Below are positions 1-41,950 of a DNA stretch of 41,950 bases, piece after piece. Positions within the stretch are counted from its first letter, which is position 1, and each line of letters opens with the position of its first letter. The translations under genes and the position numbers were made by a program. Location: the NCBI GenBank assembly GCA_964614835.1, contig CAZTNJ010000004.1:1-41950 (forward strand), written 5' to 3'. The notes beneath the pieces are model-generated. The model ran no database searches and was not told where the DNA came from. It saw only the letters and a list, made by a program, of their open reading frames with translations. The DNA is from an uncultured Ignavibacteria bacterium (GTDB lineage Bacteria > Zixibacteria > MSB-5A5 > UBA10806 > 4484-95).

Positions 1-393
1 CGAATAGTTGATACATCCGATTATTTGAAGAGCCTGGTGAAAATCATAGGCGCGGTGTCGCATCATGGAAACACGATAATAGTTGGACGCGGGGCGAATT
101 TTATATTGGGACAAAAACGGGGATTTCATGTCCGAGTAGTTGCCGAAAGCGAATTTCGGATAAATTCATTGATGACGCGGCAGGGGATTTTCAGGTCAGA
201 AGCCCAGGAAGAAATCGCGCGTAACGATGAGCAACGGCGTAAGTTTATTAAAAGCGATTTTGGTAAAGACATAGACAATCCGCAGGAATACGACCTGATG
301 ATTAACAGCACATTTTTGAGTCCGGAGCAGGTCGCGAAACTAATATTCCATGCCTATCCCCTGAAGCAGTTAGAGGAAAAGTCTACCGCCTGA
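1..393 (+). CDS. cytidylate kinase-like family protein, C-terminal part (5' end lies outside the window)
   Basis: The frame is open from base 1. The sequence 'NTIIVGRGANFIL...FHVRVVAE...YDLMINSTFLSPEQVAKLI' matches the typical C-terminal pattern of the Cytidylate_kin2-type family as I remember it. Confidence 0.65.
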   Translation, partial: RIVDTSDYLKSLVKIIGAVSHHGNTIIVGRGANFILGQKRGFHVRVVAESEFRINSLMTRQGIFRSEAQEEIARNDEQRRKFIKSDFGKDIDNPQEYDLMINSTFLSPEQVAKLIFHAYPLKQLEEKSTA

Positions 394-580
394 CGGAACT
401 TCAAATGGATTTGACCTACAGATGTAAATTCTAAAGGCGGAATTGGCTTATGTCGTATTTAATTTACGTGAAGTATGATCGACTTTCTAAAATTCGGGCA
501 CAAATGTCATGCCCCAATGGCTCAAAGGCGAATGCGATTCGCGCCAATTCGGGATAAACATCCTATTCGAGAATATTATT

Positions 581-1408
581 TTACTTTTCGAGTGTTCTTG
601 ATAGCCATTTAGTCAAAAGCGATATAATATAGGCGGCACAGCTGATAATGATAATGGTTGCGCCGGAGGTAATGTTGTAGATTTCGGAAAGTATTAGGCC
701 GGAGGTCGTAAATACAATACCGAGGATTACGGAATATATCATCATTTTTCTAAGGTTGTGGCTGAACTGGATGGTAATCGCCGCCGGGATAGTTAAAAGG
801 GCAATCACAAGGATGATGCCGACGACACGAATTAAAATCACGACTGTCAGGGCAATCATACATAATATAAGGATGTTGAGGAAGGCTACCGGTAGACCGG
901 AAACCTGGGCGTATTCTTCATCGAAAGTGAGGGCCTGTAATTCTTTAAATAGAAGGCCGACGGTTATGATTATAATGATATCAAGAACAACCATCAAGTA
1001 AAGGTCATAAGTTGGTACGGTGAGGATATTGCCAAACAGGTAGCTCATCAAGTTAGGCGCATAGCCGGGGGTTTTTTCGATGAGAACAATCCCGATAGCC
1101 ATCCCCATAGCCCACATGATACCGATGAGGGTATCTTCGAGTTGACGGGCTTTCTGGCGAATCAGGGCGATACCTCCGGCCCCGGCCAACGAAAATATCA
1201 CCGCCCCGATAATGGGATTGAACCCTAAAAAGTAGCCAAGTCCAATTCCGCCGTAAGCGGTATGAGATATTCCGCCGGCAATAAAGACAATCCGTTTGAC
1301 AACTACATAAGCGCCGATAATACCGCAGGCCACGCTGGCCAGAATACCGGCAATAAGGGCGTGGCGGAGAAAATCGTATTGCCAAAGGTCTCGGGCAATA
1401 TCAAGCAT
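581..1408 (-). CDS. metal ABC transporter permease (ABC-3 family, ZnuB/MntB/TroCD type)
   Basis: Multi-helix hydrophobic protein with the glycine-rich 'GGISHTAYGGIGLGYF' segment typical of ABC-3 permeases. I moved the start to ATG 1408 (MLDIARD...), which overlaps the upstream ATPase stop in ATGCTTGA. Confidence 0.85.
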   Translation of the reverse strand: MLDIARDLWQYDFLRHALIAGILASVACGIIGAYVVVKRIVFIAGGISHTAYGGIGLGYFLGFNPIIGAVIFSLAGAGGIALIRQKARQLEDTLIGIMWAMGMAIGIVLIEKTPGYAPNLMSYLFGNILTVPTYDLYLMVVLDIIIIITVGLLFKELQALTFDEEYAQVSGLPVAFLNILILCMIALTVVILIRVVGIILVIALLTIPAAITIQFSHNLRKMMIYSVILGIVFTTSGLILSEIYNITSGATIIIISCAAYIISLLTKWLSRTLEK

Positions 1409-2180
1409 GAATATCCCCTTCGTGGTCATGATCGGGTAAAACCCGATGCGGTGTGCCATGGGCGATTAAATCCACCGGGCAGCCGTATACGGATTCCATT
1501 ACAGAAGGAAGGATTTCCTTGGAACCATGATGGAATAGTTTGCGATTAAGGCAGGCCAGGTTTTTTACCTGGCGAGAGACAACACCTATATCATGAGAGA
1601 CAAGGATAATTGTCATATCTTTTGAAAGGTTAGCCAGCAATTCATAGAGGTTTTGTTCGGCCTGATAATCGACACTGGCAGTAGGCTCATCAAGAAGCAG
1701 AATTTTCGGTTGACCCGCGAGCGCTCGAGCCACCATCACCCGCTGGATTTGCCCGCCCGATAATTTACCGAGCTGACGCTTGCGTAAATCGGCAATCCCG
1801 ACAAAACCAAGCGATTCAATCGCTCTGGTTTTATCTTCCTTGGAATATCGCCGGAACATCGCGCTTTTATTGAGCCGACCCATTAAAACAACATCCATGA
1901 CATCGATAGGATAAAATCTTTCGAATTGGGCGACCTGCGGCACGTAACCGATTATCGGGCGAGCTTTCTGGGGTGAATCGCCGTGGATTGTCACTTTGCC
2001 GGATGTCGGTTGAATAAGACCGAGGATAGTTTTCAAGATTGTGGTTTTGCCGCCGCCATTGGGGCCGATTATACCTACATAGTCTCCTTGCTCAATCGTG
2101 AAATTGATGTTATCGAGCGCGACTATCGAATCGTATTTCACGGTAACACGATCGAATACGATTGCTTTGGTATCGGGCAT
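1401..2180 (-). CDS. metal ABC transporter ATP-binding protein (ZnuC-like)
   Basis: Walker A GPNGGGKTT, ABC signature LSGGQIQR and Walker B ILLLDEPT. Start set to ATG 2180 (MPDTKAIVF...), 10 nt downstream of the binding-protein stop. Confidence 0.9.
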   Translation of the reverse strand: MPDTKAIVFDRVTVKYDSIVALDNINFTIEQGDYVGIIGPNGGGKTTILKTILGLIQPTSGKVTIHGDSPQKARPIIGYVPQVAQFERFYPIDVMDVVLMGRLNKSAMFRRYSKEDKTRAIESLGFVGIADLRKRQLGKLSGGQIQRVMVARALAGQPKILLLDEPTASVDYQAEQNLYELLANLSKDMTIILVSHDIGVVSRQVKNLACLNRKLFHHGSKEILPSVMESVYGCPVDLIAHGTPHRVLPDHDHEGDIHA

Positions 2181-2190
2181 TTTGTTGGCC

Positions 2191-3081
2191 TTATTTAAAA
2201 GAGGTGGCGATTTTTCGAGCGATCTGACCCATATTATCAAGAAACTGCCCGTTTAAAGGATCGATATATTCAACTTTTCCGCCGATTTCGCGGGCTACGA
2301 CTTTGGCGCTTTCAGAATTAAACTGCGGCGAGGCGAATACGGTTCGGATAGTCTGGGCTTTGGCCAGGTTGACCAGATTTTTGATATCGGCGGCGGATGG
2401 TTCTTTGCCTTCGGCCTCAATAGACAACTCATTCAAATTATAATCGCGAGCAAAATATCCCCAGGCGGGATGAAGCACGATGAAAGTACGTTTGGGAGAG
2501 TCTTTAAGCATCGTCAAAATCGTTGCATCAAGTGAATCGAGCTTAGTTTTATATGAAGCGGCGTTTTTTAGGTATTCGGATTTATGCATTGAATCGATCG
2601 CGATTAGTCCTTCGGCGATGTTATCAATCATGATTCGGGCGTTGCGAACCGAATTCCAGATATGCGGGTCGCGCAGGCCATTGTTGTGACCACCATGGTT
2701 CTCTTTGGCTTTTTCGGTATCACGCATATTCAAAAGCTCGATTCCTTTCGAGCAATCGACTATTAACAAATGCGAATTAATTGAGGTCATTTTGCCCATC
2801 AGATTAATTTCGAAATCCAGGTCGGTGCCTATTTTAAAATAGGCTTTGGCGCGGCTAAGTTGCTTCATCTGGCCGGGGGTGGGTTCATAGATTTCGGGGC
2901 TGGAATTAGGCGGGACCATTTCGATGATATCGACATAATCGCCACCGACATTTCGCACGAATTCGACCTGTGGTAGAATTGAAACTGCTACGCTTATTTT
3001 ATCCTGGGAATACGAAGGCGCCACCAGAACAAACATCAGCGCTATGATAAATAAACAAGTTAGCTTGTTGGATTCTCGCAT
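2191..3081 (-). CDS. metal ABC transporter substrate-binding protein (ZnuA/cluster A-I type)
   Basis: N-terminal signal peptide (LFIIALMFVLVAPSYSQ), a conserved DPHIW motif and a short His-containing loop ENHGGHNNG. The start lies 3 nt after the upstream stop. Confidence 0.85.
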   Translation of the reverse strand: MRESNKLTCLFIIALMFVLVAPSYSQDKISVAVSILPQVEFVRNVGGDYVDIIEMVPPNSSPEIYEPTPGQMKQLSRAKAYFKIGTDLDFEINLMGKMTSINSHLLIVDCSKGIELLNMRDTEKAKENHGGHNNGLRDPHIWNSVRNARIMIDNIAEGLIAIDSMHKSEYLKNAASYKTKLDSLDATILTMLKDSPKRTFIVLHPAWGYFARDYNLNELSIEAEGKEPSAADIKNLVNLAKAQTIRTVFASPQFNSESAKVVAREIGGKVEYIDPLNGQFLDNMGQIARKIATSFK

Positions 3082-3084
3082 CTA

Positions 3085-4410
3085 TCAGGCTCCCACAGTC
3101 ATTTTTTTAACGTATAGCGATGGCGAACTCAGATTATCATAGTAAGCGATATCATCGCAAACGGCCAGCAATCCGCTCAAGATATCGTCGGCACTGCCGC
3201 CAACAGTAACATCAGCAACCGGCCGTATTTTCTTGCCATTTTCCACCAGGATACCGTTGATACCGGCGGAATATTGGCCGTTTACCGCTTGAAGACCCCA
3301 GCCGCTGGCCATTTCGACAATGATTCCTTTGCGACAGTTGGCTATGACATCATCAATTTTGCTTGTCCCGGGAGCGATATAGAAGTTGCTAACGGCGATT
3401 CCGGGGAGCGCCGCGTAATAATCGCGATGGGCCGAGCCGGTTGACGCGGTGCCGGCTTTGGCGGCAGTACGGCTATCATACAAAAATCCTTTTAAAACCC
3501 CGTTTTCGATAAGGGCTTGTTTGGATGGAACAACTCCTTCATCGTCGGCGGGGCAGCTTCCCGTACCCCAGGGCATAAGGGGATCATCGTATACGGTTAA
3601 CAAATCGGCGGCTACTTTCTTGCCGGTTTTGCCTTCAAGAAATGAAGAGCCGGTAAAAGCGTTATCCCCATTGAGGGCTTCGGCTAACCCTCGTAGGATA
3701 GAATAGGCGGCTCGGGGAGCGAAAATGATTTCATAGTCGCCGGAACCAACAGGGCGTCCGCCGATAAGGCGTAGGGCTCTTCCGGCGATTATATCGACTA
3801 TTTTATCTGGCGCGGGAAGGTTATCGAAACGACGCACCCAGAGTTGCCCTTCGCCGGGGAACATCTGGCCCCCTTTGACCGCAACCAGCGACAAACCGAT
3901 ACCATAGGATGTTAAATCGAAAGTAACATTGACGCCTTTGGTGTTGGCGATTGTTTTGGTGGTGACGAATTCATAATAGGTGATACCGTTAGATTTGGCG
4001 ATAACCGGGTCGTAATCAAACGCCAGTTTTTCCAAAGATAAGATATAGTCGATTTTGGAATCAATCGTATTTTGGGCATATTCGGGAGCATTTATCTGCA
4101 AATCAGATGGCACCTTTTGTTGTGATGGCAAGACCGCGTATTTATCTTCGCTGACTTTGGAACCGAGGTTACGTAACCCTGCGATTAATTTATCAATCGC
4201 CATATCGGAAAAATCGGTCGTGTGGGCGAAAGCCATTTTTCCGGATGAGAAATAGCGAATAGCCAAGCCGGACGGAGCGGCTTTATTTATGGAATCGACT
4301 TTGCTATCGCGCACAGTCACTTTCATGGTGGTTTCCGATTGCAGATAAACTTCGGCCATATCGGCGCCAGCTCGCAGGCATTTTTCCAATGTTTTATCTA
4401 TAAGTTCCAT
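3085..4410 (-). CDS. PmbA/TldE-family protein (non-catalytic partner of TldD)
   Basis: Full-length resemblance to the TldD/PmbA family. It has no HExxxH motif and no signal peptide. AGGAGG lies 4 nt upstream of the ATG, which sits 8 nt after the tldD-like stop. Confidence 0.8.
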   Translation of the reverse strand: MELIDKTLEKCLRAGADMAEVYLQSETTMKVTVRDSKVDSINKAAPSGLAIRYFSSGKMAFAHTTDFSDMAIDKLIAGLRNLGSKVSEDKYAVLPSQQKVPSDLQINAPEYAQNTIDSKIDYILSLEKLAFDYDPVIAKSNGITYYEFVTTKTIANTKGVNVTFDLTSYGIGLSLVAVKGGQMFPGEGQLWVRRFDNLPAPDKIVDIIAGRALRLIGGRPVGSGDYEIIFAPRAAYSILRGLAEALNGDNAFTGSSFLEGKTGKKVAADLLTVYDDPLMPWGTGSCPADDEGVVPSKQALIENGVLKGFLYDSRTAAKAGTASTGSAHRDYYAALPGIAVSNFYIAPGTSKIDDVIANCRKGIIVEMASGWGLQAVNGQYSAGINGILVENGKKIRPVADVTVGGSADDILSGLLAVCDDIAYYDNLSSPSLYVKKMTVGA

Positions 4411-4418
4411 AAAGCCTC

Positions 4419-5939
4419 CTATTCCGATCCGCCAACAGTTATGCCGCGATTAACCCGAACTGTGGGCACACCGGCGGTTACCGCCGCCCATTGGTCATCT
4501 TTGCCACACCAACCTACACCGACATCGAGGTCATCCGCAACAGCATCGATATTGGTAAGCACATCGATACCTCGGCCAATTAAAGTTGCTCCGGCTACCG
4601 GTGATGTGACTTTGCCGTTTTCAATAAGGTACGCTTCGCGCACCACGAAATTAAACTGGCCGGAGATAGTATCAACTTCACCGCCGGAAAGTCCCTTAAC
4701 ATAAAGCCCTTTGCGGGTGGAAGCAATAATATCATCGTGCTTGGATGTTCCATTATCGAGAAATGTGTTGGTCATCCGAGGAATCGGATAATAGTCGAAC
4801 GATTGACGGCGACCGTTGCCGGTGGGTTCCATTTTAAGCATCCGCGCCGAAATCAAATCGAGCATGAAGCCCTGCAAGATACCGTTTTCAATAAGCACAT
4901 TCCGTTTTCCGGGAGTGCCTTCGTCATCAAACTCGGTTGTTCCGCGGGCGTTTTTCCAGGTGGAATCATCGACCATAGTTACAAGGCTGGAAGCCACTTT
5001 CTTGCCTATTTTATCCGAATAAATGGAAGTGCCGCGATAGATAACATCCCCTTCCAGGCCGTGCCCTACAGCTTCATGGATTAGGACGCCGCCCCAACCG
5101 CAATTAACAACTACCGGCATCATGCCGGATGGGGATGGCTTGGCGTCGAGCATAATAACCGCTTCCTGGGCCGCTTCCAGGGCGGCATTATTGAGAACAT
5201 TATTGTCGAAAAATTCAAAACCTTGGCGGGCCGAAATTCGGGAGCGACCTTTATGGCGGATGCCTTCGCGTTCGGCAAGAACCTCGATAACCACCCAGAT
5301 AAGGGGCAACTCGTTTTCGATTCTAAGGCCGCTGGAATTGGCGATTGTCCTTTTTTTGGTTTCATCGTAATAGGTTATATCGACCTGACGAATATACGGG
5401 CTGAAACTTCGAGCGGCGGCCTCGGCCTCGGCGACAAGCTCCATCTTGCGTTTTTCGGGGATGCTGTCAATTGGGACTTTTACCGGACAATAAGCGGGGG
5501 ATTTGGAATTGACAGGCTCACCGAACTTAGGAGTATTGCCGCCGGAAGCTATATACGCGGCGGCCGCGGCGGCTTCGAGAGTTTTGGGGATATCTTTACC
5601 ATTTATATAGGCATAACCGTTGCGATCGCCATCGACGGTACGGACACCGATACCGGAGGAGATACCGACGGTAGCATCGGTAAAGGCATGTTCGCTCATG
5701 GTAAAAGCCAGCGAACTGACTTCTTCGGCGTAGATTTCGGCGAAGTTGCCGCCTCGGGCAAGAGCCTTATCGAGGATTGTCTTAATCTGGCGCTCATCCA
5801 TGACGGCCTGGACCGTGGGTGAACAACCCGAATCGGCCAATAGGCTAAGAATAGTCGGGGTTAAAAGGGCGGTCGCCGAAACGGACGCTGTTTTTTTAAG
5901 GAAGTCTCGGCGGCCTAATTTGCTGTCAAATATTTCCAT
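4419..5939 (-). CDS. TldD-family zinc metalloprotease with N-terminal twin-arginine (Tat) signal
   Basis: HExxxH motif in 'VLIHEAVGHGLEGD'. The N-terminus 'MEIFDSKLGRRDFLKKTASVSATALL' fits the S/T-R-R-x-F-L-K Tat consensus plus an h-region. Start set at ATG 5939 (AGAGG 6 nt upstream) rather than the ORF-track GTG at 5945. Confidence 0.85.
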   Translation of the reverse strand: MEIFDSKLGRRDFLKKTASVSATALLTPTILSLLADSGCSPTVQAVMDERQIKTILDKALARGGNFAEIYAEEVSSLAFTMSEHAFTDATVGISSGIGVRTVDGDRNGYAYINGKDIPKTLEAAAAAAYIASGGNTPKFGEPVNSKSPAYCPVKVPIDSIPEKRKMELVAEAEAAARSFSPYIRQVDITYYDETKKRTIANSSGLRIENELPLIWVVIEVLAEREGIRHKGRSRISARQGFEFFDNNVLNNAALEAAQEAVIMLDAKPSPSGMMPVVVNCGWGGVLIHEAVGHGLEGDVIYRGTSIYSDKIGKKVASSLVTMVDDSTWKNARGTTEFDDEGTPGKRNVLIENGILQGFMLDLISARMLKMEPTGNGRRQSFDYYPIPRMTNTFLDNGTSKHDDIIASTRKGLYVKGLSGGEVDTISGQFNFVVREAYLIENGKVTSPVAGATLIGRGIDVLTNIDAVADDLDVGVGWCGKDDQWAAVTAGVPTVRVNRGITVGGSE

Positions 5940-6120
5940 AAGCACCTCTTAGTTTTCCTTAGCATGGCGGAGGTAATCGGTTGGTCGGTGAGGTTATCAA
6001 CGAGTTGGAATAGGATGCCGCCGTTTTTTGTTGACATATTCATTAGATACCATGATATTTTATAAATAAGAGAATTCATTATCAAGCGGTTATTTTGCCA
6101 TGGAGGCTTTAATCGACTGA

Positions 6121-8400
6121 ATGTTTCCAAAACTCAAAAAGAATTTAGAAATATCCGAACAGGATTTGGCCGGAATCAGGGCCTATATTGTTAAAGACCC
6201 GTCAACCGGCAAATTTTTTAAGTTTCGCGATAAGGAATATTATATCGCGACGCTTTTCGATGGAGTAACCAGTTTCGAAGAGATAACCGCGAAATTTAAA
6301 GAGAAGTTCAATATTGAGCTTCCGGCGGAACAGGTCGAACAGTTTGCCAATCAGATGAAGGCAATGGGATTGCTGATTGGCTCCGGTGAATCGGAAATGC
6401 CCGTTCCGCTTAAACCGAAACGATCTATTTGGGGGAGGCTGTTATTTATCAAGGTTAAGGCGTTTGATCCGCACAGGTTAATAGAAAGTTCATATAAATA
6501 CGTTCGACCGTTCTATACCAGAACGGCGATTTATGTATACGCGGCGATGGCTATAATCGCGGCGATGCTTACTTTGACGAATATCGAAAGTTTGAAAACG
6601 CAGGCTGAAACGTTTTTCGTGGCGGAAATCATTCCCTTAATCTGGATAACGATTTTTATAGTGACGCTGATTCACGAGTTATCGCATACTTATGCTTGCC
6701 GGATAAACGGCGGCAAAGTTACGGATATGGGGTTTTTGTTGCTTTACTTTCAACCCTGTTTTTACAGCAATGTCTCGGATGCTTACATGTTTCCGGATAA
6801 ACGCAAGCGGATAGAGGTAACGATAGCGGGTATTATCAGCCAGATAGCGGTTTGGGCCCTGGCGACATTTGTCTGGCGGGTGACATCGCAGGACAATTGG
6901 ATAAACAGCATGGCGTTTATTATAATCGCCCTGTCGTTAATAGCGATAACTTTTAATTTCAATCCGCTTTTGAAACTTGATGGATACTATTTTTTAGTAG
7001 ATTATTGGGATATTCCGAATTTGCGGCAGAAGGCATTTTTATATATCCGGCAGAAAATCTTAGGGTTGACCGAAGCAGAGACGCCATTGGATGCAAATCC
7101 ACGCGAGAAAAAAATATATCGTTGTTACGGCACGGCGTCGCTTTTATATTCGGGATTGCTGTTGGGATACATCGTTTATAGGGTCGGGAAATTCATAAAT
7201 GATAAAATTGGCGGATTTGGTGTGGCGTTATTGGCGCTTATTATACTATATTTAAGCTATGATGCTTTGCAGAAAGGCAAGATATTCAAGGTTATTTATG
7301 ATCAAAGGGGCGAGATTATGAAACCCCGCCGGTTGATGATATACGGAGTGGTCGCGATTTTAATCCTGGTTGCCCTATTGGTGGTCCATTACCCAATGAG
7401 GGTCACTAATGAATGTATTTCTATCCCTTTAGAACGGATTTGCCTCGAAACCGAGGTCACTACCGGGTTGATTGAGTTGTATGTGGAACGGGGTAACGAA
7501 GAAAAATCGCTGAAAAAGTTCAAGCTGGCAAATCAGGAATACGCAATCATGTCAATTCTTCCGGCGTTGAAAGTCGGCGATAAGGTAAAGAAGGGCGATT
7601 TAATCGCCCATATCAACTCGAACGTAGTCGAAACGGATAGACTTGACCGATTGGCGAACGTACAACGGCAAAAAGAGCAATTGGCGATGCTCGAAAGGGG
7701 GCCGCGTAAGGAGGAAATCAAACAAACTCAAGATTTGATTAACCAGGAACGGGTTAAGTTGGAGAAGGCTACAATCGATTTGAATCGCGCGGAAAGTCTT
7801 CATACGATGGGCGGGATATCATCGGATGAATTGGAAAACAAAAGATCGTACGCGCAGGTTTTACAATCAGGGTTAGATTATTATACCAATCAGCTTAAGC
7901 TGCTCGAAAATGGATTTAGACCTGAATCGATCGATATGGCCAAAGCCCAATTGGAACAACTTGACGCGAAAGTAAAACATTCGGAAAGCCAGATAGGTGA
8001 AACCAGAATCGAATCGCCATTCGATGGCACGGTGACTATGGTTAATCAAAATAACATAATCATATCGGTAGCCCGCACAGACACGATACGGGCGCGAATT
8101 TATGTGCCTGAAAAAGAGATATCGGTGGTGAAAACCGGCAATCCGGTAAAGCTGAAAGTAAGGTCTTTTCCCTATCTGACATTCAGCGGAGTCGTAACCA
8201 AGATCGATCCTCTGGTTGTGGATGAAACGGATAAACATCGGGTAATAATGGTAACCGCCAATATCGCGAATCAAGATGAAATGCTTCTTCCCGGAATGAC
8301 CGGGAAGGCGAAAATTTATTGCGGAAGCTGGCCGATTTATAGGCTGATTATGTGGCGTCTGGTAAGGTATATCAGAGTTGAGTTCTGGTCGTGGTGGTAG
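6121..8400 (+). CDS. triple-domain fusion: PqqD-like (RRE) domain + M50/site-2-protease-like intramembrane metalloprotease + HlyD-family periplasmic adaptor
   Basis: Residues about 20-90, 'YYIATLFDGVTSFEEITAKFKEKFNIELPAEQVEQFANQMKAMGLL', are PqqD-like. The M50 motifs are HELSH within a TM helix and 'FNFNPLLKLDGYY' (NxxPxxxLDG). After two more TM helices there is a long coiled-coil ('QRQKEQLAMLERGPRKEEIKQTQDLINQERVKLEKA...') and a beta-barrel region ('IESPFDGTVTMV') typical of HlyD/MFP adaptors. Confidence 0.8.
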   Translation: MFPKLKKNLEISEQDLAGIRAYIVKDPSTGKFFKFRDKEYYIATLFDGVTSFEEITAKFKEKFNIELPAEQVEQFANQMKAMGLLIGSGESEMPVPLKPKRSIWGRLLFIKVKAFDPHRLIESSYKYVRPFYTRTAIYVYAAMAIIAAMLTLTNIESLKTQAETFFVAEIIPLIWITIFIVTLIHELSHTYACRINGGKVTDMGFLLLYFQPCFYSNVSDAYMFPDKRKRIEVTIAGIISQIAVWALATFVWRVTSQDNWINSMAFIIIALSLIAITFNFNPLLKLDGYYFLVDYWDIPNLRQKAFLYIRQKILGLTEAETPLDANPREKKIYRCYGTASLLYSGLLLGYIVYRVGKFINDKIGGFGVALLALIILYLSYDALQKGKIFKVIYDQRGEIMKPRRLMIYGVVAILILVALLVVHYPMRVTNECISIPLERICLETEVTTGLIELYVERGNEEKSLKKFKLANQEYAIMSILPALKVGDKVKKGDLIAHINSNVVETDRLDRLANVQRQKEQLAMLERGPRKEEIKQTQDLINQERVKLEKATIDLNRAESLHTMGGISSDELENKRSYAQVLQSGLDYYTNQLKLLENGFRPESIDMAKAQLEQLDAKVKHSESQIGETRIESPFDGTVTMVNQNNIIISVARTDTIRARIYVPEKEISVVKTGNPVKLKVRSFPYLTFSGVVTKIDPLVVDETDKHRVIMVTANIANQDEMLLPGMTGKAKIYCGSWPIYRLIMWRLVRYIRVEFWSWW

Positions 8401-8451
8401 GCTGATAAGTTTAAATATTAACAAACTTCAAAGAATCGTTCATAGAAAGAT

Positions 8452-9339
8452 ATGAAAATAATTTATAAACTTTGTCGCAAACAGGACTTGATTCCGGCTT
8501 TCAGGATGATAAAAGTTTCCCTTAATAACCTTCGTAAAACAACCGGCAAAGAAATCCTTCGCTACCGTTTAAGGAAGCTTTATGAAGTGGAACATATGTA
8601 CGCCACCGATAAAAAGACATTCTGGTGCGCCTGGGCAGGTAAGAACATAATCGGATTCGCGGCGGCGTTGCGGCGAGGAAAACAATGGTATCTGGGATTT
8701 TTGTTCACTCATCCCAAATATCAAGATAAAGGCGTAGGGCGGCAGTTATTAGAAAAGGTTTGGCGAGAAGCCCCCGGGATGACACATTCGCTGGCGACAT
8801 TCGCTTATAATATGCAGGCGGTCGGGATATACGGCAAGTTCGGGATGGCACCCCTGTGCACTCTTCCGATGATGGAATGCAAACTGGACAGGTTAGTATT
8901 GATGGAACCGACCGGTTTGAAAGCACGCGAAAAGCTCACCAATGCCGATTTTGCTTGGATAAATGAACTGGAAACGAGAATAAGGGGCTATAATCGTCCT
9001 CGGGAATGGAAATTCTGGCGGAATTTTGACGCCACCAAGATATTTGTTTTTGAACATAAAGGTAAAAGAGTCGGTTATAGTATGGTTTATAAAAGTGGCG
9101 GAATCGCGCCGGCGGGGGCAATTTCGAACGAATATTTGACTAAAGCGATAGCGGAAACTTTGAGAAAAGTAAAACCCGAAAAGAAATCGTTGAGAATTTG
9201 CTGCCCGACTCACAACATCAATCTATATCGATTCTTGCTGGCATCCGGATTCAGACTGACAGAGATGGACCTGTTTTTATCTGACCGGCCCTATCCCGAT
9301 TTCCAGCGGTACGTGCCCGCTCAATTGGCCATATTCTAA
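8452..9339 (+). CDS. GNAT-family N-acetyltransferase (two-domain)
   Basis: GNAT motif A-like 'LFTHPKYQDKGVGRQLLEKV' in the N-terminal half. The C-terminal half has no assignment. Confidence 0.6.
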   Translation: MKIIYKLCRKQDLIPAFRMIKVSLNNLRKTTGKEILRYRLRKLYEVEHMYATDKKTFWCAWAGKNIIGFAAALRRGKQWYLGFLFTHPKYQDKGVGRQLLEKVWREAPGMTHSLATFAYNMQAVGIYGKFGMAPLCTLPMMECKLDRLVLMEPTGLKAREKLTNADFAWINELETRIRGYNRPREWKFWRNFDATKIFVFEHKGKRVGYSMVYKSGGIAPAGAISNEYLTKAIAETLRKVKPEKKSLRICCPTHNINLYRFLLASGFRLTEMDLFLSDRPYPDFQRYVPAQLAIF

Positions 9340-9353
9340 TCGCCCAAATATAA

Positions 9354-9381
9354 TTGACACTTTTCAGGGTCAAAATATGTT
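9354..9381 (+). promoter_or_regulatory. candidate sigma70-type promoter TTGACA-N16-TATGTT for the nuclease gene
   Basis: Hexamers read directly from the sequence, 57 nt upstream of ATG 9438. Confidence 0.4.
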
Positions 9382-9437
9382 AAAATAGGCAGAAAAATAA
9401 ATCGAATGGAAACAATCGGCTTGTATAAAGATCGTTT

Positions 9438-10598
9438 ATGAAAAAGATTTCAATAATGACGGCCATCGGATGGTATCTGACAATAATGTCAGTCGCAACG
9501 GCTTTAGTGGCGCCCCGGGGAACCGAAAGCACCCTGGAGGTGGCAACCTGGAATTTAAAAGAGTTTCCCTACGCGGGGCAATCCACAATCGATACGGCCG
9601 CGATATTGATTCGAGATCTACAACTTGATATAATCGGGCTAAATGAGATAACCGACACTCTTGCGTTCGATAGTCTGTTGGCGCGGTTACCCGGATGGGA
9701 CGGCATATACGCGCCATCGTACGCGGGGGCATATATGAAAGAGGCAATCATATATCGAACCGATCAGATTCAGCTTTCGAATATCGAGACATTATTTTGG
9801 AATTTGACCTATGAATTTCCCAGGCCGCTATTAAAGGCCTATGTACAGGCGCATCTGCCATCAGGATACTTTGATTTCCATTTAATCGTGCTTCATCTAA
9901 AAGCCGGGAGCGAAGACTCGGATGTCAGTCGTCGAATAGCGGCGATGAACCGACTTAAGGATTATCTTGACCAATACGTACCGATAGCATCCGACCACGA
10001 TTGGGTGATAATCGGCGATTATAACGATAATGCCGATGACCCTCTGGCCAGCAATATATTTCGTAATTTCCTCGACGACACCACGCATTACAGGCTGTTG
10101 ACATTGCCGTTGGTGGGCAACCCGTACTGGGCATCATACCCGACATTTAATAGTTTGATAGATCATATCCTGGTAACAACGGATTGCCTGACCGAATACG
10201 GGGCTACGGGTCAGACTATTACACTTCGAATTGGCGATGAGTATCCCAGATACAGCAATATAATTTCGGACCATCGGCCGGTCATGTCGAAATTCGCGCA
10301 GATGCAATCGGGGGTTTTTGAGAACGCCGTTATTCCTTCGGATTTTCAAATTAGCGCTTACCCTAACCCATTTAATGAACAGGCAAATATATCGGTAAAA
10401 ATATCCAAACCGGGAATGATAAATCTGGAGCTTTTCGATTGTCTTGGCCGGAAGCAGCTGAATCTATATCGCGGCCATTTAGAAAACGGTAAATATATAT
10501 TTAATCTGAATGACAAGTCGCTTAGTTCGGGGATATATTTCCTGAGACTGTCGGGAGATGTACAGGTAGATATAATCAAAATGAATTTGATTAAGTGA
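9438..10598 (+). CDS. secreted endonuclease/exonuclease/phosphatase (EEP) family nuclease with T9SS C-terminal sorting domain
   Basis: EEP hallmarks 'LEVATWNLKEF', 'IIGLNEI', 'VIIGDYN' and 'SDHRPV'. The C-terminal ~80 aa, 'AYPNPFNEQANISV...SGIYFLRLSGD...KMNLIK', match the T9SS type-A CTD pattern. An N-terminal signal is present. Confidence 0.8.
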   Translation: MKKISIMTAIGWYLTIMSVATALVAPRGTESTLEVATWNLKEFPYAGQSTIDTAAILIRDLQLDIIGLNEITDTLAFDSLLARLPGWDGIYAPSYAGAYMKEAIIYRTDQIQLSNIETLFWNLTYEFPRPLLKAYVQAHLPSGYFDFHLIVLHLKAGSEDSDVSRRIAAMNRLKDYLDQYVPIASDHDWVIIGDYNDNADDPLASNIFRNFLDDTTHYRLLTLPLVGNPYWASYPTFNSLIDHILVTTDCLTEYGATGQTITLRIGDEYPRYSNIISDHRPVMSKFAQMQSGVFENAVIPSDFQISAYPNPFNEQANISVKISKPGMINLELFDCLGRKQLNLYRGHLENGKYIFNLNDKSLSSGIYFLRLSGDVQVDIIKMNLIK

Positions 10599-10615
10599 TT
10601 TAGAAAATACCACTA

Positions 10616-10658
10616 ATAAAAATCGCCTGATACGATTAGTTATCAGGCGATTTTTTTA
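10616..10658. terminator. bidirectional rho-independent terminator between convergent genes
   Basis: Perfect 12-bp stem AATCGCCTGATA / TATCAGGCGATT with an 8-nt loop. It is flanked by an A-run upstream and a T7 run downstream. Confidence 0.8.
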
Positions 10659-10673
10659 TATATCCAGACAAAA

Positions 10674-11954
10674 TTAATTCCCGATATCGGTGGAGAGTTT
10701 GTATCTGACAATGCGATTGTTGCCGGTATCGGAAATATAAACCGTTTTGCGATTGGCAAAATTATCGTAAGCCACGCCGGTGGGGTTGTTGACCTGTCCG
10801 ATGCTATCGCCTGAAGTCGCGAACGACATCCTGAGCTTGCCGGTCGAATCAAATTTGTGGATATACTTGACGACCGAATCGGTGGTTATGGAATCGAATT
10901 CGGGCACGGCATATGTAAATGTCGAATCGCCTTTCCACCAGGTGGAATCAAGCGTATTACGAGGACCGACAACAAATATACTTCCCGATGAATCGACGGT
11001 CGCCGCCGCCGGGTGGATAAAGTAATTATTGCGATGCAAATCGTTATCGGTACCGGTAAAAGCAGAAGCATACCATCCGAGACGATAATAGGTGTTGTTG
11101 CTGTATGCCAGTAATTGGCATTTGAAATACGATGAATCTTGAGTGTAGAGAAGATAACTGCGGCCACTTCTACCGAAGGCAGTAATGCCGTTGGGATGCG
11201 AGGTCGAACCCAGTCCGGTGCCGTAACTGATTTGGGGATTGGTGCAGGTGTCGTTTCCTACAAGATACTTGGAATCAAGAAGGTAATCGGATAGCGAATC
11301 GAACACGATCGAATCGGGGTTATCTATCGGGTGATTGAAGGCGGTATTCCCCGACCACCAGGTTGTATCGACGAAATTTATCTGATTTTTGAAAACCACT
11401 ACTTTTCCGCTATTAAACACGGATGGGGTAGCGGCGGTTACGTAATACCTTTTAACGTAGCCAACAGCGCAGGCGATATCGGTGAATACATCGGTGCTTT
11501 TGAGCATCAAAGTATCATTGTAGACATTATCGCGCCAGCTATAACAGAGGGCAGCAATGCCATCGCCACCGGGACCGACATTGATTTTATAAATATCTTT
11601 TGAATCGCCGGTAACCACGAGAAGGCGCAATAGCTCATCCTGGGTGAGGCCGATCGGGTGAGGTACTGCGTATGTTCCCTGAATCGTGCCGTGCGCATCC
11701 AAACGAACCACCCGATTATTATCGGTATCGGCGATATAGATATATGTATCGCGGCCCACGATAAGTTTGTGAGGATTGTTAAACGAAAAACCGTTAGCGG
11801 CGTCCCATGGCGGGTCAAGTTGGACATAAGTGGTTTCGCCGATAACGCCTCCCCCCCGATTTTCCTTGGGTCTGTTGATTTTGGTACCGCAAGAAAGTAA
11901 AAATACAATGGCCGCCATCACCGCAACAGTAATCAAAGCTATTTTCTTATTCAT
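10674..11954 (-). CDS. NHL-repeat beta-propeller lipoprotein
   Basis: Signal peptide with lipobox 'FLLSCG'. NHL-like repeats 'ADTDNNRVVRLD' and 'SDTGNNRIVRYKL'. The start lies 2 nt after the upstream stop. Confidence 0.65.
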   Translation of the reverse strand: MNKKIALITVAVMAAIVFLLSCGTKINRPKENRGGGVIGETTYVQLDPPWDAANGFSFNNPHKLIVGRDTYIYIADTDNNRVVRLDAHGTIQGTYAVPHPIGLTQDELLRLLVVTGDSKDIYKINVGPGGDGIAALCYSWRDNVYNDTLMLKSTDVFTDIACAVGYVKRYYVTAATPSVFNSGKVVVFKNQINFVDTTWWSGNTAFNHPIDNPDSIVFDSLSDYLLDSKYLVGNDTCTNPQISYGTGLGSTSHPNGITAFGRSGRSYLLYTQDSSYFKCQLLAYSNNTYYRLGWYASAFTGTDNDLHRNNYFIHPAAATVDSSGSIFVVGPRNTLDSTWWKGDSTFTYAVPEFDSITTDSVVKYIHKFDSTGKLRMSFATSGDSIGQVNNPTGVAYDNFANRKTVYISDTGNNRIVRYKLSTDIGN

Positions 11955-11956
11955 GC

Positions 11957-12961
11957 TTAGAACTCCAGACCAATTGAGAAGACACTGGTTCCACCCAGGT
12001 TTCTCATTGAAGTATAGCCGTAGTCAATCGAGCCTTTGGCCATTTTAATATCTATTTTCACGCCGGCGCCAAGCGAGTAGTTTTCAACATCCGAATTGAG
12101 CAGGTAGCCGCCGCGGAGAAATAACATCTCGTTCATCGAGTATTCCGCGCCGATAGCGATGTTCTCGGCGTTATCGGTCGGATGATTTAATTGGGTAACG
12201 CAGGTCAGTTTATTCTGGCCGGAGGTTAAAGGTTCAAAAGCCGCGGATACTTTAAAAACTGTCGGCGGCGAAAACGACTGATATTCTTTATCGATTATGC
12301 TTCCGGAAACAGTTGTGTATTTATAAGTGCCGCCCGGCTTTACCCGATTTCCGAAGTTGGCCATGTTTATCGCGAAACGAGTGCCATAGAAATCGGTTTG
12401 GTAGAGGGTGCCAAGGTCGACCAAAACCGTTTTCAGGCGAAGGTCCCCGATATTCTCTTGAGCGTACTTTAAGGTAAGGCCACAGGAAAAATATTCGGTC
12501 AGCTTGGTTGAATAAGACACGCCGGCGGCAAAATCGGCATATTCGATTGTTTCGCCGGTGCCTGTCGGATGATACTCGTCGGTTACCATCATGGGATCGG
12601 TCGTTAGAGTAATTAAACTCAAGCCCAGAATGTTGTTTTCATCGATATGGCGGGCGACGCCGATGAAATTGTGTTGAAGCTCGGCAACCCATGAACGATA
12701 GGAAAAGGCGGCGCCGTCCTGTTCATTCCAGGCTAATCCCGCGGGGTTATGATAGAGCGAGTAGATATCGGTGCAGGAGGCCGAATAAGCGCCCGCAAGG
12801 GAGGCGCTTCGCGCCCCAACGCCAATTTTCAGGAAGGTCATTCCGGCCGTACCGGATTTAGTGCCGCCCAGGCTGGGGAAGATATTGAACCCGAATGCCA
12901 TCGTCTGCATTATAAAAAGCGCGGCAACGATTAACGCTAGTATTTTTACTCTGTTTACCAT
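11957..12961 (-). CDS. PorV/PorQ-family outer-membrane beta-barrel protein
   Basis: Signal peptide, then 'FLKIGVGARSASLAGAYSASCTDIYSLYHNPAGLAW', the hallmark N-terminal motif of the PorV/PorQ family. Alternating beta-strand pattern with a C-terminal '...SVFSIGLEF'. The start overlaps the TonB-receptor stop (ATGGTAA). Confidence 0.6.
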   Translation of the reverse strand: MVNRVKILALIVAALFIMQTMAFGFNIFPSLGGTKSGTAGMTFLKIGVGARSASLAGAYSASCTDIYSLYHNPAGLAWNEQDGAAFSYRSWVAELQHNFIGVARHIDENNILGLSLITLTTDPMMVTDEYHPTGTGETIEYADFAAGVSYSTKLTEYFSCGLTLKYAQENIGDLRLKTVLVDLGTLYQTDFYGTRFAINMANFGNRVKPGGTYKYTTVSGSIIDKEYQSFSPPTVFKVSAAFEPLTSGQNKLTCVTQLNHPTDNAENIAIGAEYSMNEMLFLRGGYLLNSDVENYSLGAGVKIDIKMAKGSIDYGYTSMRNLGGTSVFSIGLEF

Positions 12962-15792
12962 GACAACGACACCCCCAACTTAATATTTCTTGGCGCCAGG
13001 TACCGCGATGGATCAAACGGGAATGGATAGGTCGGATTGCGATCAGGATTCAGTGGATCATTCCAGCTGGTCAAGACAGGATCGCCATACTCGTATGCTT
13101 GACCGGTAAGCGGATTAATAATTGAGGAATTTTTCGAATTGGTCAAATTGGTAACTTCCAAGAAAATTGAATATTGGAATTTGCTCAATCTGAAATGTTT
13201 TTTAACGCTCAGATCCATCCATTTCCATGATTTGGCGGTTCTGCTGTATGGGTTATTATCATTTTTTATGTATTCCGGTTCCTGTCCGAGTCGTTCTATC
13301 CTGGTGTATGTTGTGTAACGTTGACCCGATTGCCAGAAAAATCTCAGATAGGCGTTCCATAAGTCCGGCAGCCGAAGTTTCCAGATATTGTAATGTTCGC
13401 CTTTTCCAGAATAGAACGAGAAATCGGCGGAGACTCGAAAAGGTCTATCCCACGACAGATAATTTTCTTTAATCGATTTTTCCTCGAGTTCACCTCTGGC
13501 GACCAGTAGCTCATCCTTGGGCGAGGAGCTTTTACCGGTGGCAATCGAATATGATCCCTGCAACGTCATATTCAAAAGCTTGCTGGCGCGCTTTTTGTAT
13601 TCGATTTCGATACCGCGAGACCGAGCGTAATCGAGGTTAAAATACATGATGAAGTTCTGATTGGAATAGCGGCCGCCCTGGGTAATCGAAAACGCGGCGA
13701 TATAATCGAAGATATCCTTATAGTAGGTCGTAACGGATAGGACATCATTGGTGGTGACCTCGTAGCGTAAACCCAATTCGTAAGAAACGGTCGTTTCGGG
13801 ATTCAGGTTAGGATTGCCAAACAATGGATATGACGAGCTGGTGGAAGTTGAAGACAACTTGGCATAAACGCGCTGGGGTTGCGGCAATTTCGAGAAATGG
13901 CCGTAGGAATAGAAGAGCATGGCATTTTCGGTAACTGGATGGGAAATGCCGATTCGAGGGGAAATGTGGGCTTTGCCGCGATGGCCGAAAATGCTGTAAG
14001 TATCATCGTAATAGGCGGCCCGTAAACCGGGAGAAATTACCTCGGAGCTTTGATTTTTAACAAGGTCGTCGATATAGTCTCCCGGGAACCACCAATCGAG
14101 GCGGAGGCCGGCGTTGACGATAAGACCGAACGAGGATATTTTATCCTGAAGATACATCGACCCGGTATTGGGATAGACCTTATAGATATCGTGATCCAAA
14201 CCCAACCCGCCCTTGCCGATACCGGGGTTGTTGATATCCACCATCTGGATTTCCTGGAAGTTTGATTCAAAGCCGCCCTTAATTAAGTGGCGGGTTCCGA
14301 AGCTGAGGTTCCCATCCCATTTTAAGGTGTATTGCTCGAAATAGTAATCGCGCCATTGGTCGCCGACGCCATAATCATAGAAACCGTCGCCGGTAGTAAT
14401 ATCGTAATGGTCAAGATATCTAACCGGTTGATGGGATATTGAATCGAAGTAGGTTACATATACCGGTATATAATTTATGGGCAAGATATCGATCGGTTGT
14501 TCGTGGCTGTCACTCCAGCTTTTATTTTTAACAGATGATCGCTGCTGAGTGAAGAATCGCGAGAGTTTCAATTCGTAGAAAAATTTGGGGCTGGTGGTGT
14601 GGGTCAGCGAGAGCGTTTGGTTGTTGGAAACGCGAGTGCGAGTATTGTAATTGGCCAGAATGTTCTGGAATCGATATGGGTAGCTGCCCGCATCAAGGTT
14701 GGGATTTTCAAAATCATTTGATTGAAAACCCTGATCGATATTCAGCGAACCGGAGAAAGAACCGACTAATTTGAGGGTCGAGCTGAATCGATGAGTTAAT
14801 TTAAATAAACCGGAGTACTCGTTGGCCTCGCGGGGCGCGTATTTTGAACCGCCAAACAATGATGAGTACAGGTCGTGCGTATGGGGTAAATAGGTATCCG
14901 AAAGGCTGGCGTATCCGGAGGAGAAAAAGCTCATGTTTTTCACAAACGGTACCGGCCCCGAAAGCTGAACTTCGCCAATATCGGAGTTAAAATTAGAGGA
15001 GCTGATTTTTCCCTGGTCATCGACAGTGGATTTCTTGAATAGTCCGAAATTATCCGTTTTATAGGACAAGCGGCCTGAATACTTCTGCACTGAGCCTTCT
15101 TTGGTTTTAACCTGCACCACGCCCGACATGGCCTGGCCATATTCGGCATTGAAACCACCGGTTAGCACCTCGAATTCTTCGATGGCGCCGGCGGTGATAT
15201 TGAGGCCGGCAGTACCGCCGGAATAGGGATCCTGGATGGAGATACCATCGATAAGGTAGGCATTTTCGTAAGCGCGGCCGCCGCGAATATGGATTTCATC
15301 GCCGGCCACAACAACGCCCGATTGATTTTTCAGCAGATCAGTAGCGTTTTCGACAACGAGATTTTTAATCTGGTCGGAGCCAATTGCTGAGCGACTCTCT
15401 GTAGCGCCGATATCAAGCATCGGTTTTTCGCCAATGACCACGATATCTTTGCCAAGAGTCAAAACCGACGGTTCCAATTTGAAATCCATGTTGATAGAAT
15501 CCAGTTCTTCAAAATGAACCGCGGTTCTTTGAATCATCTTGTAACCTATCAGGGACACCTCTATCGTATAGGTGCCGCCTTTAATATTAACGACTTTATA
15601 ATAGCCGTCAATATTGGTTGAGGCGCCGAAATAGGTACCTTTAATCATGATAGTGGCGCCCGGTAAAGCTTCACCGGTTTTTGAATCGGTGATTACGCCT
15701 GTCATAACAGCGGCCATAGCGCTATTTGCCAACAGGGCGACTATCATCATCGTTAAGGTTATCAGGACAATTGAATTATTTCTGTTATTCAT
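12955..15792 (-). CDS. TonB-dependent receptor with N-terminal carboxypeptidase-regulatory-like domain
   Basis: CarboxypepD_reg-like 'GVITDSKTGEALPGATIMIKGT...DGYYKV'. Plug domain 'LLKNQSGVVV...IHIRGGRAYENAYLIDGISIQDP' and 'FNAEYGQAMSGVVQVKTKEG'. Long beta-barrel ending in 'LGVSLSW'. Start set at ATG 15792 (MNNRNNS..., signal peptide), overlapping the upstream stop in ATGAATAA. Confidence 0.88.
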   Translation of the reverse strand: MNNRNNSIVLITLTMMIVALLANSAMAAVMTGVITDSKTGEALPGATIMIKGTYFGASTNIDGYYKVVNIKGGTYTIEVSLIGYKMIQRTAVHFEELDSINMDFKLEPSVLTLGKDIVVIGEKPMLDIGATESRSAIGSDQIKNLVVENATDLLKNQSGVVVAGDEIHIRGGRAYENAYLIDGISIQDPYSGGTAGLNITAGAIEEFEVLTGGFNAEYGQAMSGVVQVKTKEGSVQKYSGRLSYKTDNFGLFKKSTVDDQGKISSSNFNSDIGEVQLSGPVPFVKNMSFFSSGYASLSDTYLPHTHDLYSSLFGGSKYAPREANEYSGLFKLTHRFSSTLKLVGSFSGSLNIDQGFQSNDFENPNLDAGSYPYRFQNILANYNTRTRVSNNQTLSLTHTTSPKFFYELKLSRFFTQQRSSVKNKSWSDSHEQPIDILPINYIPVYVTYFDSISHQPVRYLDHYDITTGDGFYDYGVGDQWRDYYFEQYTLKWDGNLSFGTRHLIKGGFESNFQEIQMVDINNPGIGKGGLGLDHDIYKVYPNTGSMYLQDKISSFGLIVNAGLRLDWWFPGDYIDDLVKNQSSEVISPGLRAAYYDDTYSIFGHRGKAHISPRIGISHPVTENAMLFYSYGHFSKLPQPQRVYAKLSSTSTSSSYPLFGNPNLNPETTVSYELGLRYEVTTNDVLSVTTYYKDIFDYIAAFSITQGGRYSNQNFIMYFNLDYARSRGIEIEYKKRASKLLNMTLQGSYSIATGKSSSPKDELLVARGELEEKSIKENYLSWDRPFRVSADFSFYSGKGEHYNIWKLRLPDLWNAYLRFFWQSGQRYTTYTRIERLGQEPEYIKNDNNPYSRTAKSWKWMDLSVKKHFRLSKFQYSIFLEVTNLTNSKNSSIINPLTGQAYEYGDPVLTSWNDPLNPDRNPTYPFPFDPSRYLAPRNIKLGVSLSW

Positions 15793-17215
15793 CTTGGAAC
15801 TCGTATTGTAAGATGTTTGAATACATCCGGCTGAATGTATTCTGACCATTGCAATCAAAAACAGCAAAAGAGAATAAAACAACCCTGGCCTTCCATCTAT
15901 TAACAGGGTCAAACGCTGGATAGCGGACCGCCACAGTATCTCCGGTTGTGGTATAGAGAACTTCATATCCGGATTCGCCGAACATACCGGTAAGGCCCAC
16001 GGGAACGGCCGGAGCAAAACCGAAAGTAAACGAGAGCGGTATCGTGGCATACAGGGTATCCGGATAAATTTGAATGTCATTGTATCTTACCGTATCGGTT
16101 CCGGGCGGTATAACCATAAACATCGGTCTGCTTATATTTGTTCTATATATGTTATCGATTGGCAGGAATGGGTAAATAGCGGTATCGCGGCTGGAATATG
16201 TCATGTTGGTCATCAGACGTCCGCCGGTACGAAGGAAATTGACTATTCCGTTAGAAGCCTGGGTAAAATGCCTGTCGGAACCGGCGTTCCAGATAACGAT
16301 ATCGAAATTTCTTAAGGTTGAATCGATATCAGTGGTATTGTAAAAGGTTCGCCTTTCGAAATTCAGCGTGGTGTAACCGGAAGGATACAGCGAATCGAGA
16401 ATATCGGTAAAAATATGTTCGCTATCGAAGAAATAGGAGTTGTCATCAACATATAGGATATCACCGACTGAAGGTTTGACTTCCCATTTACCCCGAATCG
16501 TATCCGGGTAGAATATTACGGGGCTATAAGCTCCGGCGACATCCTGGCAGCGAAGGAAAAAGCGGTAGAAACCTGGTTGAAGGTCGGTAAAGGTGTAGCG
16601 GGTTGTCAGGGAATCCAGATGATGCCAGGTGACGGTATCGAGGTCATCGACGCGCATCGATGAATCACCGAGATAGAAATCGTAACCGACTATCGTTATG
16701 TCGCCATCAGGATCGCCGCCATTCCAGTTAAAAGTCATGTAATTTAAAGAAACGAAATAAGCAGTGTCGTAATTGTGGGTAAAGGCAAACGGGAAATTCA
16801 CCTCGGGCGGCGAATTTATAATCGGGAAAGTCATTTTAGCCGGAGTGGCATCCAATGCCGAGTCGTTGTCCATTGCTCGAACGAAGAACGTAAAATATCC
16901 CATGGTATCGCGAATTGGGACATAAAACGTATCCATAACATCTTGAGTAAACGTCCAATTGCCTATGGAGGTATCATCCCAGGCCCACTGGTAACCGATA
17001 ATTTCGCCATCAGGATCATCGCCGTACCAGTGGAGAATTTGCCGGGAATAATATCTTCCGGGCAAAGTATCAGCGGTCACCTGGCCGAGGCTGTCGCCTA
17101 TTACAAGAAACAGGTGGGTTTCGGGCGGCTTATTCGGTCCGGGGCCAGACGAATTTTTAGAACCGCAACCAGCAATGCCGGCTGCCATTAAAAACAAGAT
17201 TAAAAATTTCCTCAC
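15785..17215 (-). CDS. lipoprotein of unknown function (Ig-like 'DPDG' repeats plus a C-terminal alpha/beta domain)
   Basis: GTG start with GAGG upstream. Signal plus lipobox 'AAGIAGCGS'. Repeated 'W.GDDPDGEIIGYQW / WNGGDPDGDITIVGYDF' modules. The C-terminal half has no recognisable catalytic motif. Confidence 0.6.
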   Translation of the reverse strand: MRKFLILFLMAAGIAGCGSKNSSGPGPNKPPETHLFLVIGDSLGQVTADTLPGRYYSRQILHWYGDDPDGEIIGYQWAWDDTSIGNWTFTQDVMDTFYVPIRDTMGYFTFFVRAMDNDSALDATPAKMTFPIINSPPEVNFPFAFTHNYDTAYFVSLNYMTFNWNGGDPDGDITIVGYDFYLGDSSMRVDDLDTVTWHHLDSLTTRYTFTDLQPGFYRFFLRCQDVAGAYSPVIFYPDTIRGKWEVKPSVGDILYVDDNSYFFDSEHIFTDILDSLYPSGYTTLNFERRTFYNTTDIDSTLRNFDIVIWNAGSDRHFTQASNGIVNFLRTGGRLMTNMTYSSRDTAIYPFLPIDNIYRTNISRPMFMVIPPGTDTVRYNDIQIYPDTLYATIPLSFTFGFAPAVPVGLTGMFGESGYEVLYTTTGDTVAVRYPAFDPVNRWKARVVLFSFAVFDCNGQNTFSRMYSNILQYEFQDE

Positions 17216-17244
17216 GATCCCCTCGAATCGCCCCCCTAAAACAT

Positions 17245-19251
17245 TTATTTCAGCATCAACATCTGTTTAGTCTCAGAAAAATCACCAGCTTTTAATTGAT
17301 AGAAATAGATACCGCTCGAAACGGCTTGGCCTTGAGAGTCCACGCCATCCCAAATAATAGAGGCCATCCCGACGGGCAGATTAAGCTTCGTGGTTTCGAA
17401 CACCTTTCTGCCTAATAAATCAAATATCGCCAAAGTCGCGTTACCTGGACGGTTCAAATAGAAATTTATCATGGTTGTGGGATTGAACGGGTTGGGATAA
17501 TTCTGATAGAGAGTCGTCCTGGTCGGCAAAGCCTGTTGCTCATCGCGTATAGACACATCATTGGAGAAATCGAGATAGCGACGGGGCTGGAGTTGATAGC
17601 CTGAACGATATGGCGGTGTGTAATCATACTGGCCGATAACGCCAACTATTTTTTGCGGTAGAACTGGCCGAATCTGACCTGGTATATTAGTGCTTCTATC
17701 AATACGAAGGGCGGCGCTGTCTCCCGGTATATCAACGATAGTCATAGTCGCTGATGAACCCAGGGCCGGCCAGGAATTGGGTATATCCACCAGGTCAACA
17801 TGTCGAACATATGCCAGGCGCCCTTCATACGATTCGCCGATACTATCGCCGAGTTGGGCGCAAGTAACGCTAAGCGTATCAAAAGCCCTATTCGTACCCA
17901 GGATACTGATACGGCTTACCCTCGAGCAAATTACTTGAGCCCGTCCATTATAATGGGCGACGGTACCGATAGCTTTGATAGAATCGCCGATATTCACATT
18001 AACCGTAGCGCTTCCCAAATAACAACCAATTCCGGCGGTGGCGTCCTGCATGAAGAAATCGGTGGTAGTGGTCGTAGTAAAGTTTGCGCTGGTGGCGACA
18101 CCATATATAATAACGGCGGTGTCGATTAAATCGGGAAGGAAATCGCCGTTGGCATCAATTCTCGCCTCGGCAATAGATACGGTTCGGGGCGATTGGACTT
18201 TATAGCGCTTGAAACTGATAGGAGCTTGGTCAGGATATTTGCTGCTATCGCCGCGGTTGTCGATGGCTTTGATGTAATAATCGACCATGTAGCCGGCCGG
18301 CAACGGCGGGAAAGTAAACGAGTAGTAGTTGTTGCTTCCCGCAGTCATTACCTGACTTTGCCAGTTTCCAAGATTAAATCTATATTTTAGCCAGACGGTT
18401 TGAACCAGACTGTCATCGATAACATTAGCCGAAATTCTGGTGGAATCGGCATCACTTGCGGATACATAGATTGGGTTAGTCGGCGAGTTATAAACATTGC
18501 TTATAATCGGGGCGCCAGTTGGCAGGGCCATATCTCTCATATAACGAGGCTGCAGGTTGTAACATCCAAAGCGATGGTAAATAACTCCCTGTACATAGGC
18601 AAAGTGAGTACCGATTGGCGGCAAAAAACCGCTGATGGAATCGGAAGCTTCCCTGACCATCATGCGATGACCTGAAGAATCGGAGCATATCCAGGTTGAA
18701 GTGCTACCGTATACGATGGTGGTTTCGACAGTAACATCATTGATTCGGCAGTAGACACCTTCAAATTGCTCGCCTAGAGAATCCGCTCCACCGGTCGAAT
18801 CAATCCAGGCTGCCGAGGGAATAACCACTGGGGTTGGTTCAGGATTACCAAAAGAGACGAAAGAAAAACTATTGCGGATAATACGCAATTCTGTCATGGT
18901 GCAGAAACGCCCCGCGGTATAATTATATTCCTGGACTAAGGCATCGAAAGTTATGGAATCGCCCGGAATCAAAGTCGGATAGCCAGTGGCGCTTGAATCG
19001 TAAGCCATAATTCCCGACCAGGGACCGCCGGAGGAGGTTTCGAGATAAAATGACACTCCTGTACCGGCATAATATAAACCTGTCCCGGCCACGACAACGC
19101 CGCCCGTATGGACATATTGTCCGGCATACTCCGAACTATCCTGTCCACTGGGAACTTCCTGGATCAGGTTGATAGAGACTGTATCATAAGCTAAAGCTGT
19201 CGCCGCCAGATACATCGCTCCAATCACGATTAAAATCGCTGCTTTATTCAT
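17245..19251 (-). CDS. secreted T9SS cargo protein with two YhcR/ExeM-like OB-fold modules
   Basis: AAGGAG lies 6 nt upstream of the ATG and a signal peptide is present. OB-like modules are 'GQYVHTGGVVVAG...FYLETSSG...GDSITFDALVQEYN' and 'VIIYGVATSAN...FFMQDATAGIGCYL...IGDSIKAIGTVAHYNGRAQV'. T9SS CTD 'YPNPFNPTTMINF...SGIYFYQLKAGD...MLMLK'. Confidence 0.7.
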   Translation of the reverse strand: MNKAAILIVIGAMYLAATALAYDTVSINLIQEVPSGQDSSEYAGQYVHTGGVVVAGTGLYYAGTGVSFYLETSSGGPWSGIMAYDSSATGYPTLIPGDSITFDALVQEYNYTAGRFCTMTELRIIRNSFSFVSFGNPEPTPVVIPSAAWIDSTGGADSLGEQFEGVYCRINDVTVETTIVYGSTSTWICSDSSGHRMMVREASDSISGFLPPIGTHFAYVQGVIYHRFGCYNLQPRYMRDMALPTGAPIISNVYNSPTNPIYVSASDADSTRISANVIDDSLVQTVWLKYRFNLGNWQSQVMTAGSNNYYSFTFPPLPAGYMVDYYIKAIDNRGDSSKYPDQAPISFKRYKVQSPRTVSIAEARIDANGDFLPDLIDTAVIIYGVATSANFTTTTTTDFFMQDATAGIGCYLGSATVNVNIGDSIKAIGTVAHYNGRAQVICSRVSRISILGTNRAFDTLSVTCAQLGDSIGESYEGRLAYVRHVDLVDIPNSWPALGSSATMTIVDIPGDSAALRIDRSTNIPGQIRPVLPQKIVGVIGQYDYTPPYRSGYQLQPRRYLDFSNDVSIRDEQQALPTRTTLYQNYPNPFNPTTMINFYLNRPGNATLAIFDLLGRKVFETTKLNLPVGMASIIWDGVDSQGQAVSSGIYFYQLKAGDFSETKQMLMLK

Positions 19252-19263
19252 CGCGTACTCCTT

Positions 19264-21360
19264 TTATTTAATTACTAAAAATTTCCCTTTTTGGATATCG
19301 CCGGTTACCTCATTTTTCACGGTAAATAGATAGAGGCCGGTAGCGATTGCCTGGTCGGCTTTAGAAACAACATCCCAGCCATGCACGCCGCCCGACATAA
19401 CCATATCACCGGAGGCGTAGTTGCTAAACCAGGCTATATCGGCGCCATTCCCGGAGGCGGCGTTGTGATCGATATTATCGACAACCTCGCCGGCCAGGGT
19501 ATATATCGTGATACGGCATTTTTCCGGAAGGTTATAGAAATACATTTTGCGCAAACGTTCCTTGGCTCCATCGGTACCGCGACCATCCCAGATGGCGTAA
19601 GCTCGGTAAGGATTGGGAAAAACCCCAACCTTGGCACTAGTTTGACTGGGGGTTCCCGGAAACACTCTTTGATAATTAATGAGGGCGCTTGATTCGAGGC
19701 TTTCCAGATTATTTAAAGGATCGCCGGTATCAAATGCGCTTATAGCAAACAGGTATTGCCAGCCGTTGAGCAAATTATCGCTGGTGAATTTATAATACAT
19801 CGTATCGCCATCAATAATAACCGGCTCCGGCAAAGTAACATACCCCAGGCCTGTGTTGTAACCGGTAGCGTGATATCCGGTATCAGCAGCTATATCAAAT
19901 TCGCCTATTAATTCCAATAGGTTTTTAAGGCCGCGATTTTGGTTATCCTGGGTAATTCGGGCTCGGTAAATGCGGTAGCCCTCGAAATCCTGACGGCCAA
20001 GTACCGGGTCGATAAAATTTTCGGCGAATTTATCCCAGTAGATTTCGACTTTGTTATCGGAGGCGACTAATTTCATCCCGGGTGCAGGCGGCGGCACGGG
20101 AAGCAAATAGCGGTCAAGAATACCGTTGTGGTTGGTATCTTCGTTTGGCTGGAGAATTCCATCGCCGTTCTTATCTTCGCCATCATAAGCGGTTTTGGCC
20201 CAATTGGCGAATTTCATCAGGTTGGTTTTGGATAATGGCGTGTCCTCGTTGGGCGAGTCGGCGCCATATTTTTCACCGCAGACCATAGCATAAACGACCT
20301 GCATGGTCGATTCGGGCATTAGAGTACGATATGGACCGGACGAGATAAGCATTGTCCAGTTAGAGGTGTTACGGATGCCGGGAATGGTATTTCGCCAGTC
20401 CGGATAGTCATTAAAGCCGCCGGAGAGTTTGGAATAACGTTCGATATCATTTTGAGGCGCGGAGAATATCGGATCGCTGCTATTATTCCACCGCCAAATA
20501 TTATACTTAACATAACCCGAGTCAGTGTATAGGAAACGACCCCCGCCGGTATCTCCAAACGCCGGGGTGCTTCCCAAAAATCTAATAGCGCTGTAGCTTT
20601 CGGCAAAGCCGTTGTCACCGTCGTAATCGAATTTATATCCCATAGCGCAACTATCTATAAAGTTACAGGCGTCATCATACCAGTTCCAGCTTCGGTTGGG
20701 GCCGCTGGTTGGGGTCAGGTCGGTATTGCCGATACTTGGTTCGAACCAGAAGCCGGTATAGATATTGGAAATCGGCGAATTACTCTTATTGGTTATATCG
20801 AAACGAATAATAACGAAAGCATCCGCGAATGGCATACTCCAGGCGTAGGTTTCCTGGTGGACCGCGATTTTGAACGGGTCATGGTTCAGGATTGAGTCGC
20901 CCACTCCCGGAACATGAGTGTTCGAATCGGAGTAATCGCAGATGAAATCCTGATGGCTAATCGCATAAGGATCATAGTAACGCGAATTAATCAGCGACGA
21001 TTTTTCGACTATGACATCGGTGGTCAATTCGCTGTTGGTGAATTCATATCCCTGGGTCGTACCGGAAGTGCCGGGATTTTTATCCATAGCGCCGGTGGTG
21101 ACTTTGCGCTGGCCGTTCTGTTCGCCGCCGAACCAGAGGCCGCCGAACCAGAGATGTTCGATATGCGAGCCGATAGGATATTCGCAAGATGGTTGCCCAT
21201 CTATAAAAAAGCCGGTGCCAAAAACACCGTAGTTCGTGACTGTCAACGAGATATTACCTATATTCGTATAGTGGCTGTTATCGTCGACAGCTGATGCCGG
21301 GTTCTGCCAGATGAGAACCGCCAGCAATACGCCAATGCTGAAACCAATTATTTTTTTAAT
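19264..21360 (-). CDS. secreted T9SS cargo protein of unknown function (FN3-like and Ca-binding-like segments); probable ATT start
   Basis: C-terminal 'FPNPYRAY...GLYLFTVKNEVTGDIQKGKFLVIK'. Internal 'GEDKNGDGILQPNEDTNHNGILD' and 'VEIYWD...FEGYRIYR'. The ORF track starts at TTG 21327. An in-frame ATT at 21360, 8 nt after GGAGG, gives a canonical signal peptide MKKIIGFSIGVLLAVLIWQNPASA. Confidence 0.65.
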   Translation of the reverse strand: MKKIIGFSIGVLLAVLIWQNPASAVDDNSHYTNIGNISLTVTNYGVFGTGFFIDGQPSCEYPIGSHIEHLWFGGLWFGGEQNGQRKVTTGAMDKNPGTSGTTQGYEFTNSELTTDVIVEKSSLINSRYYDPYAISHQDFICDYSDSNTHVPGVGDSILNHDPFKIAVHQETYAWSMPFADAFVIIRFDITNKSNSPISNIYTGFWFEPSIGNTDLTPTSGPNRSWNWYDDACNFIDSCAMGYKFDYDGDNGFAESYSAIRFLGSTPAFGDTGGGRFLYTDSGYVKYNIWRWNNSSDPIFSAPQNDIERYSKLSGGFNDYPDWRNTIPGIRNTSNWTMLISSGPYRTLMPESTMQVVYAMVCGEKYGADSPNEDTPLSKTNLMKFANWAKTAYDGEDKNGDGILQPNEDTNHNGILDRYLLPVPPPAPGMKLVASDNKVEIYWDKFAENFIDPVLGRQDFEGYRIYRARITQDNQNRGLKNLLELIGEFDIAADTGYHATGYNTGLGYVTLPEPVIIDGDTMYYKFTSDNLLNGWQYLFAISAFDTGDPLNNLESLESSALINYQRVFPGTPSQTSAKVGVFPNPYRAYAIWDGRGTDGAKERLRKMYFYNLPEKCRITIYTLAGEVVDNIDHNAASGNGADIAWFSNYASGDMVMSGGVHGWDVVSKADQAIATGLYLFTVKNEVTGDIQKGKFLVIK

Positions 21361-21483
21361 ACCCTTACCCTCCCGATCATTTTTATTGCGGCCATATAAA
21401 TAATCGAAATTAACATAATACGCAAGGATTTTCGCCGTTTATCGCTCTTTCTTACTCATTATCCATTAGTATTTTTAATAAAT

Positions 21484-21514
21484 GACGCCGGTCAGCCATC
21501 CGGCCAACCGGCGT
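21484..21514 (-). terminator. candidate terminator hairpin after the 1261-aa gene
   Basis: 8-bp GC-rich stem ACGCCGGT / ACCGGCGT with a 15-nt loop, followed on the minus strand by CATTTATTAAAAATA (imperfect U-tract). Confidence 0.45.
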
Positions 21515-21555
21515 ACACTCAAACGATAGACGTTATGTCTACCTAACAGTCAATT

Positions 21556-24500
21556 TTAGTGGTCCAAAGCCGAATTGTTACGAATTTCGCTTTGATCGAT
21601 CGGACGAAGTATCGGTGGCAGAGTGGTCGGGAACCAGTGGCAGCAGCTCAATTGAGCGTTGCCCTTGAAATAGGCGACCAATCTGGTGATATCGGAGCCT
21701 CTGAATTCGCAGTTGCCATTGCAATCGCCGGCGACATATAGATAAGTGCCGGTTGAATCCATGAAGCAGCTATCTCTGGGCGGTGTGCCTATGCCCTTGA
21801 AGTAGCGGACACCGTAAGTAACGTCGCCGCCAAGGCGCTGGCCATCGCCGCTGATATCGCCGATTAAGTAGACGCAATCACCGCCGCCACCACAATCGAG
21901 GCCGGTATTGAAATCGGCATCAGAACGGGGTTCTAATCTCCAGTAATTGAAATGCCATCTGAAAATACCGGTGATACCTATGATGGTATCGCCGACCACA
22001 GGATCAGTATAATGATGGTATCTGACTTTGGTAATCAAGCTGATAGTATCGCCGGAAGTCAGGGATACAAGCAGTTGGCAACTATCTGCTGGAGCTGGCA
22101 ATGAAGGATCGAGAACCACTAAGGAATCGCACAACTTGCTGAACACGTCTTCATATGTTTCGTTACCGGCAATAGGCTGTCTGAAATAGAAATCAGCCGT
22201 ATTTGAGCTTTTACGAGTAGGTTGCGGAGCCGGTCCGTGATTAACCAATACGGCATTGCGATAGGTCGAGAAATAACTCAATTCGGTTTCGCTATAGTAT
22301 TCGATCACCTGTCCGGTTACGATTACGGTATCGCCAATTACTGGCATCCAGCCTACCGCGGTACGAGTCCACGGGGCAAGTACGCAACCATGATTGGACG
22401 CGTCATTGATAATCAAGTTGTTATACAATGTGGAAGTTGTATCGGCTACTATTACGCCTTTAATTGTAACAATATCGCCAAGTATAGCCGATGTATCGCC
22501 GCCAGCGTTGGGGGCCTGAACGGTCGAAATTGGCGTGAATCCCTGCCAGATTCTGGTGCTATCCGGGGTAATCATGGTAACGCCAATTGAATCGGTAACG
22601 CCAACAACAATCAAGGTATCGCCGAGACCGTTGGTTTGAGTGGCCGTAGTTAAAATCACTCTTCTGCGGGTCGTATCAAGAACCGCGGCGGTAATGCTCA
22701 AGCCACGCGTAGTTGTATAATGTGATGGCGTTTCGGCGGAAGCCTGTTGCATGGCGCGGTCGAACTGCACTGCCAGATGATTCTGGTCAATCGGGAAGGC
22801 ATAGGTCATATTGGCTTGCGGCACGACCAGAGGAACGTAGTCAGAGCCTTTACGCGGCAAAAGCACATAGCTTCTTAAGTTAGGCCAAGTATTGCGCCCT
22901 TCAAACTTGATAACGCCGACAAGCGTAAGATAGCGCGCGCCTGTTGATGGCGGTATCGCCGGCTGGTCGGTACCATTTATCCACATGTAATTCTGCATGT
23001 AGATCGAATCGGTGGTGGAATTGTCTTTAATCCAATATGCGTTTGCCCCTAAAGCGCTCAACACAGTTACGCTGTCAATTTTTACGAGAACATTTTCGTA
23101 AGGTTCGGCGCCAAAATTACATCCGCCAACCAAATCAACGATACGGACATCGGTGGTTTCGGGAAGCGGATTGTTGGTGCTGCGAATAGTAAAGTCAATT
23201 AAGCTGTCGATTTCGGTCCAGCCCCAGTATTCTTTTACCCGGCCATTGAGCTCGACTTTATCGCCGATTGCGCCGTTAAAAGTATTTCCGCCGGCATCGA
23301 CATAGTCATATACCGTCATGCCAGTCCATCCGGCATAACCAGCGGAAGTTCTGGGATCCTGGAGATAGAAGTACTTAGTAGCACCTTGTTGCACCGCGGT
23401 TACGATACCGCAGATATTGACAATCTGGCCTTCGTATGGCGAGATGAAACAGGAAGAATCGGAGCCTTGATTTAAAGTATATTCAATATTGTAAATCGTA
23501 TCGGCCCCACAGAAAGAAGTATCGGGCACAACGAAGAAAGCCGTGGATGTTTGAGTGCGCTGGGCGATGTTGTCGGTGGCGACAACGTAATAGCTGACCG
23601 AATCGCCAATCGCATAAGAACCCATATGGAATTTATAAACATTGCCAGTGGCAATACTATCATGGGTAACGGCTGTAAAAGCGCCAGCGTTCAGCGCATA
23701 ATATAAGCTATCGGATACGATGGTACCGGAAGAAGAGGTTATTGTCGCGTGAAGCGTAACCACCTGGCCCGGGACCATGGGCGAAGGATAAACCAGTACA
23801 TTGGTGATACTTGGCGGCGCATAGCCCAAAACGACATCGGCGGAAACTCTCGGGCCGAGGACATATTGGCCTCTGGTGTAGTTAACTACGCCTTTAATGG
23901 AGGAGTAAGTTTGGCCTACGGTGATGGTGGGCATGTCGTAACCGTTGTTGTAAATGGTGGTCCAGATAGCGCAGGAATCGCCGGAACCATCATTACCCCA
24001 ATACGCATATAACGGGGAGCCCTGATATGATGTAACGGTGAAATTATGCAGTTCGGCATACATGCCCTCATACTGCTCTCTTACGGGGCTACAGCCAGTC
24101 GATCCAAGAGTGGCTGAAGTAATCTGCAAAGGAGGCGGTAGCGGCCTGCCGGCGGCATGTTTAACCATACCGGTAGGCGACATCATTTCAGTCAATCCAT
24201 AATATTCGGCAACGGAAACGTTGACGGTGATGCTATCGCCGATTTGAACCGTATCGCCTGTTGTGCCGCCGTAAACATAAACGCCGGACCAGACGCTGTC
24301 GGCATCCTGAAGCCAGAACCAGCCGTGACGGCCACTTTGTTGATAAACAGCCGTAACTTTGCCTGTCAGCTTAACAAGATTCCCGAGCAACGGCGATGGA
24401 TAACAGGTGTCCGGGGCGGTTCCGCCGGGGTTGGTGTTGTTAAATTGGACCTGGGCTATCGGAATAACCGGAGCATTGGTATCGACACAGGTGAAACCAT

Positions 24501-25341
24501 AAGTGCTGGAGGCGGTACGAGCGGAACTGTCATCTCTAGCGATAACATAATATTCGACCGAATCGTCAATTGAATATGAACCGAGAGTGTACCAATAGTA
24601 ACTGCCGACTACGCTATCGTGATAGACCGGAGCAAACGCACCTGGTACAATACGGCGATACAAACTATCTGTAACGATATTGTAATCGTCGGTTATGGTA
24701 GCCCTTGATGTAACAGTAGCGTTTTCAGGGACCAACGGGTAGGGATAGCGCAATACGGAAGAAATGACCGGGGGTTGATTGGTGGTCGGGACCGCTTCCC
24801 AAAGTACAAAATCATCAACATAAACTACTGCATCGCCATCCCAGCGGGCAGAGCCTTCGGAGTTACCACGGATTTCCATATTGAGCCAATAGGAACCAGC
24901 CGGGCAGGTGGCTTCCCAAATTAAAGCTTCCCAACCAGCGACATTACTGGAATACGGAATAGATGGAGTTGGGTTAATTCCGTTGGGGGCAAACCAAAAC
25001 CAGGGACGAGCCCTACCGCTTGTATCGCTATCATTAACCCATAAGGTGCAGGTATAAACCGCGCCAGGGGTAACGGCAATGGTATCGGAATAAAGTTTTG
25101 TCGTAGTAGTCGTATTCCAATAATACCTGGCGCTGTAGTTGCCAGTCCGAACAGTAGTACTGTCGGCCGTAACGGTTGGGTATGCCGTTCTATAGCCCCA
25201 ATGATCTGGCGGGCCATTGACGCCATTGATCGACCAATTCTCGAAACCGCCGTTCAGCAGTTTTTGAGTATCGGCCATGGCCGGCATGGCTAACAGGCAG
25301 ATTGCCAATCCGACCAGAGAAACTAACAACAATTTTTTCAT
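21556..25341 (-). CDS. 1261-aa secreted multidomain surface protein: CBM/jelly-roll-like N-domain, tandem Ig + OB-fold (YhcR/ExeM-like) units, SbsA-like Ig domain, C-terminal dockerin-like module
   Basis: Start set at ATG 25341 (MKKLLLVSL..., GGGAG upstream) rather than TTG 25353. N-domain 'LLNGGFENW...VYVDDFVLWE'. OB units such as 'IAQVQ...SPLLGNLVKLTGKVTAVYQQ...FWLQDA...SGVYVY...IGDSITVNVSVAEYYGLTEM'. C-terminal 'GDISGDGQRLGGDVTYGVRYFKG...GDCNGNCEFRGSDITRLVAYFKG'. Confidence 0.8.
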   Translation of the reverse strand: MKKLLLVSLVGLAICLLAMPAMADTQKLLNGGFENWSINGVNGPPDHWGYRTAYPTVTADSTTVRTGNYSARYYWNTTTTTKLYSDTIAVTPGAVYTCTLWVNDSDTSGRARPWFWFAPNGINPTPSIPYSSNVAGWEALIWEATCPAGSYWLNMEIRGNSEGSARWDGDAVVYVDDFVLWEAVPTTNQPPVISSVLRYPYPLVPENATVTSRATITDDYNIVTDSLYRRIVPGAFAPVYHDSVVGSYYWYTLGSYSIDDSVEYYVIARDDSSARTASSTYGFTCVDTNAPVIPIAQVQFNNTNPGGTAPDTCYPSPLLGNLVKLTGKVTAVYQQSGRHGWFWLQDADSVWSGVYVYGGTTGDTVQIGDSITVNVSVAEYYGLTEMMSPTGMVKHAAGRPLPPPLQITSATLGSTGCSPVREQYEGMYAELHNFTVTSYQGSPLYAYWGNDGSGDSCAIWTTIYNNGYDMPTITVGQTYSSIKGVVNYTRGQYVLGPRVSADVVLGYAPPSITNVLVYPSPMVPGQVVTLHATITSSSGTIVSDSLYYALNAGAFTAVTHDSIATGNVYKFHMGSYAIGDSVSYYVVATDNIAQRTQTSTAFFVVPDTSFCGADTIYNIEYTLNQGSDSSCFISPYEGQIVNICGIVTAVQQGATKYFYLQDPRTSAGYAGWTGMTVYDYVDAGGNTFNGAIGDKVELNGRVKEYWGWTEIDSLIDFTIRSTNNPLPETTDVRIVDLVGGCNFGAEPYENVLVKIDSVTVLSALGANAYWIKDNSTTDSIYMQNYMWINGTDQPAIPPSTGARYLTLVGVIKFEGRNTWPNLRSYVLLPRKGSDYVPLVVPQANMTYAFPIDQNHLAVQFDRAMQQASAETPSHYTTTRGLSITAAVLDTTRRRVILTTATQTNGLGDTLIVVGVTDSIGVTMITPDSTRIWQGFTPISTVQAPNAGGDTSAILGDIVTIKGVIVADTTSTLYNNLIINDASNHGCVLAPWTRTAVGWMPVIGDTVIVTGQVIEYYSETELSYFSTYRNAVLVNHGPAPQPTRKSSNTADFYFRQPIAGNETYEDVFSKLCDSLVVLDPSLPAPADSCQLLVSLTSGDTISLITKVRYHHYTDPVVGDTIIGITGIFRWHFNYWRLEPRSDADFNTGLDCGGGGDCVYLIGDISGDGQRLGGDVTYGVRYFKGIGTPPRDSCFMDSTGTYLYVAGDCNGNCEFRGSDITRLVAYFKGNAQLSCCHWFPTTLPPILRPIDQSEIRNNSALDH

Positions 25342-25603
25342 GATCTCCCTCAACTCGGTTGAGATGTTAAAAATTTCACGTTCATGGGTATGATGTTGTT
25401 TCGTATTATCACACTCCCTTCACGATTTCCCATTAAATTTCATTTACGAGTCTATTAGTAAGCTTTTGGGGACAAGAAGGACTTCAAGCCGAAAGTCAGA
25501 CTCATCATGGCAACCGTGTTACACTTATTATGCGCCCCTTTTCGGCAATTGTCCTGATTCCCGTTTAGTTTAACTTACAAGATTCGATTGCCGAGTCCCG
25601 GCT

Positions 25604-25680
25604 GTCCCCGAAACTTAGATTTTCGTTTTGTTTTTAGAAGTGATTCCTTATTAGTCTCCCGAATTATTGTCCCGAACTTA
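25604..25680. repeat. three direct copies of a GTCyCCGAA(n)TTA motif in the long upstream region of the 1261-aa gene
   Basis: GTCCCCGAAACTTA (25604-25617), GTCTCCCGAATTA (25654-25666) and GTCCCGAACTTA (25669-25680). A TGTCC core also occurs at 25550, 25706, 25838 and 25868. Confidence 0.5.
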
Positions 25681-25898
25681 CTTTGTTCTGGATTGTCAGT
25701 TTAGTTGTCCTAACGTGTAATTAAACATTCCTTTTAGGAAAAATAAAGCCAAATATTCAAGAACTATTCAAGTAATGTTAATAATAAATTTCCCGTCAAA
25801 CAACCGGCCAATGCCGGGCAGTCGCTAAAATTACAAATGTCCCTAAGAAGCGTTTCTGTTAACTTTATGTCCTAAAGCTAATTGCCGGAAGGCTCGGG

Positions 25899-26495
25899 TT
25901 ATTCCAGCAATTCGGCTATTAATTCCGCGGACTCGCTGGCCTGGTGTTTTAGCGAATCAAGTTCGATTAAGGGCATCTCCTCGACATGGTATTCGAGTCC
26001 CATACCTGCCAGTTTTAATTGCCCTTGAAGGGCTCGCTGGTAGAGATCAACGATTTCGGCTCTGTCGGTACGATGTTGTTCCCTTCTGATGCATTCCTCC
26101 AACGGGCATTTGATATAGACGACGCCAAAATTGGCAATCACCTCGCGCCCAAGTTTTCTTCCGGCGCCCTGCCCATCGACCGAATCGATAATCACGTTAA
26201 CGCCAAACTCATTTAAGTTATTGGCGTTAAAAATCGACGCGCGGTAGACAAATTCTCTTTCTTCCCGCGTAAAAGTGGGATTGGGAGTGAGAAATTGTCT
26301 TATTTCATCCAGGCGAAGATATTTATGTGTTATCGATTTGGCTCTAAGGATATTAATAAGCTCCTTAGAAATGGTGGTTTTCCCGGCACCGGAGAGGCCA
26401 GTAATCCATAATGTCCATGGCCGTTTTAGTTTAACCGCCTGGATATGCTTTGCCGCCGTATCCACCACATCTATAACTATATAAATTAATAGCAT
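25899..26495 (-). CDS. adenylylsulfate (APS) kinase-like P-loop kinase, divergent
   Basis: 'TLWITGLSGAGKTTIS' matches the CysC P-loop context. 'LRLDEIR' aligns to LDGDNVR, 'FTREEREFVYR' to FSxxDRxENIRR and 'LYQRALQG...GLEY..EEMP' to the C-terminal CysC pattern. The FISP motif is replaced. The start is uncertain: ATG 26495 was chosen, and the ORF-track extension to 26639 is AT-rich with no RBS. Confidence 0.55.
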   Translation of the reverse strand: MLLIYIVIDVVDTAAKHIQAVKLKRPWTLWITGLSGAGKTTISKELINILRAKSITHKYLRLDEIRQFLTPNPTFTREEREFVYRASIFNANNLNEFGVNVIIDSVDGQGAGRKLGREVIANFGVVYIKCPLEECIRREQHRTDRAEIVDLYQRALQGQLKLAGMGLEYHVEEMPLIELDSLKHQASESAELIAELLE

Positions 26496-26730
26496 ACTGT
26501 CAAGGAAATTAAGTCTAAATCGAATGTTTTTTGAATAGATCACGGTTATATATCCATTAAAGTTGGTCGGGTCGATATATTTTATAGGTTTTGAGTGACG
26601 TATTTTAAGGATAGGGGCGCGGGATTTGTTTTTTTTCATTAATGCCGATACAATTATAGAGCGAAATTTACTGGATTTTTTTAAAACATGATAGTATGTT
26701 GGCCATTACCCAAAAAAACGGATCGCGGCG

Positions 26731-26739
26731 TGGTATAAT
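26731..26739 (+). promoter_or_regulatory. candidate extended -10 promoter element TGGTATAAT
   Basis: Exact TGnTATAAT match about 170 nt upstream of ATG 26907. There is no good -35. Confidence 0.35.
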
Positions 26740-26906
26740 CAAATCCGGGATTTTTGGCGTTATGTAATTGGCAATTTTGCCATGAGGATGAGGAACATTA
26801 TTACAGTTAATTCGATAAAATTAACGAGAGTCGCCGACCTGAAAAATGCAAAAGGTTGTACAATGGGTTATTGGCGCGGGAGATTTGAAAGAAGCCAAGG
26901 AGTCTT

Positions 26907-27656
26907 ATGAACAAGCAGAATTTCGACGTAGTCATTCTTAACGGGCGCCCGGCGGCCGGTAAATCGGAGATTATCGATTATCTTAAACATACCCCGGTAC
27001 CGGAGAGGCTAAGGCGTTTTCATATCGGTGAATTCGAGGAAATCGACGATTTCCCTTATTTATGGGAACGGTTTCAGGATGATGATATATTGGAAAAGAT
27101 GGGCAAGCAAAGGATGTTTTCGGACACATCTTATATGTTCAACGGCAAGCGGTATTCAGGATATACTTTCAAGGAAAATTATATCTGGAACTTTTTTATC
27201 AGGAAATTAGACCTGGCGTATTCGATAAAAATGCGCGATGATAAAAATTTCTTCGACCATAAAACCTTGTTGGTGGAATTTTCACGAGGCAGCGAACATG
27301 GCGGGTTTAGGGAAGCCTATCAGCATCTTTCGGATGAGCTTCTAAGCCATGCATGCGTGATATATATCAAGGTTTCATTCGAGGAATCGTTAAGGAAAAA
27401 TCGACGCCGCTTTAATCCCAATAAACCCGATAGCATATTGGAGCACGCTTTAGAAGACAGCAAGCTTGAGATGTTATATAAGGGTTCGGATTGGGAACAG
27501 TTTTCATCGGCCGACCCAAATTTCCTAATAGTAAGGGGTATTAAAATCCCTTACGCCGTTTTCGACAACGAACCGGAAAAGACGGATAAGCCGGAAATTC
27601 TCGGCAAACATCTGGAAGAAGTCACATCCAGGTTATGGAGCAACTGGCATAAGTAA
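26907..27656 (+). CDS. P-loop kinase-like ATP-binding protein of unknown specificity
   Basis: AAGGAG lies 6 nt upstream of the ATG. Walker A 'GRPAAGKS'. The context 'VVILNGRPAAGKSEII...RFHIGEFEE' is reminiscent of the 6-phosphofructo-2-kinase / PPK2-type nucleotide-kinase fold, but only weakly. Confidence 0.5.
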   Translation: MNKQNFDVVILNGRPAAGKSEIIDYLKHTPVPERLRRFHIGEFEEIDDFPYLWERFQDDDILEKMGKQRMFSDTSYMFNGKRYSGYTFKENYIWNFFIRKLDLAYSIKMRDDKNFFDHKTLLVEFSRGSEHGGFREAYQHLSDELLSHACVIYIKVSFEESLRKNRRRFNPNKPDSILEHALEDSKLEMLYKGSDWEQFSSADPNFLIVRGIKIPYAVFDNEPEKTDKPEILGKHLEEVTSRLWSNWHK

Positions 27657-27678
27657 GCCGGGCTAAATCGGGACTATT

Positions 27679-27714
27679 AACAGACGGCCGATTCTGACCG
27701 TCTGTTTTTTATTT
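27679..27714 (+). terminator. rho-independent terminator
   Basis: 9-bp stem AACAGACGG / CCGTCTGTT with a 10-nt loop, followed by TTTTTTATTTAT. Confidence 0.75.
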
Positions 27715-27848
27715 ATATTGGCGATTTTATAAAAAAGCGCGTTTTTCAAATAACCGCTTGACCTTGAGCGCCTTTCCCCTAACTTGTCGCAATGGTGTTT
27801 CGGGATGTAAAGCAATTTGAATAAATCGGCACGAGAATCTTAAATCAG

Positions 27849-28745
27849 ATGCATTTTGGTATTCCATATTTTGGCGAGTTGTTATCGTTTTTAACCGCAT
27901 TTGTTTGGGCTTTGGCTGTTATCTTATTTAAAAGGAGCGGCGAAACCGTCCATCCTATAGCGTTAAATATGTTTAAAAATATCCTGGCGATGGTTCTGCT
28001 TTTTCCAACAATGCTTTTAGTCGGCGAAAAAATATTTTATCCGGCGCCGGCAAAAGAATATTGGTGGCTGATATTATCAGGAGCGATAGGAATCGGTATT
28101 GGCGATACCTTATTTTTTAAAGGGCTGAACATGCTGGGGGCGGGATTGTTGTCGATAGTCGACACGCTGTATCTTCCGATGGTAATATTCTTATCGATAA
28201 TCTGGCTGGGCGAAAGCTTGAGCGCCTGGCAGCTTATCGGAGTAGTGGCAATTATCGGGGCGATTATTCTGGCAACTTACGAGAAACGAAGCCAGAAATT
28301 GAGCAGACACAATTTAATCTGGGGGACTATCTACGGATTAACCGCGATGGCCGCGATGGCAGTAAGTATCGTATTCACCAAGCCATTATTAGAGCGTTCG
28401 CCGATAATCTGGTTAACGGAGGTTCGATTAGTGGGCGGCGTGATAGTGCTTCTGATAGTATTCGCGTTTCACAAATCGAAAAAGCCGATTCTTGTTTCGT
28501 TGACTCACGCTCATGGCTGGAAATACATGTTCTGGGGTTCATTTTTAGGAGCATACTTATCCATGATGATCTGGTTGGCCGGTATGAAATACGCGCAGGC
28601 GTCGGTGGCTTCGGCCCTGAATCAGACCAGCAATGTATTGATATTCGTGCTGGCGGCGATATTTTTAAAAGAGCGATTCAATTTTCGCAGGATCGCGGCG
28701 ATTGTTATTGCCATGGGCGGGGTATTTTTAGTAACATTCGGTTAA
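27849..28745 (+). CDS. DMT-superfamily (EamA-like) transporter
   Basis: Ten predicted hydrophobic helices in two similar halves, a typical EamA duplication. 298 aa. Confidence 0.75.
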   Translation: MHFGIPYFGELLSFLTAFVWALAVILFKRSGETVHPIALNMFKNILAMVLLFPTMLLVGEKIFYPAPAKEYWWLILSGAIGIGIGDTLFFKGLNMLGAGLLSIVDTLYLPMVIFLSIIWLGESLSAWQLIGVVAIIGAIILATYEKRSQKLSRHNLIWGTIYGLTAMAAMAVSIVFTKPLLERSPIIWLTEVRLVGGVIVLLIVFAFHKSKKPILVSLTHAHGWKYMFWGSFLGAYLSMMIWLAGMKYAQASVASALNQTSNVLIFVLAAIFLKERFNFRRIAAIVIAMGGVFLVTFG

Positions 28746-28796
28746 GAATTGCCCGGCAAGGGCAAAAGAATTTTATATCGGCGGTCGGATACAAAT

Positions 28797-29567
28797 ATGA
28801 GGCCAGGAAAATCAAAATTACCACCATTCGATTACAGAGGAGTTTTCAACCCCGACGATTACCTGTATTTTTACATCCATTCGATTTCGGATGAGGTAAC
28901 TTTAAGCCAAATTAATTTTCTGATTAGCCAGATGAATCTTGACAGGCCATTAAAAATCCTCGATCTGGCCTGTGGCCATGGCCGTCACGCAAACCGACTG
29001 GCAAAACTGGGACATCATGTTACCGGTATAGACCTAATGCCGGGCTTTTTAAAAATAGCATCACAGGATGCCCGTAAAAACGGCGTGGAAGTAAAATATC
29101 TTAAAGGCGATATGCGTCACCTGACATTTCGAAACGAATTCGACAGGGTTATCCTGATGTTCACTGCCTTTGGGTATTTCAGCGATGAAGAAAATTACCT
29201 GGTTCTTCAGAATATCGCCAGGGCTTTGAAACCGGGCGGCCTGTTTTGTTTCGACACTCACAATCGCGATATGACACTGAAAGGACTCGTCCCATTCGCG
29301 GTGGTTGAAAAAGGAAAAGATTTGTTAATTGATCGACACGAGTTCGATTCCATTAGCGGAAGATTGATCAATCGCCGAATCGTAATCAGAAACGGCCGCC
29401 GCAAGGATACGCCGTTTTTCGTTCGCTTTTACAGCTATACAGAAATCGCCCGACTGCTTAAAAAAGCGGGGTTGCCTATCAAGGCGGTCTATGCTGATTG
29501 GCAAGCGCGGCCATTCACCAGCGAATCGCGGCGGATGATTATTATCGCAGAGAAAGATAAACTATAG
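28797..29567 (+). CDS. class I SAM-dependent methyltransferase
   Basis: Motif I 'ILDLACGHGRHA', followed by 'VTGIDL' (motif II region) and 'LKPGGLFCFD'. ATG 28797 was chosen. A TTG at 28749, 4 nt after the transporter stop, is an alternative start. Confidence 0.75.
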   Translation: MRPGKSKLPPFDYRGVFNPDDYLYFYIHSISDEVTLSQINFLISQMNLDRPLKILDLACGHGRHANRLAKLGHHVTGIDLMPGFLKIASQDARKNGVEVKYLKGDMRHLTFRNEFDRVILMFTAFGYFSDEENYLVLQNIARALKPGGLFCFDTHNRDMTLKGLVPFAVVEKGKDLLIDRHEFDSISGRLINRRIVIRNGRRKDTPFFVRFYSYTEIARLLKKAGLPIKAVYADWQARPFTSESRRMIIIAEKDKL

Positions 29568-29634
29568 TCCGATTGCTTTCAAAGAAATTAATCAACAGAT
29601 AAATACTTAATTAAAAATCTCAAAACTGGATTAA

Positions 29635-30579
29635 TTAAAACAGGTCATCATCCGAGGCGGGAATATATCTGTCTTTGATTTTGGGTTCGTCTTCTATCAT
29701 TATGTAATTTTTGAAGCCGCCGATTTGTTTTCCCCCGAGCAGATGCTGTTCGATAAAGGTCAGTAAGCGATATTTGAATTTATCATGATGATGGCGCACT
29801 TTTGATTTGCCTCTATACTGAAGCTGCTCCTGCCAATCCATCCGGGCAATCCAATCGCCCATCACCTTAGGATGAGAGCCGCTATAAACCGGGACTCTGG
29901 CCAGCGAACCATAATCGAATTCCGGCGAATCCTGGCTATGGCGTTCCTGCGCCTGTCGGGCGCCTTTACCGGCGGCGGTGAAAGCAACCCGCTTGGCCTG
30001 CATCACGGAAGGCGGCCGCACCCAGCCGTAGTGAAACACGGTCGCGGGTATCGACACGACTTTGAGTTTTTCGTCATTTCGCCTGAACGATTGCGAATCT
30101 TTGTACGATTCGATGCCGATACCGTTGCGGATTATCCGGATTTCCCGGGTGAACCAGTGATGGTTGATTATGTGATGGCGGTAATCGCCCCAGAAATGGC
30201 GGAAGTTCAATAACATTCCCTCCACCTCTCTATTGTCGAGCAATTCGCGACACCGTTTCTGAATAAGCGGCAGGTCGTCCTCGTGGATGACCTCATCGCA
30301 CTGAAGGTGGAAGCACCAGTCGCCGGTGCAGGCGGCCAGAGCGATATTGGCCTGCTGGCGGAACACATGGTCGCCGGCGGCGGGCTCTTCCCAGACCGTA
30401 TCGATTATCTTGATTTTGGGGCTGCCGATTGATTCGACGATTTCGCGGGTGCGGTCGGAGCTTTTGCCGATAGCGATGATGAATTCATCGCAGACAGGCA
30501 GGATAGACAGTATCGATTCTTTGATGGGATAGTATAAGGAATCGGCATTACGAGCGTAGGAGAATCCGCTGATTTTCAT
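29635..30579 (-). CDS. family 2-like glycosyltransferase (GT-A fold)
   Basis: 'MKISGFSYARNADSLYYPIKESILSILPVCDEFIIAIGKSSDRT' is the typical N-terminus of a GT2-like subfamily. An acidic 'CDEVIHEDD' motif is present. Start set to ATG 30579, because the 36-aa ORF-track extension is low complexity. Confidence 0.65.
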   Translation of the reverse strand: MKISGFSYARNADSLYYPIKESILSILPVCDEFIIAIGKSSDRTREIVESIGSPKIKIIDTVWEEPAAGDHVFRQQANIALAACTGDWCFHLQCDEVIHEDDLPLIQKRCRELLDNREVEGMLLNFRHFWGDYRHHIINHHWFTREIRIIRNGIGIESYKDSQSFRRNDEKLKVVSIPATVFHYGWVRPPSVMQAKRVAFTAAGKGARQAQERHSQDSPEFDYGSLARVPVYSGSHPKVMGDWIARMDWQEQLQYRGKSKVRHHHDKFKYRLLTFIEQHLLGGKQIGGFKNYIMIEDEPKIKDRYIPASDDDLF

Positions 30580-30693
30580 GAGGGAATGATATCGGGTAGA
30601 TGGGGGCGATAGCAAGGGGAAAGTGGGGATGATTTTTGATTGACCGGAATGTCTGGATTTAATAGAATCGGGTATGGGTAGATACATGGCGTT

Positions 30694-30739
30694 CCGTCAG
30701 GTCGTAAACCCCATGTTTAACGGGGGCGTGACCTGACGG
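30694..30739. repeat. extended hairpin / inverted repeat CCGTCAGGTC-N26-GACCTGACGG (element A)
   Basis: Perfect 10-bp arms. The inner CCCC/GGGG pairing extends the stem. Confidence 0.6.
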
Positions 30740-30864
30740 TAAAATATGAGATTGGGAACGAAAGAATCGGTTCTGGTCAAGCGCCGCCGATTATGCTGGG
30801 GTGATTAATGGGCCAGTTAAAGTTTGGCTGGATTGGTATGACGAGTAACAAGCGCCGGATTTGC

Positions 30865-30907
30865 TGTCAGGTCACGTCGCGGCCGTTGCCGGGTCTGCGA
30901 CCTGATA
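30865..30907. repeat. second hairpin with the same core TCAGGTC-N25-GACCTGA (element B), in inverted orientation relative to element A
   Basis: 7-9 bp arms with an inner CGGC-CGTT-GCCG stem-loop. The arm carrying CGTGACCTGAC is on the right in A and on the left (as its reverse complement) in B. TGCTGTCAGG is repeated at 30862 and 30918. Confidence 0.55.
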
Positions 30908-30957
30908 AAACGGAAAATGCTGTCAGGGAGGGTTCCTGGCGGCGTGATATTTTCTCC

Positions 30958-30985
30958 TTGCCAGATTTAAATATACTGTTATAAT
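30958..30985 (+). promoter_or_regulatory. candidate sigma70-type promoter TTGCCA-N16-TATAAT with TG extension
   Basis: Hexamers read directly from the sequence (…TGTTATAAT). It lies about 110 nt upstream of ATG 31099. Confidence 0.5.
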
Positions 30986-31098
30986 GCAGAAGTCAGCAGT
31001 CGCCGCTAAAGACTTACCCAAATGAGCCGAGTGTATTTGAGTAAGTGCATTTAGAAGTATATTTGTTTGATACTGCGAAACCAATTAAGGATAAATAT

Positions 31099-31683
31099 AT
31101 GCCGAAAGACAAAGGGCCTTTCAGAATAGACCGCGAAAAGTATTACCGAATTAAATTTGGGACTACCACTCCCCGATTTAGCCAGAAATTGACCCTCTGG
31201 GTTACCAGTTTCGGATTTCATGTGGTTATGGTTTACCGTTTCGTGAAATGCTGTAAAAGATTCCATTCGAGGCATAAAATTCTGGGGTTATTTCCGCTGG
31301 TGATATGCAAAATCGTCAACTATTTCACCCGGCTTATTCATCACGTTGATATTTCCGACGCCACAATCGGCCCGGGGATGCATATCAGCCACGCCAGTAC
31401 GATTTATATTGGGGCTGTTAATATTGGGCGAAATTTTAGCCTGGGGCATAATGTTACGATAGGCATAGGCCATCAAGCAGGAAAGGTTGGGCCACCCAAG
31501 AGTATCGGGGATGATGTCTGGGTTGGAACAAGCGTGGTAATCGCCGGGACGATAACTGTCGGTAATAAAGTAACTATCGCCAGTGGTAGCATATTATCGA
31601 AAGATGTGCCCGATAACGCGCTGGTGATGGGGAATCCGGCGCGGGTGATCGATCCTAATTACGATAATTCGCATTTGTTATAA
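31099..31683 (+). CDS. serine O-acetyltransferase-like hexapeptide-repeat acetyltransferase
   Basis: Left-handed beta-helix hexapeptide repeats 'IGPGMHISHAS.IYIGAVNIGRNFSLGHNVTIG...IGDDVWVGTSVVIAGTITVGNKVTIASGSIL' and 'VMGNPARVI'. Start set at ATG 31099 (AAGGA 7 nt upstream). Confidence 0.7.
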   Translation: MPKDKGPFRIDREKYYRIKFGTTTPRFSQKLTLWVTSFGFHVVMVYRFVKCCKRFHSRHKILGLFPLVICKIVNYFTRLIHHVDISDATIGPGMHISHASTIYIGAVNIGRNFSLGHNVTIGIGHQAGKVGPPKSIGDDVWVGTSVVIAGTITVGNKVTIASGSILSKDVPDNALVMGNPARVIDPNYDNSHLL

Positions 31684-31818
31684 AATCGGTCATAGAATCT
31701 TATTATCGCAATATATCGATTTCTGATAGCGCTTTTTATATACCGCCGATTCTATAGCTTGTTTCAGGGGCACGTGTTTTGCCCCTTAGTGAAAACTGGA
31801 ATATTGTCTCTGGAGTCA

Positions 31819-32919
31819 TCACACATTAAACCGGAATAGCATGACATCGCCGTCTTTGACGACATAGTCTTTGCCTTCCATGCGGAGTTTGCCGCGTTTG
31901 CGTGCTTCGGCCCAATCGCCGATTGAATCGAGATCGGAAAACGCCACGGTTTCGGCTTTGATAAAGCCGCGCTGGATATCGGAGTGAATTTCGCCGGCGG
32001 CATCCCAAGCGGTGTAGCCTCGCGGTATCGGCCAGGCGCGCGATTCCGGTTCTCCGGCAGTCAGGAAGCAAATTAATCCTAGAAGGTCGAATGAGCGGCG
32101 GATAACTTTCGAGGCGGCCAATTCATCGATACCGAGATCGGCCAGAAAATCCTGGCGGTCGGATTCGGGCATGGCGGCCAGTTCCATTTCGATTTTGCCG
32201 CACAGGGAGGCGCAAGCGCGGTTCTTGGCGGGAGTCGGGAAATATTTCTTTTCCAATTCGGCGCCGTACGACATCTGATCCTCGCCGAGGTTAAGCAAAT
32301 ACAAAATCGGTTTTAGGCTCAGGAAACCGAAACTCCCCATCAAAGCGAGTTCATCCTTGGAAAACTCCATCTCGCGTAAAGGCTTTTCTGAGTCGAGTTG
32401 GTTTTTCATGCGGATAAGCAGGGTTTCCTCGGCCTTGCCGGCGGGAGTCGGCTTGACTTTAAGCATGTGAACCACTTTTTCGAGCCTTTTTTCGATTAGC
32501 AGTAGATCGGAAAATATAAGTTCTGATTCAATGGCGGCGATATCGCGGGCCGGATCAATCGAATTTGACGGATGCGGAACGTTGCTGTTTTCGAAACAGC
32601 GAATCACCGCCAGAAGTTCAGAGGTCATCTTGATAGCCGATATGAAAGCTGGCTCCTTGAAACTGTCTTTCGATTCGGAAGCGGTCATCCCGGCCACATC
32701 GATAAATTCTATTTCGGCGAAGGTGATTTTTGCCGATTGGAAGATATCGCTTAGCCGATGAAGTCGTTTATCGGGCACTTTAATGACTGCGATATTGGGG
32801 GATTTGGCGGCGGAAAAATCGCCAATTTGAGCATGACCCGAGCAAAGAGCGTTAAAGACCGTAGTTTTACCTGATTGTCCCAGGCCAATCATTCCTATCT
32901 GTAAAATCTTACCGGGCAT
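31819..32919 (-). CDS. ychF: ribosome-binding ATPase YchF
   Basis: G1 motif 'GLGQSGKTTVFNAL', 'VPDKRL' and the diagnostic C-terminus 'RGFIKAETVAFSDL...EGKDYVVKDGDVMLFRFNV'. Confidence 0.9.
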   Translation of the reverse strand: MPGKILQIGMIGLGQSGKTTVFNALCSGHAQIGDFSAAKSPNIAVIKVPDKRLHRLSDIFQSAKITFAEIEFIDVAGMTASESKDSFKEPAFISAIKMTSELLAVIRCFENSNVPHPSNSIDPARDIAAIESELIFSDLLLIEKRLEKVVHMLKVKPTPAGKAEETLLIRMKNQLDSEKPLREMEFSKDELALMGSFGFLSLKPILYLLNLGEDQMSYGAELEKKYFPTPAKNRACASLCGKIEMELAAMPESDRQDFLADLGIDELAASKVIRRSFDLLGLICFLTAGEPESRAWPIPRGYTAWDAAGEIHSDIQRGFIKAETVAFSDLDSIGDWAEARKRGKLRMEGKDYVVKDGDVMLFRFNV

Positions 32920-33019
32920 TTTATTCCTGTCTTCTTATTTTTCCGCCTGGCGCGTATTATCGCGCTATCAAAGCAAAGATACATCCGCGAAAAGCCGATG
33001 TAAATGATTAAATTGATGA

Positions 33020-33760
33020 CTATAATGAAAGGCTGTTGGCGACCGTAAAATGGGTTCTATCAGATGCCAATTCCGGGATTATATTAGCCACACCAATTTG
33101 AGCGATATACTCCAAGTCCTTATATCGATTGTTATCAACGAGGTTTTGGCCTCGGGCGGATTGTTTAAGCAAACCGAAAATATCATTAAGGTGGCGGCCA
33201 TATAAAAAGCGGGCGGTTGAAGCGTTATCGTTCAACCCTTTTTCATCCGGATTGCCTTTCCAGAGCAAATCGATTAGCATCCCGGCGCAAACCGCATCCT
33301 CAAACGACAGCTTCTCCCCTTTTCCCAGACAGACAACATGAAGCAAATTGCGTCCAATTACGTTCAGGGCAAGAGCTTTAATATTATTCAAACAACCGAG
33401 GAATATTTCGGGGGTTTGTTGAGATATTTCGATAATATCCGCTAATTCGGGACTCAGATAGGCAAATAGCCTATCTTTGGGTTTGGCGGCGCGCAATAGA
33501 ATCGGTGAATTGTTCAGATCGAAATCTTCGTAGGGCTTGGCATCCTGTTCACCGCAGAGTAGAACATTGTCTTTGCCGAGTATCTGGCGAAGTTTGACAC
33601 CCTCCTCGGGGACACTTAAGGGAACGGCTCGCAAGGCGCCATTTTGCAGGGCCGATGTTATCATGGTGGATGCGCCGAAGATATCGAAAATGACCAACGA
33701 TTCTGCCGGTTCGCCGAAATCCTTGAGTTCGTTGATGGTAAAGAATGTTCGTATTTCCAT
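33020..33760 (-). CDS. 2-phosphosulfolactate phosphatase (ComB) family protein
   Basis: 'VIFDIFGASTMITSALQNGA' and 'LLCGEQDAKPYEDFDLNNSP' match the ComB-family motifs (vvDvlRAtstiv.AL.nGA; GEr.g....fdlgNSP). Confidence 0.75.
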   Translation of the reverse strand: MEIRTFFTINELKDFGEPAESLVIFDIFGASTMITSALQNGALRAVPLSVPEEGVKLRQILGKDNVLLCGEQDAKPYEDFDLNNSPILLRAAKPKDRLFAYLSPELADIIEISQQTPEIFLGCLNNIKALALNVIGRNLLHVVCLGKGEKLSFEDAVCAGMLIDLLWKGNPDEKGLNDNASTARFLYGRHLNDIFGLLKQSARGQNLVDNNRYKDLEYIAQIGVANIIPELASDRTHFTVANSLSL

Positions 33761-33832
33761 CTTGCTATGCCGGTAAAAATATTCGCGGATTATTCATCGA
33801 TCCCACGGCAATCCGTGTATTACAATTATGCA

Positions 33833-33852
33833 GGGTAAGGCATGCCTTACCC
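33833..33852 (-). terminator. perfect 20-nt palindrome GGGTAAGGCATGCCTTACCC downstream of gcvT (candidate terminator hairpin)
   Basis: 8-bp stem plus a CATG loop, 24 nt after the gcvT stop. The trailing sequence is only AT-rich, with no clean U-tract. Confidence 0.4.
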
Positions 33853-33875
33853 CCACGCGAAACGTCCTTAATCGC

Positions 33876-34970
33876 CTACTTGTGGCTGGCGTTCTTATAG
33901 AACGGCGGTTTTACCACTATGGCCGGATGGCCCTGGCCGCGAATCCCTATTTCGAATTTGCTGCCGATATCGGCGAATTTCGTTTCGACATAACCCATGC
34001 CGATACCTTTATTCAAGCTGGGGGAAATTACGCCAGAGGTGACTTCGCCGATTTGCTTCCCGCCGGATAAAATCGGATAATGTTGACGCGGGAAAGCTTT
34101 ATCTTCCATTTCAAACGCGACTAATTTACGGGTTAAGCCTTTTTCTTTGACTTTGACCAAGGCATCGCGACCGATAAAATCGCCCTTGTCAAGTTTGGTT
34201 ACCCAGCCAAGACCGGCCTCGAGCGGGTTGGTCTTTTCCCAGATATCGTTACCGTAAAGCGCCATTTTCATCTCCAGTCGAAGCGAATCGCGGGCACCCA
34301 GGCCGATAGCGCCGCCGCCCAACGCAGTGATTTTATCATAAACGGCGTCCCATATTTTGGGGCCAAGCTCATTCGGAAAATAAAGCTCGAACCCATCCTC
34401 ACCGGTATATCCCGTACGAGAAAACAGCATCTGTTCGCCGGCGACTTTACCTTCAGCGGCATAGTAGTACTTGATAGTTTCAAGGGGATAATCGGTAATT
34501 TGACGCATCACCTTTTCGGCCATCGGGCCCTGGATCGCCAGAAGAGCCGTTTGGTCGGAAAGGTTGGTCAGCTTGACATTGGCGGGCTTGTGCTTTTCGA
34601 TATGAGCGAAATCCTTGGCGATATTGGAAGCATTGACAACCAGATAGATTCTGTCTTTGAGATTGTAAACCAAGAGGTCATCGACGATACCGCCGTCTTC
34701 AAAGCACATACAGGTGTACATCACCTGGTTTGGGGCGAGTTTGGTAACATCGTTGGTGACAAATTTCTGGACATAATCTTTAGCGCCGGGGCCGGTAAGT
34801 TCGAATTCGCCCATGTGGGTTAGGTCAAACAGGCCGACCGTGTTGCGGACTCGCAGGTGTTCGGCGGTTATAGAATCGTACATAACCGGCATGAAATAAC
34901 CGGCGAATGGAATTATTTTAGCTCCCAGCTTTTGGTGGATATTGTAGAAGGGGGTTTGTTTATCGGACAT
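33876..34970 (-). CDS. gcvT: glycine cleavage system aminomethyltransferase GcvT
   Basis: 'TPFYNIHQKLGAKIIPFAGYFMPVMY', 'GLFDLTHMGEFEL', 'FSRTGYTGEDGFELY' and 'LGARDSLRLE' are canonical T-protein motifs. GGAGG lies 8 nt upstream of the ATG. Confidence 0.93.
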   Translation of the reverse strand: MSDKQTPFYNIHQKLGAKIIPFAGYFMPVMYDSITAEHLRVRNTVGLFDLTHMGEFELTGPGAKDYVQKFVTNDVTKLAPNQVMYTCMCFEDGGIVDDLLVYNLKDRIYLVVNASNIAKDFAHIEKHKPANVKLTNLSDQTALLAIQGPMAEKVMRQITDYPLETIKYYYAAEGKVAGEQMLFSRTGYTGEDGFELYFPNELGPKIWDAVYDKITALGGGAIGLGARDSLRLEMKMALYGNDIWEKTNPLEAGLGWVTKLDKGDFIGRDALVKVKEKGLTRKLVAFEMEDKAFPRQHYPILSGGKQIGEVTSGVISPSLNKGIGMGYVETKFADIGSKFEIGIRGQGHPAIVVKPPFYKNASHK

Positions 34971-35005
34971 TCTTTATTCCTCCAGTTCCAATAATCGGTT
35001 GGTTG

Positions 35006-35034
35006 ATAATACGCAGAAAATGCGGGCAGGTCAA
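35006..35034 (-). promoter_or_regulatory. candidate sigma70-type promoter TTGACC-N17-TATTAT for gcvT
   Basis: Hexamers read on the minus strand. The implied 5' UTR is about 28 nt. Confidence 0.5.
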
Positions 35035-35220
35035 CCGAATTTGGGAGAAACAAGGTTTTGATATTGGTTATATTGACATCCATCTACAGCTTCAATGTTA
35101 AGGGCGTAATTGCATAGACGGAATCGGGTAAGGCCGCTTTTTTTGTACGTCATGTAGTAATAGATTGAGCAATTTAATATCGGAAAGCTGGGTCAATTAT
35201 TACCTTGTTGTCTTTTTTAT

Positions 35221-35248
35221 TTGACAATTTATTTATATATATTAGATT
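35221..35248 (+). promoter_or_regulatory. candidate promoter TTGACA-N16-TAGATT upstream of the M6 protease gene
   Basis: Perfect -35 but a weak -10 that lies inside the ATTAG pentamer repeat. Confidence 0.3.
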
Positions 35249-35258
35249 AGATTAGATT
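35241..35258. repeat. short tandem pentanucleotide repeat (ATTAG) x3.6
   Basis: ATTAGATTAGATTAGATT, read directly from the sequence. Confidence 0.8.
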
Positions 35259-35361
35259 GTATTCTAACTATTATTTCGTTGACAACTGAGGTGTTCCAAA
35301 CAAACGCGGAAATGTTTTTTCCGCCAAATATGAGGTAATCTGTAGGGAAAGCGAGGTTATC

Positions 35362-37056
35362 GTGAGCAAACGTTACTGGTTGTATTTGGTAATGATCTGC
35401 CTATTCTTCACCACGGCAAGCGCCATGCCGCCGCATCCATCGCTATTGCGGAAAATTCTAGCGGGGGAATTGCCAGCGCCTATTTTTATGACAAATCCGG
35501 AATACCGGGTGATTAAAGGAATTGACCAGGGATTGCCTGAACCATTGTTCGAACCCCGGGCCCAACTTTCGAATTACAATTTTTTAACGATTTTAATCGG
35601 TTTTTCGGATCGACCCGGTGTAACTCCGCCGCAGATATTTGATTCGCTGGTTTATAGCGGCAATCCGATGCCGGGTCCCTGGGGTCCATCGCTACGTAAT
35701 TTCTACTACAGGGCATCGTACGGAAATTTTAACATTACGACCGTGAATATCCCCTCCTCGCTGGGATGGGCCACTTCCCCATTTTCCAGATATTATTATA
35801 CTCAAGCGGGGGGAAGTTATAGCTATGGAATGGGGACCTATCCCAATAATTCGCAGGCATTATGCGAGATGGCTATCAATATTATCGATCCACTGGTGAA
35901 TTTTGCTAATTACGATAACAATTCGGATGGATTCGTAGATGGTTTAATTATTGTGCATGCCGGTCCAGGAGCGGAAATTACCGGGGATACTCTTCATATC
36001 TGGTCGCATGAATGGAGTATCACGCCACAAACAAGGGATGGAGTACAGATATCGACATACAGCGTTGTTCCTGAATATCGATATACTCCTTCGCCAAATG
36101 ACAATACGGTGGGCGTGTTCGCTCATGAATTCGGCCATGTACTGGGATTACCCGATTTTTACGATTACGGTTACGATTCATATGGCCTGGGGGAATGGTC
36201 TTTAATGGCTTCCGGATCATGGAACGGCAATCGCGGCGGTGGCGATTTTTGGTCGGGTTGCAGTCCGGCGTTTCTGGATGCTTACAGCCGGGTATTTTTA
36301 GGATTCGTAACGCCAACCAATGTAGCTTACGACATGTTTAACGTGACGATACCTGCTGTTGAAGATAGCGCTAAAGTATACAGGCTGTGGACCCAGGGGA
36401 TAATAGGTCCGGAGTATTTCCTGGCGGAATATCGGTCATTCATTTATACTGATACCGCTCTTGCCAATATGGGATTGACCATCTACCACGTTGATGAAAC
36501 CCAACCTAACAACGATAACCAATGGTGGCCAGGGATGCCTCCTACTCCTCATTATAGAGTGGCTTTAGAGCAGGCCGACAATTTCTACGATCTCGAACAT
36601 AATATCAACGGGATGGATCCCGGCGATCCCTATCCCGGATCAACCGTGAATCCGGCATTTTCCGCGATGACATCGCCATCATCAAACAATTATTATGGCA
36701 TATCGACAATGGTATCGATTCATAATCTTATCCATATGCCGCCGCTAAGAATTGTCGCCGATTTATTTGTAGGAGCCACGGCGCCATCCTGTAGTTATCT
36801 GCCCGGAGATATCAGCGGCGACAATCAGCGATTGGGGGCGGATGTTACTTATGGAGTGCGGTTCTTTAAGGGAATCGGAAATGTTCCGCCGGATAGTTGT
36901 TGGATGGATTCGACAAGCGCTTATTTGTATGTTGCCGGGGATGTCAATGGTAATTGCGAATTTAGAGGATCAGACATCACCAGATTAGTGTCCTATTTTA
37001 AGGGGACGGCAGGGATAGCATTTTGTCACTTTTTCCCGCCGCCGCCATTGAGATAA
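35362..37056 (+). CDS. M6-family (immune inhibitor A-like) secreted metalloprotease with C-terminal dockerin-like module
   Basis: GTG start with GAGG 5 nt upstream and a signal peptide. The zinc motif 'HEFGHVLGLPDFYD' is typical of peptidase M6. The C-terminal 88 aa are 'CSYLPGDISGDNQRLGADVTYGVRFFKG...GDVNGNCEFRGSDITRLVSYFKG...'. Confidence 0.8.
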   Translation: MSKRYWLYLVMICLFFTTASAMPPHPSLLRKILAGELPAPIFMTNPEYRVIKGIDQGLPEPLFEPRAQLSNYNFLTILIGFSDRPGVTPPQIFDSLVYSGNPMPGPWGPSLRNFYYRASYGNFNITTVNIPSSLGWATSPFSRYYYTQAGGSYSYGMGTYPNNSQALCEMAINIIDPLVNFANYDNNSDGFVDGLIIVHAGPGAEITGDTLHIWSHEWSITPQTRDGVQISTYSVVPEYRYTPSPNDNTVGVFAHEFGHVLGLPDFYDYGYDSYGLGEWSLMASGSWNGNRGGGDFWSGCSPAFLDAYSRVFLGFVTPTNVAYDMFNVTIPAVEDSAKVYRLWTQGIIGPEYFLAEYRSFIYTDTALANMGLTIYHVDETQPNNDNQWWPGMPPTPHYRVALEQADNFYDLEHNINGMDPGDPYPGSTVNPAFSAMTSPSSNNYYGISTMVSIHNLIHMPPLRIVADLFVGATAPSCSYLPGDISGDNQRLGADVTYGVRFFKGIGNVPPDSCWMDSTSAYLYVAGDVNGNCEFRGSDITRLVSYFKGTAGIAFCHFFPPPPLR

Positions 37057-37090
37057 TTCGCGTTCACTGATACAGAAATTTTGCGAAAAT

Positions 37091-37128
37091 AAAAGGGCGA
37101 TTCCGACCGGGAATCGCCCTTCTTGTTT
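37091..37128. terminator. bidirectional rho-independent terminator between convergent genes
   Basis: 10-bp stem GGGCGATTCC / GGAATCGCCC with a 5-nt loop. An A-run lies upstream and TTCTTGTTT downstream. Confidence 0.7.
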
Positions 37129-37168
37129 ATGTTTGATTAATAAATCAAACCATTCCAATCTGTAATTT

Positions 37169-38275
37169 TTAGAATCTGAATTCGGTGTTCAAGAACAGGA
37201 AGCTTTCGGATTTGAGATCGGCTTGATAGCTCTTGTTGCGGAAATTCAATGAAGCGGCCACGCCCTTAACCGGGGTGCATTCGACGCCAGCGATTAGCAG
37301 GCTGCTGCCATTATCGTCAACATCGGTGTTGGGATCGGTCATATCGTAACGACCAAACAAACCGAGAGTGCGGAAAGGCGAATCTTCGCCGGTTAAACTT
37401 CTGAATTTCAGGTTGCCGAATATCGAGATGGCCGACGCTTTGACATCATCGGTACTGGGACCCTGACCCAGGGTGTTGGACCAGAATTCGCCTCCGACAT
37501 TGAACATGTCTTTGTAAGCCAGATTTGCGCCAACCGAGATAATCTGACGCTTATAATCGCCGGCTTTCATCGAGGAATCGATAACCATGTTCCGGGTGCC
37601 AGTGTAAAATTGAGCCGCAATCATGGTTTTCTCGAAATCAGGATTGCCAGACAGAGGTTTGAACACGAGGTATGGATTGATATCCTTGCTCTTGTTGTGT
37701 TCGTTCAAATCGGTATAACTGGTACCGTTCCAGATAGACAGACCGGCGTAACCATACTTGGATTTTTCGCCGATGTTATAATTGATAGTAGCGCCGAGGT
37801 CGGAGGTGGTCAGTATCTTGTTAAGGTCGCCGACCGAATTCAGTACATAGCGGTGACCCCACATCATGCCATCGACCGCATCCAGATATCTGGTTGGTTG
37901 AAGACCCAGACGAAGGGAGAGTTTCTCGGGGGCGAAATTCATTTTCCAGTCGGCGTATGCGAACTTGAGGACAATCATGTAACCGGCAAATGAGCCAAAC
38001 ATTTCATCTTTGGAATCGCGCAAATCGGTGGTGATATTCAAGCTGGTGTAGTCGCTTAATTTCGATTTGATGGTCACGTACGAACGATCCAACGAGAACT
38101 GGTTCCAACCTTTATAATCGACAGCGGTAGCGCTATCGACCATCATGGTGGTATCGGTCATATTCATCCACCACGAGCTGTAGATGCGGCCTTCGACAGT
38201 AGTTTCGATGGCCATCGATGTGCCCGCAATAACCATCACGGCCATCAGGGCGAAAATTGCTGTTAACTTTTTCAT
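37169..38275 (-). CDS. outer-membrane porin-like beta-barrel protein
   Basis: AAGGAG lies upstream. Signal peptide 'MKKLTAIFALMAVMVIAGTSMA', alternating amphipathic strands and a C-terminal 'FLNTEFRF' (terminal Phe OMP signature). Confidence 0.6.
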   Translation of the reverse strand: MKKLTAIFALMAVMVIAGTSMAIETTVEGRIYSSWWMNMTDTTMMVDSATAVDYKGWNQFSLDRSYVTIKSKLSDYTSLNITTDLRDSKDEMFGSFAGYMIVLKFAYADWKMNFAPEKLSLRLGLQPTRYLDAVDGMMWGHRYVLNSVGDLNKILTTSDLGATINYNIGEKSKYGYAGLSIWNGTSYTDLNEHNKSKDINPYLVFKPLSGNPDFEKTMIAAQFYTGTRNMVIDSSMKAGDYKRQIISVGANLAYKDMFNVGGEFWSNTLGQGPSTDDVKASAISIFGNLKFRSLTGEDSPFRTLGLFGRYDMTDPNTDVDDNGSSLLIAGVECTPVKGVAASLNFRNKSYQADLKSESFLFLNTEFRF

Positions 38276-38648
38276 TTTCTCACTCCTTATTTATTATTAC
38301 CTTTTTACATGTACATGGATTCAATTGCTCAATTACCTCTTTATCACCTCCTTGTTATCTGAACATCATATTAGTAAATAATCTCTATCAGATTTAAGTA
38401 TTGTTAAGAAATCGTAAGGATTTTATTGGATTGAATCAAATCCGGTAATAGCTGATCGGATCAATAAGCGGCGGCATACCCGCATTGCTTGGTAAAGGGC
38501 TATTCGATTTAGTTACAAACGATTTTAAAAACACGATCCGCATAATTTTATTCTCGTCCCTTATTGGAATATTATAACGTTTAAAACCGGTTTCTGGTTT
38601 CAAAAAATTATTAAATTGGCCTAATATATTATATATTAATCAATTGTC

Positions 38649-38683
38649 GCTGAAAGCATGACTGCATTTTTCAGCCTTTTTAT
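38649..38683 (+). terminator. orphan terminator-like hairpin on the plus strand inside a 598-bp intergenic region
   Basis: 7-bp stem GCTGAAA / TTTCAGC with a 13-nt loop, followed by CTTTTTAT. There is no plus-strand CDS upstream since 37056. Confidence 0.3.
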
Positions 38684-38873
38684 CACATATATTACCTACG
38701 GGGAAAGGGAAATTTAATATGCAATTGTTAAAGTCACCTATAATTCCTTAGGTATTAGATTGTATCATTACCTGTTAACCAAGTCAACAACAGTGAGGGT
38801 ATGGGGACGGTTCCGGGGATATAATCTTCGGTCAAGTTTTCAAGGGGATATAGTAAATGCGAAATATCGTGCA

Positions 38874-39869
38874 CTACTGCGGCAGCCGTTGTTTCAGCCA
38901 GGCCAGGATTTGGGAGCCGTCTTCGACTCTGGCAAAATCATCGGCGGCAGTAAATATGCCATCGTGCCGGAACATTGTCAGCTCATCCAGCGATTTCGGT
39001 TTTTTATCGAGAGGATATTTGTCGGCTAAATTTAGCGGGTAGTTATAGGTCGGTGGGATCTCCAGCATATCGGCGTGAGTAATTTTGGTGAGAATGTTTC
39101 CGGCCAGTGCGGTCTGATGGAGAAATATCGTTTTCAGTTTATCTGCATTGACCATAGACATTAGAGTCGGATCGGTGTAAAGTTTTTCAAATGCTATCGG
39201 CCAGCCGCGCAATATCCTCTTTTCGGGCCGGACAATTATCATGCCGGCGTTAAAATATGGCCGGATTTTCGATTCGCCCACTGGAGTAATCATGGGAAAT
39301 ATGGCCGAATCGGACACGTCAAGAATATCGTACAGCCGCGACCAGAACGAATCGGGCGGCTGGTCGTATGATGACCCAATCAGCTGATGCATCACCGGAC
39401 GATACCCCAGCGCGATATTCTCGGGCAACTCGAACGATTCGGGCCGTTTCACGAAAACGACATCGGGGTCGAGCCAGGCCAGATAATCGCAATTTCCGGC
39501 GGCTTCGCTTTCGGCAAGCGCGGATGCGTACACTTTGCCCGCATAGAACAATTGCCTCGCCTGAAACGGAGTGGCGCTTTTCTTGATTAGATAGCCATAG
39601 CGAGATTGTTGCTTGATAGCCAGCGATTCCATTTCCGGAGTTGGGTCGATAAGATAGAGCCAGCGCGGCATGGTTTTGTATTCGCCGGTAAACGAATCGA
39701 TACTTTCGAACATCACCATAGCCCAGTGTAAATCGTATTTGTCTTGAGCATAAGTGGCGAAAATTAATTTTGTTTTCGGCATAATAGGTGAATCTCCCTG
39801 ATTGAGTGTGGCATAAAAAGCGGCCCAAATCAACAGGAAAGCCACGATTATCAGAATCGCTTTTTTCAT
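38874..39869 (-). CDS. signal-anchored GT-A fold (GT8-like) nucleotide-sugar transferase, putative
   Basis: N-terminal TM anchor. DxD-like 'DYLAWLDPDVVF' and 'YFNAGMIIVRPE' resemble GT8 motifs. The AGGAG for this gene lies inside the end of the upstream methyltransferase. Confidence 0.45.
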   Translation of the reverse strand: MKKAILIIVAFLLIWAAFYATLNQGDSPIMPKTKLIFATYAQDKYDLHWAMVMFESIDSFTGEYKTMPRWLYLIDPTPEMESLAIKQQSRYGYLIKKSATPFQARQLFYAGKVYASALAESEAAGNCDYLAWLDPDVVFVKRPESFELPENIALGYRPVMHQLIGSSYDQPPDSFWSRLYDILDVSDSAIFPMITPVGESKIRPYFNAGMIIVRPEKRILRGWPIAFEKLYTDPTLMSMVNADKLKTIFLHQTALAGNILTKITHADMLEIPPTYNYPLNLADKYPLDKKPKSLDELTMFRHDGIFTAADDFARVEDGSQILAWLKQRLPQ

Positions 39870-39872
39870 AAT

Positions 39873-40628
39873 TTAATCTCCTGTCGCTGACGGCTTCTTG
39901 CCGATAAATAAATCGCAACTGCCCGGTTCGATTTCGCGGTGGTCGAACGGAATAGCCGTTGGGAAAAAACCGGTATTGGCGATAATCCGCAGCCAATCAT
40001 CGTGATGGAACAGCCCGGTGATATGCCGGTCGTATTCCGCCCAAACTTGATTGTTTTGATTACGCAATAAGTAGGCGAAATCGGTGATGCAGTTATCATC
40101 GTTGGGATTGGGGTCGTGCACCCATTCGAGGTAGCGCAGGCCGCGACCTTCGAAATCATGGCCGCCATGCGATGTTGACGGGCGGAAATTCTCTTTGGTG
40201 TGATCGGGCGCGAACAGCGCGGCGCCGCCCGGTTTGCAATGAACATAGGCGGTTTCGATCGCCTTTTTCAAATCGGCCAAAGTGGTCATATAGCTGATTG
40301 CATCGTGAATGAGGACCGCATCGAAAAGCCGGTCAAGGCGAACCGTTCGCATATCGCCCTGGATATGTTCGCATTCCGGATTGAGTTTCTGACTGACTTT
40401 CAACATCCCGGGCGCGATATCGACTAAGGTCATCTTGAAATGCACTTTAAGATGCGAGGCATTATTGCCGCCGCCGGAACCCAATTCCAATACCGTTTCG
40501 ATTTTGTTAAGCGTTGATTCGGTTAATATACGGCGAATGGTTTCCGATTCCTCAGCGTAATCCTCCGGCGCGGATAACACCGGCCACCAGGATGCGAACT
40601 CATCATATAAGCGTGGTTTAGAATTCAT
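39873..40628 (-). CDS. class I SAM-dependent methyltransferase
   Basis: Motif I 'VLELGSGGGNNA' and the post-I acidic 'LVDIAPGM'. Start set at ATG 40628 (GAGGGG 6 nt upstream) rather than TTG 40649. Confidence 0.75.
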   Translation of the reverse strand: MNSKPRLYDEFASWWPVLSAPEDYAEESETIRRILTESTLNKIETVLELGSGGGNNASHLKVHFKMTLVDIAPGMLKVSQKLNPECEHIQGDMRTVRLDRLFDAVLIHDAISYMTTLADLKKAIETAYVHCKPGGAALFAPDHTKENFRPSTSHGGHDFEGRGLRYLEWVHDPNPNDDNCITDFAYLLRNQNNQVWAEYDRHITGLFHHDDWLRIIANTGFFPTAIPFDHREIEPGSCDLFIGKKPSATGD

Positions 40629-40795
40629 GGATATCCCCTCGTTTGGCAATTTTACGCAGATTTCGGCGTTGAATAAAACACCGAAAAGTCGCTATATCAA
40701 TGCTATATATTTAATTACGTATAAAATCGCGAAAAGTTATGAGATTCCGACTCGCCACCAAACATCAAAAAACAATAAATATTTACAATAAACAC

Positions 40796-40824
40796 TTGCA
40801 TTTTAATTAATTTAAATATATATT
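40796..40824 (+). promoter_or_regulatory. candidate sigma70-type promoter TTGCAT-N17-TATATT
   Basis: Hexamers read directly from the sequence, about 30 nt upstream of ATG 40855. Confidence 0.45.
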
Positions 40825-40854
40825 CTAAGCAGAAACGATGTAATGGAGGCAAAT

Positions 40855-41652
40855 ATGGGCAATAAGCTGTTTTCGTTGGACAATTATCCTTCCCTGGCAA
40901 ATTCGGAAACATTTTTCGAGCGAATCGTTTCCGAGGATGGGGCGGCCGGACGGATATTCGGGCAATTCATAATTCTATGTCTGTTCCTTTTCGCTTATGG
41001 GATAATCATGGGGGCGTATCAAAGTTTTATCCAGGCCATTACGGCCGGAGTGAAATTAGCGGTGCTATTTAATCTGGCTTTGTTGATTTGTTTTCCGGCG
41101 TTTTTTATCGTGCAATTTATATTGGGGTCGCACTTGAAACTTCACCAGATGATCTCGATAATCCTGTCGGGGTTCGTGCTGATGGCCTCGATTATGCTGT
41201 CGTTCACGCCAATCGTGATAATCTTTTTGCTGACCGGCAGCAATTATTATTTCCTTCACTTGCTGCATGTGGCGATACTCGTGTTCGCGGGGATATTCGG
41301 GATGAACACGATCGTGCAGGCGCTTAAATATTCCTGCGAGAAAAAGAACGTCTATCCGCGTACCGGGGTGGTGGTGTTTCGGTTCTGGGTGATAATTCTG
41401 GCGTTTGTGGGAATTCAGCTGGCGTGGAATTTTCGGCCGTTTCTGGGAATCAAGGGGCGGGCGTATGAGTTATTCGCGCAACGCGAAGGAAATTTTTACG
41501 CGGCGATGATATACGCTGCCGATCAGTTAATCAGCCCGGACAGGCCTGTTAATGATGATTATCGCGGAGAATCCCGGGGCGACTCCAATAAACAGGAGCC
41601 TGACAACAATTGGATTGAACACATAGGCAAGGACAGCGCCGATGGACACTGA
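40855..41652 (+). CDS. multi-pass membrane protein of unknown function
   Basis: Five to six hydrophobic helices. Start set at ATG 40855 because GGAGG (40845-40849) lies 5 nt upstream; the ORF-track ATG at 40843 would contain that SD. Confidence 0.6.
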   Translation: MGNKLFSLDNYPSLANSETFFERIVSEDGAAGRIFGQFIILCLFLFAYGIIMGAYQSFIQAITAGVKLAVLFNLALLICFPAFFIVQFILGSHLKLHQMISIILSGFVLMASIMLSFTPIVIIFLLTGSNYYFLHLLHVAILVFAGIFGMNTIVQALKYSCEKKNVYPRTGVVVFRFWVIILAFVGIQLAWNFRPFLGIKGRAYELFAQREGNFYAAMIYAADQLISPDRPVNDDYRGESRGDSNKQEPDNNWIEHIGKDSADGH

Positions 41653-41656
41653 TATC

Positions 41657-41869
41657 ATGACTTTGGAGGAAGTGGCGGCCTATCTAAAAATGACGCCGCA
41701 GACAATTTACACATGGGCGCAGGAGAAACGGATACCGGCGGCCAAGCTTGGCAAAGAGTGGCGATTCAAGAAATCGATAATCGATCGCTGGTTCGAATCG
41801 CATTTTGACGAGAAGTTCAAGGACATTATCAAGCCGACGGAAATGGCGGACGGTGAGGGTGGGGATTAG
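41657..41869 (+). CDS. excisionase-family / MerR-like helix-turn-helix DNA-binding protein
   Basis: 'MTLEEVAAYLKMTPQTIYTWAQEKRIPAAKLGKEWRFKKSIIDRWF' matches the excisionase-family HTH pattern. An alternative ATG at 41642 overlaps the upstream gene by 11 nt. Confidence 0.65.
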   Translation: MTLEEVAAYLKMTPQTIYTWAQEKRIPAAKLGKEWRFKKSIIDRWFESHFDEKFKDIIKPTEMADGEGGD

Positions 41870-41950
41870 TAGGCAGCGAGCAGCCTGCTATCTCCATCCT
41901 ACCCGAAGCCAGCGGGCTTCGTTGGTGCGCAAAAATACATATTTTATGAT

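Follow-up and report, generated by a model that had tools for sequence, protein, structure and literature searches.

What does a protein do that joins, in one polypeptide, a peptide-recognition domain, an intramembrane protease and an export adaptor? The question is raised by a 759-aa open reading frame (ORF) in a contig of an uncultured bacterium of the Zixibacteria, of which we analysed a stretch of 41,950 nt (here called the window). The initial annotation of this locus had proposed a self-contained module that recognises a leader peptide, cleaves it in the membrane and hands the product to an export channel. According to our analysis, the protein is a genuine member of a large family that has no name yet; these inner-membrane proteins probably couple leader-guided peptide cleavage to export through the cell envelope. 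With respect to export, however, the "self-contained module" is unproven. The features on which the following sections draw are:

3085..5945, minus strand: PmbA (3085-4410) and TldD (4419-5945), a divergently oriented metallopeptidase pair (Pfam, NCBIfam)
6121..8400, plus strand: fusion of an RRE, an M50/site-2 protease (S2P) and a HlyD-like periplasmic adaptor; intact ORF, 759 aa
6133..6384, plus strand: RRE, a PqqD-like winged helix, residues ~5-88, predicted to be cytoplasmic (AF2, Foldseek)
6511..7020, plus strand: M50/site-2 protease catalytic core, residues ~131-300, comprising TM1-TM4 and a beta-hairpin at 203-216 (NCBIfam, Pfam, AF2)
6673..6687, plus strand: HELSH, zinc-binding and catalytic motif, residues 185-189 with H185, E186 and H189 (translation)
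6961..6984, plus strand: NPLLKLDG, residues 281-288, at the end of TM4; D287 is the third zinc ligand (translation)
7099..7383, plus strand: three further TM helices, residues ~327-362, 365-385 and 402-421 (AF2 helices)
7387..8334, plus strand: periplasmic adaptor (membrane-fusion) domain, residues 423-738 (Pfam, Foldseek, phmmer)
7786..7821, plus strand: RAESLHTMGGIS, an RxxxLxxxxxxS ("RLS") motif at the hairpin tip, in the turn between helices 530-562 and 568-597 (translation)
8335..8397, plus strand: C-terminal amphipathic helix with the tail RVEFWSWW (AF2 helix 739-758)
8452..9339, plus strand: two-domain GNAT acetyltransferase (Pfam Acetyltransf_1/7/10/18)

Architecture of the fusion protein

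The ORF starts with ATG, has an in-frame TGA immediately upstream and terminates with ...RVEFWSWW and a stop codon. All sequence strings quoted in the initial annotation were found in the translation, the PqqD-like string "ATLFDGVTSFEEITAKFKEKF...VEQFANQMKAMGLL" corresponding to residues 43-85, and the three parts follow each other in the order claimed. That separate genes were fused by an assembly chimera or a frameshift, the event on which the earlier proposal would have foundered, has a negligible probability. We found no evidence in its favour, the identical protein occurs on 17 contigs, and the end-to-end architecture recurs at 80 genome loci that were assembled independently, the closed chromosomes CP070839 and CP070777 among them. 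Among the matches listed, more than 120 full-length homologues (32-86% identity) share this architecture with matching N- and C-termini. With hundreds of independent assemblies carrying the full-length form, the artefact is ruled out.

The family is large. Full-length relatives were found in at least 511 GTDB species genomes, the hosts being mainly Zixibacteria, but also MAGs labelled Acidobacteria, Verrucomicrobia, Gemmatimonas, Bacteroidota and others. The RRE-M50 half matched 1,329 clusters at 50% identity (E<=1e-30), and among the best 150 of these the majority measured 700-950 aa.

In the AF2 model, the N-terminal domain consists of a three-stranded beta-sheet (strands 10-16, 19-26 and 31-36) followed by three helices (37-44, 52-63 and 69-81), which is the order of a winged helix. 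When a model of residues 1-100 was compared by Foldseek, the top nine matches all fell on TbiB1, lasso B1 and the RRE of CteB, at probabilities of 0.96-1.00 and with TM-scores reaching 0.65/0.75; the best structural matches are thus leader-binding domains of lasso-peptide and sactipeptide systems. At the profile level, Pfam PqqD (PF05402) scored 15.6 bits with this protein (E 0.021) and did not reach its gathering score of 23.4, while it matched 3 of 15 aligned relatives at E<=0.01 (best 8.8e-7). A sequence search with the RRE-M50 half against the PDB gave no match. The PqqD-like assignment of the initial annotation stands on the relatives, the structural matches and the daptide_HExxH model described below, but not on the Pfam score of the protein itself. 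The domain is modelled confidently (pLDDT 82-93) and retains the positions conserved throughout the family. In the window's own clade it is the least conserved part of the protein, with a mean identity of 0.38 versus 0.61 for the M50 core, so its recognition function could be relaxed or retargeted there. The corresponding values in the large peptide-associated Zixibacteria clade are 0.42 (RRE) and 0.50 (M50 core).

Both signatures of site-2 proteases, HExxH in a TM helix and NxxPxxxxDG (LDG) in a later one, are present. HELSH is located in a predicted helix (168-195), as the initial annotation had it, and H185, E186 and H189 are invariant (85/85 relatives), as are N279, P282 and D287; N281 is found in 84/85. 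For the helices of this core, hydropathy and AF2 agree. The most extensive profile match was the NCBIfam model daptide_HExxH (NF041824), which covers RRE and S2P: it aligned to residues 21-385 (model positions 17-371 of 379) with E 4.2e-59 and 200.6 bits, below the equivalog cut-off of 300, and it matched all 15 relatives (best 2.7e-71). The YydH/LiaK model (NF058609) aligned to residues 135-300 with E 1.9e-13 and 50.6 bits (cut-off 225) and likewise matched 15/15 relatives. Pfam Peptidase_M50 (PF02163) gave 19.1 bits for this protein, short of its gathering score of 27.2, but matched 15/15 aligned relatives at E<=0.01 (best 1.5e-9). As with PqqD, the M50 assignment is sub-threshold in Pfam for the single protein and is carried by the relatives and by daptide_HExxH. 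Judged by sequence, the closest named relatives of the fusion protein are RiPP leader peptidases.

Hydropathy peaks and positive-inside loop charges predict seven TM helices, with the N-terminus inside and the C-terminus outside. This topology, together with the AF2 model, places the RRE in the cytoplasm and the HlyD part in the periplasm, as the earlier proposal would have it. The last TM helix (402-421) stands where a normal adaptor has its N-terminal membrane anchor. It is followed by lipoyl-like strands, a long alpha-hairpin (501-626) and a beta-barrel (AF2, mean pLDDT 86.8), which is the architecture of HlyD/EmrA/MacA adaptors; the coiled-coil hairpin and the barrel had both been described before. 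Two Pfam profiles scored above their cut-offs, HlyD_D23 with 47.4 bits (30) and HlyD_3 with 35.7 bits (22.2). The best PDB folds found by Foldseek were EmrA (4tko, 2.9e-14) and MacA (3fpp/5nik/9qgy), with E-values from 3e-14 to 7e-14, and phmmer against the PDB also matched MacA and EmrA chains. All adaptor equivalog models scored far below their cut-offs, for example 43.7 bits versus 208.65 for type I secretion HlyD (TIGR01843).

The RLS motif at the hairpin tip is the TolC-docking determinant of adaptors, through which they contact the outer-membrane factor (PMC3391258). Here it reads R556, L560 and S567; among the relatives, R556 is conserved in 84/85 and L560 in 79/85, and position 567 is S or T in 60/85. 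Its retention, as read from the sequence, is consistent with a hand-over to an outer-membrane channel. The C-terminal helix has no counterpart named among the standard adaptor matches, and its tail is conserved family-wide (R752 81/85, E754 83/85, W756 84/85, W758 84/85).

Leader-type peptide genes and gene neighbourhood

Small ORFs of 19-74 aa adjoin the fusion gene in 45 of the 86 related loci and have a conserved leader, ExLExRIAP, in common. A regular expression for this leader was run on the six-frame translations (2.57 million residues) of 87 sequences, namely the 86 related loci, window included, and one locus for which no target ORF was called. Of the 57 matches, 56 were located within 1.5 kb of a fusion gene, 49 of them on the same strand, and a AAGGAGGTGA-type Shine-Dalgarno site precedes all but one of these 56 ORFs. 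Conservation of the peptides ends directly after AP; the parts that follow are Gly/Gln-rich and hydrophilic, and the peptides either end in GGQ or are rich in Gly/Asn/Gln. The core of the leader, L-E-x3-A-P with L(-7)E(-6)...A(-2)P(-1), is in the same register as the daptide leader ELExMEAP, with P(-1) as its last residue. In daptides, the RRE-S2P protease cuts after this AP.

The association also appears from the side of the peptides: all three peptide homologues that we looked up adjoin a gene for an M50-HlyD protein of 718-753 aa. Across phyla, the peptide gene is the sole common neighbour, and no modifying enzyme accompanies it. More than 2,000 peptide homologues are present in the databases, hypothetical or unnamed except for one generic DUF label. 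No NCBIfam or Pfam family was found for them, the sole match being an insignificant one to Amm_Lyn_leader (E 0.083). A hydrophobic peptide in two loci (L063 and L081, cluster 37) was discarded: it was read from the wrong strand, the real ORFs being tandem MAKKSTKKVVKLNVERLEKRIAPTRAAIAMG genes on the opposite strand. Since small leader ORFs are coupled to the fusion gene in relatives, the leader recognition and cleavage suggested in the initial annotation gain support at the level of the family.

The window itself offers a different picture. The GNAT gene starts 51 nt downstream of the fusion gene on the same strand and is probably co-transcribed with it, an arrangement that also exists in the loci L001 (86% identity), L002 (56%), L007 (54%) and L003 (48%) and is conserved within the window's own clade. 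On the other side lies the divergent TldD/PmbA pair, in which TldD carries a twin-arginine (Tat) signal, RRDFLK, and PmbA has no signal peptide. L001, L002 and L007 share this synteny, whereas L003 lacks it. We treat the pair as context, a functional link to the fusion gene not being shown. A ZnuABC-type importer (581-3081) is the sole ABC system among the profiled ORFs of the window, and no OEP/TolC, ABC exporter, radical-SAM or YcaO protein was detected in the 28 larger ORFs profiled across it. The neighbourhood is therefore as first described, with a divergent TldD/PmbA pair and a GNAT and, among these ORFs, without an exporter, channel or modifying enzyme.

The same holds more widely. Across the 86 loci and in other phyla, no ABC, MFS, OMF or modifying-enzyme gene is a common neighbour; only individual loci have an OEP gene or ABC exporter genes, at a distance of a few kb. 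The usual setting of an adaptor, which is encoded with an ABC, MFS or RND pump and works with an OMF, was thus found neither among the window's profiled ORFs nor as a shared feature of the 86 loci. The fusion gene has kinase genes as neighbours in 32 loci, all of one Zixibacteria clade, namely a gene for a TPR-containing Ser/Thr kinase and one for a histidine kinase.

A leader-type ORF was not detected in the 41.9-kb window by the strict regular expression, by an HMM built from 47 leaders (six-frame segments >=12 aa, to E 50), by three looser expressions in intergenic space or by a scan for small ORFs with a Shine-Dalgarno site within 900 nt. Neither is there an adjoining leader ORF in any of the eight loci of the window's clade, versus 29/31 and 8/9 elsewhere, an observation that speaks against the peptide-processing function for the window's own protein. 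When the short ORFs flanking the gene in this clade were clustered de novo, alternative frames of conserved neighbours swamped the result and no credible peptide emerged. The cognate peptide gene of the window's protein is presumed to be located elsewhere in the genome.

A proposed route and its alternatives

According to our proposal, the cytoplasmic RRE would bind the leader of a small ribosomal peptide, which in the family at large carries ExLExRIAP, and would pass the peptide on to the fused zinc protease, whose active site, facing the cytoplasm, would cut it directly after the conserved Ala-Pro. The EmrA/MacA-like adaptor, anchored by the last protease TM helix, would reach an outer-membrane channel with its RLS tip, and the short product would leave the cell through this adaptor-linked channel. 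The domain architecture, the catalytic and docking motifs, the predicted topology, the breadth of the family and, in relatives, the close coupling to leader-type ORFs are shown. Peptide binding, the cleavage site, export and the partner channel are inferred, as are the manner in which the peptide would get through the inner membrane with no separate pump and whether it does so at all. A bolder version, which we regard as rather unlikely, is an ATPase-free maturation-and-secretion machine: the fusion protein, probably as a hexamer driven by the adaptor and docked to a TolC-like channel, would capture the ExLExRIAP leader with its RREs, a ring of S2P domains would cleave the leader and form the path through the inner membrane, and the adaptor funnel would deliver a product of 6-50 residues to the outside.

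Two observations weigh against the export step. Neither here nor consistently in relatives is an outer-membrane factor or an energised pump linked to the gene, and the hydrophilic post-AP parts of the peptides are unlike classical transmembrane S2P substrates. Peptide translocation is not a known activity of site-2 proteases.

The absence of leader ORFs from the window's clade would be accounted for if the protein had changed its job there, losing its peptide partner and taking up housekeeping processing or clearance of peptides together with the GNAT, TldD/PmbA and the zinc importer. The relatively low conservation of the RRE in this clade agrees with such a change, as does the synteny: every locus down to 48% identity has the GNAT gene immediately downstream of the fusion gene, and down to 54% identity TldD/PmbA and ZnuABC lie upstream of it. 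This synteny may, however, be mere inheritance within one order-level lineage; it is already lost at 43-48% identity. Moreover, the RRE folds confidently and retains its family-wide positions, the catalytic and RLS motifs are intact, and peptide genes can be located elsewhere in a genome. We hold a change of function to be unlikely.

Still less probable is an RseP/SpoIVFB-like signalling protease that acts on a membrane-anchored regulator, for example an anti-sigma factor, with the HlyD-like domain as a sensor or gate in the manner of the RseP PDZ domain. The core is indeed that of a site-2 protease, the gene stands alone in the window without substrate or pump genes, and the kinase genes mentioned above could be taken as a sign of signalling; but the kinase linkage is restricted to one lineage. 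The closest profiles are those of RiPP leader peptidases rather than RseP-type enzymes, the RRE is a domain that binds peptide leaders, relatives are coupled to small soluble leader peptides and not to anti-sigma genes, and the adaptor has kept its TolC-docking motif. Least plausible among the functional readings is that of an ordinary efflux-pump adaptor whose N-terminal half is a catalytically irrelevant membrane anchor. It is the one conveyed by database names ("HlyD family efflux transporter periplasmic adaptor subunit", "efflux RND transporter periplasmic adaptor subunit"), and the C-terminal half does match EmrA and MacA. The conservation of HExxH and NPxxxLDG across 85 relatives nevertheless implies selection on catalysis, neither here nor consistently in the 86 loci does a pump gene adjoin it, and the adaptor equivalog models remain far below their cut-offs. 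A plain "HlyD efflux adaptor" is an unsuitable name for proteins of this family.

If leader-guided cleavage coupled to export works as inferred, the module would represent a simple and very widespread route to short unmodified peptides, possibly signals or toxins, in poorly studied hosts (Zixibacteria, Acidobacteria, Verrucomicrobia, Gemmatimonadota). The combination of the ExLExRIAP leader and the RVEFWSWW tail would provide a handle for genome mining, and it would have to be asked by which mechanism peptides pass the inner membrane when no ATPase is present. Should the ATPase-free machine be real, it would form, together with its dedicated small peptides, a hitherto unrecognised two-gene system for secretion or signalling that is widespread in diderm bacteria.

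Comparison with known systems

Classical adaptors of the EmrA/MacA/HlyD type share with the fusion protein the fold of lipoyl domain, long alpha-hairpin and beta-barrel, the RLS motif and a single TM helix directly preceding the periplasmic part. In the fusion protein, however, the anchor is the last protease helix instead of a free N-terminus, a conserved C-terminal helix ending in RVEFWSWW is added, and the gene has no linked ABC, MFS or RND partner and no OMF gene. ABC transporters that contain a peptidase and have HlyD-type accessory proteins, for example CvaAB-TolC (colicin V) and ComAB, rely on a C39 cysteine peptidase domain and on an ATP-driven pump to remove the leader and export the product. 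They resemble the proposed module in that removal of the leader at the membrane is coupled to export, with an adaptor reaching an outer-membrane channel, whereas the fusion family has an RRE-guided M50 metalloprotease fused to the adaptor and no ATPase.

Site-2 proteases that act on small peptides are known as well. Eep/RseP-type enzymes of Firmicutes yield short unmodified signalling peptides from pheromone precursors, which are then exported. Eep has PDZ domains, signal-peptide-like TM substrates and a separate ABC transporter for export, but neither the RRE nor the adaptor that are present in the fusion protein. Maturation of a small ribosomal peptide is likewise the task of YydH/LiaK, an M50-type membrane protease with HExxH; YydH of the B. 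subtilis yydFGHIJ operon has as partners a radical-SAM epimerase and, as a separate protein, an ABC exporter. Unlike the fusion protein it has no fused adaptor, its model aligns only downstream of the RRE (residues 135-300), and radical-SAM and ABC exporter genes are absent from the profiled ORFs of the window.

The closest parallel is the daptide protease, in which RRE and S2P have the same order and length, whose model matches all 15 relatives, and whose ELExMEAP leader is in register with the LExxxAP of the family's peptides. The fusion protein differs from it by three more TM helices and a periplasmic adaptor of ~310 aa. The peptides differ as well, lacking the hydrophobic core and C-terminal Thr of daptides, and tailoring genes are absent near the fusion gene: we found no daptide DUF-RRE protein, alcohol dehydrogenase-type decarboxylase, aminotransferase, methyltransferase or Thr-ending precursor there. 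Daptides are presumably exported by separate ABC transporters. Daptide clusters belong to Actinomycetota and Bacillota, whereas the hosts of the fusion family are MAGs of phyla that are generally regarded as diderm.

The novelty expected by the initial annotation is accordingly partial. The RRE-S2P fusion is already known from daptides, and databases contain many triple fusions, filed under generic names; yet we found no paper or curated model for an RRE-M50-HlyD fusion. Searches for the domain architecture, for Zixibacteria RiPPs and for the motif strings returned only daptide papers and unrelated matches, "M50" in adaptor reviews proving to be residue numbers or DOI fragments. In the literature that we found, RRE-guided site-2 proteases have so far been described solely from daptide clusters. 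What is new in comparison is that in most lineages the sole partner of the fusion gene is a tiny peptide gene, and that the RRE-S2P unit for recognition and cleavage is joined to a TolC-docking adaptor, in hosts regarded as diderm.

Architecture and distribution of the fusion protein

The fusion gene was confirmed as a single 759-aa ORF, with an ATG start directly preceded by TGA and a translation ending in RVEFWSWW*. The PqqD-like segment quoted in the initial annotation corresponds to residues 43-85, and both site-2 protease signatures are present, with H185, E186, H189, N279, P282 and D287 invariant in all 85 aligned relatives (alignment A2). The G+C content of the window is about 42-50%.

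Features of the fusion gene
6121-8400, +, fusion gene (RRE/PqqD-like domain, M50 site-2 protease, HlyD-like adaptor)
6673-6687, +, HELSH, residues 185-189, inside AlphaFold2 helix 168-195
6961-6984, +, NPLLKLDG, residues 281-288
7786-7821, +, RAESLHTMGGIS at the hairpin tip, an RxxxLxxxxxxS ('RLS') motif
8335-8397, +, amphipathic helix after the beta-barrel, ending in RVEFWSWW (AlphaFold2 model, alignment A2)

Profile searches supported the three proposed domains to different degrees. The C-terminal part scored above the Pfam cut-offs for HlyD_D23 (47.4 vs 30 bits) and HlyD_3 (35.7 vs 22.2 bits), whereas the window's single sequence remained below those for Peptidase_M50 (19.1 vs 27.2 bits) and PqqD (15.6 vs 23.4 bits). 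All of 15 diverse relatives, however, matched Peptidase_M50 as well as daptide_HExxH (best 2.7e-71) and YydH/LiaK, and three of them matched PqqD (best 8.8e-7). The NCBIfam comparisons are more telling than Pfam: the daptide intramembrane metalloprotease model, which comprises an RRE together with a site-2 protease, aligns over nearly its whole length to residues 21-385 (E 4e-59; 200.6 bits, the equivalog cut-off of 300 bits not being reached), and the YydH/LiaK epipeptide protease model aligns to residues 135-300 (1.9e-13). Neither in the window protein nor in the 15 relatives did the triple fusion reach any curated NCBIfam cut-off.

An AlphaFold2 model of the whole protein, built from 85 relatives (mean pLDDT 86.8), has three strands and three helices between residues 10 and 81, seven long membrane helices, a beta-hairpin at 203-216 and the LDG motif just past helix 260-279; the adaptor has a 125-residue alpha-hairpin (501-626) and a beta-barrel and is followed by a final helix (739-758). 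Structural matches of the whole model include EmrA (4tko, 2.9e-14), MacA and the EmrAB-TolC and MacAB-TolC assemblies, and MacA and EmrA were also found by sequence search of the PDB. When residues 1-100 were modelled separately (pLDDT 82), the nine best PDB matches were solved leader-binding domains, namely TbiB1 (5v1v/5v1u) and a lasso B1 protein (6jx3, TM 0.65/0.75), each together with a leader peptide, and the CteB RRE, CteB being a sactipeptide enzyme. Hydropathy and loop charges likewise gave seven transmembrane segments, with the Lys/Arg-rich loops 189-230, 283-336 and 385-404 on the N-terminal side of the membrane, so that the RRE is predicted to be cytoplasmic and the adaptor periplasmic.

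Two features were absent from the initial annotation, the RLS motif at the hairpin tip and the conserved C-terminal tail. The former is the experimentally defined TolC contact of MacA, AcrA and MexA, with an RLT variant in HlyD (PMC3391258); in alignment A2, R556 is found in 84 and L560 in 79 of the 85 relatives, while 60 of them have Ser or Thr at position 567. The RVEFWSWW tail is nearly invariant (R752 81/85, E754 83/85, W756 and W758 84/85).

The triple fusion is not rare. A protein search gave 515 matches, the best 120 of which are nearly all 700-810 aa long and cover the whole query, and relatives turned up in at least 511 genomes when one genome per GTDB species was scanned. The 80 best of these loci match end to end throughout, including the two closed chromosomes CP070839 and CP070777, by which an assembly artefact was ruled out. 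Most belong to Zixibacteria, MAGs of which also carry the closest relatives of the window protein; other hosts are MAGs bearing the labels Acidobacteria, Verrucomicrobia, Gemmatimonas, Limnocylindrales, Aminicenantes and Bacteroidota. The RRE-M50 half retrieved 1,329 clusters (50% identity) at E<=1e-30, and as the best 150 are mostly 700-950 aa, close relatives predominantly have the triple fusion.

Small peptide genes beside the fusion gene

The main new result is a set of leader-type small ORFs, tiny peptide genes beside the fusion gene. Starting from a tiny downstream ORF reading ...YKLTVEVLEARIAPMGLSQGGQ that is common to five loci, we derived the pattern [LIVMF]E.[LIVM][ED]..[LIVMT][AS]P and searched six-frame translations of 87 sequences (2.57 million residues). 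Of 57 matches, 56 lie within 1.5 kb of a fusion gene (mostly 150-550 nt away), in 45 loci, and just one lies elsewhere. Downstream positions predominate (46, as compared with 10 upstream), and 49 of the 56 share the strand of the fusion gene. All but one have a start codon and a strong Shine-Dalgarno sequence at normal spacing, typically AAGGAGGTGA, which suggests that they are translated.

The predicted peptides comprise 19-74 aa, with a conserved part (median 17 aa) that ends in Ala-Pro, where sequence similarity among them ends as well. In Zixibacteria, tails of 6-8 residues follow, xG(I/L/F/W/Y)S(L/Q)GGQ; those in the Acidobacteria, Verrucomicrobia and Bacteroidota MAGs are rich in Gly, Asn and Gln and often contain two GLLGYEGQPGNQGG repeats. 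In two Aminicenantes-type loci, the 31-aa peptide genes form tandem arrays of three to four nearly identical copies.

Examples of peptide genes in related loci
L005: leader peptide MADYKLTVEVLETRIAPAGISLGGQ
L070 933-1139, L074 5684-5899, L039 1666-1860, L080 9760-9915: peptides with two-copy GLLGYEGQPGNQGG-like repeats (MAGs labelled Verrucomicrobia, Bacteroidota, Acidobacteria)
L063 11717-12073 (-), L081 7840-8321 (-): tandem MAKKSTKKVVKLNVERLEKRIAPTRAAIAMG genes, opposite in strand to the fusion gene and just downstream of it

A profile of the peptides retrieved 2,174 database proteins; among the matches listed, all are unnamed or called 'hypothetical protein' save for a single generic DUF1192 label, and Pfam domains are absent throughout. 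The top matches include about a hundred close 54-70-aa homologues of the GLLGYEGQPGNQGG-repeat type, nearly all unnamed. The small peptides themselves gave no match in NCBIfam or Pfam. Three homologues were checked independently, and all three directly adjoin a 718-753-aa M50-HlyD gene. The peptide family is an unannotated companion of the triple fusion.

Gene neighbourhoods and the clade of the window

The neighbours described for the window, a divergent TldD/PmbA pair and a GNAT, were recovered by profile hits, and, in agreement with the initial annotation, no exporter or OEP gene was found among the 28 larger ORFs profiled across the window.

Neighbouring genes in the window
581-3081, -, ZnuA/ZnuC/ZnuB-type metal importer, adjoining TldD/PmbA
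3085-5945, -, TldD/PmbA pair, divergent from the fusion gene
51 nt downstream of the fusion gene, +, GNAT
9438-10598, endonuclease/exonuclease/phosphatase protein with Por_Secre_tail
10674-11954, NHL-repeat protein
11957-12961, PorV/PorQ-family protein
12955-16080, TonB-dependent-receptor-like protein with CarboxypepD_reg domains
17245-19251, 668-aa protein with CHU_C tail

The last five belong to a type IX secretion-related cluster (9438-19251) that includes cargo and PorV-family genes. Three large ORFs of the window (687, 1265 and 476 aa; 19264-25353 (-) and 15785-17215 (-)) had no Pfam match at E<=1e-4. TldD starts with a twin-arginine signal (SKLGRRDFLKK..., with RRDFLK) and inspection of the PmbA sequence revealed no signal peptide, a combination suggesting co-export of the pair by Tat.

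The full arrangement of TldD/PmbA, importer and GNAT is kept in the related loci L001, L002 and L007 (86%, 56% and 54% identity); L003 (48%) retains the GNAT only, and at 43-44% identity none of these neighbours is retained. In other phyla, the fusion gene is surrounded by unrelated housekeeping genes. When all flanking ORFs of 86 loci were clustered, neither a pump (ABC, MFS or RND) nor an outer-membrane factor or RiPP-modifying enzyme proved common across lineages.

An adjacent leader ORF is found in none of the eight loci of the window's clade (other clades: 29 of 31, 8 of 9 and, in a third, 2 of 21), nor is there a leader-type match of any kind within the 41.9-kb window. In this clade the RRE has the lowest conservation of the regions compared (mean identity 0.38; protease core 0.61, adaptor 0.53); in the large peptide-associated Zixibacteria clade it is better conserved than the adaptor (0.42 vs 0.35). 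The lack of leader ORFs and the low RRE conservation would fit a clade-specific change of role, tied to the conserved GNAT and the putatively Tat-exported TldD/PmbA pair. As the window's RRE has a confident predicted fold and keeps the positions conserved family-wide, a substrate gene unlinked to the fusion gene is favoured; the change of role is less likely but carries real weight.

Some neighbours are confined to particular clades. In one large Zixibacteria clade, a Ser/Thr protein kinase of about 900-1100 aa with TPR repeats is convergent to the peptide gene and followed by a histidine-kinase/GAF gene. Since TPR domains serve as peptide-binding modules in other quorum-sensing systems, the kinase could by analogy be a peptide receptor; its linkage is restricted to this one lineage. 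The thioredoxin-fold gene that directly follows the fusion gene in the 37%-identity clade contains an in-frame TGA (…ATPT-TGA-PYCPRAV…) that aligns exactly with the first Cys of the CPYC motif in L020 and L028, and it probably encodes a selenocysteine (UxxC) redox protein. The same clade has a conserved stretch about 300-400 nt upstream of the fusion gene, one frame of which reads YFFNYFATLALFNFNI; in the nine loci the stretch lacks a convincing ORF or Shine-Dalgarno site, and it may represent an RNA element or a regulatory one.

Clade-specific features in related loci
L005 12733-15519 (-) and 31 other loci, e.g. L062 11574-14894: Ser/Thr kinase-TPR gene
L019 12388-13029 (+), also L004, L018, L022, L025 and others: thioredoxin-fold gene with TGA
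L018 ~5420-5623, L019 ~9607-9711 and seven further loci: upstream conserved stretch

Proposed processing and comparison with known systems

According to the daptide paper, the leader motif ELExMEAP, numbered E-8, L-7, D-6, P-5, M-4, E-3 and P-1, forms the extreme end of the daptide leader, which is removed by the RRE-dependent peptidase MpaP. The family motif LE-x-(R/K)-(I/V)-AP has L(-7), E(-6), A(-2) and P(-1) in common with it, in the same register. Since the likeness extends to the enzyme profile (RRE plus site-2 protease), homologous leader recognition and cleavage past AP would be the most economical reading. In our proposal, the RRE would recognise the leader, the protease would cut past AP and the adaptor would hand the peptide over. 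The one-polypeptide sequence of steps put forward in the initial annotation thus gains support at the family level from leader-type small ORFs and the daptide register, but not in the window's clade with its missing adjacent leader ORFs. The tails past AP are hydrophilic, so the substrate would not be a classical transmembrane substrate of site-2 proteases. Site-2 proteases are not known to act as translocases, and no pump is linked to the fusion gene; the self-contained export module is therefore hypothetical, and in its strong form it seems unlikely.

As to novelty, our literature search found no paper on the triple fusion or the leader motif, and databases name the fusion only generically ('putative peptide zinc metalloprotease protein', 'HlyD family efflux transporter periplasmic adaptor subunit', 'PqqD family peptide modification chaperone'). 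Its RRE-site-2 protease part, however, is already known from daptides. M50 proteases that mature peptides are represented by YydH and Eep, and adaptor-assisted peptide export is known from PCAT systems with HlyD-type accessory proteins.

Follow-up and report, generated by a model that had tools for sequence, protein, structure and literature searches.

In Bacteroides thetaiotaomicron, DNA depletion depends on the DNA-utilisation locus ddbABCDEF (BT3558-3563; Sharan et al. 2025, bioRxiv 10.1101/2025.03.18.642099; Bechon et al. 2022, PMC8851478). One of its products, DdbD, contains a DUF5689 domain and is the predicted partner of the DdbC (BT3560) transporter (bioRxiv 10.1101/2025.03.18.642099). 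In Riemerella anatipestifer, a DUF5689 protein (RA0C_RS04920) and a CarboxypepD_reg barrel (RA0C_RS04915) are both essential for natural transformation (PMC8459023). In the nuclease ExeM, the YhcR-like OB region is needed for full activity (PMC6085458).

Here we analyse a stretch of DNA of 41,950 nt (the window, by which we mean the whole stretch), concentrating on eight ORFs at 9438-25341/25353. The original prediction for this locus was one of surface capture, cleavage by a secreted nuclease and import by a TonB-dependent receptor. For this general model, Bacteroides ddbABCDEF and Riemerella RA0C_RS04915/04920, which the prediction did not cite, now provide experimental precedent.

A six-gene operon common to FCB phyla

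The core operon lies on the minus strand and encodes, in order, an orphan T9SS protein (19264-21360), a 668-aa OB-fold T9SS protein (17245-19251), an FN3 lipoprotein (15785-17215), a TonB-dependent receptor (12955-15792), a PorV-family barrel (11957-12961) and, as its final gene, an NHL lipoprotein (10674-11954). The intergenic gaps are 12, 29 and 2 nt, and two junctions overlap: the FN3 lipoprotein stop with the receptor start (ATGAATAA; ATG at 15792), and the receptor stop with the barrel start (ATGGTAA). The FN3 lipoprotein is, judging from the sequence of its junction, translationally coupled to the receptor. Upstream, on the same strand, is the gene of a 1265-aa secreted protein (21556-25341/25353; 1261 aa in the original prediction). 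An intrinsic terminator 3' of this gene (21485-21514, minus strand; 13-bp stem with nine GC pairs) separates it from the six-gene operon. Downstream, an EEP protein is encoded convergently on the plus strand (9438-10598), and a bidirectional intrinsic terminator (10618-10655; 15-bp stem between an A-run and a T-run) is common to the EEP and NHL genes. The eight genes, the gaps, both overlaps and both terminators, with the separate termination of the upstream gene and the sharing of the downstream hairpin, were thus all found again where the original prediction had placed them.

Eighty related loci were kept, from 80 different assemblies, with one locus per assembly in the sample, and the gene order recurs in them more than chance would allow. 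They belong to Zixibacteria, KSB1, Ignavibacteria, Marinimicrobia, Calditrichota and one Bacteroidota MAG, and the order and strand of the core are retained in essentially all loci with enough flank. Core synteny in the related loci is complete for the receptor (64/64) and the PorV-like barrel (60/60), and extends to the OB protein (54/55), the orphan (42/44) and the NHL lipoprotein (44/54); the predicted association of the OB protein with the receptor therefore holds in relatives. Relatives of the FN3 lipoprotein occur in 486 stretches from a search of 185,579 species genomes. The window thus contains a Zixibacterial copy of a six-gene outer-membrane operon common to phyla of the FCB superphylum, and apparently not previously described. 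This operon is the real unit of the locus, a cross-phylum conservation that the original prediction had missed.

The core contains no gene for a periplasmic nuclease, phosphatase or inner-membrane transporter. Profile searches gave zero matches to any SusD family among the window genes, as had been claimed, and the related loci showed neither SusD nor any glycoside hydrolase or polysaccharide lyase within the core or consistently adjoining it.

Molecular features of the encoded proteins

Behind a type I signal peptide, the 668-aa protein consists of OB/DUF5689 module 1 (residues ~22-242), an Ig-like domain (~245-352), OB/DUF5689 module 2 (~353-565) and a type A CTD (585-668; TIGR04183 41.2 bits, cut-off 23). 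The 1265-aa protein is made up of a CBM-like jelly-roll, three alternating Ig and OB pairs (Ig, OB, Ig, OB, Ig, OB) and a dockerin-like C-terminus; over residues 355-839 it runs colinear with residues 78-562 of the 668-aa protein. The five OB modules, three in the larger protein and two in the smaller as first counted, align over ~215 aa each with shared motifs (pairwise phmmer E 3e-21 to 1e-3).

The ExeM_NucH profile NF033681 matches the 1265-aa protein over profile positions 2-116 (E 3.2e-26; NF033680, E 1e-8) and the 668-aa protein over positions 30-105 (E 1.6e-4). Within the family of the 668-aa protein (n=56), ExeM_NucH is matched by 54 members, the nucleic-acid OB fold PF01336 by 33 and DUF5689 by 21 (best PF18942 match E 6.6e-8), and a few match the ComEC-type DUF4131 and YrrC OB folds. 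The 668-aa protein of the window aligns with almost all of PF18942 (profile positions 3-213/217, E 0.009), its 16.3 bits falling short of the gathering score of 28.6. The reference for profile comparison was the DUF5689 region found in 1079-aa proteins of Bacteroidota, which in locus L092 scores 74 bits against PF18942. Module 2 matches this bona fide region with an hhalign probability of 99.9% (E 1.8e-31, 33% identity) and module 1 with 95.9% (E 5e-9). These comparisons indicate that the OB modules are homologous both to the N-terminal OB region of ExeM/NucH and to DUF5689, and the YhcR-type OB fold recognised in the original prediction is borne out by the NF033681 matches of the 1265-aa protein and of the relatives of the 668-aa protein. 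No OB module scored as a carbohydrate-binding class in the profile searches, the unrelated class against which the prediction was to be checked. CBM_56 gives weak matches to the Ig domain in 24/56 members of the 668-aa family.

Foldseek matches of an AF2 model of the 668-aa protein (pLDDT 84.5) include the Ig domain of PPAD and the HIN-dsDNA complex of p204, the latter at a low TM-score (0.16/0.22) with the multi-domain model as query. PorU and PorZ are also returned, owing to the CTD and Ig parts that they share with the model. The pI of the OB modules is acidic (4.4-5.1 in the window; family median 4.3), unlike that of basic HIN-type DNA binders.

The 1265-aa protein has no T9SS CTD detectable by profile search. 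The CBM-like jelly-roll proposed for its N-terminus finds a weak counterpart in CBM_4_9 (E 3.4e-4), but this match lies under the curated cut-off. The C-terminus (1158-1242) matches two proteins of locus L008 with Dockerin_1, one of those Dockerin_1 calls being weak. Orthologues are confined to Zixibacteria-type loci (L007, L008, L011, L015 and L017); the protein is a clade-specific secreted paralogue, accessory in Zixibacteria.

The orphan T9SS protein (687/698 aa) consists of a large beta-supersandwich, an FN3 domain and a divergent type A CTD. It has no sequence match in Pfam, NCBIfam or PDB; its family comprises more than 1268 relatives, all unnamed, and it is 45-50% identical across phyla. 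In Foldseek, the AF2 model (pLDDT 78) finds only weak counterparts in the sandwich domains at the N-termini of GH94, GH116 and GH161, the main domain resembling the beta-supersandwich of glycoside phosphorylases/hydrolases. The CTD is missed by HMM libraries and emerges on comparison with the CTD profile of the 668-aa family (hhalign 96.8%, E 3e-10), so that the operon encodes two T9SS-CTD cargo proteins, as expected. No ATG lies in frame in the 687-aa ORF. The start placed at 21360 by the original prediction is an ATT codon, 7 nt after GGGAGGG; it restores the signal peptide and is kept in a 90%-identical relative (L011), and ATT is probably the start codon.

The receptor contains an N-terminal CarbopepD_reg_2 domain (PF13715, 64.8 bits), and the scores for the Plug (PF07715, 50.8 bits, cut-off 23.9) and the barrel (PF00593, 93.4 bits, cut-off 27) are those of a TonB-dependent receptor with Plug and 22-strand barrel. 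It is not of the SusC/RagA type (TIGR04056 75 bits, N-terminal part only, versus a cut-off of 368). Its nearest solved relative is CirA (E 1.6e-7), and no close solved relative has a known substrate, a kinship that the original prediction had marked for checking. The FN3 lipoprotein (lipobox IAGC) has two FN3/PKD-like Ig domains, followed by a C-terminal ~250 aa without a recognised fold; its family profile matches titin FN3 and ColH PKD domains, and it belongs to no Pfam family apart from weak Y_Y_Y and fn3 matches. The barrel scores 187.8 bits against NF033709 (cut-off 90), the PorV/PorQ family, and fails all equivalog cut-offs (PorV 75.6 versus 250, PorQ 62.1 versus 220, PorV2 53.9 versus 325); it is thus a separate branch of this family. 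It matches F. johnsoniae PorV (6h3i_F, E 3.6e-7). The NHL lipoprotein is a beta-propeller (PF01436, E 1.4e-5) with the lipobox LLSC. Profile scores and lipoboxes therefore agree with the identities first given to these four proteins.

The EEP protein matches PF03372 over the full profile (46.4 bits, 1-225/225) and has a T9SS CTD (TIGR04183 37.5 bits, cut-off 23), as predicted; the motifs WNL, LNE, LHLKAG, GDYND and SDHRPV can be seen by eye. It is a secreted EEP-family phosphodiesterase, probably a nuclease. EEP orthologues adjoin the core in L007, L014 and L015, and weaker EEP-T9SS genes do so in L009, L010, L064 and L082. An adjacent EEP gene occurs in only ~8 of ~55 related loci with enough flank. 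The nuclease is an accessory of the Zixibacteria clade and not a conserved member of the locus, a point on which the original prediction is weakened. Nor did the proposal of a 'split' ExeM/NucH enzyme survive in its literal form, because the window EEP did not score as the ExeM/NucH catalytic domain in profile searches and its relatives match that part only weakly (E ~8e-5), as well as the MnuA nuclease.

In different phyla, OB modules fused to enzymes lie next to the core: EEP with OB in L015, DUF5689 with a NucT-like PLD domain and T9SS in L010, and DUF5689 with Metallophos and T9SS in L051. In L092, LTD is fused to two DUF5689 domains and T9SS. The best match of the L010 PLD domain is NucT, a Helicobacter nuclease linked to transformation. 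RNase_T adjoins the core in L009, and some loci are flanked by GDPD and other phosphoesterases that are not nucleases. Nucleases adjoin a minority of loci, no flanking family is universal and some loci are without any such enzyme.

Possible functions of the operon

The surface protein carries the DNA-associated DUF5689 OB domain of the Bacteroides and Riemerella DNA-uptake systems, which argues for nucleic-acid uptake as the most probable role. We therefore consider capture and import of extracellular nucleic acid to be the best reading of the core operon, to which we give a little less than an even chance. Besides module homology, it is favoured by the OB fusions to nucleases and phosphoesterases, the EEP-T9SS and RNase_T neighbours, the synteny of the core, the p204 complex among the Foldseek matches and the single locus per assembly. 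Under this reading, the T9SS would export the orphan protein and the two-module 668-aa protein, both of which have CTDs. The PorV-family barrel may then hold both cargo proteins at the surface via these CTDs, by analogy with PorU-PorV and PorZ-PorQ, and the OB modules, to go by their homology and gene fusions, would bind extracellular nucleic acid. Accessory T9SS phosphodiesterases would cut it, a task that may fall here to the EEP protein aided by the triple-OB 1265-aa protein. Finally, the fragments would enter via the TonB-dependent receptor, with the FN3 and NHL lipoproteins as presumed surface partners.

Several observations point the other way: the OB modules are acidic, nucleases are not universal at the loci, and the orphan has a fold like that of carbohydrate enzymes. 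To these can be added the lack of periplasmic nuclease, phosphatase and inner-membrane transporter genes in the operon, the CBM_4_9-like start of the 1265-aa protein, the CBM_56 matches, the sub-cut-off PF18942 score and the low p204 TM-score.

Some of these same features would suit import of a glycan or another non-nucleic-acid polymer, with the OB modules and the beta-supersandwich acting as carbohydrate binders and the nucleases being unrelated neighbours. The GH94, GH116 and GH161 sandwiches matched by the orphan, the weak CBM matches and the acidic modules are consistent with it, as are the GDPD and other non-nuclease phosphoesterases at some loci and the lack of a nuclease at most. However, every CBM match is under its curated cut-off, all the OB families matched by the modules are nucleic-acid OB families, and fusions join this module to three separate nuclease/phosphoesterase superfamilies; glycoside hydrolases, polysaccharide lyases and SusD are missing from the core and its regular surroundings. 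Moreover, glycan loci tend to diverge and to be present in several copies, while the core operon was seen once in each of the 80 assemblies. A single locus per assembly and the conservation of the orphan across phyla fit a chemically invariant substrate better than a glycan, and we regard the glycan reading as unlikely.

Alternatively, the proteins could form a T9SS surface complex in which import is not the main role and the receptor-like barrel is a scaffold, serving eDNA-matrix anchoring or adhesion, surface-layer attachment or biofilm structuring. The very strong conservation of the core proteins, one operon per assembly across phyla, would suit such a complex, and two T9SS cargo proteins with a PorV/PorQ-family barrel recall the PorU-PorV and PorZ-PorQ pairs; a homologous Bacteroides region influences biofilm formation via eDNA. 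The Foldseek returns of PorU and PorZ also fit, but come through the shared CTD and Ig parts. Against this, the complete Plug and barrel of the receptor, at normal scores, suggest active transport, tight lipoprotein-receptor translational coupling is typical of transporter-partner pairs, and the barrel is neither a PorV nor a PorQ equivalog. We consider this explanation improbable.

Least likely of all is that the same machinery moves long DNA over the outer membrane for natural transformation instead of for food: the essential DUF5689 protein and CarboxypepD_reg barrel of Riemerella (PMC8459023), the NucT-like PLD domain fused to DUF5689 and a single conserved copy per genome, as would suit a housekeeping competence apparatus, speak for it, but ComEC, ComEA, DprA and HhH genes were not seen in the window or the top flanking families, the endonucleases adjoining the operon argue for degradation, and there is no mechanistic proof, even for Riemerella, that dsDNA can pass a plugged 22-strand barrel. 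Within nucleic-acid uptake, we favour nutrient scavenging (P, N and nucleobases) over transformation, two roles that are inseparable on these data.

More speculatively, and with doubt outweighing confidence, the operon might represent an FCB-wide hybrid of T9SS and TonB machinery that takes up nucleic acid through the outer membrane, in which a dedicated PorV-family barrel tethers secreted DUF5689 cargo next to the transporter. It might then be a broader, possibly ancestral form of the two-gene Ddb/Riemerella core, with the orphan as a new component of DNA capture or processing. eDNA is a major pool of P, N and genetic information in sediments and soils, where the carrier phyla (Zixibacteria, KSB1, Marinimicrobia, Ignavibacteria and Calditrichota) are abundant and mostly uncultured. 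If nucleic-acid uptake is indeed the role, the principle of DNA uptake by DUF5689 and a TonB transporter would hold for a whole superphylum and not just for gut Bacteroides and a single bird pathogen, and type IX secretion would feed a TonB-dependent importer, possibly via a PorV-like tether. It would also give a testable role to an orphan family of more than 1,200 unnamed proteins, and a marker for DNA scavenging or competence in environmental metagenomes.

Comparison with described systems

As in the PorU-PorV and PorZ-PorQ pairs of P. gingivalis, a PorV/PorQ-family barrel is encoded with CTD proteins that it could retain at the surface. However, the window cargo is unrelated to PorU and PorZ beyond the CTD, and the barrel, which scores under both equivalog cut-offs, is set in a transporter operon. 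The locus shares with SusC/SusD PULs, or 'utilisomes', the combination of surface binders with secreted hydrolases and with a TonB-dependent transporter that has a CarboxypepD_reg domain at its N-terminus. It differs in having no SusD and no CAZymes, in a receptor that is not SusC/RagA (TIGR04056) and in anchoring through the T9SS and not through lipidation alone.

The first half of each window module is homologous to the YhcR-like OB region of ExeM/NucH and YhcR (NF033681, NF033680), and a lamin-tail domain also occurs in some relatives of the window OB proteins. Unlike ExeM/NucH, the window OB proteins have no EEP catalytic domain (whole-protein scores of 92.3 and 20.7 bits versus the NF033681 cut-off of 300), and the ExeM/NucH catalytic subtype is not detectable in the separate EEP enzyme.

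The locus resembles that of Riemerella in that an FCB-group bacterium encodes a surface DUF5689 protein together with a CarboxypepD_reg barrel of the outer membrane. The Riemerella system differs in consisting of two genes for which genetics has proven a role in transformation; DUF5017 / choice-of-anchor J is also present in its DUF5689 protein, and reports on the pair mention no T9SS CTD, PorV-like barrel or additional lipoproteins.

PUL-like logic without SusD is seen in both Ddb and the window, and for the receptor itself the architecture of CarboxypepD_reg, Plug and barrel is the sole common feature shown. A plasmid search returned no DdbD-like locus. The Ddb locus encodes its nucleases and its DUF5689 protein as lipoproteins, with the gene of the DUF5689 protein directly adjoining that of the transporter. 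By contrast, the two-module DUF5689-type protein and the nuclease of the window are T9SS cargo, and the gene of an unrelated FN3 lipoprotein sits between the 668-aa and receptor genes. The operon goes beyond the Ddb arrangement in its PorV-family barrel, its NHL lipoprotein and its conserved orphan, with nucleases as optional neighbours.

Architecture and conservation of the six-gene operon

All eight genes named in the original prediction are found in the region. Six of them lie on the minus strand and encode, in order, an orphan protein of 687 aa (19264–21360), a 668-aa OB-fold protein (17245–19251), a 476-aa lipoprotein (15785–17215), a TonB-dependent receptor (12955–15792), a PorV-like barrel (11957–12961) and an NHL lipoprotein (10674–11954). 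They are flanked by genes for an EEP-family protein (9438–10598, plus strand) and a 1265-aa protein (21556–25341, minus strand). The junctions within the six are as predicted, with gaps of 12, 29 and 2 nt and two overlaps, ATGAATAA (lipoprotein stop and receptor start) and ATGGTAA (receptor stop and PorV-like start). The start codon of the receptor is ATG 15792, giving a protein of 945 aa; the longer ORF at 12955–16080 (minus strand, 1041 aa) is an artefact of a frame that is open for 288 nt upstream of 15792 and overlaps the lipoprotein gene. The first operon gene has no in-frame ATG. Its sole in-frame canonical start, TTG at 21327 (minus strand), would truncate the signal peptide. An ATT codon at 21360 (minus strand) lies 7 nt 3' of the Shine–Dalgarno sequence GGGAGGG, and the signal peptide IKKIIGFSIGVLLAVLIWQNPASA is recovered from it. 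The same ATT and its context occur in the 90%-identical relative at locus L011 in another assembly, and from its sequence context the gene appears to start at ATT 21360.

A strong hairpin at 21514–21485 (minus strand) terminates the 1265-aa gene, and the NHL and EEP genes, which converge, are separated by a 15-bp hairpin (10618–10655) flanked by runs of A and T. Non-coding stretches of 545 nt (25354–25898) and 195 nt (21361–21555) precede the 1265-aa gene and the operon, respectively. No Rfam family matched anywhere in the window, these stretches included, so that the length of the upstream regions is not accounted for by a riboswitch or leader RNA. Promoter-like sequences in the scanned region are about as numerous as in shuffled sequence, not more so.

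A search of 185,579 species genomes for the 476-aa lipoprotein family yielded 486 stretches. Of these 486 loci the best 80, from 80 different assemblies, were examined by searching the window proteins against their six-frame ORFs. They are labelled as Zixibacteria, KSB1, Ignavibacteria, Neomarinimicrobiota, Calditrichota, Fidelibacterota, Zhuqueibacterota and others, and the operon is also present in a Bacteroidota MAG (L092). Wherever the flank is long enough, the order and strand of the six genes are kept: the receptor is present in 64/64 loci, the PorV-like barrel in 60/60, the OB protein in 54/55, the orphan protein in 42/44 and the NHL lipoprotein in 44/54, so that the proposed pairing of receptor and OB protein holds in relatives. 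Literature searches, including non-Bacteroidota phyla, found no description of this operon, and the conserved six-gene operon is itself the more interesting finding.

Variants of the arrangement were observed in two groups. In Marinimicrobia-type loci (L049, L059, L062, L063 and L084) the NHL gene was undetected and a gene of ~450 aa stands instead downstream of the PorV-like gene; we suspect that these are the loci with GDPD beside the operon and purB/purD upstream, the census giving counts only. In KSB1-type loci (L034, L035, L037, L042, L046 and L048) a second CarboxypepD_reg TonB-dependent receptor of ~912 aa, only distantly related to the core receptor, directly follows the NHL gene on the same strand.

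Domain content and the OB-fold modules

Domains were assigned by Pfam and NCBIfam profile searches, which bore out most of the predicted identities. The 386-aa EEP protein has a full-length EEP domain and a type A T9SS CTD, and the 426-aa protein combines a lipobox with NHL repeats. With 188 bits (cut-off 90), the 334-aa barrel is a PorV/PorQ family member, and it falls under the equivalog cut-offs for PorV, PorQ and PorV2. The receptor comprises CarboxypepD_reg, Plug and barrel domains; on the SusC/RagA profile it reaches 75 bits, whereas 368 are required. As anticipated, no gene matched SusD. A classical PUL is ruled out by the absence of SusD, a receptor score that is not SusC-type and the lack of CAZymes. 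The 476-aa lipoprotein contains two FN3/PKD-like domains, and its C-terminal half has no assigned family.

The predicted module counts, three in the 1265-aa protein and two in the 668-aa protein, were recovered as five aligning units of ~215 aa, those of the 668-aa protein at residues 22–242 and 353–565. They share the motifs G..V...G.V.A, GD.I, V.EY...TE, E.YEG and Y.L.PR...D, and pairs of modules match each other in phmmer with E values from 3e-21 to 1e-3. Residues 355–839 of the 1265-aa protein are colinear with residues 78–562 of the 668-aa protein. The proposed YhcR/ExeM/NucH-type OB fold is upheld by a match of the 1265-aa protein to positions 2–116 of NF033681, its N-terminal OB part (E 3e-26). 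Among 56 relatives of the 668-aa protein drawn from related loci, 54 match NF033681, 33 match the nucleic-acid OB fold PF01336 and 21 match DUF5689; a few match ComEC-type DUF4131, YrrC OB or lamin-tail domains. The window's own 668-aa protein scores only 16 bits on the DUF5689 Pfam profile. Aligned by hhalign with a Bacteroidota DUF5689 region (74 bits on the Pfam model), module 2 gives a probability of 99.9% (E 2e-31, 33% identity) and module 1 gives 95.9%.

The AF2 model of the 668-aa protein (pLDDT 84.5) comprises, besides the CTD, two beta-rich modules and an Ig domain resembling that of Porphyromonas gingivalis PPAD. Foldseek with the full model returned mostly Ig and CTD matches and, at low TM-score, a p204 HIN–dsDNA complex; in the sequence search of solved structures, the PPAD Ig domain was the protein's sole match. 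By all of these profile, hhalign and structure results, the modules are therefore not a carbohydrate-binding class.

Of the two T9SS cargo proteins predicted, the 668-aa protein is confirmed by a profile match to a type A CTD. That of the orphan protein was missed by Pfam and NCBIfam and found by hhalign: its last 125 residues align, with two insertions, with the CTD profile of the 668-aa family (96.8%, E 3e-10), and the orphan protein is therefore also T9SS cargo. It is the best conserved of the core (45–50% identity across phyla) and has more than 1268 relatives, none of them named. The protein had no match in Pfam, NCBIfam or PDB sequences, nor did its family profile match solved-structure sequences. 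Its AF2 model (pLDDT 78) shows a large beta-supersandwich, an FN3 domain and the CTD, weakly resembling the N-terminal sandwiches of GH94, GH116 and GH161 and YidC P1. Since all Foldseek matches are generic beta-supersandwich or FN3 matches (TMq ≤0.28), they assign no function.

Accessory and neighbouring genes

Neither the EEP gene nor the 1265-aa gene belongs to the conserved core, although the original prediction counted the nuclease in the locus. Clear EEP orthologues adjoin the operon in L007, L014 and L015, with weaker EEP–T9SS genes in L009, L010, L064 and L082. An RNase_T-like exonuclease adjoins it in L009. The 1265-aa type and its APS-kinase-like neighbour are confined to Zixibacteria-type loci. 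No family is universal in a Pfam census of flanking genes, and the clusters of purD, purB, Ogt and GDPD appear restricted to particular clades. A literal 'split ExeM/NucH' was rejected because the window's EEP protein does not score on the catalytic part of ExeM/NucH.

In several loci an enzyme domain is fused to the module. The window's EEP subtype is joined to OB modules in L015; a DUF5689 module is joined to a PLD domain with the nuclease NucT as best match in L010, and another to a metallophosphoesterase in L051. That three unrelated phosphodiesterase superfamilies are fused to the module beside the operon in different phyla suggests a phosphodiester polymer, and the named best matches of the fused enzymes point to nucleic acid.

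Downstream of the operon in L092 (8001–11240), one protein has a lamin-tail domain followed by two DUF5689 modules, together with a plastocyanin-like copper-binding domain and a T9SS CTD; it is unusual for a redox domain to share a protein with a DNA-type OB module.

Neither the EEP protein nor the 1265-aa protein matched solved-structure sequences, and the domain search found no T9SS CTD in the latter. Its last ~85 residues (about 1158–1242; 21556–21810, minus strand) form a dockerin-like duplicated Ca-loop segment, matching two L008 proteins with recorded Dockerin_1, one weakly. The L008 Dockerin_1 genes adjoin a papain-like peptidase gene. Upstream of the 1265-aa gene, 25899–26639 (minus strand) encodes a P-loop kinase of the APS-kinase/AAA_33 type with a ~70-aa N-terminal extension, found in the same neighbourhood in Zixibacteria-type L007, L008, L011, L015 and L017. 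Positions 581–8400 and 31819–37056 are housekeeping: a ZnuABC-type transporter, a TldD/PmbA pair, an HlyD-like protein with a weak M50 match, GNAT, EamA, a methyltransferase, GT2, YchF, a ComB-like phosphatase, GcvT and an M6 peptidase.

Proposed function and comparison with known DNA-uptake systems

The original prediction is borne out in what it observed and in part in what it inferred. We propose, tentatively and at somewhat less than even likelihood, that the operon captures and imports nucleic acid for scavenging. The T9SS would secrete the cargo proteins and the PorV-like barrel would retain them at the surface, where the OB modules may bind nucleic acid; accessory nucleases would cut it, and import would be TonB-driven. 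This whole scheme is drawn from homology, gene fusions and synteny; domain identities and synteny alone are its observed part. Against it count the acidity of the modules (pI 4.4–5.1; family median 4.3), nucleases that are optional neighbours and the lack of operon-encoded periplasmic or inner-membrane downstream steps. The orphan fold, typical of carbohydrate-active enzymes, and sub-threshold CBM_4_9 and CBM_56 matches also count against it. A substrate other than nucleic acid, such as a glycan, is nevertheless unlikely: each of the 80 assemblies has one conserved locus, which fits an invariant substrate, for example DNA, better than glycans. That pattern would also fit a mainly structural or adhesive role linked to the T9SS, which we regard as improbable.

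Two characterized systems resemble the operon in pairing a DUF5689 protein with a CarboxypepD_reg TonB-type barrel, the receptors being compared by domain make-up. In Bacteroides thetaiotaomicron, ddbABCDEF is needed to deplete exogenous DNA and to produce nucleobases, and AlphaFold predicts that DdbD, which carries DUF5689, partners the TonB transporter DdbC at the surface (10.1101/2025.03.18.642099; PMC8851478). In Riemerella anatipestifer, the DUF5689 protein RA0C_RS04920 and the CarboxypepD_reg barrel RA0C_RS04915 are essential for natural transformation (PMC8459023). A transformation variant of nucleic-acid uptake is quite improbable for the present operon, and the rest of the window (581–8400, 31819–37056) contains neither competence genes nor T9SS core genes. 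Full activity of ExeM requires its YhcR-like region (PMC6085458). A plasmid tblastn search for DdbC/DdbD-like loci found only a Bernardetia lamin-tail protein outside any receptor context, and the neighbourhoods of P0287 and P0305 were uninformative in this respect. Compared with the Ddb and Riemerella systems, the window operon anchors its cargo through the T9SS rather than by lipidation, has two modules in its OB protein and couples a different lipoprotein to the receptor; its PorV-family barrel, NHL lipoprotein and orphan protein are further additions.
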